This document shows positions 1 to 12,453 of a stretch of 12,453 nt of DNA, piece after piece. The translations under genes were made by a program, and so were the position numbers. Below the pieces are notes generated by a model that ran no database searches, was not told the origin of the DNA, and saw nothing but the letters and a program-made list of their open reading frames with translations. How positions within the stretch are numbered: the first letter of the stretch is position 1; the number at the start of each line of letters is the position of its first letter. Source of the DNA: a virus; the UHGV virus genome UHGV-0283832. One strand, written 5' to 3'.

Positions 1-345
1 ACCTGAAAAGGCGTTGCTTCAGGCATAGTAGTCTCCTGAGGTTTTATTAGAATCATTATGTTTGAGCGTAGCGTTGGTAACGCTACCAGGCGCGTGAATG
101 TTACCCCATTTTATGTATGGACATGTAGTGAAAACTACAACTTTGTCGTTCGCTTTGGCATCATCTTCATTATAAAGACGGAATTTTGCATCAGCTTCTC
201 ATCAGGAAAAACAACTAAAAAATCAATCACAATACTTGTGCATTTCTTTAAACAGTTTTTTAAAACTGACTCCGGGTATGGAGCTATGGGTATTTTCTGT
301 CCCCAATGCTTTTAACAGCAATTAATTTCATAGGATGAAAGCTTA

Positions 346-1284
346 ATGCACCAATCTGGTTCTGTTTCTCTTTGTCGTTCCGCAATATCTGTTCTGGTGG
401 CTACAGCGTTATATTCACCCATAGCATTAGCATCAACTGTTGAGTATGGTGAGACAGTTGATGGTGTTGTCCTGGAAAAAGATATCCAGCTGGTTTATGG
501 GGCCGCCAATAATACGAAAATCAATCCTGGCGGAGAACAGCATATATAAGAATTTGGTGTAAGTAGTAATACTGAAATTAACGGGGGATATCAGTACATT
601 GAAATAAATGGCACCGCAGAATACTCAGTATTAAATGATGGTTATCAAATTGTTCAAATGGGTGGCGCGGTAAACCAGACTACGATCAATAATGGAGTGC
701 TACAGGTTTATGGCGCGGCGACTGATCCCACGATTAAAGGAGGGCGCTTAATTGTTGAAAAAGATGGGATTGCCGTCTTTGCCGTTATCGAAAAGGGAGG
801 ACTACTGGAGGTTAAAGCAACAGGTGATTTCAAAATATTCGTGACGGACACCGGTGCCAGCCCGGCAGCAGGAGATAACCTTACACTGGTAACAACGGGC
901 GCGGTGATGCGGCATTTACGTTGGGCAATGCCGGAAGCGTTGTTGATATCAGTACGTATGAATATACCTTGCTGGATAATGGCAACCATAGCTGGAGTCT
1001 CACAGAGAATCGCGTACAAATGCCCCCTTCAACCACGGATGTGCTGAATATGGCGGCAGCACAACCGCTGGTATTTGATGCAGAACTGGACACCGTGCGT
1101 GAGCGTCTTGGTAGCGCAAAGGGCGGCGATGTGGAGTTCGGCAATTAACAGCCGCAACAGCGTGAACACTGATGCGGGAGCTGGCTTTGAGCAAACATTG
1201 ACGGGCCTGACGCTCGGTATCGATAGTCGTTTCTCCTGTGAAGAAAGCAGCACAACTCAGGCGGGTGTAGTCTGGACGTTCTGA
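346..1284 (+). pseudogene. AIDA-I/Ag43-type autotransporter adhesin remnant, disrupted and heavily shortened
   Basis: ORF at 346 starts with a signal-peptide-like MHQSGSVSLCRSAISVLVATALYSPIALA followed by passenger-type repeats (LQVYGAATDPTIKGG, TINNGVLQVYG). An in-frame TAA sits at ~547-549, with the same frame open again through 1047. Frame changes near ~920 and ~1075. The last segment (GFEQTLTGLTLGIDSRF ... VVWTF) ends in an aromatic residue like autotransporter beta-domains. About 0.94 kb in total, versus >2.5 kb for intact family members. Its position convergent with tRNA-Pro resembles the E. coli yejO locus, but that is context inference only. Confidence 0.6.
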
Positions 1285-1350
1285 TAACAGAAAATAAACA
1301 GGCCGTGATGTGTCGCGGTCTGTTTATCGAATTAAATGCAGATATAAAAA

Positions 1351-1378
1351 AACCAACCGCAATAGGTTGGTTTTCTTG
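1351..1378. terminator. Bidirectional rho-independent terminator (likely the native tRNA/autotransporter terminator)
   Basis: Perfect 8-bp stem AACCAACC / GGTTGGTT with loop GCAATA, A-run on the left and T-run on the right. It lies just downstream (minus-strand sense) of the displaced tRNA 3'-end remnant. Confidence 0.5.
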
Positions 1379-1385
1379 GGATTTT

Positions 1386-1399
1386 TGGTCGCACGAGAG
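1386..1399. repeat. Island left junction: degenerate direct repeat of the tRNA-Pro 3' end (att core remnant)
   Basis: TGGTCGCACGAGAG here versus TGGTCGGCACGAGAG at 12301-12315 (1-nt deletion). Homology stops right after CACGAGAG. Confidence 0.55.
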
Positions 1400-1460
1400 T
1401 AGTTTAATTTAGCGTGTAACCGCATGATTTTAATAAATATTATTGATTCAACTTTTAAAC

Positions 1461-1485
1461 CGTATAACCAAACGTATAACTAAAA
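1461..1485. repeat. Integrase arm-type binding-site repeats (CGTATAAC), left arm
   Basis: CGTATAACCAAACGTATAACTAAAA here; nearly the same string CGTATAACTAAACGTATAACTAAAA occurs at ~12146-12170 beside the integrase gene, together with two inverted copies (AGTTATACG). Confidence 0.5.
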
Positions 1486-1626
1486 TAATTTGCTGAAAAA
1501 ATGCACAATTTAAACGGCGATTGCCCTAGCGACTTCCATGATTCTACCTGGATTTTTTTTCGCTCATTCGTTTTTAAGCTGGTGGATGTTCCCCGATATG
1601 GTGATCACCATATCGGGATTTACTCC

Positions 1627-1874
1627 AGGTTAATGTTAACCTCTGCCCTGTTAACATTTTTACCAAAAAGGTAGTTAACATTTTTTGCTCGCAACCAGAT
1701 GAATCATAAAGACAAAATCAACAACAACGCTTCATCAGGCAGTTAACATGTTAACTACTACGAAACGGTAATTTTTTCTCTGCGTGAGAGGGGGCGCGGT
1801 GTCCAGCTTATTCGTTGTTCGTGGCTAACCACTCCCCCCCCATGCCGGATTTTTTTTCCGGTTAACTGTTAATC
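1627..1874. promoter_or_regulatory. Cluster of GTTAAC-containing palindromes and repeats
   Basis: AGGTTAA-TG-TTAACCT palindrome at 1627-1642; GTTAACATTTTT direct repeats at ~1650 and ~1674; perfect 16-bp palindrome AGTTAACATGTTAACT at 1741-1756; GTTAACTGTTAATC at ~1861-1874. Confidence 0.3.
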
Positions 1875-2123
1875 AGGCTGGTGGGTTTTACCTGTTCTGT
1901 AGGAGTGGTCATTATGGCCATCCCTTATATCGTCCGAATGCCGGACGAAGGCACACATCAACCGTAACGAAAATCGTTATGGTTGCCTTGATGGTCTGCG
2001 TGGTCATTATGACCATTCAGACAATGACCTTAATCAGAATTTTTCGCTAAAAAATGACGTTGACCACGTCGTCCGGAAAACACAAAATCCCGTCGATTTT
2101 TAATTAACGGTTAAACCGTCTTT

Positions 2124-2159
2124 TGTCACGGCGTGTCACTGGCTGTCACTCTCCGTCAC
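2124..2159. repeat. Four helically phased direct repeats of TGTCAC at 10-bp spacing
   Basis: TGTCAC at ~2124, 2134 and 2144, and GTCAC at ~2155, giving exact 10-bp periodicity. An ACGGTT-A-AACCGT palindrome lies just upstream at ~2107-2119. Confidence 0.35.
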
Positions 2160-2247
2160 GATTGGGCGTGGTGATTATCACCATTTAGAATCTAAAGGGT
2201 GACGCTTCCGGCCTCCTCAAATTGAGGTTTCCGAAAATATCAACCAG

Positions 2248-2430
2248 TTACCGCCGCAACCGCTCCGGCTTCTTCCAGTGGTACGTTATTTTCTCCTTCT
2301 CCCGATACATCTCAACGCGGCGACGGTAGGCCAGCAACTCAAGAACTCTGGTTCGTATGTTGCGCATATCCACGCCATTAAGCTGGATACCATCACGGCG
2401 GATTAATCCCAGTATTTCGGCTTCTGTCAT
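2248..2430 (-). CDS. Hypothetical small protein (60 aa), basic C-terminus
   Basis: ATG start with a G-rich Shine-Dalgarno (GGGGG about 5 nt upstream). Protein MTEAEILGLIRRDGIQLNGVDMRNIRTRVLELLAYRRRVEMYREKEKITYHWKKPERLRR. It sits directly beyond the cosQ side of cos copy A. No family recognised. Confidence 0.45.
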   Translation of the reverse strand: MTEAEILGLIRRDGIQLNGVDMRNIRTRVLELLAYRRRVEMYREKEKITYHWKKPERLRR

Positions 2431-2458
2431 TGTGCCCCCATCGCTCTGATAGTCTGGT

Positions 2459-2529
2459 GTCGTCGGGTCCTTCCTGGAATTATGGCCCGTTACGGGGCGG
2501 CGACCTCGCGGTTTTTCGCTATTTATGAG
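2459..2529 (+). other. Lambda-type cos site, copy A (cosQ-like, cosN, start of cosB)
   Basis: GGGTCCTTCC...GTTACG|GGGCGGCGACCT|CGCGGTTTTTCGCTATTTATGA. This is near-identical to the phage lambda cohesive-end region as I recall it (right end ...GGGTCCTTTCCGGTGATCCGACAGGTTACG, 12-nt cohesive end GGGCGGCGACCT, left end CGCGGGTTTTCGCTATTTATGAAAA). cosN is at ~2495-2506. Confidence 0.7.
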
Positions 2530-2543
2530 CTTTTTTAGAGGGA

Positions 2544-2701
2544 GGTTGTTGTTTAATTGTTTGTCATATCCATTTGATAACTAAGTAAAAATAAAGAGCA
2601 ATACAACAACCTGATAGTGTTTTTTTGATGCTAAAAATAAAAAAATGCTAATTGAATCAAATAGTTTTAAAAAAATACGTGGTTGTTGTATTGCGTATTT
2701 G
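2544..2701. repeat. cosB-like terminase-binding repeat triad (GGTTGTTGT...) with an A-tract-rich spacer
   Basis: GGTTGTTGTTTAATTG at ~2544; inverted CAATACAACAACC at ~2599-2611; direct GGTTGTTGTATTG at ~2681-2693. A-tract-rich DNA with a weak IHF-like AATCAAatagTTT lies between copies 2 and 3. The layout mirrors lambda cosB (R3-I1-R2-R1), but the repeat sequence differs from lambda R sites. Confidence 0.45.
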
Positions 2702-2723
2702 ATGGCGTAACAGAAAGTGATTT

Positions 2724-3164
2724 TTAACTTTGCTGTTCTGTAACGACTGATTGTTCCATGCTGGCACGGCGAACGCTTACGGCATGACGCCACCCAGCCA
2801 GAAAGCCAGCCATTTTATTTCGTGCCTTGCTCACATCTTCCGGTGAATAGCCGTAAATCTGCAAACCTTCATCAAATCGATGTTCTGTTTCTTCACTGGA
2901 GTACTCGTCACGCTCAGATGAAAGCAGCCTGGCAAACATAATTTTTTCCAGCGCACTGGTTTCTACGTGATATCTGATGGCCTCAAGACGGCTTTTACCT
3001 GAAGACCAAAGCAATGTATGCCCGATGTGATAACCGCCAGACTTTCCGCGATCCGCATTAAGATACGGCATCCCCTGTTTGGTCCATGCGCGAATAGTGG
3101 TTCTGTTAACCTTGAAATGTTCAGCTATTTCCTGCTGACTTACAAAACAAGCTTTATCAATCAT
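2724..3164 (-). CDS. Lambda Nu1-like (terminase small subunit N-terminal HTH) DNA-binding protein; candidate packaging-specificity / helper-packaging redirection factor
   Basis: N-terminus VSQQEIAEHFKVNRTTIRAWTKQGMPYLNADRGKSGG aligns with lambda gpNu1 NKKQLADIFGASIRTIQNWQEQGMPVLRGGGKG. ATG with AAGGT Shine-Dalgarno. At 146 aa it is shorter than Nu1 and no large terminase follows. Cos copy B lies immediately upstream, as cos lies before Nu1 in lambda. Confidence 0.75.
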   Translation of the reverse strand: MIDKACFVSQQEIAEHFKVNRTTIRAWTKQGMPYLNADRGKSGGYHIGHTLLWSSGKSRLEAIRYHVETSALEKIMFARLLSSERDEYSSEETEHRFDEGLQIYGYSPEDVSKARNKMAGFLAGWRHAVSVRRASMEQSVVTEQQS

Positions 3165-3221
3165 AATGTTACCTTAACTGCATGGTTAAATATTAATCAA
3201 GTGGTGGTGGTGTCACCTTCA

Positions 3222-3297
3222 CGGAAAAACGTCATAAATAGCGAAAACCCGCGAGGTCGCCGCCCCGTAACGGGTCCATATGCCGGAAAGGACCCGT
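3222..3297 (-). other. Lambda-type cos site, copy B (inverted relative to copy A)
   Basis: Reverse complement reads ACGGGTCCTTTCCGGCATATGGACCCGTTACG|GGGCGGCGACCT|CGCGGGTTTTCGCTATTTATGA. cosN reverse complement (AGGTCGCCGCCC) is at ~3254-3265. About 65 bp is near-identical to copy A in inverted orientation. Confidence 0.65.
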
Positions 3298-3325
3298 AAA
3301 AAAAGCCGGATTTCTCCGGCCTTAT
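3298..3325 (-). terminator. Rho-independent terminator of the morphogenesis operon
   Basis: On the minus strand: stem GCCGGA / TCCGGC with a 4-nt loop followed by a T-run, immediately after the stop of the 137-aa gene. Confidence 0.6.
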
Positions 3326-3326
3326 G

Positions 3327-3740
3327 TCAGATGGTTTTCAGTATGCGATCGACGTCGCCTTCATCGCCCTGGTTTCTGCCGTCGTATGCCATGCCGGGTG
3401 ATACGGCTTTCGGGCTGTGCATGTCCATAAAGTTTTCAAAGGCTGCGGTAAGCTCCGGCGCAACCTTTGGGCGCTCCTGCTCTATGGTCATGTTCAGGAT
3501 TTCACGAGCATTATCGACGCTAATACATGGCACGTTTGCCATTGCACGTAACAGCGGCTGATAGTCGTTATGTTCATGAAGCGCCATAATCGCATCAGCG
3601 CGCGGCTTGTCCTGCTCTTCCAGTTTGTTGAGTTGATATACGGCCTCGTAGGTTGATAAACCTCTGTCAGCCATTGCCCGCGCTTCTGCTTTAAATTTAC
3701 TCGCCAGCGGTAGCGCCATGATGCTTTCATTCGTTGCCAT
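3327..3740 (-). CDS. Hypothetical acidic protein (137 aa), last gene of the capsid operon
   Basis: ATG with GGGGA Shine-Dalgarno 4-5 nt upstream and natural composition (MATNESIMALPLASKFKAEARAMADRG...). The competing 99-aa ORF 3494-3793 in another frame is R/W-rich and rejected. No family recognised. Confidence 0.6.
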   Translation of the reverse strand: MATNESIMALPLASKFKAEARAMADRGLSTYEAVYQLNKLEEQDKPRADAIMALHEHNDYQPLLRAMANVPCISVDNAREILNMTIEQERPKVAPELTAAFENFMDMHSPKAVSPGMAYDGRNQGDEGDVDRILKTI

Positions 3741-3752
3741 CGTTTCCCCTGC

Positions 3753-4040
3753 TTATCGCGCCAGCGGCTGAACGGATACGCCAGAACCCGCAAAGGCGGC
3801 GCATTTTTTCGCGTCAGTGTCGGCGCTCTCAGGCCAGTTTACGGCGGCGATATTAAATATCCCCGTCTTGTAACACTGTGCTGATTTCTGCTTTGACGTG
3901 TCCACGGGGTACGAGGTCAGATAAACAGCCTTCCCAGATTCCTGACCATCCCACGGCTTAAACTCGCCATTGTCCGCCAGCATCAGCGGCAAAATGTACC
4001 AGCGTCGTGGATACCTGCTGACTGCCTGCAAATAACTCAA
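3753..4040 (-). CDS. Hypothetical protein, start uncertain (TTG at 4040 or ATG at ~3983)
   Basis: ORF fills the gap between the capsid gene and the 137-aa gene. Its stop overlaps the Shine-Dalgarno of the downstream gene, suggesting operon coupling. No convincing Shine-Dalgarno for either start. Confidence 0.35.
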   Translation of the reverse strand: MSYLQAVSRYPRRWYILPLMLADNGEFKPWDGQESGKAVYLTSYPVDTSKQKSAQCYKTGIFNIAAVNWPESADTDAKKCAAFAGSGVSVQPLAR

Positions 4041-4067
4041 TGTATGGAGTGTCCATAGAATCCCCCG

Positions 4068-5123
4068 TTAAGCAATTTTGACGGTAACAAATTTGCGAAT
4101 ATCTGCCGGAACCGGCTGCGGTGCGCTGTGCGTCTGCACGTACTCAATCGCCGGATCGCCGTCCTCAATCCAGTTTTTCGGGTAGTACATGTTTTGCGTT
4201 GCGCCTGTTCTTACCGCTTCCTGATCCATAATCGCACCATAGGCCACCAGCCCTTTGTTGTTGGTGTTGCCCAGGACCAGTAAATCAGGCTCAAGGAAAT
4301 ATTTTTCTGTGCCGTCGCTGTCGGCGTATTTGCCGGCATAGACGATAAGGGCAATATCGCCCAGATAGCCTTTAAAGCTCACCACTTCGCCCAGGTTTTT
4401 ACAGGCCAGTTCTGCGGCGGATTCTGAACCACGGGAAAGATCGTACAGCTCACGGAATTTTTTAAAGCTGCGTAACGTGCGCCATACCTCAACGCCCATA
4501 ATCATGACGTTTGCGGGGCAACCAGCCTGATCAGCATAAAGCTCGATGTCATAGATTGGATCGTGTGTTTCCTTATCTGCCTCTGACCACTTTTTACCCG
4601 GTCCCTGTCTGGCGATATTTTTACTTGGGATCTTCCAGTCGATTTCATAGCGTTCTATGCCTTCGCCCTCAATGATGTTTTTTCCGGTCGTTATCGCATT
4701 CACCGCCAGCCATTCCACGCGCGCTTTAATGGCGTTTATCTGGCGGCGCATGTTGCCAGTAATCAGGCGCATACGGCGGTAGGTAGGGTCGTTAAGCTGT
4801 GCCGGATCTTCTCCAGCCATGCGCATTATTGTTTTTAATGGATCGATTTCGTGTTTTGGCTTCATGTAGCCAGGGCGAATAATGCTGGTTTCGTACCCTT
4901 TATCGCGCTGAACCTGGCTACCAACCATAGGCGAACAAAACGCCGACATAGTGACTTCTTCAATATCCAGGTTATCTAACATGATGTCCTGTGTGTTGAA
5001 TGTCGCCACGTTCGGGAAAAACAGCGCGGTAAACAGCGGACTAAATTTAAATTCCGCAATATCCTCGCGATTCAGGTACGCGAAAAGCTGGTGTGTGTTA
5101 AGTGCCATTGCGTTGACTGCCAT
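4068..5123 (-). CDS. Major capsid protein, lambda gpE-like (HK97 fold)
   Basis: 351 aa with collinear motifs matching lambda gpE across the whole length: FKFSPLF, PGYMKPKHE, EDPAQLNDPTYRRMR, WSEADKETHDP, DIELYA, RSFKKF, RGSESA, KNLGEVVSFKGYLGDIALIVYAGKY, FLEPDLLVLGNT, YPKNWIEDGDPAIEY, QTHSAP. Start overlaps the upstream ORF stop (TAATG). Confidence 0.85.
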   Translation of the reverse strand: MAVNAMALNTHQLFAYLNREDIAEFKFSPLFTALFFPNVATFNTQDIMLDNLDIEEVTMSAFCSPMVGSQVQRDKGYETSIIRPGYMKPKHEIDPLKTIMRMAGEDPAQLNDPTYRRMRLITGNMRRQINAIKARVEWLAVNAITTGKNIIEGEGIERYEIDWKIPSKNIARQGPGKKWSEADKETHDPIYDIELYADQAGCPANVMIMGVEVWRTLRSFKKFRELYDLSRGSESAAELACKNLGEVVSFKGYLGDIALIVYAGKYADSDGTEKYFLEPDLLVLGNTNNKGLVAYGAIMDQEAVRTGATQNMYYPKNWIEDGDPAIEYVQTHSAPQPVPADIRKFVTVKIA

Positions 5124-5329
5124 TATTCACCCCCATGAGTCTGATTTATGCCCAGCGCCGCGCGTAAATAGGAGCGTACCTGCCAGCCTGTTGACGGCTC
5201 AACCATCGCCAGCGGATCAAGTCCTGCCGCAATGCCTGCTTTTACGTTCTGCTGGTGGCGTTCCTTGAGCGCCTTCACGATGTCGGGGCTTATGTACACC
5301 GAAACACCGCCTTTTCTCTCTTCAGCCAT
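5123..5329 (-). CDS. Hypothetical small protein (68 aa), first gene of the capsid operon
   Basis: ATG with AGAGGA Shine-Dalgarno; translationally coupled to the capsid gene. No family recognised; not similar to lambda gpD or Nu3 as far as I can recall. Confidence 0.5.
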   Translation of the reverse strand: MAEERKGGVSVYISPDIVKALKERHQQNVKAGIAAGLDPLAMVEPSTGWQVRSYLRAALGINQTHGGE

Positions 5330-5364
5330 AGTAAGAAATTCCTCTTCGACTTAAAAAATCATAA

Positions 5365-5413
5365 CTGGATGTTCATCCAGCTCTGATTATAATCAGGATT
5401 GCATTTTGTGCAA
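5365..5413 (-). promoter_or_regulatory. Candidate sigma70 promoter with overlapping palindromic operators for the capsid operon
   Basis: Minus strand reads TTGCAC - 16 nt - TATAAT. The -10 lies inside the perfect 14-bp palindrome CTGATTATAATCAG (~5383-5396). CTGGATG-TT-CATCCAG (~5365-5380) lies at about +1, and TTGCA-ttttg-TGCAA at ~5399-5413. Confidence 0.35.
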
Positions 5414-5493
5414 TGATATTGAGTTACATTGCAAATTATGAAATGATTATCCCGATCATGTGTGTCAGTGCACCAAAAAACCTCATATGCAAA

Positions 5494-5531
5494 AGCCCGA
5501 TAAGCCACCTCTGACCTTATCGGGCTTTTTT
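5494..5531. terminator. Stem-loop terminator (10-bp stem GCCCGATAAG / CTTATCGGGC followed by T7)
   Basis: Long perfect stem followed by TTTTTTT on the plus strand and flanked by an A-run on the other side. Probably insulates the capsid promoter from the replication operon. Confidence 0.5.
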
Positions 5532-5537
5532 TGGGCG

Positions 5538-5559
5538 CAAAAAAGCCGGATTGCTCCGG
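5538..5559 (-). terminator. Rho-independent terminator of the replication operon
   Basis: Minus strand: GCCGGA-GCAA-TCCGGC followed by TTTTTT, about 25 nt after the PerC-like stop. Confidence 0.55.
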
Positions 5560-5583
5560 CTGTGTGGTGTGGTTCTGGTATTC

Positions 5584-5832
5584 CTACTCTGCTAATTTGC
5601 TCAGCCCCATGTCTGCGTAAGTGCGATTTACTGCATTTCTCAGGTCTGCATAGTTCTCCGTTGGCGGCTCCGGTGGCCTCTGTGCCTTCCTGGAACATTC
5701 CAGCCGTCGCATCGTAACCTGATGCCGTTCCTTGTCTGTCTCCACCAGTTGCATGACTTCACCCCATCGTGCCGCCGCCCTCCGGTAAAAGCCTTTTGCC
5801 TCTAGTTCCTCCGCTATGCGGTCATGTACCAT
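5584..5832 (-). CDS. PerC-family transcriptional regulator-like protein
   Basis: Taken from the internal ATG (MVHDRIAEELEAKGFYRRAAARWGEVMQ...) with GGTGAGG Shine-Dalgarno. The AE-LE-KG-YRRAA-RW signature resembles PerC/Pch-type regulators. The track ORF extends further 5' to 5952, but that part overlaps the SSB gene. Confidence 0.55.
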   Translation of the reverse strand: MVHDRIAEELEAKGFYRRAAARWGEVMQLVETDKERHQVTMRRLECSRKAQRPPEPPTENYADLRNAVNRTYADMGLSKLAE

Positions 5833-5842
5833 CCTCACCCCC

Positions 5843-6253
5843 TCAGAACGGAATATCATCACCGTAAGGGTCATCGCCTCCCGCTGGTGGCTGATTACCC
5901 TGTGTGCCTGTGGTTTTGCGTCTGTTCCCGCCAGGACGTGCCGCACGGGCACTGATTACGCTGTCTGCAATAACCTGATAACCCTGCCGCGTTTCCCCGT
6001 TCTGTCCGGTCCACTGGCTGACCTGCATCGTGCCGGATACGCTGGCAACGTCGCCTTTTTGATGTTTAGCCAGGAAGTCGGCCTGCTTACCAAATGCGAT
6101 GACCGATAGCCATAACGTCGCCTGCCCATCCTGCGCCTGACTACATGGCAACGATACCGCCATACGCGCCAGCGTCATCGGTGTGCCCTTGCTGGTCTGT
6201 TTTACCTGCGGGTCGTCCACCAGCCGCCCGTAAGCGGCTATCTGTGCTGTCAT
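5843..6253 (-). CDS. ssb: Single-stranded DNA-binding protein (short SSB)
   Basis: OB-fold-like N-terminal region (IAAYGRLVDDPQV...LARMAVSL...LWLSVIAFGKQADFLAKHQKGDVASVSGTMQVSQWTGQNGETRQGYQVIADSV), Gly/Pro-rich linker and the canonical acidic tail ending DDIPF. ATGA overlap with the upstream ORF. Confidence 0.8.
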   Translation of the reverse strand: MTAQIAAYGRLVDDPQVKQTSKGTPMTLARMAVSLPCSQAQDGQATLWLSVIAFGKQADFLAKHQKGDVASVSGTMQVSQWTGQNGETRQGYQVIADSVISARAARPGGNRRKTTGTQGNQPPAGGDDPYGDDIPF

Positions 6254-6528
6254 GATTCCACCTCTCCGGTTTTAACGTTGATGGTTGTTACCTGTTCCGC
6301 TTCGGCAATCTCCCGCTCTGTCAGCGTGGCAAAATTTGCCGCCGTCGTGGTCATGAATGCGCTTATCAGTTCGGGATGTGCTTTCGCGTATCCTTCCCCC
6401 GCGTGGCGGTCTATCGTTCTGATTGCCACCTTTAAAGCGTGCTCTGTCATGTCTAACGCGCGATATTTCGGTTCTGTTCTGTCTCTGCGTTTTTTGAGTG
6501 ATTTATTAAATTTCCCTGAAGTGTGCAT
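6250..6528 (-). CDS. Hypothetical protein (92 aa) between the iteron origin and ssb
   Basis: ATG with a G-rich Shine-Dalgarno about 14 nt upstream; translationally coupled to ssb. No family recognised. Confidence 0.5.
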   Translation of the reverse strand: MHTSGKFNKSLKKRRDRTEPKYRALDMTEHALKVAIRTIDRHAGEGYAKAHPELISAFMTTTAANFATLTEREIAEAEQVTTINVKTGEVES

Positions 6529-6585
6529 ATTTATTTTTACCCCCTCGTTTAAAAAGTTTTGAGTTGTGCCTCCCCTTGTCTACCT

Positions 6586-6806
6586 TATCTACCTTAGTGG
6601 CCCTCATACCAGTAATGGCGCGGCTTTCAGCGGGGTAGAGTGCTTTTATCCACTATCTACCCCGTGTCTACCTCCCTGTCTGATTCAGGTAAAATCAGGT
6701 AGAGAGGGTAGATAGTGGGTAGACAGTAAAAAAAAGCTATCTACCTAACTTAATGCACTGAATTAAATGTATTTTTCTTTACTCAGGTAGACAGGGTAGA
6801 CAGCAA
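6586..6806. repeat. Iteron-type replication origin (GGTAGACAG family repeats plus AT-rich segment)
   Basis: At least 11 copies of GGTAGA(C/T)AG or its complement CT(G/A)TCTACC in both orientations (for example ~6586, 6597, 6634, 6651, 6665, 6697, 6706, 6717, 6738, 6786, 6795), with tandem GGTAGACAGGGTAGACAG at 6786-6803. AT-rich stretch at ~6727-6780 and a DnaA-box-like TTATCCACT at ~6646-6654. Immediately downstream of the primase gene. Confidence 0.75.
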
Positions 6807-6816
6807 TTACAAAAAA

Positions 6817-8571
6817 TTATAAAAACGCGTCGCACTCGTCTGTTGTTATTGCGTTAGTCTGCGTTACCCCCTTAACTTTCCGCGTAATATATTCATGTCC
6901 GTAAACTTTTGCGGCAGGCTTCATAGCCTTTCCAAAGTCATTTACGTTTAGCGGTTTGCTCCTGCCTGCGTATGCCATAAACGCCAGATAGACGCGGTAA
7001 AGGCTGTTCCTGGTCGTGTACTTCACTGAATCGCCACCGCCCCCCATCATCAGGCCGCGCGCTTCCTCCAGAAAATTCAGGAACTGGCAAAACTCAATAA
7101 CCGGATCCGTCTGTTGCTTTATTGCCAGTGCTTCATCACCGTCACGCTGTTCCAGTAGTAAAGCCCGTGCCTTCTCAGGGGCGGTAAAGTTCGCCAGCAA
7201 TCGGCGGATAATGACAGGGATTTCAGCCGCAATCTTTTCCGGTAGCTCCCTGTCTTTTTCGGCCTCACTGACGATATTGTCGAAACGGAAAATTACGCGA
7301 CGACGTGACACACCTCCGGCCCGTTCGGTGAATATCATCGGATTGTTATTGGTTGCCAGCACCACCGCCCTGATTACCGCCGTAAAACGCTTTTCATATT
7401 TCGGGTTAATTTCCACGGGGTCGCCGCCCGTGATTTTCTTGATGCCCGTTCCTTCGCCTGTATATTTCGGCTGGTCAGCCAGGACGATAAGACGACTCCC
7501 GACAACCTGCGCACGTCCACCAGCATCATCAAGCGATGTCATTTCAGCGCTTACCGTGTTCTGTTTCCCTGCCAGAAGGCTGGCTATGTGCGTGAATGTA
7601 CTTTTACCGCTCCCGCCATCTCCGGTGGCCTCAATAAACATCTGCCAGTCGTACCGGTTCGCCATAATCATGTACAGCGCGGCACATATACGCATCATCT
7701 TGCGCGGGTCTTTTCCGGCTGCGTGCTCAAGCCATTTATGAAAGTTTGGCGCGTTATCGCGGATGTTCTCCCCTGGTGCTGGTGGCGTGTACTCAATGCC
7801 GTTGTGCGTGGTGATCCAGCTCTCCGGCGTGTGCGGGGAAAATTCCCCCGTTTTCAGGTCAAGCGCACCATTGGCGAACGGCAGCAAATCGCCGGACGGC
7901 TCGCCCATTGGTTCGGCAATAACTTTTAACGCTTCCACGGCGTTATTGATTACGCGCTTGCTGAAAGTGGCCCTGTGCTCTGAATAGATCGCCACCATTT
8001 CGCGGCTAAGTTCCATTGTGCTGACCGGACACCATACCCCGCCGCGCCATACGTGAACGATTTCACTTTCAGGATGTACGCAAACGCCATCAAAGCGATC
8101 GGCAAGCAGCTGCGCGCGCTCACTGTCCGCCATCTGCGAAAGTTGCGCCTTTTGCTTTACCGGAAGCTCAATGACCAGACCATCAGAAAGATTCTGGCGC
8201 TCACGGGCCAGATATTCGCGCCAGTTCTCCACCTTCTGACCGTGCATACCCTCAGGATAAAAATTTGCATCCTGTACGCCTGCCGCCGCCAGCTTCTGAC
8301 CAATCGCCTTTATCATTACTGGCGCAAGATATCCGGCCCTGAATATGCGCACGGATTTTCTGCCTTCCGGCACAATTTGCAGCTTATCCAGTTCGGATAA
8401 CTGCTGCTCCCCAAGCCACACAGGAGGCTCATTATCTCCGGCCATACGCGCGTCATGTTCCTGCCATTGTTTTGCGTGTGACCAGGCATCACTACCCGCA
8501 AAAATAATGACTTCTGTTTCTTTGTGTTTTATGCCGCGTGACTGCTGTTTTACGTTCGGTGCCAGTTTCAT
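6817..8571 (-). CDS. Replication initiator: P4-family primase / helicase-type NTPase (pri-rep)
   Basis: 584 aa. Walker A GDGGSGKST (encoded at ~7596-7630) with the surrounding FIEATGDGGSGKSTFTHIASLLAG typical of the phage/plasmid P4-family primase C-terminal NTPase domain. An N-terminal ~300 aa domain precedes it. ATGA overlap with the upstream ORF; followed by the iteron array. Confidence 0.85.
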   Translation of the reverse strand: MKLAPNVKQQSRGIKHKETEVIIFAGSDAWSHAKQWQEHDARMAGDNEPPVWLGEQQLSELDKLQIVPEGRKSVRIFRAGYLAPVMIKAIGQKLAAAGVQDANFYPEGMHGQKVENWREYLARERQNLSDGLVIELPVKQKAQLSQMADSERAQLLADRFDGVCVHPESEIVHVWRGGVWCPVSTMELSREMVAIYSEHRATFSKRVINNAVEALKVIAEPMGEPSGDLLPFANGALDLKTGEFSPHTPESWITTHNGIEYTPPAPGENIRDNAPNFHKWLEHAAGKDPRKMMRICAALYMIMANRYDWQMFIEATGDGGSGKSTFTHIASLLAGKQNTVSAEMTSLDDAGGRAQVVGSRLIVLADQPKYTGEGTGIKKITGGDPVEINPKYEKRFTAVIRAVVLATNNNPMIFTERAGGVSRRRVIFRFDNIVSEAEKDRELPEKIAAEIPVIIRRLLANFTAPEKARALLLEQRDGDEALAIKQQTDPVIEFCQFLNFLEEARGLMMGGGGDSVKYTTRNSLYRVYLAFMAYAGRSKPLNVNDFGKAMKPAAKVYGHEYITRKVKGVTQTNAITTDECDAFL

Positions 8572-8855
8572 TTTTTACCCCCTGCGACCAGCATTTCACG
8601 AATTTTGCGGATATGACTTGCTGCACGTTTCTGATTTACGGCTTTACGATGGCCCACCAGCGTGAAATCACGCCGGAACTGATAAACAGGCATCACGCAG
8701 TCATATTCGTAGCCATCACGGCGGTAAGTGATGCGCCGTTCTGCCACGCCTTTTATCGTTACCGTGCCGCCATAGTTATCCCGGAAAATATCGCCGGGGC
8801 GGATTTCAGGCTGAGAGAAGTCACTGGCAGTAAAGCCAGAATTTTTCTTTTTCAT
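8568..8855 (-). CDS. Hypothetical protein (95 aa), translationally coupled to the primase
   Basis: ATG start with AGGAAA upstream; stop overlaps the primase start (ATGA). No family recognised. Confidence 0.55.
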   Translation of the reverse strand: MKKKNSGFTASDFSQPEIRPGDIFRDNYGGTVTIKGVAERRITYRRDGYEYDCVMPVYQFRRDFTLVGHRKAVNQKRAASHIRKIREMLVAGGKK

Positions 8856-8860
8856 GGTTT

Positions 8861-9061
8861 TTATTTTCCTGTCAGTGATTCAAGTTTTATTCCGGCACGA
8901 ATACAGGCCTCAGAAAAAAAAGCCAGAGAACCAACAACCTCATTATTTCTAAGGCGGCATTGTGATTTCACTTTCCCTTTATCGAGAAATATCAAAACGC
9001 GTCCCGTATAATCTGACGGCACATTAAGAACTACAGGTAAGTGCGCTTCATAATTGTGCAT
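8861..9061 (-). CDS. Hypothetical small protein (66 aa)
   Basis: ATG with GGGGG Shine-Dalgarno about 8 nt upstream. Start lies within the last 14 nt of the upstream 69-aa gene and the stop is 5 nt before the next ATG, consistent with a tightly coupled operon. Could still be spurious. Confidence 0.35.
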   Translation of the reverse strand: MHNYEAHLPVVLNVPSDYTGRVLIFLDKGKVKSQCRLRNNEVVGSLAFFSEACIRAGIKLESLTGK

Positions 9062-9257
9062 GGTGCGCCCCCTGACGAATACGGGCGGCGAATACCATCA
9101 CGCAGCCATCAGGAGATTGCTGACGCGCTTCCTGTTCGCTGGTGGCCTCAATGGTAATCACGCGCGGTTGTGCCGTGCTCAGGGCGATAAAACGCCAGAT
9201 GTATTTATTCAGGTTGTACGAGTCCCGCCCTTGCGGGTGTATGGTATAATTTCTCAT
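9048..9257 (-). CDS. Small protein (69 aa), possibly Icd-like (host cell division inhibitor-like)
   Basis: Internal ATG of the long track ORF 9048-10124, with GAGG Shine-Dalgarno 5 nt upstream. Protein MRNYTIHPQGRDSYNLNKYIWRFIALSTAQPRVITIEATSEQEARQQSPDGCVMVFAARIRQGAHHAQL. The Icd-like call rests on a vague memory of similar small proteins in P4-like islands, so it is weak. Confidence 0.4.
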   Translation of the reverse strand: MRNYTIHPQGRDSYNLNKYIWRFIALSTAQPRVITIEATSEQEARQQSPDGCVMVFAARIRQGAHHAQL

Positions 9258-9346
9258 AGCTGCCTCGATAATCTTGCTATCGTTGGTGGTTAGAAGCCCC
9301 GTTACTGCTCCTACAGTGCGGGGTTTCGTCGTTTCTGCACCTTGCA

Positions 9347-9440
9347 TTAACAAGGTGTAAGTAACTTTATTTATAGGTGGCTTACATGTCAATGCTTTTA
9401 TGTAAGACTTTTTATGTGTATATTGTCTTACACTTTCATT
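9347..9440. promoter_or_regulatory. Divergent promoter/operator region between the replication operon and the plus-strand cassette
   Basis: Palindrome CACCTTG-cattaa-CAAGGTG at ~9347-9366; inverted repeat CTTACAT ... ATGTAAG at ~9391-9417 and a further CTTACA copy at ~9436; TATATT -10-like element at ~9429-9434. Confidence 0.35.
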
Positions 9441-9453
9441 GAGAGGATTACAG

Positions 9454-9759
9454 ATGGCTACAGGTTCAAAAAACGCAAAATCACAATCACTGACAGCTCG
9501 GATCCCGCATGATGTTATTGAAGGCATGGAATCCGTAAAACTGGACGGTGAAAGCAACGCCGGATTCATAGTAACCGCCATGCGCGGTGAAATCGCCCGC
9601 CGCCAGGCAGAAGGAAGCGGAGAAAACCCCCTGATTTCTTCGCTCGATGCACTGGCGCAGGTGGAAAAACTCGGAATCAAAGCCGCCGAGGAGATCGGGC
9701 AGCTCGTCACTGTCGCACGTGAAGAACTCCAGCGCCGCAAGACCAAAGAACCAGAGTAA
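9454..9759 (+). CDS. Ribbon-helix-helix-like small DNA-binding protein (101 aa)
   Basis: ATG at 9454 with GAGAGGA Shine-Dalgarno 6 nt upstream (the track ORF starts earlier at a TTG). The N-terminal segment SLTARIPHDVIEGMESVK fits the strand-helix pattern of RHH (CopG/Arc/ParD-like) proteins; the C-terminal half is helical and charged. The RHH call is pattern-based only. Confidence 0.55.
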   Translation: MATGSKNAKSQSLTARIPHDVIEGMESVKLDGESNAGFIVTAMRGEIARRQAEGSGENPLISSLDALAQVEKLGIKAAEEIGQLVTVAREELQRRKTKEPE

Positions 9760-9816
9760 TCACCATCAGCGCCGTGGTGTAAGGTATTACGGCGCATTGC
9801 TATGCAGGACAACACA

Positions 9817-9990
9817 ATGACCGATAAAGAATTGACCAAAACATTATCACCGGCACGGAAAAGACGGCGCAGAAAGATAGAGCATGAATCAGAAAGATTC
9901 GCGCCATGTGCTTTTGCCCTTGAGCAATTCCTTAAAGAATACAGGGAAAAGCGCTCATTGCAGGTATGGCAACGAACTGAACCAGACTGA
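9817..9990 (+). CDS. Hypothetical highly basic mini-protein (57 aa)
   Basis: ATG at 9817 with AGGA Shine-Dalgarno 7 nt upstream (the track ORF starts at an earlier ATG at 9802 that lacks one). Protein MTDKELTKTLSPARKRRRRKIEHESERFAPCAFALEQFLKEYREKRSLQVWQRTEPD. Followed by a plus-strand terminator. Confidence 0.45.
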   Translation: MTDKELTKTLSPARKRRRRKIEHESERFAPCAFALEQFLKEYREKRSLQVWQRTEPD

Positions 9991-10085
9991 TTGCATTGCC
10001 CACCAGCCTGATAGCGGCTATCATCCCCGTGCTTATGTTTGGGATCATATACACATAAGGCGCAGCGGGTTAATTGTTCAGAAAG

Positions 10086-10112
10086 GCGGCTCCATATCGG
10101 GGCCGCTTTTTT
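10086..10112 (+). terminator. Rho-independent terminator of the plus-strand cassette
   Basis: GC-rich stem (GCGGC ... GCCGC) followed by TTTTTT about 100 nt after the 57-aa ORF stop. Confidence 0.5.
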
Positions 10113-10138
10113 CGTGTTTGTCATATCTGTGATACCCG

Positions 10139-10345
10139 TTAAGCAGCCGTTCCGCGTGCTTCCTGTTCGCGTTCTTTCTGCCAGGCCAACACATCATCCT
10201 CATACCATCCGCGACGGCGTAAACCAACGCGAAAACCCTGCGGAAATTCTCCGGCGTTGATCATGCTTTGCAGCGTGCTGTCTGCCTTGATGTGGATAAT
10301 TTTTTTTACTTCCTGGCGAAAGATAATTTTTCTGATTGCTTCCAT
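10139..10345 (-). CDS. alpA: AlpA-family excisionase / transcriptional regulator
   Basis: 68 aa, ATG with AAGGT Shine-Dalgarno. The C-terminal FPQGFRVGLRRRGWYEDDVLAWQ matches the AlpA/Xis-like winged-helix signature (FP-P-KLG-R--GW---E---W). Confidence 0.8.
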   Translation of the reverse strand: MEAIRKIIFRQEVKKIIHIKADSTLQSMINAGEFPQGFRVGLRRRGWYEDDVLAWQKEREQEARGTAA

Positions 10346-10363
10346 CGTGATTTACCTTGTGAA

Positions 10364-10448
10364 TCCGGTGTATTCCGGTGACAAATACGGTAAATCATCG
10401 GATATGGGTAAAAACAGTTCCCACCGTTTTTAAACGGTATACACCGTT
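10364..10448 (-). promoter_or_regulatory. alpA leader/promoter with CACCGGA direct repeats and ACCGTTT/AAACGGT palindromes
   Basis: On the sense strand, two CACCGGA(A/T) repeats 10 bp apart lie immediately upstream of the alpA Shine-Dalgarno (~10364-10380). Overlapping palindromes ACCGTTT-TT-AAACGGT-ATAC-ACCGTTT lie at ~10423-10448. Confidence 0.35.
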
Positions 10449-10475
10449 TTTATATTGATGATTTGAAATGGAATT

Positions 10476-10500
10476 ATAAAAAAAGCGGCATTTCTGCCGC
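10476..10500 (-). terminator. Rho-independent terminator after the 83-aa ORF
   Basis: Minus strand: GCGGCA-GAAA-TGCCGC followed by a run of T (plus-strand A-run at ~10475-10484). Confidence 0.6.
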
Positions 10501-10511
10501 TTCCAGGATTG

Positions 10512-10763
10512 TTACCGCCATTTTTTGGGCCTGCCTCCGATCTTCATAGATGCCGGACGTACGACCTTATCAATACTTACCGCCAGATTTCTGGAAGCGC
10601 CACGGGATACCAGAAAATCTACTACCTGTTTTTTTGATGGGGCCGTCGTTCTGTCCTCCGGATCGTAGGTTGACCAAAATTCATGCTGAACCATCAGGGC
10701 CAGTTGCAGCCCGTCGCAATTGCATCTGATATTTTTTTGCATCTTAACGGTTTCATGTTTCAC
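10512..10763 (-). CDS. Hypothetical small protein between int and alpA (83 aa from GTG, or 76 aa from the ATG at 10742)
   Basis: Track start is GTG; an in-frame ATG follows 7 codons later. C-terminus KIGGRPKKWR resembles an AT-hook-like GRP motif. Neither start has a strong Shine-Dalgarno. No family recognised. Confidence 0.45.
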   Translation of the reverse strand: MKHETVKMQKNIRCNCDGLQLALMVQHEFWSTYDPEDRTTAPSKKQVVDFLVSRGASRNLAVSIDKVVRPASMKIGGRPKKWR

Positions 10764-10840
10764 GGCCTTGTCGTTAAATTTGATGCAATTATACGACGGT
10801 TTTACATGGTTTTCGTAGTTTTTACTGGTTTTCTGTACAG

Positions 10841-12082
10841 CTACACGGCTCGGATACCCCTTTTACCACTGGCGAGGGTTACGCCCGTCGCCGCAGCCTC
10901 GACAAATTCGCCCCACCAGCGCATCAGCACGATGCGTTTTTCTATGTAGTTGCTCCGGTTGTATGCCCGTCTAACTTCGTTGGTGTCGACGTGGGCAAGT
11001 GCCGCCTCTATTACGTCCGGCTCGAATCCTTCCTCGTTCGCTGCTGTGCTGAATATGGCGCGTAATCCATGAGACACCAGCACGCCAGCGAATCCCATAC
11101 GCCGCAATGCTGCGTTAGCTGTCTGGCTGTTCATCGGCTGCTGTGGGTCTTTCAGACTTGGGAAAACGTAATTGCGGTGGTGGCTGATTGGTTTCATGGC
11201 CTCCAGCACCGCCATAGCCTGACCGGAAAGCGGGATAACGTGATCCCTGCGCATCTTCATGCGTCCGGCAGGTATCGTACATTGCTTCGCGTCCAGGTTG
11301 ATTTCATCCCACCGCGTTGATGACGCTTCGGCGGGACGGGTTACGGTCAGTAACTGCCATTCAATCAGTAATCTGGTCTGCCGTTCTGTTGCCGATACTG
11401 ATAAAGCCTGCATAAGCTCCGGCAGCTGTTCGGGGCGGATTGTTGGCATATGTTTTTTTACAGGTGAGGGAAACGCCTTACGCACATTCATAGCCGGATT
11501 GGCATCAATCAGCCCACTGTTGGCGGCGTAATCCATTACCTCATTAACGCGCTGTAAAACCCGCTTGAGTGTTTCCAGGTTGCCGCGCTCCTTGATGGGT
11601 GTAAGCACTTCAACGAACCTTCGGGCGGTGAGGGTATCTATTGGCGTGTTGCCGATGAACGGGAATACATATTTATCCAGCGAACGCCAGATGTCTTTAA
11701 TCGTGTTGGGGGCCAGATTCTGGCTGATTTTCACCTGGTACCATGCCGCCGCCACATTTTCGAACGTGTTCCCTTGTCTTCGGGCCTCTGTCTCTCTTTT
11801 TTGCCTCTCGTGGTCCTGCGGGTCAGTTCCGGCACTGATTAACGTCCTGTACTCGCTACGGCGTTTTCTGGCATCAGCCAGGGAAACATCTTCAAGCGAT
11901 CCAAAACTCAGCAATATTCTTTTTTTGTCCGATGGTCGGTAGTAGGAAAATCTCCAGAGTTTTGATCCAGACGGTTTGACCAGGAGAAAAAGCCCTCCGC
12001 CGTCCTGCAGGGTGTACTCCTTTTGCGCTGGTCTGGCTGCTTTGATCTGCACTGTGGTTAATGGGTGTGTTTTTCTCGCCAT
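10841..12082 (-). CDS. int: Tyrosine recombinase / integrase, P4-type (with N-terminal arm-binding domain)
   Basis: Track ORF starts at a GTG (12100); the likely start is the ATG 6 codons in (MARKTHPLTTVQIKAARPAQKEYTLQDGGGLFLLVKPSGSKLWRFSYY...), a typical N-terminus for P4-like integrases. Length ~413 aa. Sits adjacent to the tRNA 3' end and arm-type repeats. Confidence 0.9.
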   Translation of the reverse strand: MARKTHPLTTVQIKAARPAQKEYTLQDGGGLFLLVKPSGSKLWRFSYYRPSDKKRILLSFGSLEDVSLADARKRRSEYRTLISAGTDPQDHERQKRETEARRQGNTFENVAAAWYQVKISQNLAPNTIKDIWRSLDKYVFPFIGNTPIDTLTARRFVEVLTPIKERGNLETLKRVLQRVNEVMDYAANSGLIDANPAMNVRKAFPSPVKKHMPTIRPEQLPELMQALSVSATERQTRLLIEWQLLTVTRPAEASSTRWDEINLDAKQCTIPAGRMKMRRDHVIPLSGQAMAVLEAMKPISHHRNYVFPSLKDPQQPMNSQTANAALRRMGFAGVLVSHGLRAIFSTAANEEGFEPDVIEAALAHVDTNEVRRAYNRSNYIEKRIVLMRWWGEFVEAAATGVTLASGKRGIRAV

Positions 12083-12117
12083 ATGTCTATGATTCCACAC
12101 GAAAAAACAGGGGTTTA

Positions 12118-12170
12118 GTTATACGGCTTTAGTTATACGTCAGCCCGTATAACTAAACGTATAACTAAAA
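12118..12170. repeat. Integrase arm-type binding sites (right arm)
   Basis: Two AGTTATACG copies (~12118, ~12131) followed by two inverted CGTATAACTAAA copies (~12146, ~12158). The same 9-mers occur at 1461-1485 in the left arm. Confidence 0.5.
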
Positions 12171-12294
12171 AATCCGGCTGATAGCTTATAAATCCGGTGA
12201 TGTTCGGTGACTAAAAAACATAAAAAAACCCGCCAATCAAGTGATTAGCGGGTTATCCCTGTCTTATCCGGTGCTTTCCGGTGATATCCGGTGG
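12171..12294. repeat. Phased TCCGGTG(A) direct repeats next to the att core (candidate excisionase/AlpA sites)
   Basis: Six copies: ~12171 (variant TCCGGCTGA), ~12193, ~12203 (variant TTCGGTGA), ~12266, ~12277 and ~12287, mostly at 10-11 bp spacing. The same heptamer occurs twice in the alpA leader (~10364-10380). Confidence 0.45.
12222..12254 (-). terminator. Island-supplied terminator downstream of the tRNA
   Basis: Near-palindromic hairpin AACCCGCCAATCAAGTGATTAGCGGGTT preceded on the plus strand by AAAAAAA (a T-run on the minus strand), about 45 nt downstream of the tRNA 3' end. Confidence 0.5.
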
Positions 12295-12300
12295 GCGATT

Positions 12301-12377
12301 TGGTCGGCACGAGAGGATTTGAACCTCCGACCCCCGACACCCCATGACGGTGCGCTACCAGGCTGCGCTACGTGCCG
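12301..12377 (-). tRNA. proL: tRNA-Pro (anticodon GGG)
   Basis: Reverse complement reads CGGCACGTAGCGCAGCCTGGTAGCGCACCGTCATGGGGTGTCGGGGGTCGGAGGTTCAAATCCTCTCGTGCCGACCA: 77 nt, cloverleaf-compatible, anticodon loop T-GGG-GT, encoded CCA. It matches the E. coli proL-type tRNA as I recall it. Confidence 0.9.
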
Positions 12378-12391
12378 ACTCGTGGCTGCTA

Positions 12392-12420
12392 ATACTACCG
12401 TTTTCCACACCGATTGCAAG
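12392..12420 (-). promoter_or_regulatory. Candidate sigma70 promoter of the tRNA gene
   Basis: Minus strand: TTGCAA (-35) - 17 nt - TAGTAT (-10), then a GC-rich discriminator, placing the start site about 8 nt upstream of the mature tRNA 5' end. Confidence 0.45.
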
Positions 12421-12453
12421 TAAGATATTTTGCTAACTGATTTATAATTAATC

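What the first reader, a model, noticed from the sequence alone, without database searches (positions are those of the whole stretch)
1386..12377. Island boundaries and integration at the tRNA-Pro(GGG) 3' end
The intact tRNA (12301-12377) is followed by the integrase arm sites and int, and a degenerate copy of the last ~15 nt of the tRNA occurs at 1386-1399 next to what looks like the native bidirectional terminator. This defines an ~10.9-kb insertion and identifies the displaced original tRNA 3' end. The element regenerates the tRNA 3' end and supplies a replacement terminator.
Basis: partly seen in the sequence, partly recalled or inferred. Interest (0 to 1): 0.45.

Follow-up and report, generated by a model that had tools for sequence, protein, structure and literature searches.

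The report
Phage satellite inserted in proL tRNA

Summary
tRNA-Pro(GGG) lies at 12301-12377 (-). A 14-nt copy of its 3' end, missing one G, lies at 1386-1399. E. coli K-12 joins the two flanks as one tRNA plus terminator. The insert is 10,916 bp.

It is a cos-type PICI of the EcCICFT073/EcCI042 kind. It has a P4/CP4-57-type integrase, AlpA, a D5/P4-type primase, SSB, PerC, lambda gpE/gpD homologues, an Rpp-like gene and two inverted lambda-type cosN sites. Six arm-type sites and phased TCCGGTG repeats frame the att site. The element supplies the last 7 nt of the working tRNA and a new terminator.

The new result concerns the far-end copy. In 47 of 47 junctions read, and in about 97% of 333 E. 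coli genomes, the displaced host end lacks 1-13 nt. The deletion always abuts CACGAGAG. Salmonella and E. albertii show the same.

- An attP-type junction has the intact 17-nt core.
- Intact integrated junctions are rare, and six of eleven lie in one remnant with a truncated int.
- Empty proL sites carrying the same deletions exist, so excision can leave a damaged tRNA gene.

I infer that the integrase generates these deletions after integration. That is not shown.

The parts
1075..1284 (+). Host flank: 3' end of the yejO autotransporter gene. yejO is a remnant here, as in E. coli Nissle.
   Evidence: Annotation of matching E. coli loci; alignment to K-12; window 1-1510 is collinear with Nissle at 97.7%.
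1294..1327 (+). Host hairpin downstream of yejO.
   Evidence: Folds at -21.3 kcal/mol, z = -5.7; present in K-12.
1347..1379 (.). Native two-way terminator of proL and yejO (CCAACC..GGTTGG flanked by an A run and a T run), now separated from the tRNA.
   Evidence: Folds at -15.8 kcal/mol, z = -4.05; directly follows proL in K-12.
1386..1391 (+). Displaced host copy of the tRNA 3' end, TGGTCG. It lacks 1 nt of TGGTCGG (the -1 deletion).
1392..1399 (+). Far-end copy of the crossover segment CACGAGAG.
   Evidence: This is the only identity left between the two junctions to the right of the deletion. Deleted empty sites show that exchange occurs here. A secondary-site junction agrees.
1400..1484 (+). 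P' arm of the att site, with two arm-type integrase sites (1461-1472 and 1473-1484).
   Evidence: conserved in relatives.
1632..1806 (.). Non-coding stretch about 79% identical to the HNH-to-small-terminase intergenic region of Stx and YYZ-2008-type phages. Possibly a second kind of cos region.
2464..2535 (+). Arm 1 of a 72-nt inverted repeat. Holds an exact lambda cosN, GGGCGGCGACCTCG, at 2495-2508.
2724..3164 (-). 146-aa protein with a helix-turn-helix like the N-terminus of a small terminase. Rpp-like candidate. It lies in a cassette between the two cos copies.
   Evidence: Pfam HTH hits are weak; phrog_57 small terminase, E = 4e-8; the cassette is exchanged among relatives.
3225..3296 (-). 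Arm 2 of the inverted repeat. Holds the second exact cosN at 3252-3265.
3327..3740 (-). 137-aa protein of phrog_1999, with weak similarity to the C-terminal part of head-maturation protease/scaffold fusions.
3753..4056 (-). Homologue of the lambda gpD head decoration protein, frameshifted by a 32-nt deletion between CGCCAGCATCAGCGG repeats. Pseudogene.
   Evidence: Pfam HDPD; alignment to L001.
4068..5123 (-). Homologue of the lambda gpE major capsid protein, 351 aa, intact.
   Evidence: PF03864, E = 1.4e-48.
5584..5952 (-). PerC-family regulator.
   Evidence: PF06069, E = 2e-35.
5843..6253 (-). Single-strand DNA-binding protein.
   Evidence: PF00436.
6817..8571 (-). D5/P4-type primase-helicase (the Pri-Rep replication protein).
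   Evidence: PF08706, PF19263 and PF03288.
8568..8855 (-). DUF4222 protein.
9048..10124 (-). 358-aa protein. The N-terminal 265 aa have no family match; the C-terminal 90 aa match phrog_6196 'transcriptional repressor'.
10139..10345 (-). AlpA-like excisionase/regulator.
   Evidence: PF05930 is weak; phrog_66 and phrog_2790 'excisionase and transcriptional regulator'.
10364..10380 (+). Two TCCGGTG repeats 10 nt apart, just upstream of alpA.
10841..12082 (-). Tyrosine integrase with an Arm-DNA-bind_3 N-terminal domain, 413 aa, intact.
   Evidence: PF00589, PF22022 and PF13356; 100% identical protein cluster P0001.
12114..12169 (.). P arm: four arm-type sites CGTATAACTAAA, two inverted and two direct.
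12193..12293 (+). Five TYCGGTG repeats in 10-nt phase (12193, 12203, 12267, 12277, 12287). Candidate AlpA/Xis sites between the arm sites and the core.
   Evidence: 13 matches against 3.0 expected, 0 of 200 shuffles.
12227..12254 (-). Element-borne replacement terminator for proL.
   Evidence: 12-pair stem plus T run; -31 kcal/mol, z = -3.8; a hairpin is conserved in relatives.
12301..12307 (-). Last 7 nt of the working tRNA (CCGACCA on the tRNA strand), supplied by the element.
   Evidence: Lies on the P-arm side of the crossover segment.
12308..12315 (+). tRNA-proximal copy of the crossover segment CACGAGAG.
12301..12377 (-). Intact hybrid tRNA-Pro(GGG) gene, proL.
   Evidence: identical to K-12 proL.

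Best explanation
The window holds a 10.9-kb helper-dependent phage satellite, a cos-type PICI of the EcCICFT073/EcCI042 kind. A P4/CP4-57-type tyrosine integrase inserted it into the 3' end of proL. attP and attB share TTTGGTCGGCACGAGAG, and strand exchange takes place in CACGAGAG. After integration the working tRNA consists of the host body plus the element's CCGACCA end and the element's terminator. The host's own 3' end stays with its native terminator at the far junction.

That displaced end is then shortened. In nearly all related insertions, 1 to about 13 nt are missing. The deletion always starts at the base next to CACGAGAG and runs into the host side. The window has the 1-nt version.

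The most likely source (inferred) is error-prone processing of integrase cleavage at that boundary after integration.

One consequence is shown. Excision from a deleted junction returns a proL gene with a damaged acceptor stem. In such strains the only good proL 3' end is the one the element carries.
For: **Shown**
- The empty site in K-12 and in 3784 of 5426 genomes.
- Integrase domains, six arm sites and phased TCCGGTG repeats at alpA and in the P arm.
- The replacement terminator.
- PICI gene set and two exact cosN sites. These match the published description of EcCICFT073/EcCI042 (PMC6092414, PMC6739421). E. coli 042 carries a relative at this same site.
- An attP-type junction (int, arm sites, terminator, GATTTGGTCGGCACGAGAG, TAGTTTAATT) with an intact core in metagenome contig L024.
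- Far junctions: 47 of 47 read carry a deletion, in 13 forms and 41 combinations of host haplotype, deletion and P' arm. All keep CACGAGAG. Eighteen of these were sampled without requiring CACGAGAG.
- Whole collection: 333 genomes carry one of seven junction forms. An evenly spaced sample of 60 gave 2 intact, 6 with -1, 17 with -2, 27 with -4 and 8 with -5.
- Eleven intact junctions exist. Six are a 1.4-kb remnant with a truncated int.
- Strain GN02050 has the Nissle element at 99.78% identity with an intact junction. The single gap between them is Nissle's 2-nt deletion.
- Empty proL sites with -1, -2 and -4 deletions score lower as tRNAs: 54.9 bits intact against 41.1, 38.9 and 51.1. ARAGORN misses the -2 form.
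- The same boundary-anchored deletions occur in Salmonella (-2, -4, -5) and in an E. coli sub-lineage whose integrase is 82% identical (-1).
Against: - No experiment links the deletions to integrase activity.
- The int-truncated remnant with an intact junction is one clade, so it counts as a single event.
- GN02050 has an intact int and an intact junction, so a deletion is not obligatory.
- Some deletion sizes (-1, -4, -5) can be explained by slippage on G or GG microhomology.
- Conservative tyrosine recombination does not by itself remove bases.
- The one secondary-site junction has its 1-nt deletion inside the crossover segment, not at its left edge.
- Many genomes are clonal, so 97% overstates the number of independent events.
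- Orthologous islands in Klebsiella, Pectobacterium and Dickeya showed no recognisable far-end fragment within 10 kb.
Confidence: 0.8

Rival explanations
1. Neutral decay. The far-end copy is an unselected relic that has picked up a random 1-nt deletion.
For: The displaced fragment has no known function. A single-base loss in a GG run is a common mutation.
Against: About 97% of 333 genomes, and 47 of 47 junctions read, carry a deletion at the same boundary. The adjacent host terminator and the P' arm are nearly unchanged. The same host haplotype with the same P' arm carries -1, -5 and -10. Salmonella shows the same pattern.
Confidence: 0.04
2. Selection without integrase mutagenesis. Ordinary mutations that weaken the host-side core site are favoured because they stop spontaneous excision and loss. 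Deletions that enter CACGAGAG are not seen because such elements can no longer spread.
For: PICIs of this kind excise spontaneously (PMC6092414). Deleted elements are diverse and evidently still move (41 combinations). Deleted empty sites show that excision still occurs.
Against: The mutational target in int and alpA is over 100 times larger than this 7-10 nt, yet int is intact in most loci examined. No junction has only a substitution, or only a deletion further from the boundary. Immobilised dead ends with a damaged CACGAGAG should still appear in vertical lineages, and none appeared among the 18 unbiased junctions.
Confidence: 0.2
3. The deletions are made at excision (imprecise excision) and stay in the host attB. 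Later PICIs integrate into already damaged sites and restore the tRNA.
For: Deleted empty sites exist. The element's P arm restores the tRNA whatever the state of the host end.
Against: At least 5 true empty sites carry a deletion, and 14 genomes match a deleted form in all, against 3784 intact ones. Yet about 97% of occupied sites carry one. This would need a strong preference for rare damaged sites, or strong counter-selection of damaged empty sites.
Confidence: 0.15
4. The deletion belongs to the element. attP variants lack these bases, and the crossover lies to the left of them.
For: For -1 to -3, enough identity (TTTGGTC) remains on the left for a 7-bp overlap.
Against: The -6 and -10 forms leave no identity on the left. 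The deletion stays in the chromosome after excision. The one attP-type junction is intact. Deletion size varies within a single P' arm type.
Confidence: 0.03

Closest known systems
EcCI042 and EcCICFT073, Gram-negative cos-type PICIs (Fillol-Salom et al. 2018, PMC6092414; 2019, PMC6739421)
   Same: One-directional gene order: int, alpA, DUF4222 plus D5/P4-type primase, SSB, PerC, capsid (c1499-like) and decoration (c1500-like) homologues, then a small-terminase-like Rpp gene. Two cos sites with lambda-type cosN. Size near the 12-15 kb class. E. coli 042 carries a relative at this very site.
   Different: The window's element is a mosaic. Its int-alpA end is 99.7% identical to Nissle's, but its Rpp cassette and left end differ. 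Its decoration gene is frameshifted. It carries an extra stretch resembling the cos region of HNH-type Stx phages. The boundary-anchored deletions are not mentioned in the papers read.
P4 / CP4-57 integrase with AlpA, and tRNA-3'-end islands in general (Islander/TIGER framework, PMC4383910, PMC10111431)
   Same: Integrase with an Arm-DNA-bind_3 domain placed next to the tRNA 3' end. The island restores the tRNA and leaves a displaced fragment at the far end. AlpA-type excisionase. Use of a secondary site resembling attB.
   Different: None of the P4 hallmark genes (sid, psu, delta, epsilon) was detected. In the usual picture the two repeats are identical; here the far one is almost always shortened.
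Lambda-type intasome: arm-type sites, Xis sites and a 7-8 bp overlap
   Same: Four arm-type sites on the P side and two on the P' side. Phased repeats between the arm sites and the core, where lambda has its Xis sites. An 8-bp segment in which exchange occurs.
   Different: Binding of Int and AlpA to these motifs is inferred from position and repetition only.
Short deletions made by type IB topoisomerase after abortive cleavage (yeast Top1; recalled from the literature, not checked here)
   Same: The same 3'-phosphotyrosyl chemistry. The deletions are a few bases long, one-sided, and anchored at the cleavage position.
   Different: An analogy only. No such activity is documented for a phage-type integrase in what I read.

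Membership tests
Gram-negative PICI (criteria of Fillol-Salom 2018) | Integrase at one end, with an AlpA-type regulator and a Pri-Rep replication module, all transcribed in one direction. | tested here: met
   int 10841-12082, alpA 10139-10345 and primase 6817-8571 are all on the minus strand.
Gram-negative PICI (criteria of Fillol-Salom 2018) | Size about 12-15 kb, with no full set of phage structural and lysis genes. | tested here: met
   The insert is 10.9 kb, slightly below the range. Only gpE-like and gpD-like genes and a scaffold-like protein are present; no portal, large terminase, tail or lysis genes were found.
Gram-negative PICI (criteria of Fillol-Salom 2018) | cos site(s) resembling those of the helper phage, plus an Rpp (small-terminase-like) protein. 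| tested here: inconclusive
   Two exact lambda cosN 14-mers are present. The Rpp assignment rests on a weak N-terminal match to small terminase and on position. It was not compared with RppA-C sequences.
Gram-negative PICI (criteria of Fillol-Salom 2018) | Induction, packaging and transfer by a helper phage, and interference with that phage. | not testable with these tools
   Needs experiments.
Gram-negative PICI (criteria of Fillol-Salom 2018) | An att site not used by prophages. | not tested
   Other island families use a different sublocation (the anticodon loop) of the same tRNA (L080, L108). Use of this 3'-end site by prophages was not surveyed.
tRNA-integrating genomic island (Islander definition) | An intact tRNA gene, an adjacent tyrosine integrase, a displaced tRNA fragment in direct orientation at the far end, and an uninterrupted site in relatives. 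| tested here: met
P4-like satellite | The genes sid, psu, delta and epsilon together with an alpha primase. | tested here: not met
   Pfam and PHROG scans found only a D5/P4-type primase and AlpA, and none of the capsid-size or Psu genes.
Capsid-forming PICI (cf-PICI) | A complete own capsid and packaging module: capsid, protease, portal, connectors, small terminase and HNH. | tested here: not met
   Only capsid and decoration homologues are present. No portal, protease or connector genes were found.

The most novel reading that the evidence does not exclude
The integrase of this proL-targeting PICI clade damages the host's displaced tRNA 3' end after integration. The deletions are nested, one-sided, and start at its cleavage position. 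Every established insertion therefore ends up holding the only functional 3' end of proL, and loss of the element leaves a broken tRNA gene. This would be an addiction-like hold on a host tRNA, and a natural footprint that maps the integrase cleavage site.
Probability: 0.4. Interest if true: 0.7.

Novelty: new member of a known kind. Interest (0 to 1): 0.45.

Why it matters
The island boundaries themselves are routine. They add one more mosaic member to a described satellite family at a known site.

The far-junction pattern is what could matter. Site-specific integration into tRNA genes is usually presented as fully reversible, with two identical repeats.

- Here the host copy is almost always shortened at one fixed boundary.
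- Genomes exist in which the element has left and the tRNA gene is damaged.
- If the integrase causes this, it would be a new cost of carrying and losing satellites.
- It would also be a way for the element to make itself hard to lose.
- It would offer a sequence-only way to locate integrase cleavage sites.
- Tools that define island ends by exact repeats would need to allow for it.

Tried and rejected
- An ungapped search for the 15-mer misses the left copy because of the indel. The terminator scanner misses the native hairpin because its stem extends into the T run. Folding settled it.
- Scans of genome contigs and metagenome contigs with CACGAGAGTAGTTTAATT returned many chance hits in unrelated bacteria, including one recurrent gut contig family. 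I discarded these.
- I first suspected that the fixed right end of the deletions was produced by that search pattern. A survey that did not require CACGAGAG gave the same result.
- I first believed no intact far junction existed. A direct search found 11. That query was badly designed: its first 28 nt also matched every normal attB. redid it properly.
- I thought the JNE141411 element next to a fimbrial gene had moved there from its deleted proL site. It is a secondary-site insertion in lpfD-O113, but a link to the proL deletion cannot be shown.
- I took 1400-2250 for the cos region. The exact cosN sites lie instead in the inverted repeat at 2464-3296.
- PADLOC found no defence system in the unknown ORFs.
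- Integrase relatives down to 66% identity all sit at proL, so I could not test another att site.
- Klebsiella, Pectobacterium and Dickeya loci gave no readable far junction.
- Literature searches for proL/yejO islands and for imprecise excision at tRNA genes found the site described, but no account of the deletions.

Full report
**1. The observation**

ARAGORN finds a single tRNA, tRNA-Pro(GGG), at 12301-12377 on the minus strand. On the + strand its 3' end reads TGGTCGGCACGAGAG at 12301-12315. At 1386-1399 the + strand reads TGGTCGCACGAGAG, the same string minus one G.

The 14-mer occurs once in the window, with 0.01 matches expected by chance. A 413-aa tyrosine integrase with Arm-DNA-bind_3, Phage_int_M and Phage_integrase domains lies at 10841-12082 (-), next to the tRNA 3' end. 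The motif CGTATAACYAAA occurs six times and nowhere else. Four copies lie between int and the tRNA (12114-12169) and two lie just inside the left end (1461-1484). The chance expectation is 0.13, and 0 of 200 shuffles reach six.

**2. The empty site**

The window is E. coli DNA. The left flank is the 3' end of yejO, and the right flank runs towards yejM (lapC).

- In K-12 the yejO stop codon, two hairpins and the proL 3' end are contiguous.
- The window's left flank matches K-12 through 1399 and then diverges.
- The right flank matches K-12 from about 12298 onward.
- 3784 of 5426 complete E. coli genomes have the uninterrupted arrangement.
Three genomes hold it at full length, and fragments occur at up to eight places per genome.

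The insert, measured between the two CACGAGAG copies, is 10,916 bp.

**3. Anatomy of the attachment site**

Metagenome contig L024 has the order int (N-terminal part), arm sites, hairpin terminator, GATTTGGTCGGCACGAGAG, TAGTTTAATT... This is an attP-type joint, from either an excised circle or a tandem junction. Comparison with attB gives a shared block, TTTGGTCGGCACGAGAG.

In the window, the P side runs as follows:
- four arm sites;
- a hairpin at 12227-12254 followed by a T run on the tRNA strand;
- five TYCGGTG repeats in 10-nt phase;
- the core.

Two more TCCGGTG repeats sit just upstream of alpA. By position these are candidate sites for the AlpA-type excisionase. That is inferred, not shown.

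The native proL terminator (1347-1379) remains with the displaced end.

**4. What the island is**

All genes are on the minus strand. In order they are:
- int and an AlpA-like excisionase/regulator;
- a 358-aa protein whose last 90 aa match a phage repressor family;
- DUF4222, a D5/P4-type primase-helicase and SSB;
- PerC;
- a lambda gpE-like capsid protein;
- a gpD-like decoration gene, frameshifted by a 32-nt deletion;
- a 137-aa scaffold-like protein;
- a 146-aa protein whose N-terminus resembles that of a small terminase.

The lambda cosN sequence GGGCGGCGACCTCG occurs exactly twice, at 2495-2508 (+) and 3252-3265 (-). These positions fall inside the two arms of a 72-nt inverted repeat that brackets the terminase-like gene.

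This matches the published description of E. coli cos-type PICIs. They have AlpA, Pri-Rep, PerC, capsid c1499, decoration c1500, two cos sites, and Rpp, a small-terminase-like protein that redirects the helper's terminase (PMC6092414, PMC6739421). E. coli 042, the host of EcCI042, carries a relative at this same site.

The window's element is a mosaic. Region 9068-12453 is 99.7% identical to the Nissle 1917 element, while the left end and the Rpp cassette match other strains. It is not a P4-like satellite and not a capsid-forming PICI, because the defining genes of both are absent.

**5. The 'degenerate' copy is not random decay**

I read the far junction in 47 loci. These were the window, E. 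coli complete genomes, IMG/VR and metagenome contigs, and E. albertii.

- All 47 keep CACGAGAG followed by the P' arm.
- All 47 lack bases immediately to its left.
- There are 13 forms, from GGGATTTTTGGTCG (-1, as in the window) through GGTC (-2), GGT, GG, G and TTTTT down to GGGAT (-10). E. albertii has about -13.
- There are 41 different combinations of host haplotype, deletion and P' arm. One host haplotype with one P' type carries -1, -5 and -10.
- Eighteen of the 47 were sampled without requiring CACGAGAG, so the fixed right end is not produced by the search pattern.

A search of all 5426 genomes with the seven commonest forms found 333 genomes. An evenly spaced sample of 60 gave 2 intact, 6 with -1, 17 with -2, 27 with -4 and 8 with -5, so about 97% carry a deletion. 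Many of these genomes are clonal (O26, O111, ST73). The percentage therefore counts genomes, not independent events.

**6. What the exceptions show**

- Eleven genomes have the intact far junction. Six of them carry the same 1.4-kb remnant, in which int is truncated.
- GN02050 carries the Nissle element at 99.78% identity over 12.8 kb, with an intact int and an intact junction. The only gap between the two is Nissle's 2-nt deletion. Integration can therefore be precise, and the deletion can arise afterwards.
- A search built so that only deleted but unoccupied sites could seed found 14 genomes. I fetched four. JNE141411 (-1), P15-385 (-2) and STEC384 (-4) have yejO, terminator, deleted tRNA and yejM contiguous. 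The fourth has the -1 deletion plus a different island in the anticodon loop.
- Rfam tRNA scores fall from 54.9 bits (K-12) to 41.1, 38.9 and 51.1 bits. ARAGORN misses the -2 form.

These sites join the deleted host side to the tRNA body. Exchange must therefore have happened to the right of the deletion, and the only identity left there is CACGAGAG. This locates the crossover segment. It also shows that the deletion lies in host-side DNA, not in the element.

**7. A secondary site**

In JNE141411 a PICI with the same P arm is inserted in lpfD-O113, at a sequence that resembles attB:
- lpfD site: ...TTATCCC CACGTTAG AGTTTGAAGTTACGACC
- attB: ...GGTCGG CACGAGAG GATTTGAACCTCCGACC

The int-side junction carries CACGAGAG. 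The far junction carries CACGTT-G, which is host-type at the two mismatched positions with one base lost. This fits exchange across this 8-bp segment followed by segregation of a heteroduplex. Again it is the far junction that carries the small deletion. This is a single case.

**8. Other genera**

Integrase relatives of 66-93% identity in E. coli, Salmonella, Klebsiella, Pectobacterium and Dickeya all sit next to yejM and tRNA-Pro.

- Salmonella far junctions read CTCTCGTG|GACCAAAA (-2), CTCTCGTG|CAAAA (-5) and, in L006, -4.
- An E. coli sub-lineage with an 82%-identical integrase and different arms has -1.
- In Klebsiella, Pectobacterium and Dickeya I found no far fragment within the 10 kb available.

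**9. Mechanism: shown and inferred**

Shown:
- the site, the parts and the crossover segment;
- the near-universal one-sided deletion;
- the existence of precise junctions;
- the existence of deleted empty sites.

Inferred: neutral decay cannot concentrate deletions in 7-10 nt while the neighbouring DNA stays unchanged. Selection for stability alone should also produce int or alpA knock-outs, substitutions, and deletions further from the boundary. These are not what is seen.

A process tied to the boundary itself fits best. Tyrosine recombinases cut at the edges of the overlap and become linked to the 3' side. That is the side that loses bases here, while the 5'-OH side (CACGAGAG) is preserved. 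Type IB topoisomerases, which use the same chemistry, are known to make short one-sided deletions after abortive cleavage. I recall this from the literature and did not check it here.

I put about 0.4-0.5 on integrase-dependent deletion. Selection on ordinary mutations and imprecise excision are the main rivals. Whatever the cause, in strains with the deletion the element holds the only good proL 3' end.

proL is reported to be dispensable, because tRNA-Pro(UGG) reads all four proline codons (my own knowledge). The cost of losing it is therefore probably moderate.

**10. Novelty**

The island type, the site and the regeneration of the tRNA are known. The S. flexneri gtrIC region and E. coli 042 at tRNA-Pro/yejO are in the literature (PMC4924310; PMC6092414). 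The papers I could search and read do not describe the boundary-anchored deletions or the damaged empty sites. That is absence from this library, not proof of novelty.

**11. Limits**

- Non-independence of genomes.
- One attP-type contig and one secondary-site case.
- No test at another att site.
- No experiments.

Noticed in passing
window 2464-2535 and 3225-3296: A 72-nt inverted repeat (86% complementary). Each arm holds an exact lambda cosN 14-mer. The two arms bracket a cassette that carries different small-terminase-like genes in different strains: a 146-aa gene here and in AST198, a 180-aa 'terminase small subunit' in Nissle and MS 21-1. Two cos sites in inverted orientation around a swappable Rpp cassette.
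   Followed up: partly
window 1632-1806: Non-coding DNA about 79% identical to the intergenic region between the HNH endonuclease and small terminase genes of phage YYZ-2008 and many Stx-converting phages. Possibly a cos region for a second class of helper phage.
   Followed up: partly
window 1905-2184 and 2120-2160: Three copies of GTGGTSATTATSRCCAT (palindromic cores at 1905, 2000 and 2168), four GTCAC repeats (about 2124-2160), and several GTTAAC sites at 1630-1760 and 1860-1875, all in an 850-bp stretch with no convincing ORF. Function unknown.
   Followed up: no
window 3753-4056 (deletion point near 3975): The gpD-like head decoration gene is frameshifted by a 32-nt deletion between two CGCCAGCATCAGCGG repeats. 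Relatives have an intact 111-aa protein.
   Followed up: yes
window 9048-10124: A 358-aa ORF in the variable region between alpA and DUF4222. Only its last 90 aa match a family (phrog_6196, 'transcriptional repressor'). The first 265 aa have no Pfam, PHROG or PADLOC match. Relatives have Icd-like, Ash and other small genes at this position.
   Followed up: partly
window 3299-3320, 5539-5560, 10479-10500: Three copies of AAAAAAGCSGSATTKCTSCSGC, hairpins with adjoining A/T runs. They lie between gene blocks and are probably internal terminators of the element.
   Followed up: no
L080 (E. coli USMARC-50748) and L108 (Pectobacterium): A different island family is inserted in the anticodon-loop region of the same proL gene. 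In L080 the displaced 3' half still carries the PICI-type -1 deletion, so the two kinds of element have used this gene in succession.
   Followed up: partly
L083 (E. coli JNE141411), about 419 and 10315: A PICI with the proL-type P arm is inserted in the fimbrial gene lpfD-O113 at a sequence resembling attB. This splits the gene. About 10 of 1503 genomes with this gene have it interrupted.
   Followed up: partly
L113-L115 (Dickeya zeae), 11524-13795: The orthologous integrase at proL is followed there by a reverse transcriptase (RVT_1) and an AAA_21/ABC-type ATPase. This pair looks like a retron-type or Abi-type defence cargo rather than a PICI module.
   Followed up: no
window 1-1284: yejO is a remnant in this strain, as in Nissle 1917. 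The window is collinear with Nissle at 97.7% over 1-1510. Compared with strains that have the full 2.6-kb gene, it lacks about 1 kb of internal sequence.
   Followed up: partly
L078 (E. coli 2013C-3033) and L063 (IMG/VR): Homologous P' arms and arm-type sites occur next to other core sequences (near the tyrT/RtT locus, and at an unidentified site). The same arm architecture therefore appears to serve integrases with other targets.
   Followed up: no

What the first reader, a model, noticed from the sequence alone, without database searches (positions are those of the whole stretch)
1592..2195. ORF-free ~850-bp island arm packed with operator-like palindromes and phased direct repeats
Between the left junction and the first island gene there is no ORF of 60 aa or more, yet the region holds at least four dyad-symmetric sites sharing the half-site TGGT(C/G)AT (one a perfect 26-bp palindrome), at least five GTTAAC-centred palindromes or repeats, four TGTCAC repeats at exact 10-bp phasing, and several short hairpins (CGTCCG-aatgc-CGGACG, AACGA-aaa-TCGTT). 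This density suggests a regulatory or structural hub: binding arrays for one or more dimeric regulators, possibly helper-encoded, an architectural element for excision or packaging, or a structured noncoding RNA. I cannot assign any of the motifs to a known regulator.
Basis: seen in the sequence. Interest (0 to 1): 0.6.

Follow-up and report, generated by a model that had tools for sequence, protein, structure and literature searches.

The report
Borrowed phage packaging site in satellite arm
The gene-free end of this E. coli phage-satellite island is a patchwork of non-coding modules. The best explained is a copy of the DNA-packaging (cos) region of Shiga-toxin-type lambdoid phages, which may let a second family of helper phages package the island.

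Summary
Positions 1592-2195 hold about 10 distinct perfect inverted repeats where about 1 is expected, 6 GTTAAC where 0.25 is expected, and GTCAC at 2125, 2135, 2145 and 2155.

The island (about 1386-12320, at tRNA-Pro) is a Gram-negative PICI satellite of the EcCICFT073 family. It encodes an Rpp protein and two inverted lambda-type cosN sites.

Positions 1620-1845 hold all but one of the GTTAAC motifs. This stretch is homologous to the intergenic region between the HNH endonuclease and small-terminase genes of BP-4795/Stx-type lambdoid phages. It shares the layout of the experimentally mapped SfV/SfI cos: a G-run, about 25 nt, (T)CYGGAC, then a 10-nt GC-rich cohesive end (predicted here at 1791-1800). 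The GTTAAC units are therefore most likely helper small-terminase sites (cosB-like), not operators.

The block is an insertion found in satellites of 50 of 5426 E. coli genomes. Most relatives lack it precisely.

The rest is a satellite-specific terminal module, always next to a conserved 93-aa gene:
- the 26-bp palindrome;
- three 15-bp TGGTSATTATSACCA palindromes;
- the GTCAC array;
- two Chi sites;
- terminator hairpins.

Three PICI classes share this module. It is absent from phages, and what binds it is unknown.

Verdict: partly explained, a new variant of a known kind, of moderate interest.

The parts
1386..1399 (.). attR core: a duplicated 3' end of tRNA-Pro, lacking one G (TTGGTCG-CACGAGAG against TTGGTCGGCACGAGAG at 12299-12314). 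It marks the left end of the island.
1458..1485 (.). Integrase arm-type repeats (CGTATAAC x2). Four copies lie in the other arm at 12115-12172. This att arm (about 1400-1566) is specific to the integration site and is not shared with islands at other sites.
   Evidence: (D14)
1578..1585 (+). Chi site GCTGGTGG (first of two in the arm)
1592..1617 (.). 26-bp perfect palindrome centred on GATC. Most related islands carry an imperfect version (…GATATGGGGATCCCCATA…). A similar imperfect palindrome lies just upstream of the TerS start codon in phage BP-4795.
1620..1845 (-). cos-like block, homologous to the HNH-to-TerS intergenic region of BP-4795/Stx-type lambdoid phages. Read on the - strand it runs G-run, cosN-like core, then GTTAAC repeats.
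1633..1755 (-). Five GTTAACAT units (1633-1640 inverted, 1650-1657, 1674-1681, and 1742-1755 as an overlapping inverted pair). All are conserved base for base in the phages. Inferred cosB-like sites for the helper small terminase.
1762..1806 (-). Most conserved core, GAAACGGTAATTTTTTCTCTGCGTGAGAGGGGGCGCGGTGTCC(AG). The predicted 10-nt cohesive-end sequence ACCGCGCCCC (- strand) is at 1791-1800, preceded by CTGGAC (1801-1806). In SfV the arrangement is TCCGGAC + TGCCCGCCCC.
1834..1841 (-). C8 run, which is G8 on the strand read towards the GTTAAC repeats. It matches the G-run that lies about 24-29 nt upstream of the cos cut region in SfV, HK97 and BP-4795.
1845..1884 (+). Hairpin CCGGA-T8-CCGG (the T run varies from 7 to 9 in relatives), a GTTAAC, and the 17-mer TTAATCAGGCTGGTGGG that contains the second Chi site (1877-1884). 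This is the most conserved piece of the arm across about 70 related islands.
1903..1926 (.). Copy 1 of a 24-nt direct repeat, containing the 15-bp palindrome TGGTCATTATGgCCA (1906-1920)
1930..1985 (.). Two hairpins (1930-1948 and 1959-1985). The segment 1922-1999 is absent from E. coli 042 and other relatives, with the breakpoints inside the 24-nt repeats.
1991..2025 (.). Copy 2 of the repeat: the palindrome TGGTCATTATGACCA (2001-2015), extended to 17-nt imperfect arms. This is the copy most widely kept in relatives; the central base varies between T and C.
   Evidence: (I3)
2031..2090 (-). Terminator module: hairpin GACGTGGTCAACGTC + T6 on the - strand (2070-2045). About 80% identical to a 60-bp stretch just downstream of the lysozyme gene R in Stx phages.
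2107..2119 (+). Hairpin ACGGTTAAACCGT followed by CTTTTGT (terminator-like on the + strand)
2125..2183 (.). Unit of four GTCAC repeats at 10-bp phasing (2125-2159), 9 nt, then the palindrome TGGTGATTATCACCA (2169-2183). The array, alone or followed by a palindrome, recurs in many relatives at about 78% overall identity. It was found in no phage.
2248..2430 (-). First island gene: a 60-aa in-frame deletion variant of a conserved 93-aa protein (phrog_1561, function unknown) that always accompanies the arm

Best explanation
The arm is the non-coding terminal module of an E. coli phage-inducible chromosomal island (PICI). It consists of separable parts.

(1) Positions 1620-1845 are a captured copy of the cos region of lambdoid phages that package with an HNH endonuclease plus a TerS/TerL terminase (BP-4795, Stx1/Stx2 phages and many E. 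coli prophages). Read on the minus strand it runs: G-run, about 26 nt, CTGGAC, a 10-nt GC-rich sequence where the cohesive ends would be cut (1791-1800), an A-tract, then five GTTAACAT repeats. In the phages these repeats lie between the cut region and the small-terminase gene.

Inferred mechanism: when such a phage is induced in the same cell, its small terminase binds the GTTAACAT repeats. TerL and HNH cut at the core, and island concatemers are packaged leftwards through att and int. The island already uses lambda-type helpers through Rpp and its two lambda-type cosN sites, so this would add a second helper family.

(2) The remaining motifs are satellite-specific repeats in a module that always sits between a conserved 93-aa gene and the att arm. 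They are the 26-bp palindrome, three copies of a 24-nt repeat carrying a 15-bp palindrome, the GTCAC x4 array, two Chi sites, and convergent terminator hairpins. The module is shared by PICIs with different integrases, replicases and packaging systems. Its repeats are the endpoints of segmental deletions. The GTCAC array followed by a palindrome looks like a cooperative protein-binding unit, but its binder is unknown.

Shown: homology, conservation pattern, distribution and architecture. Inferred: cutting, terminase binding, packaging, and any role of part (2).
For: The motifs are real and non-random.

Identity of the island:
- Integrase at tRNA-Pro, an AlpA-like protein, a D5-type primase, SSB, a PerC-like protein, gpE-like capsid and gpD-like decoration proteins.
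- An Rpp homologue (PDB 6HLK RppC, E=5.7e-31).
- Two inverted lambda cosN sites. Window 2495-2528 is 97% identical to lambda bases 1-34. Two cosN sites plus Rpp match published EcCICFT073 biology (PMC6092414; PMC6739421).

Homology of the block:
- Window 1632-1806 matches 94 phage records at 76-80% identity. In the two phages inspected the match lies between the HNH endonuclease and TerS genes, upstream of TerS and TerL.
- In the alignment, every GTTAAC unit, a 43-nt core and the C-run are invariant while the spacers differ.
- The 67-bp core is 92% identical to copies in more than 1000 E. coli genomes, with up to 7 per genome. The copies inspected are prophage copies.

Anchor to experiment:
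- The cohesive end of SfI/SfV is the 10-mer TGCCCGCCCC (PMC3636060).
- In SfV it is preceded by TCCGGAC, with a G-rich run 24 nt upstream, just after the HNH gene.
- BP-4795 has G9, 25 nt, TCCGGAC, ACCGCCCCCC. The window has G8, about 26 nt, CTGGAC, ACCGCGCCCC.
- HK97 has G9, then 29 nt, before GACCGCCGCC at its genome end.

The block is an insertion. Most relatives go from the palindrome straight to the hairpin and lack exactly this block. The block joined to the satellite hairpin occurs in 50 of 5426 genomes.

The E. coli 042 island has the block but no lambda cosN, no Rpp and no annotated terminase. The block is therefore its only visible candidate packaging site.

Terminal module: it is shared by an Rpp-type island, a cf-PICI with its own HNH/TerS/TerL/portal and the 042 type. 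The distance from the Chi anchor to the 93-aa gene is 185-751 bp and never holds a gene.
Against: - No phage of the BP-4795 group has experimentally mapped ends in the records I could read. All 94 matching records are prophage-ordered, so 'cos' rests on position and on similarity of layout to SfV/SfI and HK97. The small terminases of those phages belong to other families (no similarity between BP-4795 TerS and HK97 TerS).
- The block is only about 79% identical to the phage copies overall, and nothing shows it is cut or packaged in the island.
- Most related islands do without it, and this island already has two lambda-type cos sites, so the block could be a passenger remnant.
- The capsid protein of the 042 island is not related to that of BP-4795, so there is no matching capsid/cos pair.
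- For part (2), no binder, transcript or function could be assigned. A presence/absence test found no associated island protein.
Confidence: 0.6

Rival explanations
1. Operator array. The dyad-symmetric sites and phased repeats are binding sites for one or more dimeric transcription regulators, island- or helper-encoded, that control island induction or late expression.
For: The three 15-bp sites have 7-bp half-sites around one variable central base (T or C in relatives), which is typical of sites for dimeric proteins. GTCAC x4 at one helical turn, followed by a palindrome at a fixed distance, recurs in relatives. The motifs are strongly non-random.
Against: - The GTTAAC sites are accounted for by homology to a phage HNH-TerS intergenic region.
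- The arm lies downstream of all island genes, not at a promoter. The promoter scan was at chance level (5 found, 4.0 expected).
- The palindromes occur nowhere else in the island and not in the phage collection.
- No island protein co-occurs with them.
- Many relatives lack them.
- The 26-bp palindrome has a different half-site spacing from the 15-bp sites, so one dimeric regulator cannot serve them all.
Confidence: 0.2
2. RNA-level element: a structured non-coding RNA, or a small hydrophobic toxin peptide with an antisense RNA (type I toxin-antitoxin-like), encoded at 1880-2130.
For: - All three 15-bp palindromes read in one frame as VVIM(A/T)I or VVIITI inside small + strand ORFs: 1881-1967, 1979-2050 (MVALMVCVVIMTIQTMTLIRIFR) and 2123-2188.
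- Deletions between the repeats keep that frame.
- Terminator-like hairpins converge at 2045-2125.
- Both strands fold well (z = -4.8 and -3.4).
Against: - The ORFs are not conserved. Start codons and lengths differ, the T7-T9 run shifts the upstream frame, and in the commonest variant (12 loci) the frame is only VVIMTMS*.
- There are no Shine-Dalgarno sequences (read directly from the sequence).
- Substitutions are mostly non-synonymous.
- There is no Rfam, NCBIfam or Pfam match.
- Good folding on both strands is expected of palindromic DNA.
- Homologues are 93-97% identical, so covariation is uninformative.
Confidence: 0.08
3. Recombination debris. The arm is mostly functionless remains of repeated module exchange between satellites and phages, and its motif density is a by-product of duplicated junction sequences.
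For: - The structure is mosaic, with whole segments present or absent and breakpoints at the 24-nt repeats.
- Relatives carry repeated gene-3'-end remnants (AGTTACCGCC), which match the ends of Roi/Bro-type genes of lambdoid phages.
- A 60-bp piece is shared with the region downstream of phage gene R.
- The arm length varies from 185 to 751 bp.
- Two Chi sites could drive such exchange.
Against: - Within the cos-like block the motifs, not the spacers, are conserved between satellites and phages that are only about 79% identical overall. That argues for selection.
- The 17-mer with Chi, the palindrome at 1592-1617 and the 93-aa gene are kept together in about 70 islands of three classes.
- The GTCAC phasing is exact wherever the array is present.
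Confidence: 0.12
4. Replication origin or partition site. The GTCAC iterons plus palindromes are bound by the island's initiator.
For: Short direct repeats phased at one helical turn, next to an inverted repeat, resemble the layout of iterons plus an operator.
Against: - The arm is 99% identical in strain MS 21-1, whose island has a different replication module: a RepA-family helicase with DUF4222 instead of the D5-type primase.
- An origin-like region, with many TCTACC/GGTAGA repeats and a long inverted repeat, lies at about 6575-6805 directly after the primase gene. Published PICIs have their ori in that position (PMC10111431).
Confidence: 0.03

Closest known systems
cos sites of HNH-dependent lambdoid/HK97-like phages (SfV/SfI and HK97, experimentally mapped; BP-4795/Stx phages by homology)
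   Same: Window 1620-1845 is homologous to the HNH-to-TerS intergenic region of BP-4795-type phages. It shares with SfV and HK97 the order G-run, about 24-29 nt, GC-rich cut region, then A/T tract. With SfV it also shares the (T)CYGGAC heptamer before a 10-nt C/G-rich sequence.
   Different: In the island the block is not flanked by HNH and terminase genes. The cut site is predicted, not mapped. The GTTAACAT repeat array is specific to the BP-4795 group, whose TerS belongs to Pfam Terminase_2. HK97 TerS recognises one 15-bp site (PMC11331095).
Satellites that carry their helper's cos site: P4 (P2 cos), SaPIbov5 (cos of HNH-dependent phages phi12/phiSLT), EcCICFT073 (lambda-type cos1/cos2 with Rpp)
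   Same: The strategy is the same: the satellite carries a copy of the helper's packaging site so that the helper terminase packages it. This island also has the EcCICFT073 features, namely Rpp and two lambda-type cosN sites.
   Different: Here a second, unrelated cos type sits in the same island about 700 bp from the lambda-type site. It is an insertion in the terminal non-coding arm and is present in only about 1% of E. coli genomes. The papers I read describe no HNH-type cos copy in an Rpp-type E. coli PICI. I did not read the primary SaPIbov5 paper; the comparison rests on the summary.
lambda cosB (R3-I1-R2-R1 sites for gpNu1)
   Same: Several short repeats in mixed orientation lie next to the cut site, on the side that is packaged first. 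They are presumably bound by the small terminase.
   Different: The sequences are unrelated and the TerS family is different. No IHF consensus lies inside the block; the only one in the arm is at 2238.
Chi-rich lambdoid phages without recombination modules (phage LLS; PMC12315714)
   Same: The island holds 12 Chi octamers in about 9.3 kb, where 0.39 are expected from shuffles. Two are in the arm.
   Different: In LLS the Chi sites are nearly all in one orientation and cluster at one end. Here they are split 6+/6- and spread out. That paper does not mention satellites.

Membership tests
Gram-negative PICI of the EcCICFT073 / Rpp type (the island as a whole) | Integrase next to a tRNA att site, AlpA-like regulator, primase/replicase with a downstream ori, unidirectional genes, size 10-20 kb | tested here: met
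   Integrase 10841-12100 beside tRNA-Pro, AlpA-like 10139-10345, D5-type primase 6817-8571, ori-like repeats at about 6575-6805, all genes on the - strand, about 11 kb
Gram-negative PICI of the EcCICFT073 / Rpp type (the island as a whole) | An Rpp protein, and lambda-type cosQ/cosN with a non-lambda cosB; two cos sites | tested here: met
   The 146-aa protein matches RppC (6HLK, E=5.7e-31). GGGCGGCGACCT lies at 2495 (+) and 3265 (-).
cos site of HNH-dependent terminase phages | Sequence homology to a phage region lying between the HNH endonuclease and small-terminase genes | tested here: met
cos site of HNH-dependent terminase phages | Layout shared with experimentally mapped cos sites (G-run, spacer, GC-rich 10-nt cohesive-end sequence) | tested here: met
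   SfV/SfI and HK97. This is resemblance of layout plus short identical words, not alignment-grade homology to those two phages.
cos site of HNH-dependent terminase phages | Staggered cleavage giving cohesive ends at the site, in the phage and in the island | not testable with these tools
   All matching phage records are prophage-ordered. No virion-end data are available.
cos site of HNH-dependent terminase phages | Specific binding of the small terminase to the adjacent repeats | not testable with these tools
   Inferred only, from position and from conservation of the GTTAACAT units
Type I toxin-antitoxin locus | A conserved small hydrophobic ORF with a start codon and ribosome-binding site, kept intact in homologues | tested here: not met
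   Frames, starts and lengths are not conserved. The commonest variant encodes only VVIMTMS*. No family match.
Described RNA families (Rfam 15) | Match to a covariance model at or near the gathering score | tested here: not met
   The only hit in the arm is Atu_C9 at 16.3 bits against a gathering score of 40, E=0.93
Iteron-type replication origin of the island | The repeats co-vary with the initiator/replicase module | tested here: not met
   The arm is 99% identical between islands with different replicases. The ori-like repeats are elsewhere.
att-site arm (integrase/excisionase binding) | Lies within about 200 bp of the core and is specific to the integrase/att type | tested here: not met
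   The finding starts about 200 bp from the core. The arm-type repeats are at 1458-1485. The module from 1566 onward is shared by islands at clpS/cspD and at phoQ that have other integrases.
Chi (RecBCD recombination hotspot) | The exact octamer GCTGGTGG | tested here: met
   1578-1585 and 1877-1884, both on the + strand. Activity was not tested.

The most novel reading that the evidence does not exclude
One small satellite carries packaging signals for two mechanistically different helper terminases. One is the lambda type (12-nt 5' overhang), redirected by its own Rpp. The other is the HNH-dependent type (10-nt 3' overhang) used by many Stx-converting and other E. coli prophages. Both helper families could then mobilise the island, including Shiga-toxin phages. 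In addition, the satellite-only GTCAC-array/palindrome unit and the unusually dense Chi sites would form an undescribed cis-acting system of PICI ends, for example protection or processing of concatemer ends.
Probability: 0.3. Interest if true: 0.65.

Novelty: new variant of a known kind. Interest (0 to 1): 0.45.

Why it matters
PICIs spread virulence and anti-phage defence genes, and which phages can mobilise an island sets how far it travels.

Carrying a helper's cos site is a known strategy (P4, SaPIbov5, EcCICFT073). An Rpp/lambda-type E. coli PICI that also carries a copy of the cos region of HNH-dependent Stx-type prophages would have a widened helper range. That would link its transfer to induction of Shiga-toxin phages. 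The conserved core of the block is found in more than 1000 of 5426 complete E. coli genomes.

The idea is directly testable with cosmid-style transduction assays.

The work also gives a predicted cos for a large, medically relevant phage group, anchored on the mapped SfV/SfI ends. It further defines a conserved terminal module (93-aa gene, Chi-containing 17-mer, palindrome) common to three PICI classes, whose function is unknown.

Tried and rejected
- **Rfam scan** of the whole window at E<=1: nothing credible in the arm.
- **Promoter/terminator scan:** promoter-like sites at chance level, a few terminator-like hairpins.
- **Small-ORF / type I toxin reading** of the 15-bp palindromes: attractive because all three encode VVIxxI in frame, but rejected because the ORFs are not conserved and match no family.
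- **Origin of replication:** rejected.
- **Integrase or excisionase arm sites:** rejected for 1566 onward.
- **Cargo hot spot:** rejected, because the spacer between the Chi anchor and the 93-aa gene is 185-751 bp and never holds a gene. One relative does carry a type I restriction system where the 93-aa gene and late genes sit in this island.
- **Search for the binder by association:** ORF clusters from 48 loci were tested against presence of the GTCAC array, the palindrome or the cos block. Only spurious ORFs and lineage effects came out.
- **The 93-aa protein:** no Pfam, NCBIfam or PDB sequence match. I did not predict its structure.
- **BLAST of the GTCAC/palindrome unit** against phages gave no match. 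Against plasmids there were only a few partial hits, the longest without any annotated feature.
- **Scan of one genome per species** for the 17-mer: only Shigella flexneri besides chance hits.
- **Palindrome pattern in IMG/VR:** apart from about 35 satellites, the hits are in line with my rough chance estimate.
- **RNA covariation:** homologues are too similar, and folding z-scores are similar on both strands.
- **Matching capsid and cos** between the 042 island and BP-4795: no similarity.
- **HK97 TerS against BP-4795 TerS:** unrelated.
- **IHF site inside the cos-like block:** none.
- **Literature:** I found no description of an HNH-type cos copy in Rpp-type E. coli PICIs, nor of the cos of BP-4795-type phages.
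Full report
**1. What the window is**

The window holds a roughly 11-kb island inserted at tRNA-Pro(GGG) (12301-12377, minus strand). It sits between fragments of the yejO autotransporter gene and yejM.

The att core TTGGTCGGCACGAGAG at the tRNA end recurs at 1385-1399 with one G missing.

All island genes are on the minus strand:
- integrase, 10841-12100;
- AlpA-like protein, 10139-10345;
- D5-type primase-helicase, 6817-8571;
- SSB and a PerC-like activator;
- lambda gpE-like major capsid protein, 4068-5123;
- gpD-like decoration protein;
- a 146-aa helix-turn-helix protein, 2724-3164;
- a 60-aa ORF, 2248-2430.

The 146-aa protein is a homologue of RppC (PDB 6HLK, E=5.7e-31).

The lambda cohesive-end sequence GGGCGGCGACCT occurs twice, in inverted orientation, on either side of the rpp gene (2495-2506 on +, 3254-3265 on -). 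Window 2495-2528 is 97% identical to the first 34 bases of lambda.

Two lambda-type cosN sites plus Rpp are the published hallmarks of EcCICFT073-type Gram-negative PICIs (PMC6092414; PMC6739421; PMC9026076). The island is therefore a phage satellite of a known family. The finding concerns its gene-free far end.

**2.

Against 1000 dinucleotide-preserving shuffles of 1592-2195:

| Measure | Observed | Shuffle mean |
|---|---|---|
| Perfect inverted repeats (arm >=6, spacer <=5) | 17 overlapping calls, about 10 distinct sites | 1.08 (none of 1000 reached 17) |
| GTTAAC | 6 | 0.25 |
| TGGTSAT/ATSACCA half-sites | 7 | 0.23 |

GTCAC lies at 2125, 2135, 2145 and 2155. The arm is the most palindrome-dense stretch of the window. 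No ORF there exceeds 57 aa.

Two corrections:
- The fourth phased repeat is CGTCAC, not TGTCAC.
- The 26-bp palindrome has a different half-site spacing from the three 15-bp palindromes. Those three are also copies of a 24-nt direct repeat (family D1).

**3. The arm is modular**

I compared it with the same island in strain MS 21-1 (99% identical arm, but a different replicase and a Nu1-family TerS in place of Rpp). I also compared it with an island in E. coli 042 at another site, with two islands next to phoQ, and with about 70 satellite contigs from IMG/VR. The comparison gives five parts.

- (a) About 1400-1566 is specific to the integration site. It carries integrase arm-type repeats (CGTATAAC), which recur near the integrase gene.
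- (b) From 1566 onward the sequence is shared by islands with other integrases.
- (c) The palindrome at 1592-1617, the hairpin CCGGA-T8-CCGG and the 17-mer TTAATCAGGCTGGTGGG are found in most of the related islands.
- (d) Positions 1620-1845 are present in only a few islands and are precisely absent from the rest.
- (e) The stretch between the 17-mer and the first gene is 185-751 bp long and never contains a gene. It differs by whole segments whose endpoints lie in the 24-nt repeats.

The first gene is a 33-aa in-frame deletion variant of a conserved 93-aa protein (phrog_1561, function unknown). That protein accompanies the arm in almost every locus where enough flanking sequence was available.

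The module occurs in Rpp-type islands, in the 042 type, and in a capsid-forming PICI that has its own capsid, protease, portal, HNH, TerS and TerL genes.

**4. The inserted block is a phage cos region**

Window 1632-1806 matches 94 phage records at 76-80% identity. Among them are BP-4795, YYZ-2008, and many Stx1a, Stx2a and Stx2c phages.

In the two phages inspected, the match lies in the gap between an HNH endonuclease gene and the small-terminase gene, followed by the large terminase. Pfam assigns HNH, Terminase_2 and TerL_ATPase/TerL_nuclease. Phages that package with an HNH partner keep their cos in that position. HK97 and SfV both have it there, as the literature also describes (PMC11331095; bioRxiv 2022.09.08.507074).

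The following are invariant between satellites and phages, while the spacers between them differ:
- all five GTTAACAT units;
- a 43-nt core, GAAACGGnAATTTTTTCTCTGCGTGAGAGGGGGnGCGGTGTCC;
- a C-run.

The 67-bp core is 92% identical to copies in more than 1000 of 5426 complete E. coli genomes, with up to 7 per genome. The copies I inspected lie in prophages.

**5. Anchor to mapped cohesive ends**

Direct sequencing of SfI virion DNA ends gave a 10-nt cohesive-end sequence, TGCCCGCCCC. SfV differs from it at one base (PMC3636060).

Joining the ends of the SfV record gives this order: HNH stop, GGGGAGGGGCGGG, 24 nt, TCCGGAC, TGCCCGCCCC, a T-tract, then TerS.

Read towards the terminase gene:

| Element | Layout |
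|---|---|
| BP-4795 | G9, 25 nt, TCCGGAC, ACCGCCCCCC, CTCTCACGCAGAG, A6 |
| Window (minus strand) | G8 (1841-1834), about 26 nt, CTGGAC (1806-1801), ACCGCGCCCC (1800-1791), then the same continuation |
| HK97 | G9, then 29 nt, before GACCGCCGCC at its right end |

HK97 TerS binds 15-29 bp beyond the cut, at a G plus an A-tract.

On this basis I predict that the cut region of the block is at 1791-1800. I also predict that the GTTAACAT units (1755-1633, on the side packaged first) are the small-terminase sites, the equivalent of cosB. This is inferred from homology and layout. No cleavage or binding has been shown.

**6. Is the block used by the island?**

Points in favour:
- Conservation falls on the motifs rather than being uniform.
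- The block occurs in islands with different late modules: Rpp, Nu1-type TerS, a type I restriction cargo, and the 042 type.
- The 042 island has the block but no lambda-type cosN within 2 mismatches, no Rpp and no annotated terminase.

Points against:
- Only 50 of 5426 genomes have the block joined to the satellite hairpin.
- This island already has lambda-type cos sites.
- The 042 capsid protein is unrelated to that of BP-4795.

I put the phage region being cos at about 0.85, and the island copy being functional at about 0.6.

**7. The rest of the arm**

The three 15-bp palindromes, the GTCAC array and the 26-bp palindrome are found only in these satellites. I found the GTCAC/palindrome unit in no phage. 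Apart from a few hits that look like this same arm, the longest without any annotated feature, plasmids gave nothing either.

They occur nowhere else in the island and co-occur with no island protein.

Relatives with about 78% overall identity keep GTCAC x3-4 at exact 10-bp phase, in several followed after 8-9 nt by a palindrome. That looks like a cooperative protein-binding unit.

The central base of the 15-bp palindrome varies between T and C while the half-sites stay.

The palindrome at 1592-1617 always keeps a central GATC. Its two main forms, TGGTGATCACCA and TGGGGATCCCCA, differ by a symmetric double change, but one-sided intermediates exist.

A coding reading (small hydrophobic peptides) fails on conservation. 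An origin reading fails because islands with different replicases share the arm, and the ori-like repeats lie at about 6575-6805.

A 60-bp piece (2031-2090) carries a minus-strand terminator and is shared with the region downstream of gene R in Stx phages. Relatives also carry repeated remnants of gene 3' ends that match Roi/Bro-type genes. Part of the arm is therefore recombination debris.

**8. Chi**

The 17-mer that is the best conserved piece of the arm contains Chi (GCTGGTGG, 1877-1884). A second Chi lies at 1578-1585.

The window has 12 Chi octamers, all inside the island, six on each strand, where 0.39 are expected from shuffles. Chi-rich lambdoid phages have been described, but that paper does not mention satellites. 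I did not test whether this density is general among PICIs.

**9. Verdict**

The GTTAAC arrays are best explained as a packaging signal copied from HNH-dependent Stx-type phages, not as operators. The other repeats belong to a conserved, satellite-specific terminal module whose binder and role remain open.

The strategy of carrying a helper's cos is known. New here are two unrelated cos types combined in one Rpp-type island, and a predicted cos for the BP-4795 phage group.

Noticed in passing
window 1578-10920 (12 sites: + strand 1578, 1877, 5251, 5883, 7778, 9138; - strand 4244, 6217, 7517, 8654, 10000, 10913): Chi octamers (GCTGGTGG) are extremely dense and confined to the island. There are 12, where 0.39 are expected from shuffles, split 6/6 between the strands. 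From each of the two inverted lambda-type cos sites, the first Chi met when moving away from the rpp gene is in the orientation RecBCD recognises (1884 from 2495; 4244 from 3265).
   Followed up: partly
window 2461-2530 and 3228-3300: Two inverted repeats of about 65 bp, each containing a lambda-type cosQ/cosN, bracket the rpp gene. In strain MS 21-1 the same inverted pair brackets a 180-aa Nu1-family small terminase instead of Rpp (L001 12073-12137 and 12941-13012). The segment between the inverted cos copies therefore behaves as an exchangeable cassette.
   Followed up: partly
window 2248-2430 (-): The first island gene is a 33-aa in-frame deletion (between two ..RR repeats) of a conserved 93-aa protein, phrog_1561. 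That protein has no Pfam, NCBIfam or PDB match. It is present next to the arm in Rpp-type, capsid-forming and 042-type PICIs.
   Followed up: partly
window about 6575-6805: Directly after the primase gene there are many TCTACC/GGTAGA repeats and a long inverted repeat (6641-6738). Rfam scores the inverted repeat weakly as microRNA-like hairpins. This is probably the island's replication origin.
   Followed up: no
window 1385-1399 and 12299-12314; also 12190-12300: The attR copy of the tRNA-Pro 3' end lacks one G relative to the intact tRNA. Such damage has been reported as typical of PICIs (PMC10111431). Four ATCCGGTG repeats lie between the integrase arm-type sites and the tRNA.
   Followed up: no
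window 1850-1857 and relatives (L008, L103, L115): The T run in the loop of the hairpin CCGGA-Tn-CCGG varies from 7 to 9 among islands.
   Followed up: no
window 1-1290 against L001 7959-10895: The yejO autotransporter gene next to the island is broken into fragments here. About 1 kb is missing and there are internal stops. It is intact in strain MS 21-1.
   Followed up: no
L206 (E. coli JNEC-KY176, next to phoQ): A related island carries the cos-like block (89% identical) followed by a complete type I restriction-modification system in place of the usual 93-aa gene and late genes.
   Followed up: no
L008 7250-7500 and window 2230-2268: Repeated copies of ...ATATCAAnnAGTTACCGCC (an IHF-consensus match plus the last codons of a gene) are stacked in some arms. 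They match the 3' ends of roi/ant/kilA-type genes of lambdoid phages at 92% over 36 bp. They look like footprints of repeated gene replacement.
   Followed up: partly

What the first reader, a model, noticed from the sequence alone, without database searches (positions are those of the whole stretch)
2459..3297. Two inverted copies of a lambda-type cosQ-cosN site bracket the Nu1-like gene and the cosB-like repeats
Both ~65-bp copies carry the 12-nt cohesive-end sequence GGGCGGCGACCT with lambda-like flanks and are near-identical to each other in opposite orientation. Copy A (2459-2529) is followed by three GGTTGTTGT repeats in a cosB-like layout. Copy B (3222-3297) sits directly in front of the Nu1-like gene, as cos sits before Nu1 in lambda. 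A single genome with two opposed cos sites ~760 bp apart is not a standard arrangement I know. Three explanations fit: (a) a duplicated, possibly decoy or non-functional cos; (b) an invertible segment, where recombination between the inverted repeats would move the R repeats from one cosN to the other and reverse packaging direction; (c) cutting at both sites to excise a small fragment. All three are inference.
Basis: partly seen in the sequence, partly recalled or inferred. Interest (0 to 1): 0.8.

Follow-up and report, generated by a model that had tools for sequence, protein, structure and literature searches.

The report
Satellite island's two opposed cos sites
The two facing lambda-type DNA-packaging (cos) sites are real, but they are the already published cos1/rpp/cos2 packaging cassette of an E. 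coli phage-satellite island; two things I did not find reported are that the second site is a complete cos site of a different phage class, and that the segment between the sites occurs in both orientations in public genomes.

Summary
Arms 2464-2535 and 3225-3296 form a 72-nt, 86% inverted repeat, and each arm carries GGGCGGCGACCT (2495-2506 on +, 3254-3265 on -).

The "Nu1-like" gene (3164..2724, - strand) is rpp, the gene for redirecting phage packaging. It matches RppC (PDB 6HLK) at E=5.7e-31 and is close to RppA.

The window holds an EcCICFT073-family phage-inducible chromosomal island (PICI) at tRNA-Pro. Its two cos sites were published as cos1 and cos2 in 2018 and 2019. Copy B is cos1, with the Rpp box at the lambda R3 position. 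Copy A is cos2. In CFT073 itself the two sites are also convergent.

I did not find the following in the papers I searched:
- **cos2 is a complete phage-type cos.** It has cosQ, cosN and R3(+)/R2(-)/R1(+) repeats, matching the cos site just upstream of terS in lambdoid prophages of a TerS class unlike lambda's.
- **The cassette is modular.** Different islands pair two different cosB classes, and cos2's class varies between islands.
- **The segment between the two cosN sites is inverted in some genomes.** One clone (15 genomes) shows an exact reverse complement. An rpp-less cassette occurs in both orientations (3 versus 9 complete genomes, and both in strain GF4). The exchange maps to a 25-46 bp core containing cosN.

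A regulated switch is not shown. The function of cos2 is inferred.

The parts
2248..2430 (-). Small ORF beside cos2 (60 aa here). It is an in-frame deletion variant of a conserved 93-aa island protein (phrog_1561, function unknown). It marks the backbone on the att-side of the cassette.
2464..2535 (+). Arm A, which is cos2. The cosQ-like GGGTCCTTCC lies at 2465-2474 (one T shorter than in lambda and cos1), followed by cosN and the conserved CGCGGTTTTTCGCTATTTATGA segment.
   Evidence: (matches the EcCICFT073 cos2 cosQ/cosN)
2495..2506 (+). cosN of cos2 (GGGCGGCGACCT, the lambda 12-nt cohesive end).
2507..2700 (+). Complete phage-type cosB of cos2: R3 at 2544-2552 (+), R2 at 2603-2611 (-), R1 at 2681-2689 (+). 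R3 and R2 sit at the lambda R3 and R2 distances from cosN. The region is about 78% identical to the cos region directly upstream of terS-terL-W-portal in a lambdoid prophage (L006), with all three R elements conserved.
2507..3253 (.). The 747-bp segment between the two cosN sites (cosB of cos2, rpp, cosB of cos1). Its equivalents are found inverted in other islands. It is in the standard orientation here.
2724..3164 (-). rpp (redirecting phage packaging), 146 aa. The N-terminal winged HTH resembles lambda Nu1.
   Evidence: 6HLK RppC, E=5.7e-31; RppA alignment
3201..3213 (-). Rpp box (R3-PICI), ACACCACCACCAC, at +53..65 from the start of cosN (the lambda R3 position). It is the only R-like element of cos1 and is conserved in Rpp islands of Klebsiella, Phytobacter and Salmonella.
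   Evidence: PMC9026076
3254..3265 (-). cosN of cos1.
3225..3296 (-). Arm B, which is cos1 (cosQ GGGTCCTTTCC at 3285-3295 on the - strand). It matches the published EcCICFT073 cos1, including the flank that runs into rpp.
3297..3323 (-). Terminator-like hairpin plus U-run between the 137-aa gene and cos1.
   Evidence: -17.1 kcal/mol, z = -3.8
3327..3740 (-). 137-aa gene on the backbone at the connector side of the cassette (phrog_1999, with a weak match to the C-terminal end of head maturation protease). Upstream of it lie homologs of the lambda D decoration protein and the lambda E major capsid protein.

Best explanation
The region is the packaging cassette of an EcCICFT073-family cos-type PICI integrated at tRNA-Pro. 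Copy B is cos1. It has cosQ, cosN and a single Rpp box at the R3 position, followed by rpp. According to published work, Rpp forms a heterodimer with a lambda/phi80/21-type helper TerS and retargets terminase from the phage cos to cos1. Copy A is cos2. It is a complete phage-type cos (cosQ, cosN, R3-R2-R1) belonging to a different class of lambdoid phage, whose TerS has an unrelated DNA-binding domain. My inference is that cos2 lets the island be packaged directly, without Rpp, by helpers of that second class. On this view the cassette carries two packaging specificities. The two sites face each other. Direct repeats of cos would be liable to terminase-mediated loss of the DNA between them, whereas inverted copies can only flip it. 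Such flips do occur in nature, with the exchange point at cosN. Shown here: the identity of cos1, rpp and cos2; the match of cos2's cosB to prophage cos sites; the modular swapping of cosB classes; and the natural inversions. Inferred: that cos2 is used productively by a cognate helper, the reason for the inverted layout, and the mechanism of flipping.
For: Identity:
- Rpp matches PDB 6HLK at E=5.7e-31.
- The cos1 and cos2 sequences match Fig S1A of PMC6739421.
- In CFT073, cos1 is at 7559 (+), rppA at 7660-8094 (+) and cos2 at 8298 (-), the same convergent layout.
- Island context: integrase, primase, SSB, tRNA-Pro.

cos2 is a phage-type cos:
- Window 2507-2725 matches the cos region upstream of terS-terL-W-portal in prophage L006, with R3, R2 and R1 conserved. 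298 genomes carry at least 80% of it.
- The cosB of CFT073's cos2 likewise matches the cos of O157-type prophages at 89-97%.
- The cos2 of the Nissle island matches the 21-like cos of the CFT073 prophage.
- The TerS proteins of these classes have different N-terminal DNA-binding domains.

Every cassette pairs two different specificities:
- Among 45 IMG/VR loci, each cassette combines two different cosB classes. This includes an rpp-less cassette made of two phage-type cosB regions.
- RppB-type islands keep the dual opposed layout with a different cosN class in both arms.

Flips:
- The junction expected from an inversion is present in 15 genomes.
- The interior is an exact reverse complement, with identical flanks.
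- The rpp-less cassette occurs in both orientations, with the exchange inside a 25-bp core.

Published function:
- Both cos sites mobilise plasmids, and the double deletion abolishes transfer.
Against: - In published experiments with lambda and phi80 as helpers, deleting cos2 raised island transfer, and RppA did not stimulate cos2. No benefit of cos2 has therefore been measured.
- No experiment has used a helper whose TerS matches cos2's cosB.
- In the one helper-embedded island I examined (L037), the host prophage's cosB is 21-like while the island's cos2 is of the GGTTGTTGT type. cos2 therefore does not simply track the resident helper.
- Rpp islands in Klebsiella, Phytobacter and Salmonella have cos1 only, so cos2 is dispensable for the family.
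- The cosQ of cos2 lacks one T relative to lambda and cos1. The effect on termination is unknown.
Confidence: 0.6

Rival explanations
1. cos2 is a non-adaptive relic. A phage cos left end (cosN-cosB) became joined to the island through cohesive-end joining or recombination at the conserved cosN core. It persists because it is only mildly harmful and has no productive role.
For: Deleting cos2 raised transfer with lambda or phi80 as helper. Rpp islands of other genera lack cos2. The type of cos2 does not match the embedding helper in L037. One copy in GF4 (L085) has a degenerate cosN and a frameshifted neighbouring ORF.
Against: The dual opposed layout is kept across at least 5 cosB pairings, 3 cosN variants (two exact 12-mers plus the RppB class) and several integration sites. 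All three R elements are intact and at correct spacing. cosN co-varies in both arms. A relic would be expected to decay or be lost more often.
Confidence: 0.22
2. cos2 is a decoy that interferes with phages. It recruits and wastes the terminase of phage classes whose TerS cannot be bound by Rpp. Cutting at cos2 yields abortive complexes and thereby lowers the yield of that phage.
For: cos2 carries the complete binding array for a TerS class whose DNA-binding domain is unlike Nu1. Satellites commonly interfere with their helpers (PMC6739421).
Against: A replicating island supplies many cos2 copies, but each cut also breaks island concatemers. No interference data exist. The rpp-less cassette with two phage-type cos sites looks like a packaging device rather than a defence.
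Confidence: 0.08
3. The cassette is a functional invertible switch. Flipping is frequent and adaptive, for example by reversing packaging polarity or toggling which cosB is paired with which cosQ.
For: Both orientations exist in nature with clean exchange at cosN. Strain GF4 carries one island in each state.
Against: All four inverted rpp-type loci that I compared, of 15 genomes, were 100% identical, indicating a single clone. 64-68 genomes are in the standard state, and all 10 listed places encoding the window's exact Rpp are standard. After a flip, each cos still has cosQ, cosN and cosB in the correct order, so no obvious change in phenotype follows. There is no invertase gene in or beside the cassette.
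Confidence: 0.08
4. Terminase cuts at both sites to release the ~750-bp fragment as a functional product.
For: Two cuttable cosN sites lie 759 bp apart.
Against: Both ends of the fragment would carry the same 5'-GGGCGGCGACCT overhang. It could therefore neither circularise nor be packaged, since it is far below capsid size. No such element is known.
Confidence: 0.02

Closest known systems
EcCICFT073 cos1/rppA/cos2 (Fillol-Salom et al. 2018 ISME J, PMC6092414; 2019 Mol Cell, PMC6739421)
   Same: The backbone gene order is the same (integrase, AlpA-like regulator, primase, SSB, E-like capsid protein, D-like decoration protein, 137-aa gene, cos1, rpp, cos2, small ORF). cos1 is near-identical, including the Rpp box. 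By my reading of Fig S1C, Rpp is about 97% identical to RppA. cos2 has the same cosQ/cosN half and the same convergent orientation.
   Different: The integration site differs (tRNA-Pro/yejO here, phoQ-roxA in CFT073). The cosB of cos2 belongs to another class (GGTTGTTGT R elements here, ATGTCCGG in CFT073). The small ORF is a 60-aa deletion variant. The papers do not state the relative orientation of the sites, a phage origin for cos2's cosB, or any inversion.
Phage lambda cos (cosQ-cosN-cosB with R3-I1-R2-R1) and its relatives in phages 21, phi80 and N15 (review: Murialdo & Feiss 2022, PMC9026076)
   Same: cos2 has an identical 12-nt cosN, a near-identical cosQ and I2 region, and three R elements in the +/-/+ order, with R3 and R2 at lambda's distances from cosN. 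cos1 resembles the single-R3 layout of N15, as Murialdo and Feiss proposed.
   Different: The R sequences are unrelated to lambda's CGTTTCC. No terS follows cos2; instead the 3' end of rpp converges on it. No exact IHF consensus lies between R3 and R2, only a site with one mismatch found by my own reading (one search found no exact match there). There are two cos sites on one replicon.
Helper-embedded PICI 11capE sharing a 258-bp cos region with its helper prophage 50icd (PMC10111431)
   Same: It is a precedent for a Gram-negative PICI carrying a phage-length cos region (including cosB) about 90% identical to a helper's. The same island family also inserts into prophage late genes.
   Different: That report describes one shared cos with the resident helper. 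Here the phage-type cos is the second, inverted site, and in L037 it does not match the embedding helper.
Invertase-driven invertible segments (Hin, Gin, Cin) and Fim-type switches
   Same: A short segment bounded by inverted repeats is found in both orientations.
   Different: No dedicated recombinase gene lies beside the segment. The repeats are terminase cleavage sites. Inversion is rare or clonal in most lineages. No promoter or gene fusion is obviously toggled.

Membership tests
EcCICFT073-type (Rpp) cos PICI | Encodes an Rpp protein (TerS-like winged HTH plus a dimerisation region) | tested here: met
   6HLK RppC, E=5.7e-31 over residues 2-125; near-identical to the printed RppA sequence; the conserved R21-T22 alpha-2 residues are invariant in 13 homologs.
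EcCICFT073-type (Rpp) cos PICI | cos1 consists of cosQ and cosN followed by the R3-PICI box at bp ~48-65, directly upstream of rpp | tested here: met
   ACACCACCACCAC at +53..65. It is identical in CFT073 and conserved in Klebsiella, Phytobacter and Salmonella islands. This matches the proposal in PMC9026076.
EcCICFT073-type (Rpp) cos PICI | PICI backbone: integrase at one end next to an att/tRNA site, AlpA-type regulator, primase-replicase, about 10 kb, no terminase large subunit or tail genes | tested here: met
   integrase, D5_N primase, SSB, capsid E; tRNA-Pro at 12301-12377; AlpA match is only weak, E=0.0035, below Pfam's cut-off. Gene order equals that of CFT073.
EcCICFT073-type (Rpp) cos PICI | Induced, packaged and transferred by a lambdoid helper; Rpp binds TerS and blocks the phage | not testable with these tools
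   Shown experimentally only for EcCICFT073 and for RppA, RppB and RppC (PMC6739421). For this island it is inferred from homology.
lambda-type cos site (applied to cos2, copy A) | cosQ, the 12-nt cosN, and cosB with R3-(I1)-R2-R1, where R2 is inverted | tested here: met
   The layout matches a prophage cos upstream of terS. The IHF (I1) consensus is not met exactly.
lambda-type cos site (applied to cos2, copy A) | Cleaved by terminase and able to initiate and terminate packaging | not testable with these tools
   Published for EcCICFT073 cos2 on plasmids. That cos2 has a different cosB class from the one in the window.
Site-specific invertible DNA switch | A dedicated recombinase gene adjacent to, or acting on, the inverted repeats | tested here: not met
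   ORF and Pfam survey: only rpp lies inside the segment. The nearest recombinase is the island integrase about 7.6 kb away.
Site-specific invertible DNA switch | Both orientations are found among close relatives or within populations | tested here: inconclusive
   Both orientations exist between strains. The inverted rpp-type set is one clone. Heterogeneity within a culture could not be examined.

The most novel reading that the evidence does not exclude
Terminase itself acts as the recombinase. Cutting the two opposed cosN sites releases a segment whose two ends carry identical cohesive overhangs, so it can re-anneal in either orientation. The same cohesive-end chemistry joins phage cosB 'left ends' to island cosQ 'right ends'. 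cosN would then be a site-specific exchange point through which satellites flip, shuffle and acquire packaging specificities (cosB, rpp or terS modules) from the helper phages they parasitise. This would give the islands a two-slot cassette that can be re-equipped to match different helpers.
Probability: 0.3. Interest if true: 0.7.

Novelty: new member of a known kind. Interest (0 to 1): 0.42.

Why it matters
The main finding is not new.

Three points go beyond the papers I could search:
- **cos2 has a genuine phage cosB.** Earlier work reported that no phage cosB could be found in the island. cos2 in fact carries a full R3/R2/R1 array belonging to other lambdoid TerS classes. This offers a testable answer to why cos2 exists, namely a second range of helper phages that does not depend on Rpp.
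- **The cassette is modular.** Islands combine different cosB classes, which bears on predicting which phages mobilise which virulence-carrying islands.
- **Clean natural inversions map to cosN.** They suggest that cos sites can act as recombination points. This matters for satellite evolution and for engineered PICI or cosmid delivery vehicles that carry more than one cos.

Tried and rejected
- **GTDB representative genomes.** A scan with an Rpp alignment found no confirmed relative, so it gave no census across species. I used the look-up of encoding contigs instead.
- **"cos2 always matches the resident helper".** Rejected: in L037 the island sits inside a prophage whose cosB is 21-like, while the island's cos2 is of the GGTTGTTGT type.
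- **"The 15 inverted genomes show recurrent switching".** Rejected: four loci are 100% identical over 14.6 kb, so they represent one clone and probably one event.
- **Separating homologous recombination from terminase cutting by mapping the crossover.** This failed. The exchange window (25-46 bp of arm identity) contains cosN in every case, and L074 shows small end differences that fit neither model cleanly.
- **IHF site in cosB.** There is no exact consensus match, only a site with one mismatch found by eye.
- **Promoter scan.** It gave only weak 9/12 matches upstream of rpp, about twice the shuffle mean. This is not evidence for a promoter.
- **Lambda sequence.** The conclusion rests instead.
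Full report
**1. Observation**

The sequence and the repeat finder show an inverted repeat with arms 2464-2535 and 3225-3296 (72 nt, 86% complementary). GGGCGGCGACCT occurs exactly at 2495-2506 (+) and 3254-3265 (-), against 0.06 expected by chance. GGTTGTTGT occurs at 2544-2552 (+), 2603-2611 (-) and 2681-2689 (+), against 0.08 expected.

Both arms carry a lambda-like cosQ (GGGTCCTT(T)CC), the cosN 12-mer and the CGCGG.TTTTCGCTATTTATGA segment. Phage-database hits to Lambda, DE3 (annotated 'cos site') and phage 21 cover window 2489-2536.

**2. What the surroundings are**

Nearly all genes lie on the - strand.
- Integrase at 12100..10841, next to tRNA-Pro at 12301-12377.
- A weak AlpA-like ORF, a DUF4222 protein and a D5/primase protein at 8571..6817.
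- SSB and PerC.
- A lambda E-type major capsid protein at 5123..4068, a lambda D-type decoration protein, and a 137-aa protein (phrog_1999).
- Then copy B, the 146-aa 'Nu1-like' ORF, the R repeats, copy A, and a small ORF.

The 146-aa protein matches RppC (PDB 6HLK) at E=5.7e-31. It matches lambda TerS only weakly and only in the winged HTH. It is nearly identical to the RppA sequence printed in Fig S1C of PMC6739421. The element is therefore an EcCICFT073-family cos-type PICI.

No complete E. coli genome matches the whole window. The best match covers 89%. The packaging region, however, is 98.6-99.5% identical in 34 genomes.

**3. The arrangement is already known**

Fillol-Salom et al. [quoted passage not shown]
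- Both sites mobilise plasmids.
- Deleting cos1 lowers transfer by lambda and phi80.
- Deleting cos2 raises transfer.
- Deleting both abolishes transfer.

Fillol-Salom et al. 2019 (PMC6739421) showed that RppA binds the helper TerS and that the complex recognises the cosB of cos1.

Fig S1A of the 2019 paper prints both sequences. The window's copy B, read on the - strand, equals cos1 including the flank that runs into rpp. Copy A equals the cosQ/cosN half of cos2.

I fetched CFT073 itself. There, cos1 has its cosN at 7559 (+), rppA is at 7660-8094 (+), and cos2 has its cosN at 8298 (-). The published pair is therefore convergent, exactly as in the window.

Neither paper, nor their supplements, nor the 2022 analysis by Murialdo and Feiss (PMC9026076) mentions orientation, inversion, or (in the last case) cos2 at all.

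The Rpp box ACACCACCACCAC lies at +53..65 of cos1. It corresponds to the R3-PICI that Murialdo and Feiss proposed. It is conserved in Rpp islands of Klebsiella, Phytobacter and Salmonella.

**4. What cos2 is**

Downstream of cosN, the window's cos2 differs from CFT073's cos2. The window segment 2507-2725 is about 78% identical to the region directly upstream of terS-terL-W-portal in a lambdoid prophage (L006). R3 (GGTTGTTGT), R2 (ACAACAACC) and R1 (GGTTGTTGT) are all conserved there, and homology ends where the phage's terS begins. In total, 298 E. coli genomes carry at least 80% of this cosB.

The other cos2 types behave the same way.
- The cosB of CFT073's cos2 (ATGTCCGG / CCGGACAT / CCGGACAT) is 89-97% identical to the cos region of prophages found in more than 1000 genomes, again just upstream of terS.
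- The cos2 of the Nissle 1917 island is 21-like, resembling the cos of the CFT073 prophage.

The TerS proteins of these classes have different N-terminal DNA-binding domains. The GGTTGTTGT-class TerS is unlike Nu1 in that domain.

cos2 is therefore a complete phage-type cos of a specificity class other than lambda or phi80. This explains why the original comparison with lambda and phi80 found 'no phage cosB'.

**5. Conservation and modularity**

Every E. coli island I read has two opposed cos sites around rpp, or around an island terS.

RppB-type islands keep this layout but with a different cosN class in both arms. Strain GF4 has the variant GGGCGTCGACCT in three of its four arms; the fourth (left arm of L085) is degenerate.

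An IMG/VR scan for the cos on the small-ORF side returned 45 loci. Listing the small-ORF side first and the connector side second, they pair as follows:
- GGTTGTTGT with the Rpp box: 8 loci.
- ATGTCCGG with the Rpp box: 7 loci.
- 21-like with GGTGGTGG plus terS: about 10 loci.
- A lambda-like class with GGTGGTGG plus terS: about 8 loci.
- An rpp-less 512-bp cassette made of the ATGTCCGG and GGTTGTTGT cosB regions placed back to back, retaining a vestige of the rpp 3' end.

Every pairing combines two different cosB classes.

By contrast, Rpp islands of Klebsiella, Phytobacter and Salmonella carry cos1 only.

**6. Inversion test**

I built the junction expected if the segment between the two cosN sites were flipped. 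It is present at full length in 15 of 5426 complete genomes. The standard junction is present in 64-68 genomes.

In L016, rppA points against the backbone. Compared with a standard island that has the same proteins (L038):
- The 727-bp interior is an exact reverse complement, with 0 mismatches.
- The flanks are identical for 2070 nt on one side and 900 nt on the other.

However, four inverted loci are 100% identical over 14.6 kb. They represent one clone and probably one event.

The rpp-less cassette gives a second case.
- In IMG/VR there are 4 loci in one orientation and 4-5 in the other. They sit in mosaic backbones, and the interiors differ by 0-5 nt once flipped.
- In complete genomes there are 3 in one orientation and 9 in the other.
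- Strain GF4 has one island in each state.

In all cases the cosQ halves stay with the backbone and everything inside cosN flips. The exchange window is the identical core of 25 bp (CCCGTTACG + cosN + CGCG), or 46 bp in islands with more similar arms.

No flip was found for the window's own cassette type. All 10 listed places encoding its exact Rpp are in the standard orientation.

**7. Mechanism (inference)**

Three steps rest on published work: cos1, Rpp and helper TerS retarget terminase to the island.

For cos2, I propose direct recognition by a helper TerS of the matching class, which would give the island a second, Rpp-independent route into capsids. The evidence for this is anatomical:
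- The R array is intact and at phage spacing.
- Cassettes always pair two different classes.
- An rpp-less cassette consisting only of two phage-type cos sites exists.

The evidence against it:
- Deleting cos2 helps transfer with lambda.
- The L037 island does not match its embedding helper.
- cos2 is absent from islands of other genera.

The opposed orientation means that neither site can act as a terminator for packaging started at the other, because cosQ would be on the wrong side.

From my own knowledge of classical lambda genetics (not verified in the papers searched here), terminase cutting of directly duplicated cos sites deletes the DNA between them. Inverted sites can only invert it.

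A cut at both opposed cosN sites leaves a middle fragment with two identical 5'-GGGCGGCGACCT overhangs. That fragment can re-anneal in either orientation. This would explain clean flips with an exchange point at cosN across only 25 bp of identity. RecA-dependent recombination is not excluded.

**8. Verdict**

The arrangement is a known feature of a known satellite family, and the window is a new member of it, with a different cosB class in cos2 and a different integration site.

The 'non-functional copy' and 'excised fragment' ideas are not supported.

The phage-type nature of cos2, the modular swapping of cosB classes, and the natural flips are modestly novel and can be tested directly.

Noticed in passing
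window 3327-5329 (- strand): The island encodes a lambda E-type major capsid protein (351 aa), a lambda D-type decoration protein, a conserved 68-aa protein (phrog_3255) and a 137-aa protein (phrog_1999) with a weak match to the C-terminal, scaffold-like end of head maturation protease. EcCICFT073 carries the same set, although it was described as lacking capsid-morphogenesis genes and as being packaged in full-size heads. Their role is unexplained.
   Followed up: partly
L008-L010, L012, L014, L020, L022, L037: Close relatives of this island sit inside late genes of lambdoid prophages: in gene E in Klebsiella, Phytobacter and Salmonella, and in terL in E. coli AREA_492. These are 'helper-embedded PICIs' as described in PMC10111431. 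The same packaging cassette also occurs at the phoQ/roxA, yejO/tRNA-Pro and ydgV/mdtJI sites.
   Followed up: partly
window 2248-2430 (- strand): The small ORF beside cos2 is a 60-aa in-frame deletion variant, lacking about 33 internal residues, of a conserved 93-aa protein (phrog_1561, unknown function) that always flanks the cassette.
   Followed up: partly
L007, L027, L028 (both flanks of rpp): RppB-type islands have two opposed cos sites with a different cohesive-end class (...GGGGGTACGTGTACGCGCAAAAACGCGC...). They keep the Rpp box at cos1 and carry either a GGTTGTTGT-type or a TTTCCGG-type cosB at cos2. I did not identify the helper phage with this cosN.
   Followed up: no
L003 4503-5190 (Nissle 1917 island): Sister islands at the same tRNA-Pro site replace rpp with a 180-aa TerS. 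Its DNA-binding domain resembles that of the GGTTGTTGT-class phage TerS, and the cos in front of it has GGTGGTGG / GTTGTTG-type repeats. The Rpp box (CACCACCACC, whose reverse complement is GGTGGTGGTG) looks related to these repeats.
   Followed up: partly
L085 and L086 (E. coli GF4, NZ_CP172217.1): One genome carries two rpp-less islands, at the phoQ and yejO sites, with the cassette in opposite orientations. Both use the cosN variant GGGCGTCGACCT. The L085 copy has a degenerate left cosN and a frameshifted small ORF.
   Followed up: partly
window 7418-7429 (- strand): A third sequence resembling cosN (GGGCGGCGACCC, one mismatch) lies inside the primase gene, without cosQ or cosB context. It is probably a chance match.
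   Followed up: no
window 658-1047 (+ strand) and 1-2100: The left flank holds fragments of the yejO autotransporter (Pertactin and AIDA matches). In Nissle 1917 the gene is a pseudogene, and in other strains it is intact next to the island.
   Followed up: no
window 3297-3323 (- strand): A strong terminator-like hairpin with a U-run lies between the 137-aa gene and cosQ of cos1. It suggests that rpp is transcribed from its own signals inside the invertible segment or by read-through. The pattern scanner did not list it.
   Followed up: partly

What the first reader, a model, noticed from the sequence alone, without database searches (positions are those of the whole stretch)
2544..3164. Candidate packaging-specificity module: non-lambda cosB repeats plus a truncated Nu1-like HTH protein
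The 146-aa protein shares the N-terminal DNA-binding signature of lambda gpNu1 (RTI-W-QGMP) but is shorter, and no large terminase follows. The adjacent repeats (GGTTGTTGTATTG, two direct and one inverted, with an A-tract spacer) differ from lambda R sites. This fits a satellite that keeps helper-compatible cosN but carries its own cosB plus a small DNA-binding factor to divert the helper terminase to satellite DNA. Satellites of this general type are described as redirecting helper packaging, but I cannot confirm from sequence that this is the same protein family.
Basis: partly seen in the sequence, partly recalled or inferred. Interest (0 to 1): 0.6.

Follow-up and report, generated by a model that had tools for sequence, protein, structure and literature searches.

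The report
Satellite packaging gene with two cos sites
The small protein is the already-described Rpp factor that phage-parasitic islands of E. coli use to steal a helper phage's DNA-packaging enzyme, but the repeats beside it are most likely not Rpp's target: they match the packaging signal of a different phage group and belong to a second, oppositely oriented cos site.

Summary
ORF 2724-3164 (-) encodes 146 aa, and GGTTGTTGT occurs three times (2544 +, 2603 -, 2681 +) against 0.08 expected.

The protein is a near-identical allele of RppA from the island EcCICFT073. It matches the RppC crystal structure (6HLK) at E=5.7e-31. Rpp binds the helper phage's small terminase (TerS) and redirects packaging to the island, which is published biology.

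The gene sits between two inverted cos sites (72-nt inverted repeat, 2464-2535 / 3225-3296).
- **cos2** carries the repeats. Its first box, at bp 48-59 from the cohesive end, is identical to the mutationally defined R3 of phage N15.
- The whole triad is homologous to the three-box cosB of "Monarch-type" lambdoid prophages, where it directly precedes an N15-like terS.

Most likely cos2 lets helpers of that specificity package the island without Rpp; this is inferred, not tested. Rpp itself is known. The assignment of cos2 to a phage cosB family appears not to be published. Interest is moderate to low.

The parts
2464..2535 (+). cos2 arm of the 72-nt inverted repeat: cosQ core GGGTCCT at 2465-2471, lambda-type cosN, then the TATTTATGA block
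   Evidence: Inverted repeat I1. Matches the published EcCICFT073 cos2 up to TATTTATGA, and matches the cos of prophage 95JB1.
2495..2506 (+). cos2 cohesive-end sequence GGGCGGCGACCT (bp 1-12 of cos2)
   Evidence: Exact lambda cohesive-end string located by script.
2542..2559 (+). R3 box of cos2 (GAGGTTGTTGTTTAATTG; bp 48-65 from the cohesive end)
   Evidence: bp 48-59 is identical to N15 bp 48-59. Those are the positions scrambled in the N15 m1/m2 mutants, which lower yield 7- and 100-fold (PMC4669245). Invariant in island and prophage copies.
2567..2579 (-). Candidate IHF site (I1 analogue) between R3 and R2: TATCAAATGGATA, one mismatch to WATCAANNNNTTR
   Evidence: The TTGATAA core is conserved in all copies. 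Such matches are not enriched over chance in the window, so this is a candidate only.
2598..2612 (-). R2 box of cos2, inverted (reads GGTTGTTGTATTGC on the - strand; bp 104-118)
   Evidence: ACAACAACCT is invariant in 8 of 8 aligned copies.
2655..2667 (+). Second IHF-like site between R2 and R1 (AATCAAATAGTTT)
   Evidence: The ATCAAAT.GTTT block is conserved. Candidate only.
2680..2694 (+). R1 box of cos2 (TGGTTGTTGTATTGC; bp 186-200)
   Evidence: In prophage homologues the terS start codon follows about 25 nt later. In the window the rpp stop codon lies there instead.
2724..3164 (-). rpp: 146-aa RppA-type redirecting-phage-packaging protein, with an N-terminal wHTH and a C-terminal dimerisation region
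   Evidence: PDB 6HLK/6HN7 RppC, E=5.7e-31 over residues 2-125. Residues 1-50 are identical to the published RppA. 85% identical to the Rpp of island L008, whose N-terminus resembles published RppB. PHROG 57 hit over residues 7-47.
3186..3218 (-). cosB of cos1. The proposed R3-PICI is AGGTGACACCACCACCAC (bp 48-65, 3201-3218), followed by the invariant TTGATTAATATTTAA. This is the published Rpp-responsive side.
   Evidence: Matches the EcCICFT073 cos1 of Fig. S1A as far as the machine-read text allows. cosB swap experiments are. The R3-PICI proposal is in PMC9026076. ACCACCACCACTTGATTAATATTTAA is invariant in the 4 aligned cos1 copies (3 distinct islands) with two cosN types. CACCACCACCAC lies upstream of rpp in 23 of 24 IMG/VR loci.
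3189..3216 (-). Promoter-like site (GTGACA, 16 nt, AATATT) overlapping R3-PICI; possible rpp promoter
   Evidence: Consensus scan only. Not evidence of function.
3225..3296 (-). cos1 arm of the inverted repeat: cosQ core at 3289-3295, cohesive end at 3254-3265; the rpp ATG falls at bp 102
   Evidence: The bp-102 spacing equals that stated for PICI-C in PMC9026076.

Best explanation
The window holds an EcCICFT073-type phage-inducible chromosomal island (PICI). Its packaging module, about 2464-3296, consists of rpp flanked by two inverted lambda-type cos sites that carry different cosB elements.

(1) Rpp, at 2724-3164 on the - strand, is an RppA allele. By homology to published work it heterodimerises with lambda/phi80/21-type helper TerS. 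That blocks recognition of the phage cosB and directs the terminase to cos1, whose cosB lies just upstream of rpp (3186-3218).

It is a complete R3 (forward) - I1 - R2 (inverted) - R1 (forward) array of the N15/"Monarch" specificity class, homologous to the cosB that directly precedes terS in a family of E. coli lambdoid prophages.

Inferred mechanism: a helper whose TerS has the N15/Monarch DNA-binding domain binds these boxes directly. It nicks cosN2 and packages island concatemers in the opposite direction, with no need for Rpp. The island would therefore hold two independent packaging signals for two classes of helper.

Shown here: the identity of Rpp, the two inverted cos sites, homology of the triad to a phage cosB, its exact R3 spacing, and conservation of the boxes. 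Inferred: binding by Monarch-type TerS, Rpp-independence, and the benefit to the island.
For: **Rpp**
- RppC structure hit at E=5.7e-31.
- The N-terminal 50 aa are identical to RppA, and the published F121R mutagenesis primers for gene c1503 match the gene apart from the engineered codon, by eye.
- The proposed DNA-contact residues R21, T22, R25 and K29 are present (read).

**cos1**
- Matches the published cos1 as far as the machine-read supplement allows; the rpp ATG is at bp 102.
- Published swaps show that only the cosB of cos1 responds to RppA.

**Triad**
- 3 copies against 0.08 expected.
- cos2 bp 48-59, GAGGTTGTTGTT, equals N15 R3, which was defined by mutations that lower yield 7- and 100-fold.
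- Region 2536-2723 has 74-78%-identical homologues in about 240 E. coli genomes. In the three I inspected it lies directly upstream of a 168-aa terS plus terL.
- Those TerS share residues 1-45 almost exactly with N15 gp1.
- All three boxes keep their position and orientation.
- Feiss et al. describe exactly such a Monarch group: the N15 recognition helix with a tripartite cosB and an IHF site.
- In 78 IMG/VR contigs carrying R3...R2, 54 have a Monarch-type terS downstream, 21 have a convergent rpp or rpp remnant, and 3 end at the contig edge.

**Selection on the boxes**
- Box columns are 42/46 invariant against 70/130 for spacers in 9 distinct island copies (p=2e-6).
- With prophage copies included, the figures are 36/46 against 54/125 (p=5.5e-5).
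- The cos1 plus Monarch-type cos2 layout persists in islands with a different cosN type and an Rpp only 85% identical (resembling RppB).
- Of 24 IMG/VR loci found through rpp, 22 carry a downstream triad with 3 of 3 boxes, of one of two phage types.

**Rpp is unlikely to read these boxes**
- There is no BLASTP similarity between Rpp and Monarch-type TerS.
- The lambda TerS positions where mutations escape Rpp (Y50, E65) are not conserved in Monarch-type TerS.
Against: - Nothing was tested functionally for this cos2.
- In EcCICFT073, whose cos2 carries a different cosB, deleting cos2 raised lambda- and phi80-mediated transfer. cos2 can therefore be costly with those helpers.
- Genomes carrying this island do not significantly more often hold a Monarch-type prophage (4/35 against 264/5391, p=0.09).
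- The one helper-embedded island examined (TUM9812) sits in a prophage with a 21/lambda-like TerS, not a Monarch-type one.
- No phage record in the GenBank phage collection searched (INPHARED) carries the full triad; only N15-like phages have R3 alone. Active Monarch-type helpers are therefore inferred from prophages and IMG/VR contigs.
- Box conservation in islands could partly reflect repeated re-acquisition from prophages. In addition, some island copies were picked through a pattern containing R3 and R2.
Confidence: 0.7

Rival explanations
1. One reading: the GGTTGTTGT triad is the satellite's own cosB, read by the 146-aa protein (alone or with TerS) to divert helper terminase.
For: - The triad lies next to the 3' end of the gene and behind a helper-type cosN at R3-like spacing.
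- Rpp is a wHTH DNA-binding protein that does confer a new cosB specificity.
- The cosB of this particular cos2 has never been tested with Rpp.
Against: - Published swaps assign RppA responsiveness to the cosB of cos1, whose sequence is retained upstream of rpp here.
- The triad occurs with the same architecture in prophages that have their own terS and no rpp.
- It also occurs in islands that have lost rpp.
- Closely similar RppA alleles (97-99% identical) are paired with a completely different cos2 triad (CATGTCCGG boxes) in 11 of 24 loci, so the triad does not co-vary with the Rpp DNA-binding domain.
- The Rpp recognition helix (RTTIRAWTKQ) is unlike that of N15/Monarch TerS (SVQAFDKW).
Confidence: 0.07
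2. cos2 with its triad is a passenger: a relic of recombination between the island and a Monarch-type prophage across the shared cosN. It would be neutral or mildly harmful to the island.
For: - Homology with prophage cos-cosB stops where terS would begin.
- The cos2 cassette and the rpp 3' end are mosaic: the 144-aa and 146-aa alleles track the cassette type.
- rpp remnants and flipped segments show frequent rearrangement here.
- Deleting cos2 improved lambda/phi80 transfer of EcCICFT073.
- There is no significant co-residence with a cognate prophage.
Against: - 22 of 24 loci found through rpp keep a second cos with all three boxes intact.
- The boxes are far more conserved than the spacers among diverged island copies.
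- The dual layout survives a change of cosN type in both arms.
- A costly relic should decay or be lost.
Confidence: 0.15
3. cos2 acts as a decoy or interference site rather than a route of transfer. It would titrate, or cause abortive cutting by, terminase of Monarch-type phages, protecting the host or favouring the island. Alternatively it mainly serves, with cos1, as a recombination or inversion substrate.
For: - PICIs commonly interfere with helpers.
- An inverted cos about 760 bp from cos1 would create short cut fragments.
- One natural inversion of the segment between the cos sites was seen.
Against: - A complete cosQ-cosN-cosB in a replicating concatemer is by itself sufficient for cos-to-cos packaging, as with cosmids and the cos-plasmid transfers. 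Transfer is therefore the simpler expectation.
- No data show interference.
Confidence: 0.08

Closest known systems
EcCICFT073 RppA with its cos1 and cos2 (Fillol-Salom et al. 2018, 2019; PMC6092414, PMC6739421)
   Same: - Same island type: int, alpA, pri, SSB, PerC, gpE-like capsid gene, decoration gene, then rpp.
- Rpp is identical over the first 50 aa.
- cos1 matches as far as the machine-read text allows, with rpp starting at bp 102.
- cos2 is the same up to TATTTATGA.
   Different: - The cosB of cos2 is a different cassette: GGTTGTTGT boxes of N15/Monarch type here, CATGTCCGG boxes in CFT073.
- The Rpp C-terminus differs (146 aa against 144 aa).
- The decoration gene is frameshifted here.
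- The authors reported finding no phage cosB in the island. Here both cos2 types are traced to prophage cosBs that precede terS.
RppC and the RppC-TerS(1-98) complex, PDB 6HLK / 6HN7
   Same: Homologous over residues 2-125 (E=5.7e-31). This covers the wHTH and the helices used for homodimerisation and for heterodimerisation with TerS.
   Different: RppA and RppC are reported as about 44% identical. RppC is 153 aa with a basic tail. No structure of this allele exists.
cosB of phage N15 and of the "Monarch" prophage group (Feiss et al. 2015, PMC4669245)
   Same: - The R3 sequence and its distance from the cohesive end are identical to N15.
- The tripartite R3 / R2 (inverted) / R1 layout, with an IHF-like site, matches the description of Monarch.
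- It is homologous to prophage cosBs whose TerS carries the N15 recognition region.
   Different: - It sits in a satellite, is followed by the 3' end of a convergent rpp instead of terS, and is paired with an inverted second cos.
- N15 itself has only R3 plus a remote rR2.
- I could not read the Monarch sequence itself, because the figure is not held.
lambda cos (cosQ-cosN-cosB with R3-I1-R2-R1) and gpNu1
   Same: - Same cosQ core, the same 12-nt cohesive end, and the same cosB architecture.
- The Rpp N-terminus is a Nu1-like wHTH.
   Different: - The R-box sequences are unrelated to those of lambda.
- Rpp lacks the C-terminal TerL-binding part of Nu1.
cos-type satellites that carry the helper's cos (P4 with P2; SaPIbov5 and SaPIbov4)
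   Same: The satellite is packaged because it carries a helper-cognate cos. SaPIbov4 is also reported to have two putative cos sites.
   Different: Those satellites have no Rpp-type specificity switch. Here one island combines a cognate-cos route and an Rpp route.

Membership tests
Rpp (redirecting phage packaging) proteins of Gram-negative PICIs | N-terminal winged-HTH domain homologous to that of lambda-like TerS | tested here: met
   PHROG 57 (terminase small subunit) at E=4.2e-8 over residues 7-47. Weak PDB hits to lambda and related TerS DNA-binding domains, plus a sub-threshold Pfam Phage_Nu1 match.
Rpp (redirecting phage packaging) proteins of Gram-negative PICIs | Full-length homology to RppA/B/C, including the C-terminal dimerisation helices, and a length of about 135-154 aa without a TerL-binding tail | tested here: met
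   6HLK RppC at E=5.7e-31, query residues 2-125. Residues 1-50 are identical to RppA. 85% identical to the Rpp of island L008, whose N-terminus resembles published RppB. Length is 146 aa.
Rpp (redirecting phage packaging) proteins of Gram-negative PICIs | Conserved proposed DNA-contact residues (R21, T22, R25, K29; basic wing residues at 39 and 41) | tested here: met
   Read from the translation: N20-R21-T22-T23-I24-R25-A26-W27-T28-K29, and R39-G40-K41.
Rpp (redirecting phage packaging) proteins of Gram-negative PICIs | Gene lies directly downstream of a cosQ-cosN with a non-phage cosB, inside a PICI | tested here: met
   Cohesive end at 3254-3265 and the ATG at bp 102. cos1 matches the published cos1.
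Rpp (redirecting phage packaging) proteins of Gram-negative PICIs | Binds helper TerS, blocks phage packaging and promotes packaging from cos1 | not testable with these tools
   Known for RppA and RppC from PMC6739421. Inferred here from near-identity.
Phage small terminase (gpNu1 / Pfam Phage_Nu1) | Full-length Nu1 architecture, including the C-terminal oligomerisation and TerL-binding region | tested here: not met
   Pfam Phage_Nu1 scores 14.7 bits against a cut-off of 30 and covers only residues 8-40. The PHROG 57 match covers only residues 7-47 of a 199-position profile. No terL gene follows.
Complex lambda-like cosB of N15/Monarch packaging specificity | R3 box with the N15 sequence at bp about 48-60 from the cohesive end | tested here: met
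   cos2 bp 48-59, GAGGTTGTTGTT, equals N15 bp 48-59.
Complex lambda-like cosB of N15/Monarch packaging specificity | Three R boxes, with R2 inverted relative to R3 and R1 | tested here: met
   Boxes at 2544 (+), 2603 (-) and 2681 (+). The same layout is seen in prophage homologues.
Complex lambda-like cosB of N15/Monarch packaging specificity | IHF site between R3 and R2 | tested here: inconclusive
   A one-mismatch IHF consensus lies at 2567-2579, and its core is conserved. Such matches are not enriched over chance: 17 found against 13.4 expected.
Complex lambda-like cosB of N15/Monarch packaging specificity | Lies immediately upstream of the cognate terS | tested here: not met
   In the window, R1 is followed by the stop codon of the convergent rpp. 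In prophage homologues the terS ATG follows R1 by about 25 nt. The element is therefore a cosB detached from its terS.
Complex lambda-like cosB of N15/Monarch packaging specificity | Bound by N15/Monarch-type TerS and required for packaging | not testable with these tools
   Inferred from sequence identity to the N15 R3, and from co-occurrence with TerS proteins that share N15 gp1 residues 1-45.
Gram-negative PICI (EcCICFT073 type) | int, alpA and pri/rep genes in one direction; about 10-15 kb; a specific attachment site; no complete virion module | tested here: met
   - int at 10841-12100, alpA at 10139-10345 and the pri gene at 6817-8571 (called by position in the EcCICFT073 layout; not scanned here), with SSB and PerC, all on the - strand.
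- Only a gpE-like capsid gene, a broken gpD-like gene and a Nu3-like ORF are present.
- A 16-nt direct repeat at 1470 and 12155, next to tRNA-Pro, implies about 10.7 kb.

The most novel reading that the evidence does not exclude
cos2 of Rpp-encoding islands may not be a redundant or degenerate site. It may be an exchangeable cosB cassette cognate to a particular helper phage. At least two types exist: the N15/Monarch type here, and an O157-prophage type in EcCICFT073.

On this reading the island has a second, Rpp-independent packaging route for helpers whose TerS Rpp cannot capture, while cos1 with Rpp handles lambda/21/phi80-type TerS.

Because the two cos sites are inverted, the roughly 760-bp segment between them can flip. 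This could happen by homologous recombination, or by terminase cutting at both cosN sites and religation of identical sticky ends. Such flipping would shuffle cassettes between islands and phages.
Probability: 0.45. Interest if true: 0.55.

Novelty: new member of a known kind. Interest (0 to 1): 0.35.

Why it matters
The Rpp mechanism is already established, so the protein itself adds nothing new. The useful points are these.

- **A correction.** The conspicuous repeats are not Rpp's target.
- **An explanation for cos2.** Published work reported no recognisable phage cosB in the island's cos regions and showed only that cos2 is not needed for lambda/phi80-mediated transfer. Here cos2 carries bona fide phage cosB arrays of other specificity classes. 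This predicts a wider helper range than lambda, phi80 and 21, one that can be read from sequence.
- **Practical consequences.** It bears on predicting which prophages mobilise virulence-carrying islands, and on engineering PICI- or cosmid-based delivery particles.
- **A resource for cosB biology.** It provides natural material for studying cosB specificity in the N15/Monarch group.

Tried and rejected
- **GenBank phage collection (INPHARED) search with 2460-2725**. Phage records match only cosQ-cosN. One N15-like Enterobacter phage extends through R3. No isolated phage carries the whole triad, so the phage origin had to be shown through prophages and IMG/VR contigs.
- **Co-residence of the island with a Monarch-type prophage.** 4/35 against 264/5391, p=0.09. 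Not significant, so not used as support.
- **Helper-embedded island in TUM9812.** I expected its host prophage to have a Monarch-type terS. It has a 21/lambda-like TerS with different R boxes. This argues only that cos2 is not aimed at the resident helper.
- **IHF consensus scan.** Near-consensus sites fall where expected, but the window as a whole shows no enrichment. They are kept as candidates only.
- **Chance repeat.** Rejected.
- **Replication-origin iterons or an rpp terminator as the role of the triad.** Rejected because the array is homologous, box for box, to prophage cosBs.
- **The 70-aa ORF at 2581-2793 over the triad.** Treated as a mechanical ORF, because it overlaps rpp and the conserved non-coding boxes.
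- **The Virology 2015 N15 paper (PMC4461450).** Not held. The Monarch sequence itself could therefore not be compared, only its published description.
- **Costly protein-database, structure-prediction and fold searches.** Not run, because the PDB sequence hit and the RppA identity already settled the protein.
Full report
**1. What is in the sequence**

The ORF at 2724-3164 on the - strand is ATG-started and encodes 146 aa. It contains NRTTIRAWTKQGMP, which resembles IRTIQNWQEQGMP of lambda gpNu1. No large-terminase gene exists in the window.

GGTTGTTGT occurs exactly three times in the 12.4-kb window, at 2544 (+), 2603 (-) and 2681 (+). Shuffles give 0.08 expected, and none of 200 shuffles reaches three. 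The two distal copies extend to GGTTGTTGTATTG; the first continues TTTAATTG.

Each arm holds a cosQ core (GGGTCCT) and the lambda cohesive-end sequence GGGCGGCGACCT. One cohesive end is at 2495-2506 on the + strand and the other at 3254-3265 on the - strand.

**2. The surroundings**

The window is a phage-inducible chromosomal island (PICI). All of the following lie on the - strand:
- integrase, 10841-12100;
- AlpA, 10139-10345;
- primase (pri; called by its position in the EcCICFT073 layout, not scanned here), 6817-8571;
- DUF4222, SSB and PerC genes;
- a gpE-like capsid gene, 4068-5123;
- a gpD-like gene;
- a 137-aa ORF.

tRNA-Pro lies at 12301-12377. A 16-nt direct repeat at 1470 and 12155 suggests an element of about 10.7 kb. 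The left flank is a decayed yejO.

**3. The protein**

It matches the crystal-structure sequence of RppC (6HLK/6HN7, "redirecting phage packaging protein") at E=5.7e-31 over residues 2-125. It matches lambda-type TerS DNA-binding domains only weakly.

Its first 50 residues are identical to RppA of EcCICFT073 as printed in Fig. S1 of PMC6739421. The published primers used to mutate gene c1503 (F121R) match the gene apart from the engineered codon, by eye. It is 85% identical to the Rpp of another island (L008, strain TUM9812), whose N-terminus resembles published RppB.

PHROG 57 (terminase small subunit) matches residues 7-47 at E=4.2e-8. Pfam Phage_Nu1 is below its threshold.

So the protein is a member of the Rpp family and not a terminase subunit. 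Published work shows three things:
- Rpp heterodimerises with helper TerS;
- this blocks packaging of phage DNA;
- it promotes packaging from the island's cos1.

**4. Which cos is which**

The - strand from 3296 down to about 3080 corresponds to the published EcCICFT073 cos1, allowing for errors in the machine-read supplement text. It runs cosQ, cosN...CGTGAAGGTGACACCACCACCACTTGATTAAT..., then the rpp ATG. The ATG is at bp 102 from the cohesive end, the spacing given for PICI-C by Murialdo and Feiss.

Their proposed R3-PICI (bp 48-65) is 3201-3218. ACCACCACCACTTGATTAATATTTAA is invariant in the four aligned cos1 copies (three distinct islands), although these have two different cosN types. CACCACCACCAC lies upstream of rpp in 23 of 24 IMG/VR loci.

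The published experiments (plasmid transfer, swaps of cosB between cos1 and cos2, and a phi80 chimera) place RppA responsiveness in the cosB of cos1.

The + strand arm at 2464-2535 corresponds to the published cos2 up to TATTTATGA and then diverges completely from EcCICFT073.

**5. What the repeats are**

Counted from the cos2 cohesive end, the boxes fall at bp 48-65 (forward), 104-118 (inverted) and 186-200 (forward). This is the R3/R2/R1 pattern of lambda-like complex cosBs.

bp 48-59, GAGGTTGTTGTT, is identical to bp 48-59 of phage N15. N15 R3 was defined by two block mutations. The m1 mutation scrambles GAGGTT at bp 48-53, and m2 scrambles GTTGTT at bp 54-59. [quoted passage not shown] An N15-like Enterobacter phage shows the same R3 at the same distance, with terS starting at bp 89.

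Region 2536-2723 has homologues of 74-78% identity in about 240 of 5,426 complete E. coli genomes. In the three I opened, the homologue lies in a lambdoid prophage between the lysis genes and a 168-aa terS, followed by terL, the head-tail joining gene and the portal gene. Alignment shows all three boxes in the same positions and orientations. The terS ATG follows R1 by about 25 nt, exactly where the window instead has the stop codon of the convergent rpp.

Those TerS proteins share residues 1-45 almost perfectly with N15 gp1 and are 46% identical overall. This is what Feiss et al. call the Monarch group: the N15 recognition helix and R-site identity, but a tripartite cosB with an IHF site.

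In IMG/VR, 78 contigs carry R3...R2. Of these, 54 have a Monarch-type terS downstream, 21 have a convergent rpp or rpp remnant, and 3 end at the contig edge. The array therefore occurs in two contexts only: as a phage cosB, and as the cos2 of an island.

**6. Is the array maintained in islands?**

- Among nine distinct island copies, 42 of 46 box columns are invariant against 70 of 130 spacer columns (p=2e-6).
- With prophage copies included, the figures are 36/46 against 54/125 (p=5.5e-5).
- Islands whose Rpp is only 85% identical (resembling RppB), and whose two cos arms both carry a different cosN type, keep the same pair of cosBs.
- Among the 24 IMG/VR loci with near-full-length rpp, found through rpp alone and so unbiased for cos2, 11 have the Monarch-type triad and 11 have the CFT073-type triad. 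Each has all three boxes. Two have neither.

Caveat: part of the island sample was selected with a pattern that contains R3 and R2.

**7. The EcCICFT073 cos2 is also a phage cosB**

Its CATGTCCGG boxes and spacers match, at about 86-90%, a region found in more than 1,100 E. coli genomes. In the O157:H7-type prophage examined, that region lies between cosN and a terS with a different N-terminus (VATQTEVARHLSLTDRQL...). In an intact example the terS is annotated and is followed by terL.

The authors stated that they could not identify a phage cosB in the island. I found no paper in the searchable library that assigns cos2 to a phage cosB family. One preprint notes a 258-bp cos-region identity between a helper-embedded satellite and its helper.

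**8. Mechanism**

Shown:
- an RppA allele;
- cos1 with the published Rpp-responsive cosB;
- cos2 with a complete N15/Monarch-type cosB, in inverted orientation.

Inferred: helpers whose TerS carries the N15/Monarch DNA-binding domain bind R3, R2 and R1, nick cosN2 and package island concatemers without Rpp. Helpers of lambda/phi80/21 type are captured by Rpp and sent to cos1.

Indirect support for two separate routes:
- Rpp and Monarch-type TerS share no detectable similarity.
- The lambda TerS positions where mutations escape Rpp (Y50 and E65) are not conserved in Monarch-type TerS.
- In TUM9812 the island sits inside a prophage whose TerS is 21/lambda-like and whose cosN type matches the island. 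cos1 with Rpp would serve that helper, and cos2 would serve others.

Against:
- there is no functional test;
- deleting cos2 improved lambda/phi80 transfer of EcCICFT073;
- there is no significant co-residence with Monarch-type prophages;
- no isolated phage with the full triad exists in the GenBank phage collection searched (INPHARED).

**9. Rivals**

The reasons are the published swaps, the presence of the triad in rpp-less prophages and rpp-less islands, and the pairing of closely similar RppA alleles (97-99% identical) with either cassette.
- A "relic" reading remains possible, because this region is clearly recombinogenic. It does not fit well with the intact boxes in 22 of 24 islands.
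- A decoy or interference role cannot be excluded.

**10. Verdict**

The protein and the general hijacking logic are already known. The window is a new member of the EcCICFT073/Rpp island family.

The modestly new point is that cos2 is a phage-cognate cosB cassette that can be exchanged between islands and phages.

Noticed in passing
L009 2920-3530 vs L011 2420-3030 (equivalent to window 2464-3296): Two rpp-less islands at the yejO site carry, between inverted cos sites, the Monarch-type triad, an 85-nt rpp 3' remnant and the CFT073-type triad. The whole segment between the cos sites is flipped in STEC2018-607 relative to strain 135 and to the window, so the segment between the two cosN sites inverts in nature. 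Three further genomes (L013-L015) have the window's orientation.
   Followed up: partly
L008 2925-2990 and 3650-3730; L012 2425-2490 and 3150-3230; L006 about 3920-3990: Some islands and prophages use a different cosN type (CACCG-N13-ACGCGCAAAAACGCGC). Its central 13 nt differ between cos1 and cos2 of the same island and between genomes, while cosQ and both cosB types are kept. Why the core is so variable is unexplained.
   Followed up: no
EcCICFT073 cos2 (Fig. S1A of PMC6739421); L010 2440-2665; L121 2501-3174: The cosB of the published EcCICFT073 cos2 (three CATGTCCGG boxes) is about 86-90% identical to the cosB of O157:H7-type prophages, where it lies directly upstream of a terS that begins VATQTEVARHLSLTDRQL. 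The original papers reported finding no phage cosB in the island.
   Followed up: partly
window 2724-2760 (rpp 3' end), with L095-L117: The Rpp C-terminus co-varies with the adjacent cos2 cassette. The 146-aa allele (…QSVVTEQQS) goes with the Monarch-type triad, and the 144-aa RppA goes with the CFT073-type triad. This points to a recombination breakpoint inside the 3' end of rpp.
   Followed up: partly
window 3753-4066 (- strand): The gpD-like head-decoration gene is frameshifted. The N-terminal MDTPYIELFAGSQQV… is in one frame and …PLMLADNGEFKPWDG… in another. About 32 nt are missing near 3975-3989 relative to intact 111-aa homologues.
   Followed up: partly
window 3327-3740 (- strand): The 137-aa ORF between the decoration gene and cos1 matches the C-terminal part of a head-maturation-protease family (PHROG 53, positions 494-567 of 583, E=1.5e-9). 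It may therefore be a Nu3-like scaffold remnant. One RefSeq record calls a homologue a "head-tail connector".
   Followed up: no
window 2248-2430 (- strand): This 60-aa ORF next to the cosQ side of cos2 is an in-frame 33-codon deletion version of a 93-aa protein (PHROG 1561, function unknown) that is conserved at this position in related islands.
   Followed up: no
window 3298-3325 and 3189-3216 (- strand): A GC-rich hairpin followed by a T-run (GCCGGAGAAATCCGGCTTTTTTT on the - strand) follows the 137-aa gene just before cosQ1. I read it from the sequence; the terminator scan did not list it. A sigma-70-like promoter match overlaps R3-PICI. If both are real, rpp is transcribed from within cos1 and could be autoregulated.
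   Followed up: no
L045 (IMGVR_UViG_3300045988_152974, 11,098 nt): This metagenome contig has a 119-nt terminal direct repeat and is colinear with window 2000-10112. It is probably a circular or concatemeric form of a closely related island that carries the same rpp and the Monarch-type cos2.
   Followed up: partly
window 1470-1485 and 12155-12170; 12301-12377; 1-1520: A 16-nt direct repeat (AAACGTATAACTAAAA) is the candidate att pair, giving an island of about 10.7 kb between tRNA-Pro(GGG) and a decayed yejO autotransporter gene. That gene lacks about 630 nt relative to the copy in strain 135.
   Followed up: partly
L008 + L016 (E. coli TUM9812, NZ_CP128926.1 2822052-2842000): An island with an Rpp 85% identical to the window's (resembling RppB), the same cos1/cos2 layout, is inserted in the terL gene of a lambdoid prophage (a helper-embedded satellite). 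The prophage's own cosB uses AGATCC…TTCT boxes and a 21/lambda-like TerS.
   Followed up: partly

What the first reader, a model, noticed from the sequence alone, without database searches (positions are those of the whole stretch)
3327..5329. Stand-alone lambda gpE-like capsid gene without portal, protease or terminase
A full-length HK97-fold major capsid homolog is encoded in a four-gene operon with three small proteins of no recognisable family, and nothing else of a head module is present in the island. A satellite-encoded capsid-protein homolog is a plausible capsid-size redirection device (co-assembly with helper capsid protein to make small capsids); the small partners could be scaffold-like or helper-interfering factors. 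I have a recollection that such capsid homologs have been reported for E. coli satellites, so the novelty may lie mainly in the accompanying small proteins.
Basis: partly seen in the sequence, partly recalled or inferred. Interest (0 to 1): 0.55.

Follow-up and report, generated by a model that had tools for sequence, protein, structure and literature searches.

The report
Known PICI satellite capsid operon
This is the already described capsid-gene operon of an E. coli phage satellite (an EcCICFT073-type PICI); I add that one partner gene is a lambda-type scaffold homolog and that the decoration gene is broken in this copy, while the function of the operon is still not known.

Summary
The operon is real at 3327-5329 on the minus strand. 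It lies in a ~10.7 kb PICI satellite between tRNA-Pro and yejO. The island has no portal, protease or large terminase.

It is not new. The capsid protein is about 93% identical to CFT073 c1499 (crystal structure 3BQW). EcCICFT073's capsid (c1499) and decoration (c1500) genes were described in 2018. Deleting them changed neither lambda interference nor transfer, and packaged DNA was phage-sized. Capsid genes are a listed core component of Proteobacterial PICIs.

Two of the three "family-less" small proteins belong to known families:
- The ~95-aa ORF is the remnant of a 111-aa gpD/SHP-type decoration gene. A 32-bp deletion between 15-bp direct repeats has frameshifted it.
- The 137-aa protein is a Nu3/phage-21-gp6-type scaffold homolog. 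NCBI's "head-tail connector" label is not supported.
- Only the 68-aa protein remains an orphan. It is always immediately upstream of the capsid gene in four genera and has no match in phage genomes.

All four genes are under purifying selection (dN/dS about 0.1-0.3). The capsid lineage is satellite-specific, at most 46% identical to any phage capsid.

Most likely the operon supplies the satellite's own lambda-type shell proteins. Size redirection is not supported. Interest is low to moderate.

The parts
5123..5329 (-). 68-aa orphan gene, first gene of the operon; its stop overlaps the capsid start
   Evidence: ORF. PHROG phrog_3255 (unknown function), E=4e-36. No Pfam, NCBIfam or PADLOC hit. 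No tblastn match in 50,697 phage records. The family is confined to Enterobacterales and has no domain. It lies immediately upstream of the capsid gene in Escherichia, Salmonella, Pluralibacter and Edwardsiella islands. AlphaFold2 gives 2-3 helices at pLDDT 74. Hints of a ribbon-helix-helix fold are not significant.
4068..5123 (-). Full-length lambda gpE-family major capsid protein (351 aa), ortholog of CFT073 c1499
   Evidence: Pfam PF03864, E=1.4e-48. PDB 3BQW, E=6e-225, aligned 1-351. Lambda gpE (7VI9), E=1e-80, 43% identity. dN/dS 0.10-0.16. The best phage match is only 45-46% identical.
   Evidence: DNA alignment with CFT073, Nissle and AST198 shows a 32-bp gap between two copies of CCGCTGATGCTGGCG. 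Translation from the native ATG at 4056 stops after 32 codons. Pfam HDPD, E=1.6e-14. The intact 111-aa ortholog hits phage 21 SHP (1TD0, E=6e-13) and lambda gpD. The 10 best-matching E. coli genomes and strain MS 21-1 do not carry the deletion.
3327..3740 (-). 137-aa stand-alone homolog of lambda Nu3 / phage 21 gp6 scaffolding protein (= CFT073 c1501)
3299..3320 (-). Intrinsic terminator closing the operon (GCCGGAGAAATCCGGC followed by a T-run)
   Evidence: Sequence. It is one of three copies of the same hairpin (family D2).
5539..5561 (-). Intrinsic terminator ending the upstream perC unit; a second hairpin follows at about 5490-5530
5384..5445 (-). Conserved promoter-like block upstream of the 68-aa gene: TTGCA-type repeats, TTGCAC (5413-5408), a 16-nt spacer, then TATAAT (5391-5386)
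   Evidence: The alignment of the upstream regions shows this block conserved even in the divergent relative L004, whereas the hairpin at 5382-5363 is not. One consensus promoter hit at 5442-5413. Function is inferred only.
3225..3296 (-). Lambda-type cos site (cosN GGGCGGCGACCT at 3265-3254) between the operon terminator and rpp
   Evidence: Exact 12-mer match, 0.06 expected by chance. It is one arm of a 72-nt inverted repeat. EcCICFT073 is known to have two cos sites (PMC6739421).
2724..3164 (-). Rpp (redirecting phage packaging) protein, 146 aa
   Evidence: PDB 6HLK RppC, E=6e-31. 99% amino-acid identity to the CFT073 ortholog.
2464..2535 (+). Second lambda-type cos site (cosN at 2495-2506), in inverted orientation

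Best explanation
Identity (near certain). The finding is the late 'capsid' operon of a classical Gram-negative phage-inducible chromosomal island (PICI) of the EcCICFT073 type. The island is integrated next to tRNA-Pro (proL).

The operon encodes satellite-lineage versions of the proteins that build a lambda-type shell:
- the coat protein (gpE-like, 351 aa);
- the cement or decoration protein (gpD/SHP-like, 111 aa in relatives, frameshifted here);
- an internal scaffold (Nu3/gp6-like, 137 aa);
- a satellite-only 68-aa protein of unknown role, always placed immediately upstream of the coat gene.

Directly downstream are a cos site, rpp and a second cos site. These are the experimentally established packaging-redirection device of these islands.

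Mechanism (inferred, about 0.4). After helper induction the operon is transcribed from its own conserved promoter. Its products assemble with each other, and possibly with helper subunits, on the helper's portal. Maturation would use the helper's protease. This would yield lambda-sized heads that add to or substitute for helper-made shells. The Rpp-TerS complex then packages island concatemers into those heads. Because helper shells can do the same job, loss of the operon is silent in standard laboratory transfer and interference assays. This copy has already lost its cement protein.
For: Identity:
- 94-96% DNA identity to the islands of CFT073, Nissle and AST198, with the same gene order.
- Integrase, primase, weak AlpA match, Rpp and two cos sites are present.
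- The capsid aligns 1-351 with PDB 3BQW, the CFT073 protein.

Shell set:
- Coat, cement and scaffold homologies.
- No portal, protease or TerL in the island.

Selection and lineage:
- dN/dS: capsid 0.10-0.16, D 0.11-0.30, scaffold 0.19-0.33, 68-aa about 0.3.
- No phage among 50,697 records has a capsid more than 46% identical.
- In an Edwardsiella helper-embedded island, the satellite capsid is 48% identical to the co-resident helper capsid but 63% identical to this window's capsid. The lineage is therefore old and satellite-specific, not a recent capture.
- The 68-aa/coat/cement triad is conserved in four genera with different replication modules.
- The scaffold's C-terminal tail (DRILKTI) is invariant even in the 39%-identical relative, consistent with a conserved binding partner.

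Lambda-sized heads and redundancy fit the published data:
- packaged DNA was phage-sized;
- deletion of c1499 or c1500 left transfer by the resident helper and lambda interference unchanged (PMC6092414);
- single-gene expression was harmless to lambda (PMC6739421).
Against: - No experiment shows that these proteins assemble, enter virions or affect fitness. The published knock-outs have no phenotype.
- Coat and scaffold at 43-48% identity to helper proteins may not interact with a helper portal or protease.
- The gene after the cement gene is not conserved. Salmonella and Pluralibacter islands carry an unrelated 77-79 aa protein there, and the Edwardsiella island carries nothing. A dedicated scaffold is therefore not universal.
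- Sporadic decay argues that selection is weak or conditional: the cement frameshift here, an internal stop in the AST198 capsid and a split capsid in Pluralibacter.
- Expression from the proposed promoter is untested.
Confidence: 0.55

Rival explanations
1. Capsid-size redirection. The satellite coat and/or Nu3-like scaffold co-assemble with helper coat protein. This forces small heads that fit one or two island genomes and exclude the helper genome.
For: - There is precedent in other satellites. SaPIbov5 Ccm is a coat homolog. SaPI1 CpmB and SaPIpT1028 Rcm mimic the helper scaffold (PMC6893505; PMC12409344).
- PmCI172 carries a capsid homolog and makes small heads (PMC6092414).
- This island has both a coat and a scaffold homolog.
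- By my own arithmetic, 10.7 kb would fit a T=3-sized lambda-type head as a monomer, or a T=4 head as a dimer.
Against: - For the ~93%-identical EcCICFT073 module, DNA packaged from the lambda lysogen was phage-sized only.
- Deletion of c1499 or c1500 did not relieve interference or change transfer.
- The tetA-marked island kept the operon intact, because the marker was inserted after the c1501 stop codon.
- Interference is fully explained by Rpp.
- Four island copies (42.8 kb) fit a lambda head, so small heads are not needed.
Confidence: 0.12
2. Anti-phage interference against lambdoid phages other than those tested. The satellite coat, scaffold and cement act as dominant-negative subunits that poison head assembly of particular phages. 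This would protect the host population.
For: - PICIs commonly carry interference functions.
- The genes are under purifying selection yet dispensable for transfer.
- The scaffold-like gene is fast-evolving and replaceable (39% identity against 83% for the coat). That pattern would suit an arms race.
Against: - Expressed singly from pBAD, none of the post-ori genes except rppA reduced lambda plaquing. The text retrieved reports phage 80 and HK97 results only for c1503.
- There are no PADLOC hits.
- At 45% identity, co-assembly with phage coats is uncertain.
- A poison would be expected to track helper sequences, yet the coat is the most conserved gene of the set.
Confidence: 0.12
3. Functionless remnant. 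The genes are leftovers of a captured helper head module, or of a capsid-forming ancestor, and are carried along by linkage to rpp and cos.
For: - No phenotype was found for c1499 or c1500.
- The decoration gene is frameshifted in this window.
- The AST198 capsid has an internal stop and the Pluralibacter capsid is split.
Against: - dN/dS of 0.1-0.3 at dS up to about 0.9 for all four genes.
- The triad is conserved across four genera with otherwise different island backbones.
- The D-gene segment is found in 597 of 5,426 complete E. coli genomes, and the 11 examined (the 10 best matches and MS 21-1) carry it undeleted.
- The lineage is older than the genus splits.
Confidence: 0.08

Closest known systems
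EcCICFT073 (E. coli CFT073 PICI), genes c1499 (capsid), c1500 (decoration), c1501 and c1503 (rppA), plus the 68-aa gene upstream of c1499 (old locus tag not checked) and cos1/cos2
   Same: Same gene order and about 94% DNA identity over 2200-6600. Amino-acid identity: capsid 93%, 137-aa protein 90%, Rpp 99%. Two inverted lambda-type cosN sites flank rpp.
   Different: Different integrase and integration site: tRNA-Pro/yejO here, against the pepT/roxA-phoQ interval in CFT073. The decoration gene is frameshifted here. The region between alpA and the primase gene differs.
Lambda / phage 21 head module (Nu3 or gp6 scaffold, gpD or SHP, gpE or gp7)
   Same: Homologous coat (43-45% identity), cement and scaffold C-terminal region.
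   Different: The gene order is permuted: coat-cement-scaffold instead of scaffold-cement-coat. The scaffold is a stand-alone gene, not nested in a protease gene. There is no portal, protease, TerL, W, FI or FII. An extra 68-aa gene is present that no phage has.
SaPIbov5 Ccm, and SaPI1 CpmB / SaPIpT1028 Rcm
   Same: These are satellite-encoded homologs or mimics of the helper's coat (Ccm) or scaffold (CpmB, Rcm).
   Different: Those proteins demonstrably make small capsids and interfere with the helper. The EcCICFT073 homologs do neither in published tests. There is no sequence relationship.
Capsid-forming PICIs (cf-PICI, e.g. EcCIEDL933)
   Same: A PICI backbone that carries its own capsid gene(s).
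   Different: cf-PICIs encode portal, protease, head-tail connectors, HNH, TerS and TerL, and build complete small heads. None of these is present here. The capsid trees separate PICI from cf-PICI (PMC10085698).
Helper-embedded PICIs (11capE type)
   Same: The same 68/70-aa - capsid - decoration triad. I found one inside a portal gene in Edwardsiella tarda, and the type is described in PMC10111431.
   Different: The window's island sits in the chromosome next to a tRNA gene, not inside a prophage late gene.

Membership tests
Classical Gram-negative PICI (EcCICFT073 type) | Tyrosine integrase at one end, next to a specific att site | tested here: met
   Integrase domains, E=1.7e-28. tRNA-Pro at 12301-12377. 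Direct repeat at 1460-1496 and 12145-12181. Chromosomal flanks in relatives.
Classical Gram-negative PICI (EcCICFT073 type) | AlpA-type regulator downstream of int | tested here: inconclusive
   The 68-aa ORF at 10139-10345 hits Pfam Phage_AlpA at E=0.0035, 17.6 bits, below the 21-bit cutoff. Orthologs are annotated only as HTH regulators.
Classical Gram-negative PICI (EcCICFT073 type) | Own primase/replicase; mostly unidirectional genes; size 10-15 kb | tested here: met
   D5_N, DUF5906 and Pox_D5 domains; phrog_864, E=1e-174. About 10.7 kb between the repeats.
Classical Gram-negative PICI (EcCICFT073 type) | Packaging device: Rpp or TerS homolog plus helper-type cos | tested here: met
   RppC, E=6e-31. 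Two exact lambda cosN 12-mers.
Classical Gram-negative PICI (EcCICFT073 type) | No tail, lysis, portal or large-terminase genes | tested here: met
   Pfam and PHROG scans of the island ORFs examined.
Classical Gram-negative PICI (EcCICFT073 type) | Helper-dependent induction, packaging and high-frequency transfer | not testable with these tools
   Shown for EcCICFT073 in PMC6092414 and PMC6739421, not for this copy.
Lambda gpE family major capsid protein (PF03864, HK97 fold) | Full-length match to the family profile and a solved HK97-fold relative | tested here: met
   E=1.4e-48, residues 27-349. 3BQW aligned 1-351 and 7VI9 at E=1e-80.
Lambda gpE family major capsid protein (PF03864, HK97 fold) | Assembles into icosahedral shells | not testable with these tools
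   No assembly data were found for c1499 or its relatives in the library searched.
gpD/SHP head-decoration protein (PF02924) | Profile match above the gathering score | tested here: met
   54.4 bits against a 29.1-bit cutoff. 1TD0, E=6e-13, for the intact ortholog.
gpD/SHP head-decoration protein (PF02924) | Intact reading frame including the N-terminal arm | tested here: not met
   The 32-bp deletion puts a stop after codon 32 of the native frame. The gene is intact in the relatives checked.
Lambda Nu3 / phage 21 gp6 scaffolding protein | Sequence homology over the repeat and C-terminal tail region | tested here: met
   The direct comparison with lambda Nu3 alone is weak; the link runs through phage 21, Gifsy-1 and P0075.
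Lambda Nu3 / phage 21 gp6 scaffolding protein | Encoded as the in-frame C-terminal part of the prohead protease gene, upstream of D and E | tested here: not met
   It is a stand-alone gene downstream of the E and D homologs, and the island has no protease. Compare.
Lambda Nu3 / phage 21 gp6 scaffolding protein | Binds coat protein and is required for procapsid assembly | not testable with these tools
   Needs two-hybrid, pull-down or assembly assays.
Phage head-tail connector protein (NCBI's name for the 137-aa protein) | Similarity to gpW, gpFII or gp6-like connector families | tested here: not met
   No Pfam or NCBIfam hit. The family HMM hits no W, FI or FII protein of lambda, 21, N15 or Gifsy-1.
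Capsid-forming PICI (cf-PICI) | Portal, prohead protease, head-tail adaptor/connector, HNH and TerL encoded by the island | tested here: not met
   None found.
Ccm-type capsid-size redirection | Satellite coat homolog that produces small capsids and blocks the helper | not testable with these tools
   Published tests on the EcCICFT073 ortholog were negative with lambda and the resident helper.

The most novel reading that the evidence does not exclude
The conserved 68-aa/coat/cement set, joined in the E. coli lineage by a Nu3-like scaffold, makes these 'classical' PICIs partly capsid-forming. They would build their own lambda-type shells on a stolen helper portal and protease. That is an intermediate between satellites that only hijack capsids and cf-PICIs that make complete heads. 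The satellite-only 68-aa protein would be the specificity factor, acting either as an adaptor to the helper portal or as a regulator of shell-gene expression. The missing knock-out phenotype would then be masking by redundant helper shells.
Probability: 0.25. Interest if true: 0.6.

Novelty: already known. Interest (0 to 1): 0.3.

Why it matters
The stand-alone capsid gene of E. coli PICIs is documented, structurally solved (3BQW) and used as a marker in satellite finders. The finding itself adds nothing new.

What remains open is why hundreds of E. coli genomes, and islands in at least four genera, keep a diverged coat-plus-cement pair under purifying selection when knock-outs have no phenotype.

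Recognising c1501 as a Nu3-type scaffold makes the question sharper. It corrects the current 'head-tail connector' annotation and shows that the E. coli islands carry a complete set of shell-forming proteins. This suggests a simple complementation test with helper coat-gene amber mutants. If that test is positive, it would blur the line between capsid-hijacking and capsid-forming satellites.

Tried and rejected
1. 68-aa protein as a gpW homolog (same length): hhalign probability 0.4%. Rejected.
3. Fold search of the 137-aa model against BFVD: nothing significant. The scaffold assignment rests on sequence profiles.
4. NCBI's label 'head-tail connector' for the 137-aa protein: rejected.
5. I suspected that the published 'no small capsids' result came from islands whose shell operon was disrupted by the c1501::tetA marker. 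The primer sequences show the cassette sits just after the c1501 stop codon. The suspicion is refuted for the tetA island; the cat island does lack c1499.
6. The 77-79 aa proteins at the scaffold position in Salmonella and Pluralibacter islands as mini Nu3 tails: local-alignment z-scores against 500 shuffles were at most 2.8 for every comparison, including controls. Not supported.
7. A Q-antitermination-like promoter-plus-hairpin arrangement upstream of the operon: the hairpin at 5382-5363 is not conserved in L004. Dropped.
8. The apparent PerC relationship of the 68-aa family (P0094) is a PerC::68-aa deletion fusion, not homology.
9. A scan of genome contigs with the capsid protein found no relatives. 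I presume the E. coli representative genome lacks the island.
10. Rfam (only the tRNA) and PADLOC (nothing for the operon).
Full report
**What is there**

The window is an E. coli-type chromosomal segment. It contains a truncated yejO autotransporter gene (346 to about 1450, plus strand) and a ~10.7 kb island. The island is bounded by an imperfect direct repeat (1460-1496 and 12145-12181). An integrase gene (10841-12100, minus strand) lies next to tRNA-Pro (12301-12377).

In E. coli Nissle 1917 and strain AST198 the same island sits between narP/yejO and proL/yejM. The element is therefore complete within the window.

Its genes are:
- integrase;
- a weak AlpA-like regulator;
- a DUF4222 protein;
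- a D5/P4-type primase;
- an SSB;
- PerC;
- the four-gene unit of the finding;
- a cos site, Rpp, and a second cos site.

No ORF matches a portal, prohead protease, large terminase, tail or lysis protein. This is the anatomy of a classical Gram-negative phage-inducible chromosomal island (PICI). The right half is about 94% identical in DNA to the prototype EcCICFT073, although that island uses a different integration site.

**The observation**

The coordinates 3327-5329 hold four co-directional minus-strand reading frames with operon-like spacing. Two nearly identical intrinsic terminators bracket them, at 5561-5539 and 3320-3299.

The capsid gene (5123-4068) is intact:
- Pfam Phage_cap_E, E=1.4e-48;
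- gap-free alignment over all 351 residues with PDB 3BQW, the structural-genomics crystal structure of the CFT073 protein (E=6e-225);
- E=1e-80 and 43% identity to lambda gpE.

Two parts of the observation do not hold.

First, the '~95-aa' ORF is not a gene of unknown family. It hits Pfam HDPD (lambda gpD) above the gathering score. Alignment with three relatives shows that the real gene starts at the ATG at 4056 and is 111 codons long elsewhere. In this window a 32-bp deletion between two copies of CCGCTGATGCTGGCG shifts the frame, giving a stop after 32 codons. The 95-aa ORF is the TTG-started, out-of-frame remainder. The ten best-matching E. coli genomes and strain MS 21-1 do not have the deletion. 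It is therefore a rare or private lesion, or an assembly error.

Second, the 137-aa protein is also assignable, as described next.

**The 137-aa protein is a Nu3-type scaffold homolog**

The evidence is a chain of sequence-profile results:
- It matches phrog_1999 (unknown function) and, at E=1.5e-9, the extreme C-terminus of the protease/scaffold family phrog_53.
- An exhaustive phmmer search of 1.8 billion representative proteins found a very narrow family plus one outlier, P0075 (195 aa).
- P0075 lies directly upstream of gpD and gpE homologs, in the Nu3 position.
- P0075 matches lambda Nu3 at E=2e-16 and the 137-aa protein at E=2e-10 over 114 residues.
- P0075 also hits phrog_1999 at 1e-41, together with 'head scaffolding protein' families.
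- An HMM built only from the 137-aa family detects phage 21 scaffolding protein gp6 (E=2.5e-10 with Z set to 10^6) and the C-terminal part of the Gifsy-1 gpC homolog (E=3.7e-11). It does not detect gpW, FI, FII, B, D, E or Nu1 of four lambdoid phages.
- The alignment is collinear through the 'FExFMxxHSP' motif to the hydrophobic C-terminal tail.

The current NCBI name 'phage head-tail connector protein' is therefore not supported. The AlphaFold2 model is all-helical (pLDDT 73). As expected for such a protein, it gave no significant fold matches. According to the supplement of the 2018 paper, this gene is CFT073 c1501.

**The 68-aa protein remains an orphan**

- It has no Pfam, NCBIfam, PADLOC or PDB match.
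- It has no tblastn match in 50,697 phage genomes.
- Fold searches found nothing significant.
- A profile search of 5.8 billion proteins found only enterobacterial 'hypothetical proteins'.
- It is not gpW.
- A ribbon-helix-helix reading is only hinted at.

Its position is its most informative property. It lies immediately upstream of the capsid gene in Escherichia, Salmonella, Pluralibacter and Edwardsiella islands, which otherwise have different replication modules and integration sites.

**Conservation and ancestry**

Pairwise dN/dS values indicate purifying selection on all four genes:

| Gene | dN/dS |
|---|---|
| Capsid | 0.10-0.16 |
| Decoration | 0.11-0.30 |
| Scaffold-like | 0.19-0.33 |
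| 68-aa (at dS about 0.9-1.1) | about 0.3 |

No sequenced phage has a capsid more than 46% identical.

In Edwardsiella tarda I found a helper-embedded island inside the portal gene of a lambda-like prophage. There the satellite capsid is 48% identical to the helper's capsid 3.5 kb away, but 63% identical to this window's capsid. The decoration proteins behave in the same way. The satellite coat-plus-cement pair is therefore an old lineage of its own, not a recent capture from helpers.

The gene after the cement gene is variable:
- Nu3-like in the E. coli lineage, only 39% identical in the divergent relative L004 where the coat is 83% identical;
- an unrelated 77-79 aa protein in Salmonella and Pluralibacter;
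- absent in the Edwardsiella island.

Sporadic decay occurs: the frameshift here, an internal stop in the AST198 capsid, and a split capsid in Pluralibacter.

**What is already known**

- Fillol-Salom et al. 2018 (PMC6092414) described c1499 as a putative capsid protein and c1500 as a head-decoration protein, with SaPIbov5 Ccm explicitly in mind.
- They found that DNA packaged after inducing the lambda lysogen carrying EcCICFT073 is phage-sized.
- Deleting c1499 or c1500 does not restore lambda plaquing.
- It also does not change transfer by the resident CFT073 helper (Table 1: 8x10^3 wild type against 3.8x10^3 and 8.7x10^3). In their words, no phenotype could be found for c1499.
- I checked whether their marked islands had disrupted the operon. 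The tetA cassette lies just after the c1501 stop codon, so that island is intact.
- Fillol-Salom et al. 2019 (PMC6739421) cloned each post-ori gene. Only c1503 (rppA) inhibited lambda.
- The same paper established the Rpp-TerS mechanism and the two cos sites, which I also see here.
- Later surveys state that capsid genes occur in 21 of 29 reference Gram-negative PICIs (PMC10111431).
- Another survey lists 'capsid morphogenesis' as a PICI core component (PMC10085698).
- Dokland's 2019 review notes the EcCICFT073 capsid homolog and its normal-size packaging (PMC6893505).
- I found no paper up to mid-2026 in the searchable library that assigns a function to these genes or that calls c1501 a scaffold.

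**How it most likely works**

The following are shown:
- the gene identities and the operon structure;
- conservation of the genes;
- absence of the vertex and enzymatic head components;
- the adjacent cos/Rpp packaging device.

The mechanism below is inferred. Coat, cement and scaffold are the high-copy, geometry-defining proteins of a lambda-type head. The missing parts are the portal, protease, terminase and connectors. Apart from the Rpp-TerS use of the helper terminase, dependence on these helper parts is inferred.

The simplest reading is that the island makes its own shell subunits. These would assemble on the helper portal and be matured by the helper protease. Heads produced this way are filled by the Rpp-redirected terminase. 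They would be lambda-sized, which matches the phage-sized DNA. They would also be redundant with helper-made heads, which would explain the silent knock-outs. I put this at about 0.4.

The rivals are:
- size redirection with untested helpers (about 0.12);
- dominant-negative interference with other lambdoid phages (about 0.12);
- functionless remnant (about 0.08, contradicted by the selection data).

The rest of the probability is unassigned. In this copy the cement protein is already lost, so at best a cement-less shell could form.

**Verdict**

The finding is a correct recognition of a known feature of a known satellite family. Its proposed mechanism has been tested and not supported in the prototype. 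New here are:
- the corrected annotations (c1501 as a scaffold homolog, and the decoration pseudogene);
- the satellite-specific ancestry of the coat-plus-cement pair;
- the tight, cross-genus linkage of the orphan 68-aa gene to the coat gene.

These sharpen an open but modest question rather than reveal a new kind of system.

Noticed in passing
window 2464-2535 (+) and 3225-3296 (-): A 72-nt inverted repeat, 86% complementary, flanks rpp. Each arm carries an exact lambda cosN 12-mer (GGGCGGCGACCT) and lambda-like flanks. These correspond to the two cos sites (cos1, cos2) published for EcCICFT073. CFT073, Nissle and AST198 have the same pair.
   Followed up: partly
window 1497-2247: A ~750-bp stretch at the island end has no convincing ORF but is dense in repeats. 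GTGGTCATTATGGCCAT occurs three times (1905, 2000, 2168). There are four TGTCAC repeats at about 2125-2160, a perfect 26-bp palindrome at 1592-1617, and GTTAACATTTTT repeats. The stretch is present but unannotated in other E. coli genomes. Its function is unknown.
   Followed up: partly
window 3299-3320, 5539-5560, 10479-10500: Three copies of essentially the same terminator hairpin (AAAAAAGCCGGATTTCTCCGGC on the plus strand) punctuate the island's transcription units.
   Followed up: no
window 5384-5445 (-): A block of TTGCA-type repeats ending in a perfect TATAAT lies upstream of the 68-aa gene. It is conserved even in the divergent relative L004, whereas the hairpin just downstream (5382-5363) is not. 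This looks like a regulated promoter; the regulator is unknown.
   Followed up: partly
window 9048-10124 (-): A 358-aa ORF with no family hit lies antisense to two plus-strand ORFs (9439-9759 and 9802-9990). AT skew flips sign in this region. Relatives annotate small plus-strand YlcI/YnfO-type genes and Icd-like fragments here, so the long ORF is probably spurious.
   Followed up: partly
window 346 to about 1450 (+): The yejO autotransporter gene is fragmented and truncated next to the island, as in Nissle 1917. It is full length (2592 bp) in AST198 and MS 21-1.
   Followed up: no
L016 (Edwardsiella tarda), 1-9120 and 9120-14213: A PICI (int, alpA, primase, 70-aa gene, capsid, decoration) is inserted in the portal gene of a lambda-like prophage. 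The prophage's protease, D, E, FI, FII and Z genes follow directly. This is a helper-embedded PICI in a genus outside Escherichia.
   Followed up: partly
proteins P0027, P0030, P0031 (relatives of window 3327-3740): These are 93-aa variants of the scaffold-like protein. They lack 44 residues between the two internal 'RAMA' repeat motifs, so one Nu3-type repeat has been lost by an in-frame deletion.
   Followed up: no
protein P0094: A 79-aa protein annotated as a PerC family regulator is a fusion of the PerC N-terminus with the C-terminus of the 68-aa protein. It was presumably created by a deletion joining the two neighbouring genes.
   Followed up: partly
L003 (AST198) 7217-8272; L013 (Pluralibacter) 7207-8260: The capsid genes of sister islands are inactivated: an internal stop in AST198, and a split into 179 + 170 aa in Pluralibacter. 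Decay of the shell operon is recurrent but scattered.
   Followed up: no

What the first reader, a model, noticed from the sequence alone, without database searches (positions are those of the whole stretch)
9258..10112. Opposite-strand two-gene cassette (RHH-like protein plus basic 57-aa protein) inside the core of the island
Almost all island genes run on the minus strand. Between alpA and the replication operon sits a self-contained plus-strand unit with its own palindromic divergent promoter, two ORFs with good Shine-Dalgarno sequences and its own terminator. The first protein has an RHH-like N-terminus and the second has an RKRRRRK basic stretch. This could be the island master-repressor module, a toxin-antitoxin-like or anti-helper accessory pair, or cargo. 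None of these is supported beyond arrangement and composition.
Basis: inference. Interest (0 to 1): 0.5.

Follow-up and report, generated by a model that had tools for sequence, protein, structure and literature searches.

The report
Hidden repressor module of a phage satellite
The opposite-strand gene pair is real and is most likely the long-sought repressor ("immunity") module that keeps an E. coli phage-parasitic island silent; it is written backwards inside a long reading frame that the island uses when it wakes up.

Summary
Two plus-strand genes (101 aa, 9454-9759; 57 aa, 9817-9990) have their own ribosome-binding sites and a strong terminator (10080-10112). They lie between alpA and the replication operon of an EcCICFT073-type phage-inducible chromosomal island at tRNA-Pro.

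Gene 1 is a YlcI/YnfO-family ribbon-helix-helix protein, conserved across Enterobacterales (dN/dS 0.15). Four copies of a 13-bp box (core CTTACA) overlap two back-to-back promoters: a near-consensus one for the icd/kil-like gene and primase operon, and the gene's own.

Across 11 island types the box core changes together with the DNA-reading strand of the protein, inside a constant scaffold. The variable segment is exactly operators plus DNA-binding domain. I read this as an immunity repressor. That is inference; no binding was tested.

Gene 2 is a real but E. coli-restricted small basic protein of unknown role. A toxin-antitoxin or defence reading has no support.

This frame starts just after alpA and ends as the Icd/Kil domain, like eta/kil in satellite P4. 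It is conserved in 16 of 18 loci.

The model island EcCICFT073 carries the same cassette. The papers I could search call a repressor in such islands "unclear".

The parts
9454..9759 (+). ylcI-type gene: 101-aa ribbon-helix-helix protein (RHH residues ~10-55, long C-terminal helix 59-98); proposed immunity repressor
9817..9990 (+). orf57: small basic protein (disordered N-terminus with RKRRRRK, conserved helix ERFAPCAFALEQFLKEY); function unknown
   Evidence: phrog_21027, 1e-15. 36 clusters, all E. coli or Shigella and all 'hypothetical'. Invariant core in alignment A2 with in-frame indels. Omega 0.36 in the plus frame. AF2: residues 1-23 disordered, helix 29-54. Only 9 hits among 1.84 billion representatives. 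An identical protein is annotated in EcCICFT073.
10080..10112 (+). intrinsic terminator of the plus-strand operon
   Evidence: 14-bp stem plus TTTTTT. MFE -23.1 kcal/mol, z = -2.9.
9353..9366 (.). operator box 1 (GGTGTAAGTAAC; core TGTAAG 9356-9361), over the -10/start site of the leftward promoter
9376..9388 (.). operator box 2 (GGTGGCTTACATG; core CTTACA 9381-9386), in the spacer next to the -35 of the leftward promoter
9399..9411 (.). operator box 2' (TATGTAAGACTTT; core 9401-9406); a fourth box seen only in the window/L017/L002 type
9422..9434 (.). operator box 3 (ATTGTCTTACACT; core 9427-9432), directly after the -10 (TATATT 9419-9424) of the ylcI promoter
9364..9392 (-). leftward promoter for the icd/kil-like to primase operon (analogue of P4 PLE): TTGACA-17-TAAAGT
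   Evidence: The -35 TTGAC is invariant across types.
9338..9357 (-). conserved palindrome CACCTTG-N6-CAAGGTG at the 5' end of the leftward transcript; not island-specific
   Evidence: kept in window, L018, L014a, L003; L013 has a different palindrome at the same place. Also CFT073.
9769..9795 (+). conserved hairpin between ylcI and orf57 (GCGCCGT...ACGGCGC)
   Evidence: same in all operator types. (-18.9 kcal/mol, z = -1.1, so not significant on its own).
9048..9257 (-). icd/kil-like gene (69 aa from ATG 9257 with GAGG Shine-Dalgarno); first gene of the repressed operon
   Evidence: NF033153 phage_ICD_like, 9.6e-20. The same domain is found in the C-terminus of P4 eta/kil, 7.8e-21.
9048..10124 (-). 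358-codon open frame antisense to the whole cassette, starting 15 nt after the alpA stop and ending as the Icd/Kil domain (eta-like)
   Evidence: 0 stops against 20 and 13 in the other minus frames, P about 2e-4. A 285-524-codon open frame in 16 of 18 loci. P4 has the same layout.
10139..10345 (-). alpA (activator; upstream neighbour whose transcript would read into the long frame)
   Evidence: Pfam Phage_AlpA, 0.0035, below threshold. phrog_66. PGAP names it an HTH regulator. Its role in EcCICFT073 is described in PMC6092414.

Best explanation
The cassette is the immunity (maintenance-repressor) operon of an EcCICFT073-type phage-inducible chromosomal island.

Gene 1 encodes an Arc/Mnt-like ribbon-helix-helix protein with an extra C-terminal helix. 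It most likely binds four 13-bp boxes (TG-N-CTTACA-Y). Two boxes cover the spacer, the -10 and the start site of a near-consensus leftward promoter. That promoter drives the icd/kil-like gene, DUF4222 and the primase. The other two boxes bracket the -10 of the gene's own promoter. The protein would therefore shut off the replication operon and limit its own synthesis while the island is quiescent.

Gene 2 is co-transcribed and ends at a strong terminator. It encodes a small basic, mostly single-helix protein restricted to E. coli islands. It is an add-on to the repressor gene, and its role is unknown.

The whole cassette is written antisense inside a long open frame that begins right after alpA and ends as the Icd/Kil domain. 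Satellite P4 has the same nested layout: kil sits inside eta, and translation of eta lets transcripts from the upstream, activator-dependent promoter escape termination. By analogy, when a helper phage turns on AlpA, transcription from the alpA promoter is read and translated through the cassette. This bypasses the repressed promoter and probably also silences ylcI by head-on transcription.

Shown here: the genes, the boxes, the promoter and terminator signals, the fold, the co-variation, the mosaic structure, the open frame and the P4 homology. Inferred: DNA binding, repression, read-through, and the reason the frame is kept open.
For: Family and fold:
- NF041551 hit well above its cut-off.
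- AF2 topology of strand-like coil, two helices and a long helix.
- In-register hhalign matches to Arc and Mnt.
- Selection: omega 0.15 across several genera.

Position:
- The gene is always divergent from icd-like/DUF4222/primase, with alpA and int on the other side. This holds in 11 loci of other genera and 9 E. coli loci.

Operators:
- Four clustered boxes against 1.14 matches expected in the whole window.
- The boxes sit at fixed places relative to the invariant TTGAC(-35) and TATAMT(-10) in all types.
- There are exactly 3-4 box copies within +/-1.5 kb, all in the intergenic region.
- The box core differs between 11 types and changes together with residues 10-18 of the protein. The same strand goes with the same box in E. 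coli and Enterobacter soli.
- Boxes do not follow AlpA: CFT073, L013 and L020 carry alpA products with adjacent RefSeq ids and different boxes. The CFT073 and L020 proteins, read from the ORF lists, are 62 aa and nearly identical.

Mosaic structure:
- Mean identity is 86-100% in the flanks. It falls to 35-67% exactly over the operators plus RHH codons 1-46.

Long frame:
-.
- P4 ORF 8168-8812 carries the Icd-like domain and starts at the end of the AlpA homologue ORF88.
- The window has no C4/CI RNA, while the same search finds it in P4.

Literature:
- AlpA is an activator that switches on expression of ORF3, and a global repressor in Gram-negative islands is called 'unclear' (PMC6092414).
Against: - There are no binding, transcript or phenotype data.
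- Pfam RHH models stay below threshold: PSK_trans_fac 15 bits against a cut-off of 28. Foldseek found nothing. The monomer model does not form the strand.
- Box centres are 20-25 bp apart, wider than the ~11 bp usual for Arc/Mnt tetramers.
- Boxes, the RHH head and the 5' end of icd are physically adjacent, so co-variation could partly reflect linkage rather than recognition.
- AlpA overexpression alone induces EcCICFT073, so a repressor is not strictly needed to explain the published data.
- No C-rich, G-poor Rho-loading tract is evident on the minus transcript. The reason the frame stays open therefore rests only on the P4 analogy, which I recalled from Forti et al. 1999 and did not read here.
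- The role of orf57 is unexplained.
Confidence: 0.6

Rival explanations
1. A type II toxin-antitoxin pair: an RHH antitoxin that autoregulates the operon, followed by a small toxin (orf57).
For: The gene order is RHH first and a small ORF second, with a short gap and one terminator. The best structural matches of the RHH domain are antitoxins. Pairs of an RHH gene and an orf57-like gene recur in tandem in L014.
Against: The RHH gene stands alone, in the same position, in all 11 loci of other genera. orf57 matches no toxin, defence or Pfam family. It is predicted to be a disordered basic tail plus one helix. Three of the four boxes lie on or next to the neighbouring operon's promoter, not only the cassette's own. 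The variable segment ends inside ylcI and does not include orf57, so the two genes recombine independently.
Confidence: 0.07
2. Accessory cargo or an anti-helper/defence pair unrelated to control of the island.
For: orf57 is confined to E. coli and Shigella islands and is swapped between immunity types. It would be co-expressed with the putative repressor in the quiescent state, as prophage exclusion genes are. Its arginine-rich N-terminus loosely recalls RNA-binding peptides such as N and Nun; this comparison is from memory and was not tested.
Against: ylcI is a core, position-fixed gene across genera, with operators on the replication promoter. There are no PADLOC hits. For orf57 alone this reading remains open.
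Confidence: 0.15
3. The plus-strand ORFs are shadows: the real gene is the 358-aa minus-strand protein ending in the Icd-like domain. PGAP hints at this in Nissle, and LR881103 annotates the equivalent frame as a gene.
For: The minus frame is open in 16 of 18 loci. It is annotated as a CDS in vB_KppS-Ant and was probably treated as 'ORF3' in EcCICFT073 (this equation is my inference). Its omega is second lowest, 0.29 and 0.52.
Against: The plus frames have the lowest omega. The two frames share wobble positions, which explains the intermediate minus-frame value. The N-terminal 260 residues are not conserved between genera and carry no Pfam domain. The translated sequence is Cys/Ser-rich and unlike a folded protein. 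The plus genes have Shine-Dalgarno sites, a terminator, a curated family model and A-rich coding-strand skew. The two readings are not exclusive: I think the minus frame is translated but selected for openness, not for sequence.
Confidence: 0.05

Closest known systems
Immunity region of satellite phage P4 (vis/ORF88, PLL, PLE, eta/kil, CI RNA)
   Same: The gene order matches: an AlpA-family gene, then a long ORF starting at its end, with the C-terminus of that ORF being an Icd/Kil domain. NF033153 scores 7.8e-21 in P4 and 9.6e-20 here. Primase lies downstream, and a proximal promoter sits inside the long ORF. Some sister islands (L013, L014) still carry the P4-type C4/isrK RNAs.
   Different: The window has no C4/CI RNA. 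Instead, an opposite-strand protein gene with its own operators sits inside the long ORF, which P4 does not have. P4 eta carries a Phage_ASH domain, and the long ORFs here carry none.
Arc and Mnt of Salmonella phage P22 (immI region)
   Same: Both are small RHH repressors. The 59-aa island versions are Arc-sized. The 101-aa window version, like Mnt, adds a C-terminal helix. The alignment is in register through the strand and helix 1. Both sit in a secondary immunity region that controls a harmful early gene.
   Different: Sequence similarity is only marginal (E = 0.006 and 0.048). Boxes are 20-25 bp apart rather than adjacent half-sites. The controlled genes are icd/kil and primase, not an antirepressor.
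Stl/Rpr master repressors of Gram-positive phage-inducible islands (SaPIs)
   Same: Both are divergently transcribed from the replication operon next to int and would hold the island silent (PMC6092414).
   Different: This is an unrelated fold (Stl is helix-turn-helix, from my own knowledge). No helper-protein antirepressor is known here. In this island an activator (AlpA) and read-through seem to do the induction.
immI of phage P1 (c4 RNA, icd, ant)
   Same: An Icd-type cell-division inhibitor is the first gene under immunity control. The NCBIfam model is named after it.
   Different: P1 uses an antisense RNA on the same strand. Here the control is by a protein repressor on the opposite strand.
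YlcI (DLP12) and YnfO (Qin) of E. coli K-12
   Same: They belong to the same NCBIfam N-terminal family.
   Different: The K-12 genes lie in lambdoid prophage remnants and have no assigned function. Their context was not examined here.

Membership tests
YlcI/YnfO family (NCBIfam NF041551) | Score above the curated cut-off for the N-terminal domain model | tested here: met
   72.6 bits against a cut-off of 30, E = 1.9e-20, residues 9-50. PGAP gives the same name in Nissle and CFT073.
Ribbon-helix-helix (Arc/MetJ/CopG) DNA-binding proteins | N-terminal strand followed by two helices of the right lengths | tested here: met
Ribbon-helix-helix (Arc/MetJ/CopG) DNA-binding proteins | Significant match to a curated RHH sequence model | tested here: inconclusive
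   Pfam PSK_trans_fac scores only 15.4 bits against a cut-off of 28.3; 13 of 20 members hit it weakly. hhalign to Arc gives E = 0.006 and to Mnt 0.048. The PDB profile search found no RHH entry.
Ribbon-helix-helix (Arc/MetJ/CopG) DNA-binding proteins | Dimer whose paired strands read repeated DNA boxes | not testable with these tools
   Support is indirect only: repeated boxes co-vary with strand residues 10-18.
Phage or satellite immunity repressor module | Repressor gene divergent from the early/replication operon, with operators overlapping both promoters | tested here: met
Phage or satellite immunity repressor module | Hypervariable operator plus DNA-binding segment between conserved flanks (heteroimmune types) | tested here: met
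   Identity is 35-67% over the operators and codons 1-46, against 86-100% in the flanks. Eleven strand/box types were seen.
Phage or satellite immunity repressor module | Represses the target promoter in vivo; its loss induces the element | not testable with these tools
   This needs reporter and deletion experiments.
P4-type immunity (CI/C4 RNA with seqA/seqC targets) | C4-family RNA downstream of the proximal promoter | tested here: not met
   No C4, isrK or c4-a1b1 match at E <= 1 in the window. The same search finds them in P4, L013 and L014.
P4-type immunity (eta/kil nested genes) | Icd/Kil domain as the end of a longer ORF that starts at the end of the AlpA/Vis gene, upstream of the proximal promoter | tested here: met
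P4-type immunity (eta/kil nested genes) | Translation of the long ORF prevents premature termination | not testable with these tools
   This rests on analogy only. No obvious Rho-loading composition was seen.
Type II toxin-antitoxin system | Second gene belongs to a toxin family, and the two genes are inherited together | tested here: not met
   No family hit for orf57. RHH occurs without orf57 in other genera. The recombination break lies between the two genes.
Known anti-phage defence systems (PADLOC) | Match to any defence-system model | tested here: not met
   0 families for all six proteins tried.

The most novel reading that the evidence does not exclude
The repressor operon and the induced-state leader are encoded on opposite strands of the same ~800 bp, in the one antisense phase where wobble positions coincide, and selection maintains both. 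YlcI and orf57 are read rightward in the quiescent state. After AlpA activation, a 358-codon frame is read and translated leftward. The frame is kept open only so that ribosomes escort RNA polymerase to the kil-primase operon. Head-on transcription then shuts off the repressor, which would give Gram-negative islands a protein-based, heteroimmune, convergent-transcription toggle in place of P4's RNA immunity.
Probability: 0.35. Interest if true: 0.8.

Novelty: new variant of a known kind. Interest (0 to 1): 0.68.

Why it matters
Gram-negative phage-inducible islands are widespread: this cassette matches 1,458 of 5,426 complete E. coli genomes. They move virulence and defence genes between strains. 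The founding paper states that their genes run in one direction and that a global repressor is "unclear", with only the activator AlpA known (PMC6092414). Later surveys mention only RNA immunity (PMC10111431).

If this reading is right, these islands do have a repressor. It comes in many heteroimmune types and is present in the two laboratory models: EcCICFT073 and an O157:H7 island at roxA that may be EcCIEDL933-type. That identification was not checked.

This would make several questions directly testable:
- how quiescence is kept;
- why AlpA is sufficient for induction;
- whether islands exclude one another by immunity type.

It also gives a clean natural case of two-strand coding with a plausible functional reason.

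Tried and rejected
- **Rfam scan.** I scanned the window for a P4/P1-type C4 RNA and found none. The control worked on P4.
- **Structure searches.** Foldseek of the YlcI model against PDB gave only noise. The sequence profile against PDB gave a weak helix-hairpin-helix match to Hef (E = 0.024). I rejected that match because the model shows one continuous helix there.
- **orf57.** Pfam, NCBIfam and PADLOC gave nothing. A profile search of 1.84 billion representatives gave only 9 hits, one of them a spurious repeat protein. I did not run a fold search, because the model is one helix plus a disordered tail.
- **Hairpin between the two genes.** I tested whether it is a fifth operator, since its loop reads GGTGTAAGG in the window. 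I rejected this because the hairpin is the same in islands with other box types.
- **CACCTTG palindrome.** I rejected it as an operator for the same reason.
- **dN/dS.** It cannot fully separate the two strands, because the long frame shares wobble positions with the plus genes.
- **Synonymous reshuffling.** Reshuffling of the two plus genes alone does not make the open antisense frame significant (P 0.19-0.25). The signal comes from the non-coding segments and from recurrence across loci.
- **GC skew.** It gave no sign of a Rho-loading tract.
- **tblastn of the Icd-like protein against phages.** It missed P4, and BLASTP was insignificant. Only the NCBIfam domain model links them.
- **Technical failures.** One literature search on P4 kil/eta returned only irrelevant papers.
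Full report
**What the window is**

The window carries an island integrated at tRNA-Pro (12304-12377). On the minus strand the genes run in this order: integrase, an 83-aa ORF, alpA, an icd-like gene, a 66-aa ORF, DUF4222, a P4-family primase, an SSB-like gene, a lambda-E-like capsid gene and a small terminase. The cassette region is 99.9% identical to E. coli Nissle 1917 and ATCC 25922. The late genes have the same products, in the same order and with the same gene lengths, as those of EcCICFT073, the model Gram-negative phage-inducible chromosomal island.

**The observation**

The operon ends in a strong hairpin followed by a T-run at 10080-10112 (z = -2.9). The intergenic region 9348-9453 holds a near-consensus leftward promoter, TTGACA-17-TAAAGT. 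It also holds four copies of a box with core CTTACA in alternating orientation. These are four of the only six matches in 12.4 kb, where 1.14 are expected for the whole window.

Among all six frames, the plus frame has the lowest dN/dS for both genes: 0.15 and 0.36. The plus strand becomes A-rich over exactly this stretch.

**Gene 1**

Gene 1 scores 72.6 bits on NCBIfam YlcI_YnfO_N, against a cut-off of 30. It has 255 homologues at E <= 0.001 (the 120 best are listed), at 63-93% identity, in Escherichia, Salmonella, Yersinia, Klebsiella, Serratia, Xenorhabdus, Photorhabdus and other genera.

Pfam RHH models stay below threshold, and Foldseek found nothing. I accept the fold as RHH with moderate-to-good confidence.

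**Context across relatives**

I fetched 11 loci from other genera and nine further E. coli loci. In all of them the RHH gene holds the same place. It is divergent from icd-like/DUF4222/primase, with alpA and int on the other side.

In most E. coli islands the protein is only 59 aa, that is, the RHH alone. The window type adds the C-terminal helix. An O157:H7 island and the Klebsiella capsid-forming island deposited as phage vB_KppS-Ant carry unannotated RHH genes in the same place.

**Operators**

When the intergenic regions are aligned, a constant scaffold appears. It consists of the -35 TTGAC of the leftward promoter, a T-tract, and the -10 TATAMT of the RHH gene. A 13-bp box of the form TG-N5-CAC occupies fixed slots in this scaffold. 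One copy lies over the leftward -10 and start site, one in the spacer next to the -35, and one directly after the rightward -10.

Within an island the copies match each other; between islands the core differs. Pairing the core with residues 10-18 of the protein gives these types:

| Residues 10-18 | Box core | Loci |
|---|---|---|
| SLTARIP | CTTACA | window, L017, Enterobacter soli |
| KLQARAP | TGGATTCCA | L013 |
| TVAARVP | GTGTTGAACAC | L014a, L018 |
| MTTVRIP | GTGAAATACAC | L014b |
| KLEARVP | GTGTCAGCCAC | L015 |
| QLNARFP | GTGAATCGCAC | L016, L019 |
| ALKARVP | GTGTGGCCCAC | EcCICFT073 |
| LTTVRVP | GAAACACAC | Xenorhabdus, Photorhabdus |
| (L/V)KN(I/V)RIP | GTGTGTATTTA | L004, L007 |

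The Serratia locus L009 (LFTVRVP, TGAAACACA) is close to the Xenorhabdus/Photorhabdus type. The O157:H7 Arc-like protein goes with GGTAATTACC.

The boxes occur nowhere else within +/-1.5 kb. They do not follow the AlpA allele. CFT073, L013 and L020 carry alpA products with adjacent RefSeq ids and different boxes. The CFT073 and L020 proteins, read from the ORF lists, are 62 aa and nearly identical.

A sliding comparison of five short-type loci (four immunity types) shows 86-100% identity in the icd flank and from RHH codon ~47 onward. Identity falls to 35-67% exactly over the operators plus codons 1-46. That is the signature of a heteroimmune immunity region, as in lambdoid phages. This is my main reason for calling gene 1 the island's repressor. 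It remains inference.

**Gene 2**

Diverged copies at about 76% DNA identity keep the start codon, an invariant core (E-R-F-A-P-C-x-F-x-L-x-x-x-L-K) and in-frame indels. The family has 36 clusters, all from E. coli or Shigella and all named hypothetical. A profile search of 1.84 billion representatives adds almost nothing.

The model is a disordered basic tail plus one helix. The gene is absent next to the RHH gene in every other genus. It also recombines independently of the immunity type. No toxin, defence or domain family matches it. It is a real gene, an add-on to the repressor transcript, and its function is open.

**The long antisense frame**

A minus-strand frame runs from ATG 10124, which is 15 nt after the alpA stop. 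It passes antisense through the terminator, orf57, ylcI and both promoters, and ends in frame as the Icd-like domain at 9048. In the 259 codons upstream of the icd region it has 0 stops, against 20 and 13 in the other two minus frames. Redrawing synonymous codons and shuffling the non-coding parts gives 0 stops in about 2 of 10,000 trials.

The same frame is open for 285-524 codons in 16 of 18 loci. This includes genera where the sequence downstream of ylcI is unrelated, with 0 stops against 9-24 in the other frames. The segments in that test were chosen post hoc, and L010 contains masked bases.

The N-terminal part of the frame is not conserved and has no Pfam domain. The frame shares its wobble positions with the plus genes. 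That explains its intermediate dN/dS.

**The P4 parallel**

Satellite P4 has the same layout. ORF 8168-8812 starts at the end of the AlpA homologue ORF88, and its C-terminus hits the Icd-like model at 7.8e-21.

From my own knowledge (Forti et al. 1999, J Bacteriol 181:5225, not read here), this ORF is eta with kil nested at its end. Translation of eta lets transcripts from the upstream late promoter pass a Rho-dependent terminator.

P4 controls the proximal promoter with the CI (C4-type) RNA. Rfam finds that RNA in P4 and in two sister islands, but not in the window. The window therefore looks like a P4-type immunity region in which a protein repressor, encoded on the opposite strand, takes the place of the RNA.

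**How it probably works**

In the quiescent state, YlcI would sit on the boxes. It would block the strong leftward promoter and throttle its own.

On helper infection AlpA is made and activates its own promoter (PMC6092414). That transcript would then enter the long frame, be translated through it, and reach icd/kil and the primase operon regardless of the repressed promoter. Meanwhile it would collide head-on with ylcI transcription. This fits the published finding that AlpA alone induces EcCICFT073.

These steps are inferred; none was tested.

**What is known**

RefSeq now annotates both genes in CFT073, as a YlcI/YnfO family protein and a hypothetical protein. In Nissle it annotates only the first, and it calls the antisense stretch a broken Icd-like gene.

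The island literature I could search says Gram-negative islands are transcribed in one direction and that a global repressor is unclear. It describes only RNA immunity in this zone, or it lists YlcI/YnfO as an accessory gene. I found no paper that assigns it a role. The library lacks most subscription journals, so prior work may exist.

**Verdict**

It is a new variant of a known kind: a protein immunity repressor in a P4/PICI-type regulatory region, embedded antisense in an eta-like frame. My confidence is about 0.6 for the repressor role and about 0.35 for the full two-strand switch.

Noticed in passing
window 6641-6738: A ~98-nt near-perfect long hairpin lies just downstream of the primase gene. 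It produced spurious microRNA-family hits in Rfam. It could be the replication origin or a terminator.
   Followed up: no
window 8856-9061 vs L001 10908-11803: Nissle 1917 has four small ORFs (~700 bp more) between DUF4222 and the icd-like gene. The window has a single 66-aa ORF there. This is a variable small-ORF zone.
   Followed up: partly
L013 1686-1890; L014 384-569: Sister islands at the roxA site carry both a YlcI module and, just downstream, a P4-type C4 RNA with isrK/c4-a1b1 targets and a second Icd-like ORF. L014 also has two tandem YlcI modules with different boxes.
   Followed up: partly
L020 2325-2498 (+); L022 8691-8894 (-): Unannotated RHH genes lie antisense in the long Icd-ending ORF of an O157:H7 island and of the Klebsiella capsid-forming island deposited as phage vB_KppS-Ant. 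The latter record annotates only the 324-aa long ORF.
   Followed up: partly
window 9454-9990 (alignments A1, A2): The YlcI alignment contains no tyrosine at all. In the orf57 family, every tyrosine I saw follows K, E or Q, whose codons end in a purine. That is what avoiding stops in the shared-wobble antisense frame requires. This is suggestive of two-strand constraint, but it is not significant on its own.
   Followed up: partly
window 9338-9357: The palindrome CACCTTG-N6-CAAGGTG at the 5' end of the leftward transcript is conserved across immunity types. L013 has a different palindrome (TTGAGTG-N5-CACTCAA) at the same place, which hints at a structure rather than a sequence.
   Followed up: partly
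window 9769-9795: The hairpin between ylcI and orf57 is conserved in all E. coli islands. The changes seen weaken it rather than compensate. Its role is unknown.
   Followed up: partly
L024 8767-10053 (+): In EcCICFT073 the long frame is 428 codons and starts 53 nt after alpA. It is probably the 'ORF3' used for reporter fusions in the 2018 paper. Those fusions may therefore have measured read-through of the antisense cassette.
   Followed up: partly
window 346-1284: There are fragments of an autotransporter gene beyond the island's end, annotated as a frameshifted pseudogene in Nissle.
   Followed up: no
window 10481-10504 (-) and 10512-10763 (-): A terminator-like hairpin lies right after an 83-aa ORF of unknown function between int and alpA. 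It suggests alpA has its own promoter.
   Followed up: no

What the first reader, a model, noticed from the sequence alone, without database searches (positions are those of the whole stretch)
12171..12294. Phased CACCGGA/TCCGGTG repeats shared by the att-proximal region and the alpA leader
Six copies at ~10-bp spacing lie between the arm-type sites and the att core, and two more lie just upstream of the alpA Shine-Dalgarno (10364-10380). Shared repeats at an att arm and at the excisionase gene itself suggest that one protein, most simply AlpA, both directs excision and autoregulates.
Basis: inference. Interest (0 to 1): 0.4.

Follow-up and report, generated by a model that had tools for sequence, protein, structure and literature searches.

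The report
AlpA-type operator repeats of a phage satellite
A 7-base motif repeated once per DNA helical turn, next to the integration site and in front of the alpA gene of an E. coli phage satellite, is most likely where the satellite's small AlpA protein binds to drive excision and control its own gene; this arrangement is already known from phages 186, P2 and P4.

Summary
TCCGGTG (CACCGGA in the int/alpA reading direction) occurs 9 times in the window against 1.3 expected. Pairs spaced exactly 10 bp occur only in the int-proximal att arm and just upstream of alpA (4 pairs against 0.13 expected).

The "six" att copies are 4 exact, 1 with one mismatch and 1 with two mismatches. They form two groups of three, separated by 64 bp that hold an island-supplied terminator for tRNA-Pro.

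The window is an E. coli PICI-type phage satellite at proL. Its backbone is close to that of the prototype EcCICFT073, but it has a different int/alpA module.

The same layout recurs in two other modules, EcCICFT073 and a cspD/clpS-site island, each with its own motif at exact 10-bp spacing in the att arms and upstream of alpA. An E. albertii island with an equally similar integrase but a more diverged AlpA lacks TCCGGTG at both places.

The best explanation is therefore an array of AlpA (excisionase/regulator) binding sites. Binding itself, the direction of autoregulation and any effect on int are untested. This is a new member of a known kind, and of moderate interest.

The parts
12267..12293 (-). 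Core-proximal triplet of heptamer repeats (TCCGGTG at 12267, 12277 and 12287; CACCGGA in the gene direction). It abuts the att core and lies in the 3' trailer of tRNA-Pro.
   Evidence: Exact copies at exactly 10-bp spacing. Kept in L004-L006. Reduced to two degenerate copies (ACCGATG, TCCGATA) in the QML lineage.
12171..12209 (-). Int-proximal group of repeats: 12171 TCCGGCT (degenerate), 12193 TCCGGTG and 12203 TTCGGTG. It sits next to the arm-type sites and may overlap a weak int promoter (TAGTCA-17-TATAAG, my own reading of the sequence).
   Evidence: The block AAAAAATCCGG is invariant across lineages. The promoter assignment is inference only; the scan did not report it.
10364..10380 (-). 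alpA-leader pair of repeats (TCCGGTG at 10364 and 10374), ending 5 nt upstream of the Shine-Dalgarno.
   Evidence: Conserved in 23 leaders, of 8 distinct sequences among the IMG/VR loci. The second copy is CGCCGGA in the QML lineage. One island (L006) has three copies.
10139..10345 (-). alpA: a 68-aa AlpA/Xis-type winged-helix protein, the proposed binder.
   Evidence: PHROG 66 and 2790 'excisionase and transcriptional regulator', E 5.5e-7 and 3e-6. Pfam Phage_AlpA 17.6 bits, below the 21-bit cut-off. hhalign to the EcCICFT073 AlpA family 96.2%, E 2.6e-9. Best PDB match 8c3t_A 'AlpA family phage regulatory protein', E 0.09, full length.
10841..12082 (-). int: a P4-type tyrosine integrase with an N-terminal arm-binding domain.
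   Evidence: Pfam Phage_integrase, Phage_int_M and Arm-DNA-bind_3.
12115..12168 (.). Four Int arm-type sites (TTAGTTATACG): two direct and two inverted.
   Evidence: Two more copies lie in the far arm at 1461-1483. They are conserved in the E. albertii island, which lacks TCCGGTG.
12227..12254 (-). Island-supplied intrinsic terminator for proL. It splits the repeat array.
   Evidence: 12-bp stem plus a U-run, -31 kcal/mol, z = -3.8. Compensatory stem changes in the QML lineage. The native proL terminator is displaced to 1345-1378.
12296..12318 (.). att core at the tRNA/int-proximal junction, overlapping the 3' end of tRNA-Pro(GGG) (12301-12377, minus strand).
   Evidence: Empty-site genomes match only from 12299 onward. 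Three-way alignment with an empty site and the far junction. tRNA.
1381..1398 (.). att core copy at the far junction, one G shorter than the tRNA copy.
1461..1483 (.). Far-arm pair of Int arm-type sites. There is no TCCGGTG here.
10512..10742 (-). ORF76: a small basic protein ending in GGRPKKW, encoded between int and alpA. It is the rival candidate binder.
   Evidence: No Pfam, NCBIfam or PHROG match. Present only in proL islands that carry the motif (72% identical between lineages). Absent from EcCICFT073, the class C island and E. albertii.

Best explanation
The repeats are the binding sites of the satellite's AlpA protein, a small winged-helix recombination directionality factor that also regulates transcription.

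**Shown**
- A 7-bp motif occurs in head-to-tail copies exactly one helical turn apart, at only two places: the int-proximal att arm and the alpA leader.
- The island is an EcCICFT073-like PICI at proL.
- Its AlpA is homologous to EcCICFT073 AlpA.
- The same site layout recurs, with other motifs, in islands that carry other AlpA alleles.

**Inferred**
- AlpA monomers bind cooperatively, head to tail, on the phased copies.
- At the junction, the triplet beside the core and the group beside the four Int arm-type sites lie about 6 helical turns apart, on the same face of the helix. Together they bend the arm so that arm-bound Int can reach the core and build the excisive complex, and they disfavour re-integration.
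- The pair in front of alpA lets AlpA set its own level and, with it, the level of the leftward operon that alpA heads.
- The direction of that control is open. In EcCICFT073 it is positive. Here the pair lies at about -20 to -4 of the only conserved promoter-like element (TTTACC-16-TACACC), or inside a 5' leader. That position fits repression or a spacer-binding type of activation better than classical activation.
- The int-proximal pair may also touch the int promoter.
For: - **Enrichment and phasing:**
- **Unbiased 7-mer test:** CACCGGA is the only 7-mer present at least twice in both regulatory regions (hypergeometric 1e-7, about 6e-4 after correction).
- **Conservation:** kept in diverged proL islands, with changes in whole 10-bp units (3 leader copies in L006; 2 instead of 3 core copies in the QML lineage).
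- **Natural swap:** the E. albertii island has Int 82% identical and the same arm-type sites, but AlpA only 63% identical. It has no TCCGGTG at either place, and instead CGTT-type copies at 10-bp spacing in its arm.
- **EcCICFT073:** [GA][ACG]ACAA forms 9 phased pairs against 0.10 expected, all in the two att arms or the int-alpA spacer.
- **Class C island:** CGAAC forms 6 phased pairs against 0.03 expected, in the same places.
- **Classes B versus C:** identical Int arm sites and Int 78% identical, but AlpA only 59% identical and different phased motifs.
- **Protein family:**
- **Literature:**
  - RDF sites are direct repeats one helical turn apart, and 186 Apl uses them both at att and at pR-pL (PMC7498355).
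  - KplE1 attL carries five cooperative TorI sites (PMC3509656).
Against: - There is no physical binding data, and I found no paper that maps AlpA sites in any PICI.
- The Pfam Phage_AlpA score is below the curated cut-off (17.6 against 21 bits).
- The AlphaFold model was too poor to use (pLDDT 57).
- In the E. albertii island the arm repeats are not repeated near alpA, so the shared-site rule is not universal.
- The motifs of classes B and C share a GAAC core, so that comparison separates AlpA from Int only weakly.
- ORF76 co-occurs perfectly with the motif within the proL lineage.
- The far arm of this island has no copy, unlike classes B and C.
Confidence: 0.68

Rival explanations
1. The phased heptamers are arm-type sites of the integrase N-terminal domain, so Int rather than AlpA would occupy the alpA leader. 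The TTAGTTATACG repeats would then be bound by something else, possibly AlpA.
For: - Integrase arm sites can also be tandem at about 10-bp spacing (lambda P'1-P'3, from my own knowledge).
- Int has an Arm-DNA-bind_3 domain.
- In classes B and C the phased repeats occur in both arms.
- The HE-PICI paper leaves open which protein binds its doubled motif (PMC10111431).
Against: - TTAGTTATACG occurs on both arms in direct and inverted orientation, and stays the same in the E. albertii island whose Int is 82% identical. TCCGGTG is lost there.
- Classes B and C share identical doubled sites and Int at 78% identity, but differ in the phased motif.
- TCCGGTG is absent from the far arm of this island.
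Confidence: 0.1
2. The 60-76 aa basic protein encoded between int and alpA (ORF76, 10512-10742) binds the heptamers.
For: It is present in every proL island that carries the motif (72% identical between lineages) and absent from the E. albertii island, which lacks the motif. Its C-terminal GGRPKKW looks like a DNA-binding tail (my reading).
Against: - It has no homologue in EcCICFT073 or the class C island, which show the same repeat layout.
- It matches no family.
- One island (L185) has it frameshifted.
- A GRP-type tail would favour AT-rich minor grooves, not CACCGGA (my own knowledge).
Confidence: 0.08
3. The repeats are recognised by a helper-phage or host factor, for example the unknown phage-encoded inducer of alpA.
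For: alpA transcription in EcCICFT073 and EcCIMP1 needs an induced helper phage, and the inducer is unidentified (PMC6092414, PMC11773190).
Against: The motif differs between islands that share helper-type backbones and live in the same host species, and it tracks the int/alpA module. A conserved palindromic block further upstream (10412-10451) is a better candidate for such a factor.
Confidence: 0.08
4. The repeats are tandem duplications produced by slippage and have no function.
For: Copy number changes by whole 10-bp units.
Against: - The spacers between copies differ while the heptamer is kept.
- The same motif lies at two sites 1.8 kb apart.
- Positions are conserved at about 80% flanking identity.
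- The same layout appears in unrelated modules.
Confidence: 0.03

Closest known systems
Bacteriophage 186 Apl and P2 Cox (dual-purpose RDF and transcription regulators)
   Same: A small DNA-binding protein recognises short direct repeats one helical turn apart, both at the attachment site and at a promoter region (PMC7498355 abstract for Apl; Cox from my own knowledge).
   Different: Apl and Cox sit at a lysis-lysogeny switch between divergent or convergent promoters and act as repressors. Here the second site set is in front of the RDF gene itself in a satellite without a known repressor, and AlpA of the related EcCICFT073 is an activator. No sequence relationship to Apl or Cox was tested.
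Satellite phage P4 Vis
   Same: Vis is an AlpA-family protein. It is reported to bind two boxes between int and the attP core, to be needed for excision, and to regulate promoters, including a negative effect on Pint (Cali et al. 2004, Virology; recalled from memory and cited as ref. 45 in PMC6092414). This window likewise has two groups of sites between int and the core.
   Different: PICI AlpA alleles are only remotely related to Vis (PMC6092414). Vis boxes were not compared here. A Vis site in front of vis itself is not something I can confirm.
EcCICFT073 AlpA (prototype Gram-negative PICI)
   Same: Same island backbone: several identical small proteins, a 584-aa primase, capsid and decoration genes. 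Homologous AlpA. Same site layout with 10-bp phasing. Genetics: positive autoregulation, required for induction, and over-expression gives excision and replication (PMC6092414).
   Different: It has a different integrase, att site (roxA/phoQ intergenic) and AlpA allele, and a different motif ([GA][ACG]ACAA). Its copies lie in both arms, with six extra copies after int. Its alpA-proximal pair lies about 50-60 nt from the start codon, against 18 nt here.
KplE1 (CPS-53) TorI/IntS module at argW
   Same: The tRNA- and int-proximal junction carries several (five) cooperative RDF sites next to Int arm sites (PMC3509656).
   Different: The TorI gene lies at the other end of the prophage. Its known extra role is protein-protein inhibition of TorR, not autoregulation through shared DNA sites.

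Membership tests
RDF (excisionase) binding-site array of a tyrosine-integrase element | Short direct repeats spaced about one helical turn apart | tested here: met
   Exact 10-bp spacing within groups; the gaps between groups are 22 and 64 bp.
RDF (excisionase) binding-site array of a tyrosine-integrase element | Located in an att arm between the core and the integrase arm-type sites | tested here: met
   Core mapped with empty-site genomes. Arm-type sites.
RDF (excisionase) binding-site array of a tyrosine-integrase element | The element encodes a small winged-helix RDF | tested here: inconclusive
   PHROG 66/2790 E about 1e-6 and hhalign 96% to EcCICFT073 AlpA. However, Pfam Phage_AlpA is below its cut-off and the fold model was unusable.
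RDF (excisionase) binding-site array of a tyrosine-integrase element | The RDF physically binds the repeats and is required for excision | not testable with these tools
   Needs EMSA or footprinting and excision assays.
Dual-function RDF/regulator systems (186 Apl, P2 Cox, P4 Vis type) | The same recognition repeats at att and at a promoter or leader region | tested here: met
   CACCGGA is the only 7-mer present at least twice in both regions. Phased pairs occur only there.
Dual-function RDF/regulator systems (186 Apl, P2 Cox, P4 Vis type) | Transcription of the adjacent promoter responds to the RDF | not testable with these tools
   Shown only for the homologous EcCICFT073 AlpA (PMC6092414). 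No clear sigma-70 promoter was found here.
Gram-negative PICI (EcCICFT073 type) | int-alpA-primase order, transcribed in one direction, about 10-15 kb, own att site, phage-like packaging genes but no full phage | tested here: met
   Island of about 10.9 kb (1381-12318). Gene order and shared proteins with EcCICFT073.
Gram-negative PICI (EcCICFT073 type) | Induction and transfer by a helper phage | not testable with these tools
   Needs an experiment.
Pseudomonas aeruginosa AlpA (Q-like antiterminator) | A protein of at least 142 residues (contact residues numbered up to H142) with an N-terminal segment that enters the RNA exit channel and a C-terminal HTH, and a single binding element between -35 and -10 | tested here: not met
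   The window protein has 68 aa and belongs to the excisionase family. The Pseudomonas protein is described in PMC9371919. The two share a name only.

The most novel reading that the evidence does not exclude
The most novel reading has two parts.

1. AlpA acts from an unusual position. The leader pair lies within or just downstream of the core promoter, only 5 nt from the Shine-Dalgarno. AlpA would then switch alpA on from the promoter spacer or the leader, which would be a new mode for an excisionase-family protein.

2. The core-proximal triplet lies inside the transcribed 3' trailer of proL. This could couple satellite excision to transcription or termination of a host tRNA gene, or let bound AlpA interfere with tRNA-Pro expression.
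Probability: 0.1. Interest if true: 0.65.

Novelty: new member of a known kind. Interest (0 to 1): 0.35.

Why it matters
AlpA is the master switch of Gram-negative PICI satellites, yet I found no report of where it binds.

The repeats give concrete candidate operators for this proL island. By the same rule they give candidates for the experimentally tractable EcCICFT073: GACACAA at L134 7456 and 7466, six copies at 7185-7235, and copies in both arms.

If confirmed, they would explain how one 68-aa protein couples excision to expression of the satellite operon. They would also allow AlpA specificity to be predicted from sequence, and could help annotate satellite boundaries.

The island is present in the probiotic strain Nissle 1917, in ATCC 25922 and in about 300-450 other complete E. 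coli genomes.

Tried and rejected
- **Wide search for AlpA relatives.** The word-indexed protein search returned only close E. coli relatives. The genome-contig scan gave 4 loci. Of these, only the E. albertii island was informative; of the three distant MAG loci I inspected only L010, which showed no comparable architecture, and L011 and L012 were only ORF-scanned.
- **Motif scan of IMG/VR.** Scanning for TCCGGTG-N3-TCCGGTG gave 120 loci, but only members of this same island lineage encode an AlpA homologue. The rest look like chance.
- **tblastn of AlpA against phage records:** no match.
- **Structure prediction.** The allowed shallow alignment gave pLDDT 57, so I ran no fold search.
- **Promoter scan.** It found no sigma-70-like site on the gene strand for alpA or int. 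My promoter readings are by eye and weak.
- **P. aeruginosa AlpA.** I considered and rejected a link to this antiterminator: it is a different, larger, Q-like protein.
- **E. albertii shared motif.** I looked for a motif shared between its att arm and its alpA leader and found only AT-rich k-mers.

Full report
**1. What the window is**

The last 2.35 kb is 99.9% identical to E. coli Nissle 1917, ATCC 25922 and about 300 other complete genomes. The middle of the window differs from the Nissle copy by roughly 700 bp of small genes.

tRNA-Pro(GGG), proL, lies at 12301-12377 on the minus strand. Genomes without the island match only from 12299 onward. A three-way alignment with an empty site gives a shared core, ATTTGGTCG(G)CACGAGAG, at 12296-12318 and at 1381-1398. 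The island is therefore about 10.9 kb.

All its main genes are on the minus strand:
- int, 10841-12082, with Phage_integrase, Phage_int_M and Arm-DNA-bind_3 domains
- a small ORF, 10512-10742
- alpA, 10139-10345
- Icd-like and DUF4222 genes
- a 584-aa primase
- SSB, major capsid, head decoration and small terminase genes

The backbone is that of the prototype Gram-negative PICI EcCICFT073, which I located at NC_004431.1 1377930-1388654. Several small proteins are identical between the two. The int/alpA module and the insertion site are different.

**2. The observation**

TCCGGTG is over-represented (9 copies against 1.33 expected). Its phased form is confined to two places:
- 12193/12203 and 12267/12277/12287 in the int-proximal att arm
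- 10364/10374 in front of alpA

TCCGGTG-N3-TCCGGTG with at most one mismatch gives 4 matches against 0.00 in shuffles. A looser scan (9-11 bp spacing, at most 1 mismatch per copy) gives 4 against 0.13 and none elsewhere. In an unbiased comparison of the two regulatory regions with the rest of the island, CACCGGA is the only 7-mer present at least twice in both (p = 1e-7).

The sixth copy at 12171 (TCCGGCT) is degenerate, but it sits in a block, AAAAAATCCGG, that is invariant across lineages.

That gap carries a strong terminator on the tRNA strand. The island has displaced the native proL terminator to its far end (1345-1378) and supplies a replacement. The core-proximal triplet therefore lies in the tRNA's 3' trailer.

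All spacings are near whole helical turns, so the copies face one side of the helix.

**3. Other sites in the arm**

TTAGTTATACG occurs four times (two direct, two inverted) between the repeats and the int start, and twice in the far arm. This two-arm, mixed-orientation pattern is what is expected of integrase arm-type sites. TCCGGTG is absent from the far arm.

**4. Conservation**

- Window-type islands keep the repeats at both places (L004-L006).
- A lineage with about 80% non-coding identity (L003, L007, L008) has Int 82% and AlpA 76% identical. It keeps the leader pair (ATCCGGCG, TTCCGGTG) and the positions of the arm copies. The arm copies have degenerate sequences (ACCGATG, TCCGATA) and there is one 10-bp unit fewer.
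- L006 has three leader copies.
- Fifteen IMG/VR leaders, of 8 distinct sequences, all keep the pair.
- The terminator shows compensatory stem changes.

**5. Natural swap**

An E. albertii island at proL has Int 82% identical, the same as the lineage above, and the same arm-type sites. Its AlpA is only 63% identical.
- It has no TCCGGTG in the arm or near alpA.
- Its arm instead carries CGTT-type copies at exact 10-bp spacing, one before and four after its own terminator.

The heptamer therefore follows the AlpA clade rather than the integrase. This island has no shared motif near alpA, so the shared-site rule is not universal.

**6. The same design in other modules**

| Module | Motif | att arm copies | int-alpA spacer copies | Phased pairs (observed / expected) |
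|---|---|---|---|---|
| EcCICFT073 (L134) | [GA][ACG]ACAA | 5841/5851; 17060/17070/17080 | six at 7185-7235; pair at 7456/7466 | 9 / 0.10 |
| Class C island, cspD/clpS site (L212) | CGAAC | 12641/12651; 12714/12724/12734; 23556/23566/23576 | 14305/14315 | 6 / 0.03 |

In both, all copies within a group are exactly 10 bp apart and every phased pair lies in the att arms or the int-alpA spacer. The EcCICFT073 junction was mapped with empty sites.

The layout is the same in both and in the window: core, then 2-3 copies, then a 43-64 bp gap, then 2-3 copies, then the doubled Int arm sites, then int.

Classes B and C share identical doubled arm sites and Int at 78% identity. Their AlpA is only 59% identical and their phased motifs differ.

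**7. The protein**

- The 68-aa product matches PHROGs 66 and 2790 ('excisionase and transcriptional regulator'), the same families that EcCICFT073 AlpA matches.
- Profile-profile comparison of the two AlpA groups gives 96% probability, E 2.6e-9.
- The Pfam Phage_AlpA score is below its cut-off.
- The best PDB match is an 'AlpA family phage regulatory protein', at E 0.09.
- The AlphaFold model was poor and I did not use it.

**8. Literature**

- EcCICFT073 AlpA activates its own promoter, does not affect Pint, is required for induction, and on over-expression causes excision and replication (PMC6092414).
- EcCIMP1 AlpA is also a positive autoregulator (PMC11773190).
- A PICMI AlpA acts as an excisionase without transcriptional effects (PMC10803314).
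- RDF sites are direct repeats one helical turn apart, and 186 Apl uses them at att and at pR-pL (PMC7498355).
- KplE1 attL has five cooperative TorI sites (PMC3509656).
- P4 Vis binding two boxes between int and the attP core is recalled from memory.
- I found no paper that maps AlpA sites in a PICI.

**9. Mechanism and open points**

The most likely reading is cooperative AlpA binding to the phased copies. At the junction this would shape the arm for excision. At alpA it would provide feedback on the leftward operon.

The direction of that feedback is not settled. The pair ends 5 nt before the Shine-Dalgarno, so it must overlap the core promoter or lie in the leader. The only conserved promoter-like element is TTTACC-16-TACACC, which I read by eye; the scan did not find it.

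A conserved palindromic block at 10412-10451 is a separate candidate operator.

Rival explanations, all less likely, are Int arm sites, ORF76 (which co-occurs with the motif within the proL lineage), a helper or host factor, and slippage.

**10. Verdict**

The feature is real and correctly interpreted. It belongs to the known class of dual-purpose RDF operator arrays. The added value is the cross-island design rule and the concrete candidate AlpA sites for PICIs.

Noticed in passing
window 10412-10451: A conserved palindromic block lies upstream of the alpA repeats: AAACGGTGTATACCGTTT followed by AAAAACGGTGGGAACTGTTTTT on the gene strand. It is better conserved between lineages than its flanks. 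It may be an operator for another factor, for example the helper-phage inducer of alpA, or an RNA hairpin.
   Followed up: partly
window 12227-12254 and 1345-1378: The island displaces the native proL terminator to its far end and supplies its own between the two repeat groups. The stem changes are compensatory in a diverged lineage, and the E. albertii proL island does the same.
   Followed up: yes
window 10512-10742: A small basic ORF (76 aa as annotated, about 60 aa conserved) ending in GGRPKKW matches no family. It is restricted to proL-type islands and is frameshifted in one IMG/VR copy, L185.
   Followed up: partly
L006 3707-3760; L003/L007/L008 att arms: Repeat copy number changes by whole 10-bp units: three leader copies in strain STEC2017-197, and two instead of three core-proximal copies in the QML lineage.
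   Followed up: yes
window 1381-1398 against 12299-12318: The far-junction core copy lacks one G relative to the tRNA copy (TGGTCGCACGAGAG against TGGTCGGCACGAGAG). Whether this affects excision is unknown.
   Followed up: partly
window 1905-2184 and 1591-1616: Three copies of a palindromic 17-mer, GTGGTCATTATGGCCAT (repeat family D4), and a 26-bp perfect palindrome, CCCGATATGGTGATCACCATATCGGG, lie near the far end. Similar sequences occur at the same place in EcCICFT073 and the class C island. They are possibly packaging or replication signals.
   Followed up: no
window 3299-3320, 5539-5560, 10479-10500: Three related terminator-like hairpins (AAAAAAGCCGGATTTCTCCGGC family, read on the minus strand) punctuate the leftward operon.
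   Followed up: no
window 5667-5683, 7619-7635, 9136-9152: A 17-nt family, TC(T/G)C(C/T)GGTGGCCTC.., accounts for two of the three isolated TCCGGTG copies inside genes. Its meaning is unknown and it may be chance.
   Followed up: no
L009 3712-3755 and 3805-3870: The E. albertii island has four 11-bp GGAGCCAATTT repeats and three CCCATTATTTAAA repeats between int and alpA, followed by a good sigma-70-like promoter. This is a different regulatory region from the window's.
   Followed up: no
window about 8570-9050 against L001: The window is not identical to Nissle 1917 throughout. About 700 bp of small genes between the DUF4222 gene and the Icd-like gene present in Nissle are missing from the window (coordinate offsets).
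   Followed up: no
window 1-1280: The left flank is the yejO autotransporter pseudogene region of the chromosome.
   Followed up: no
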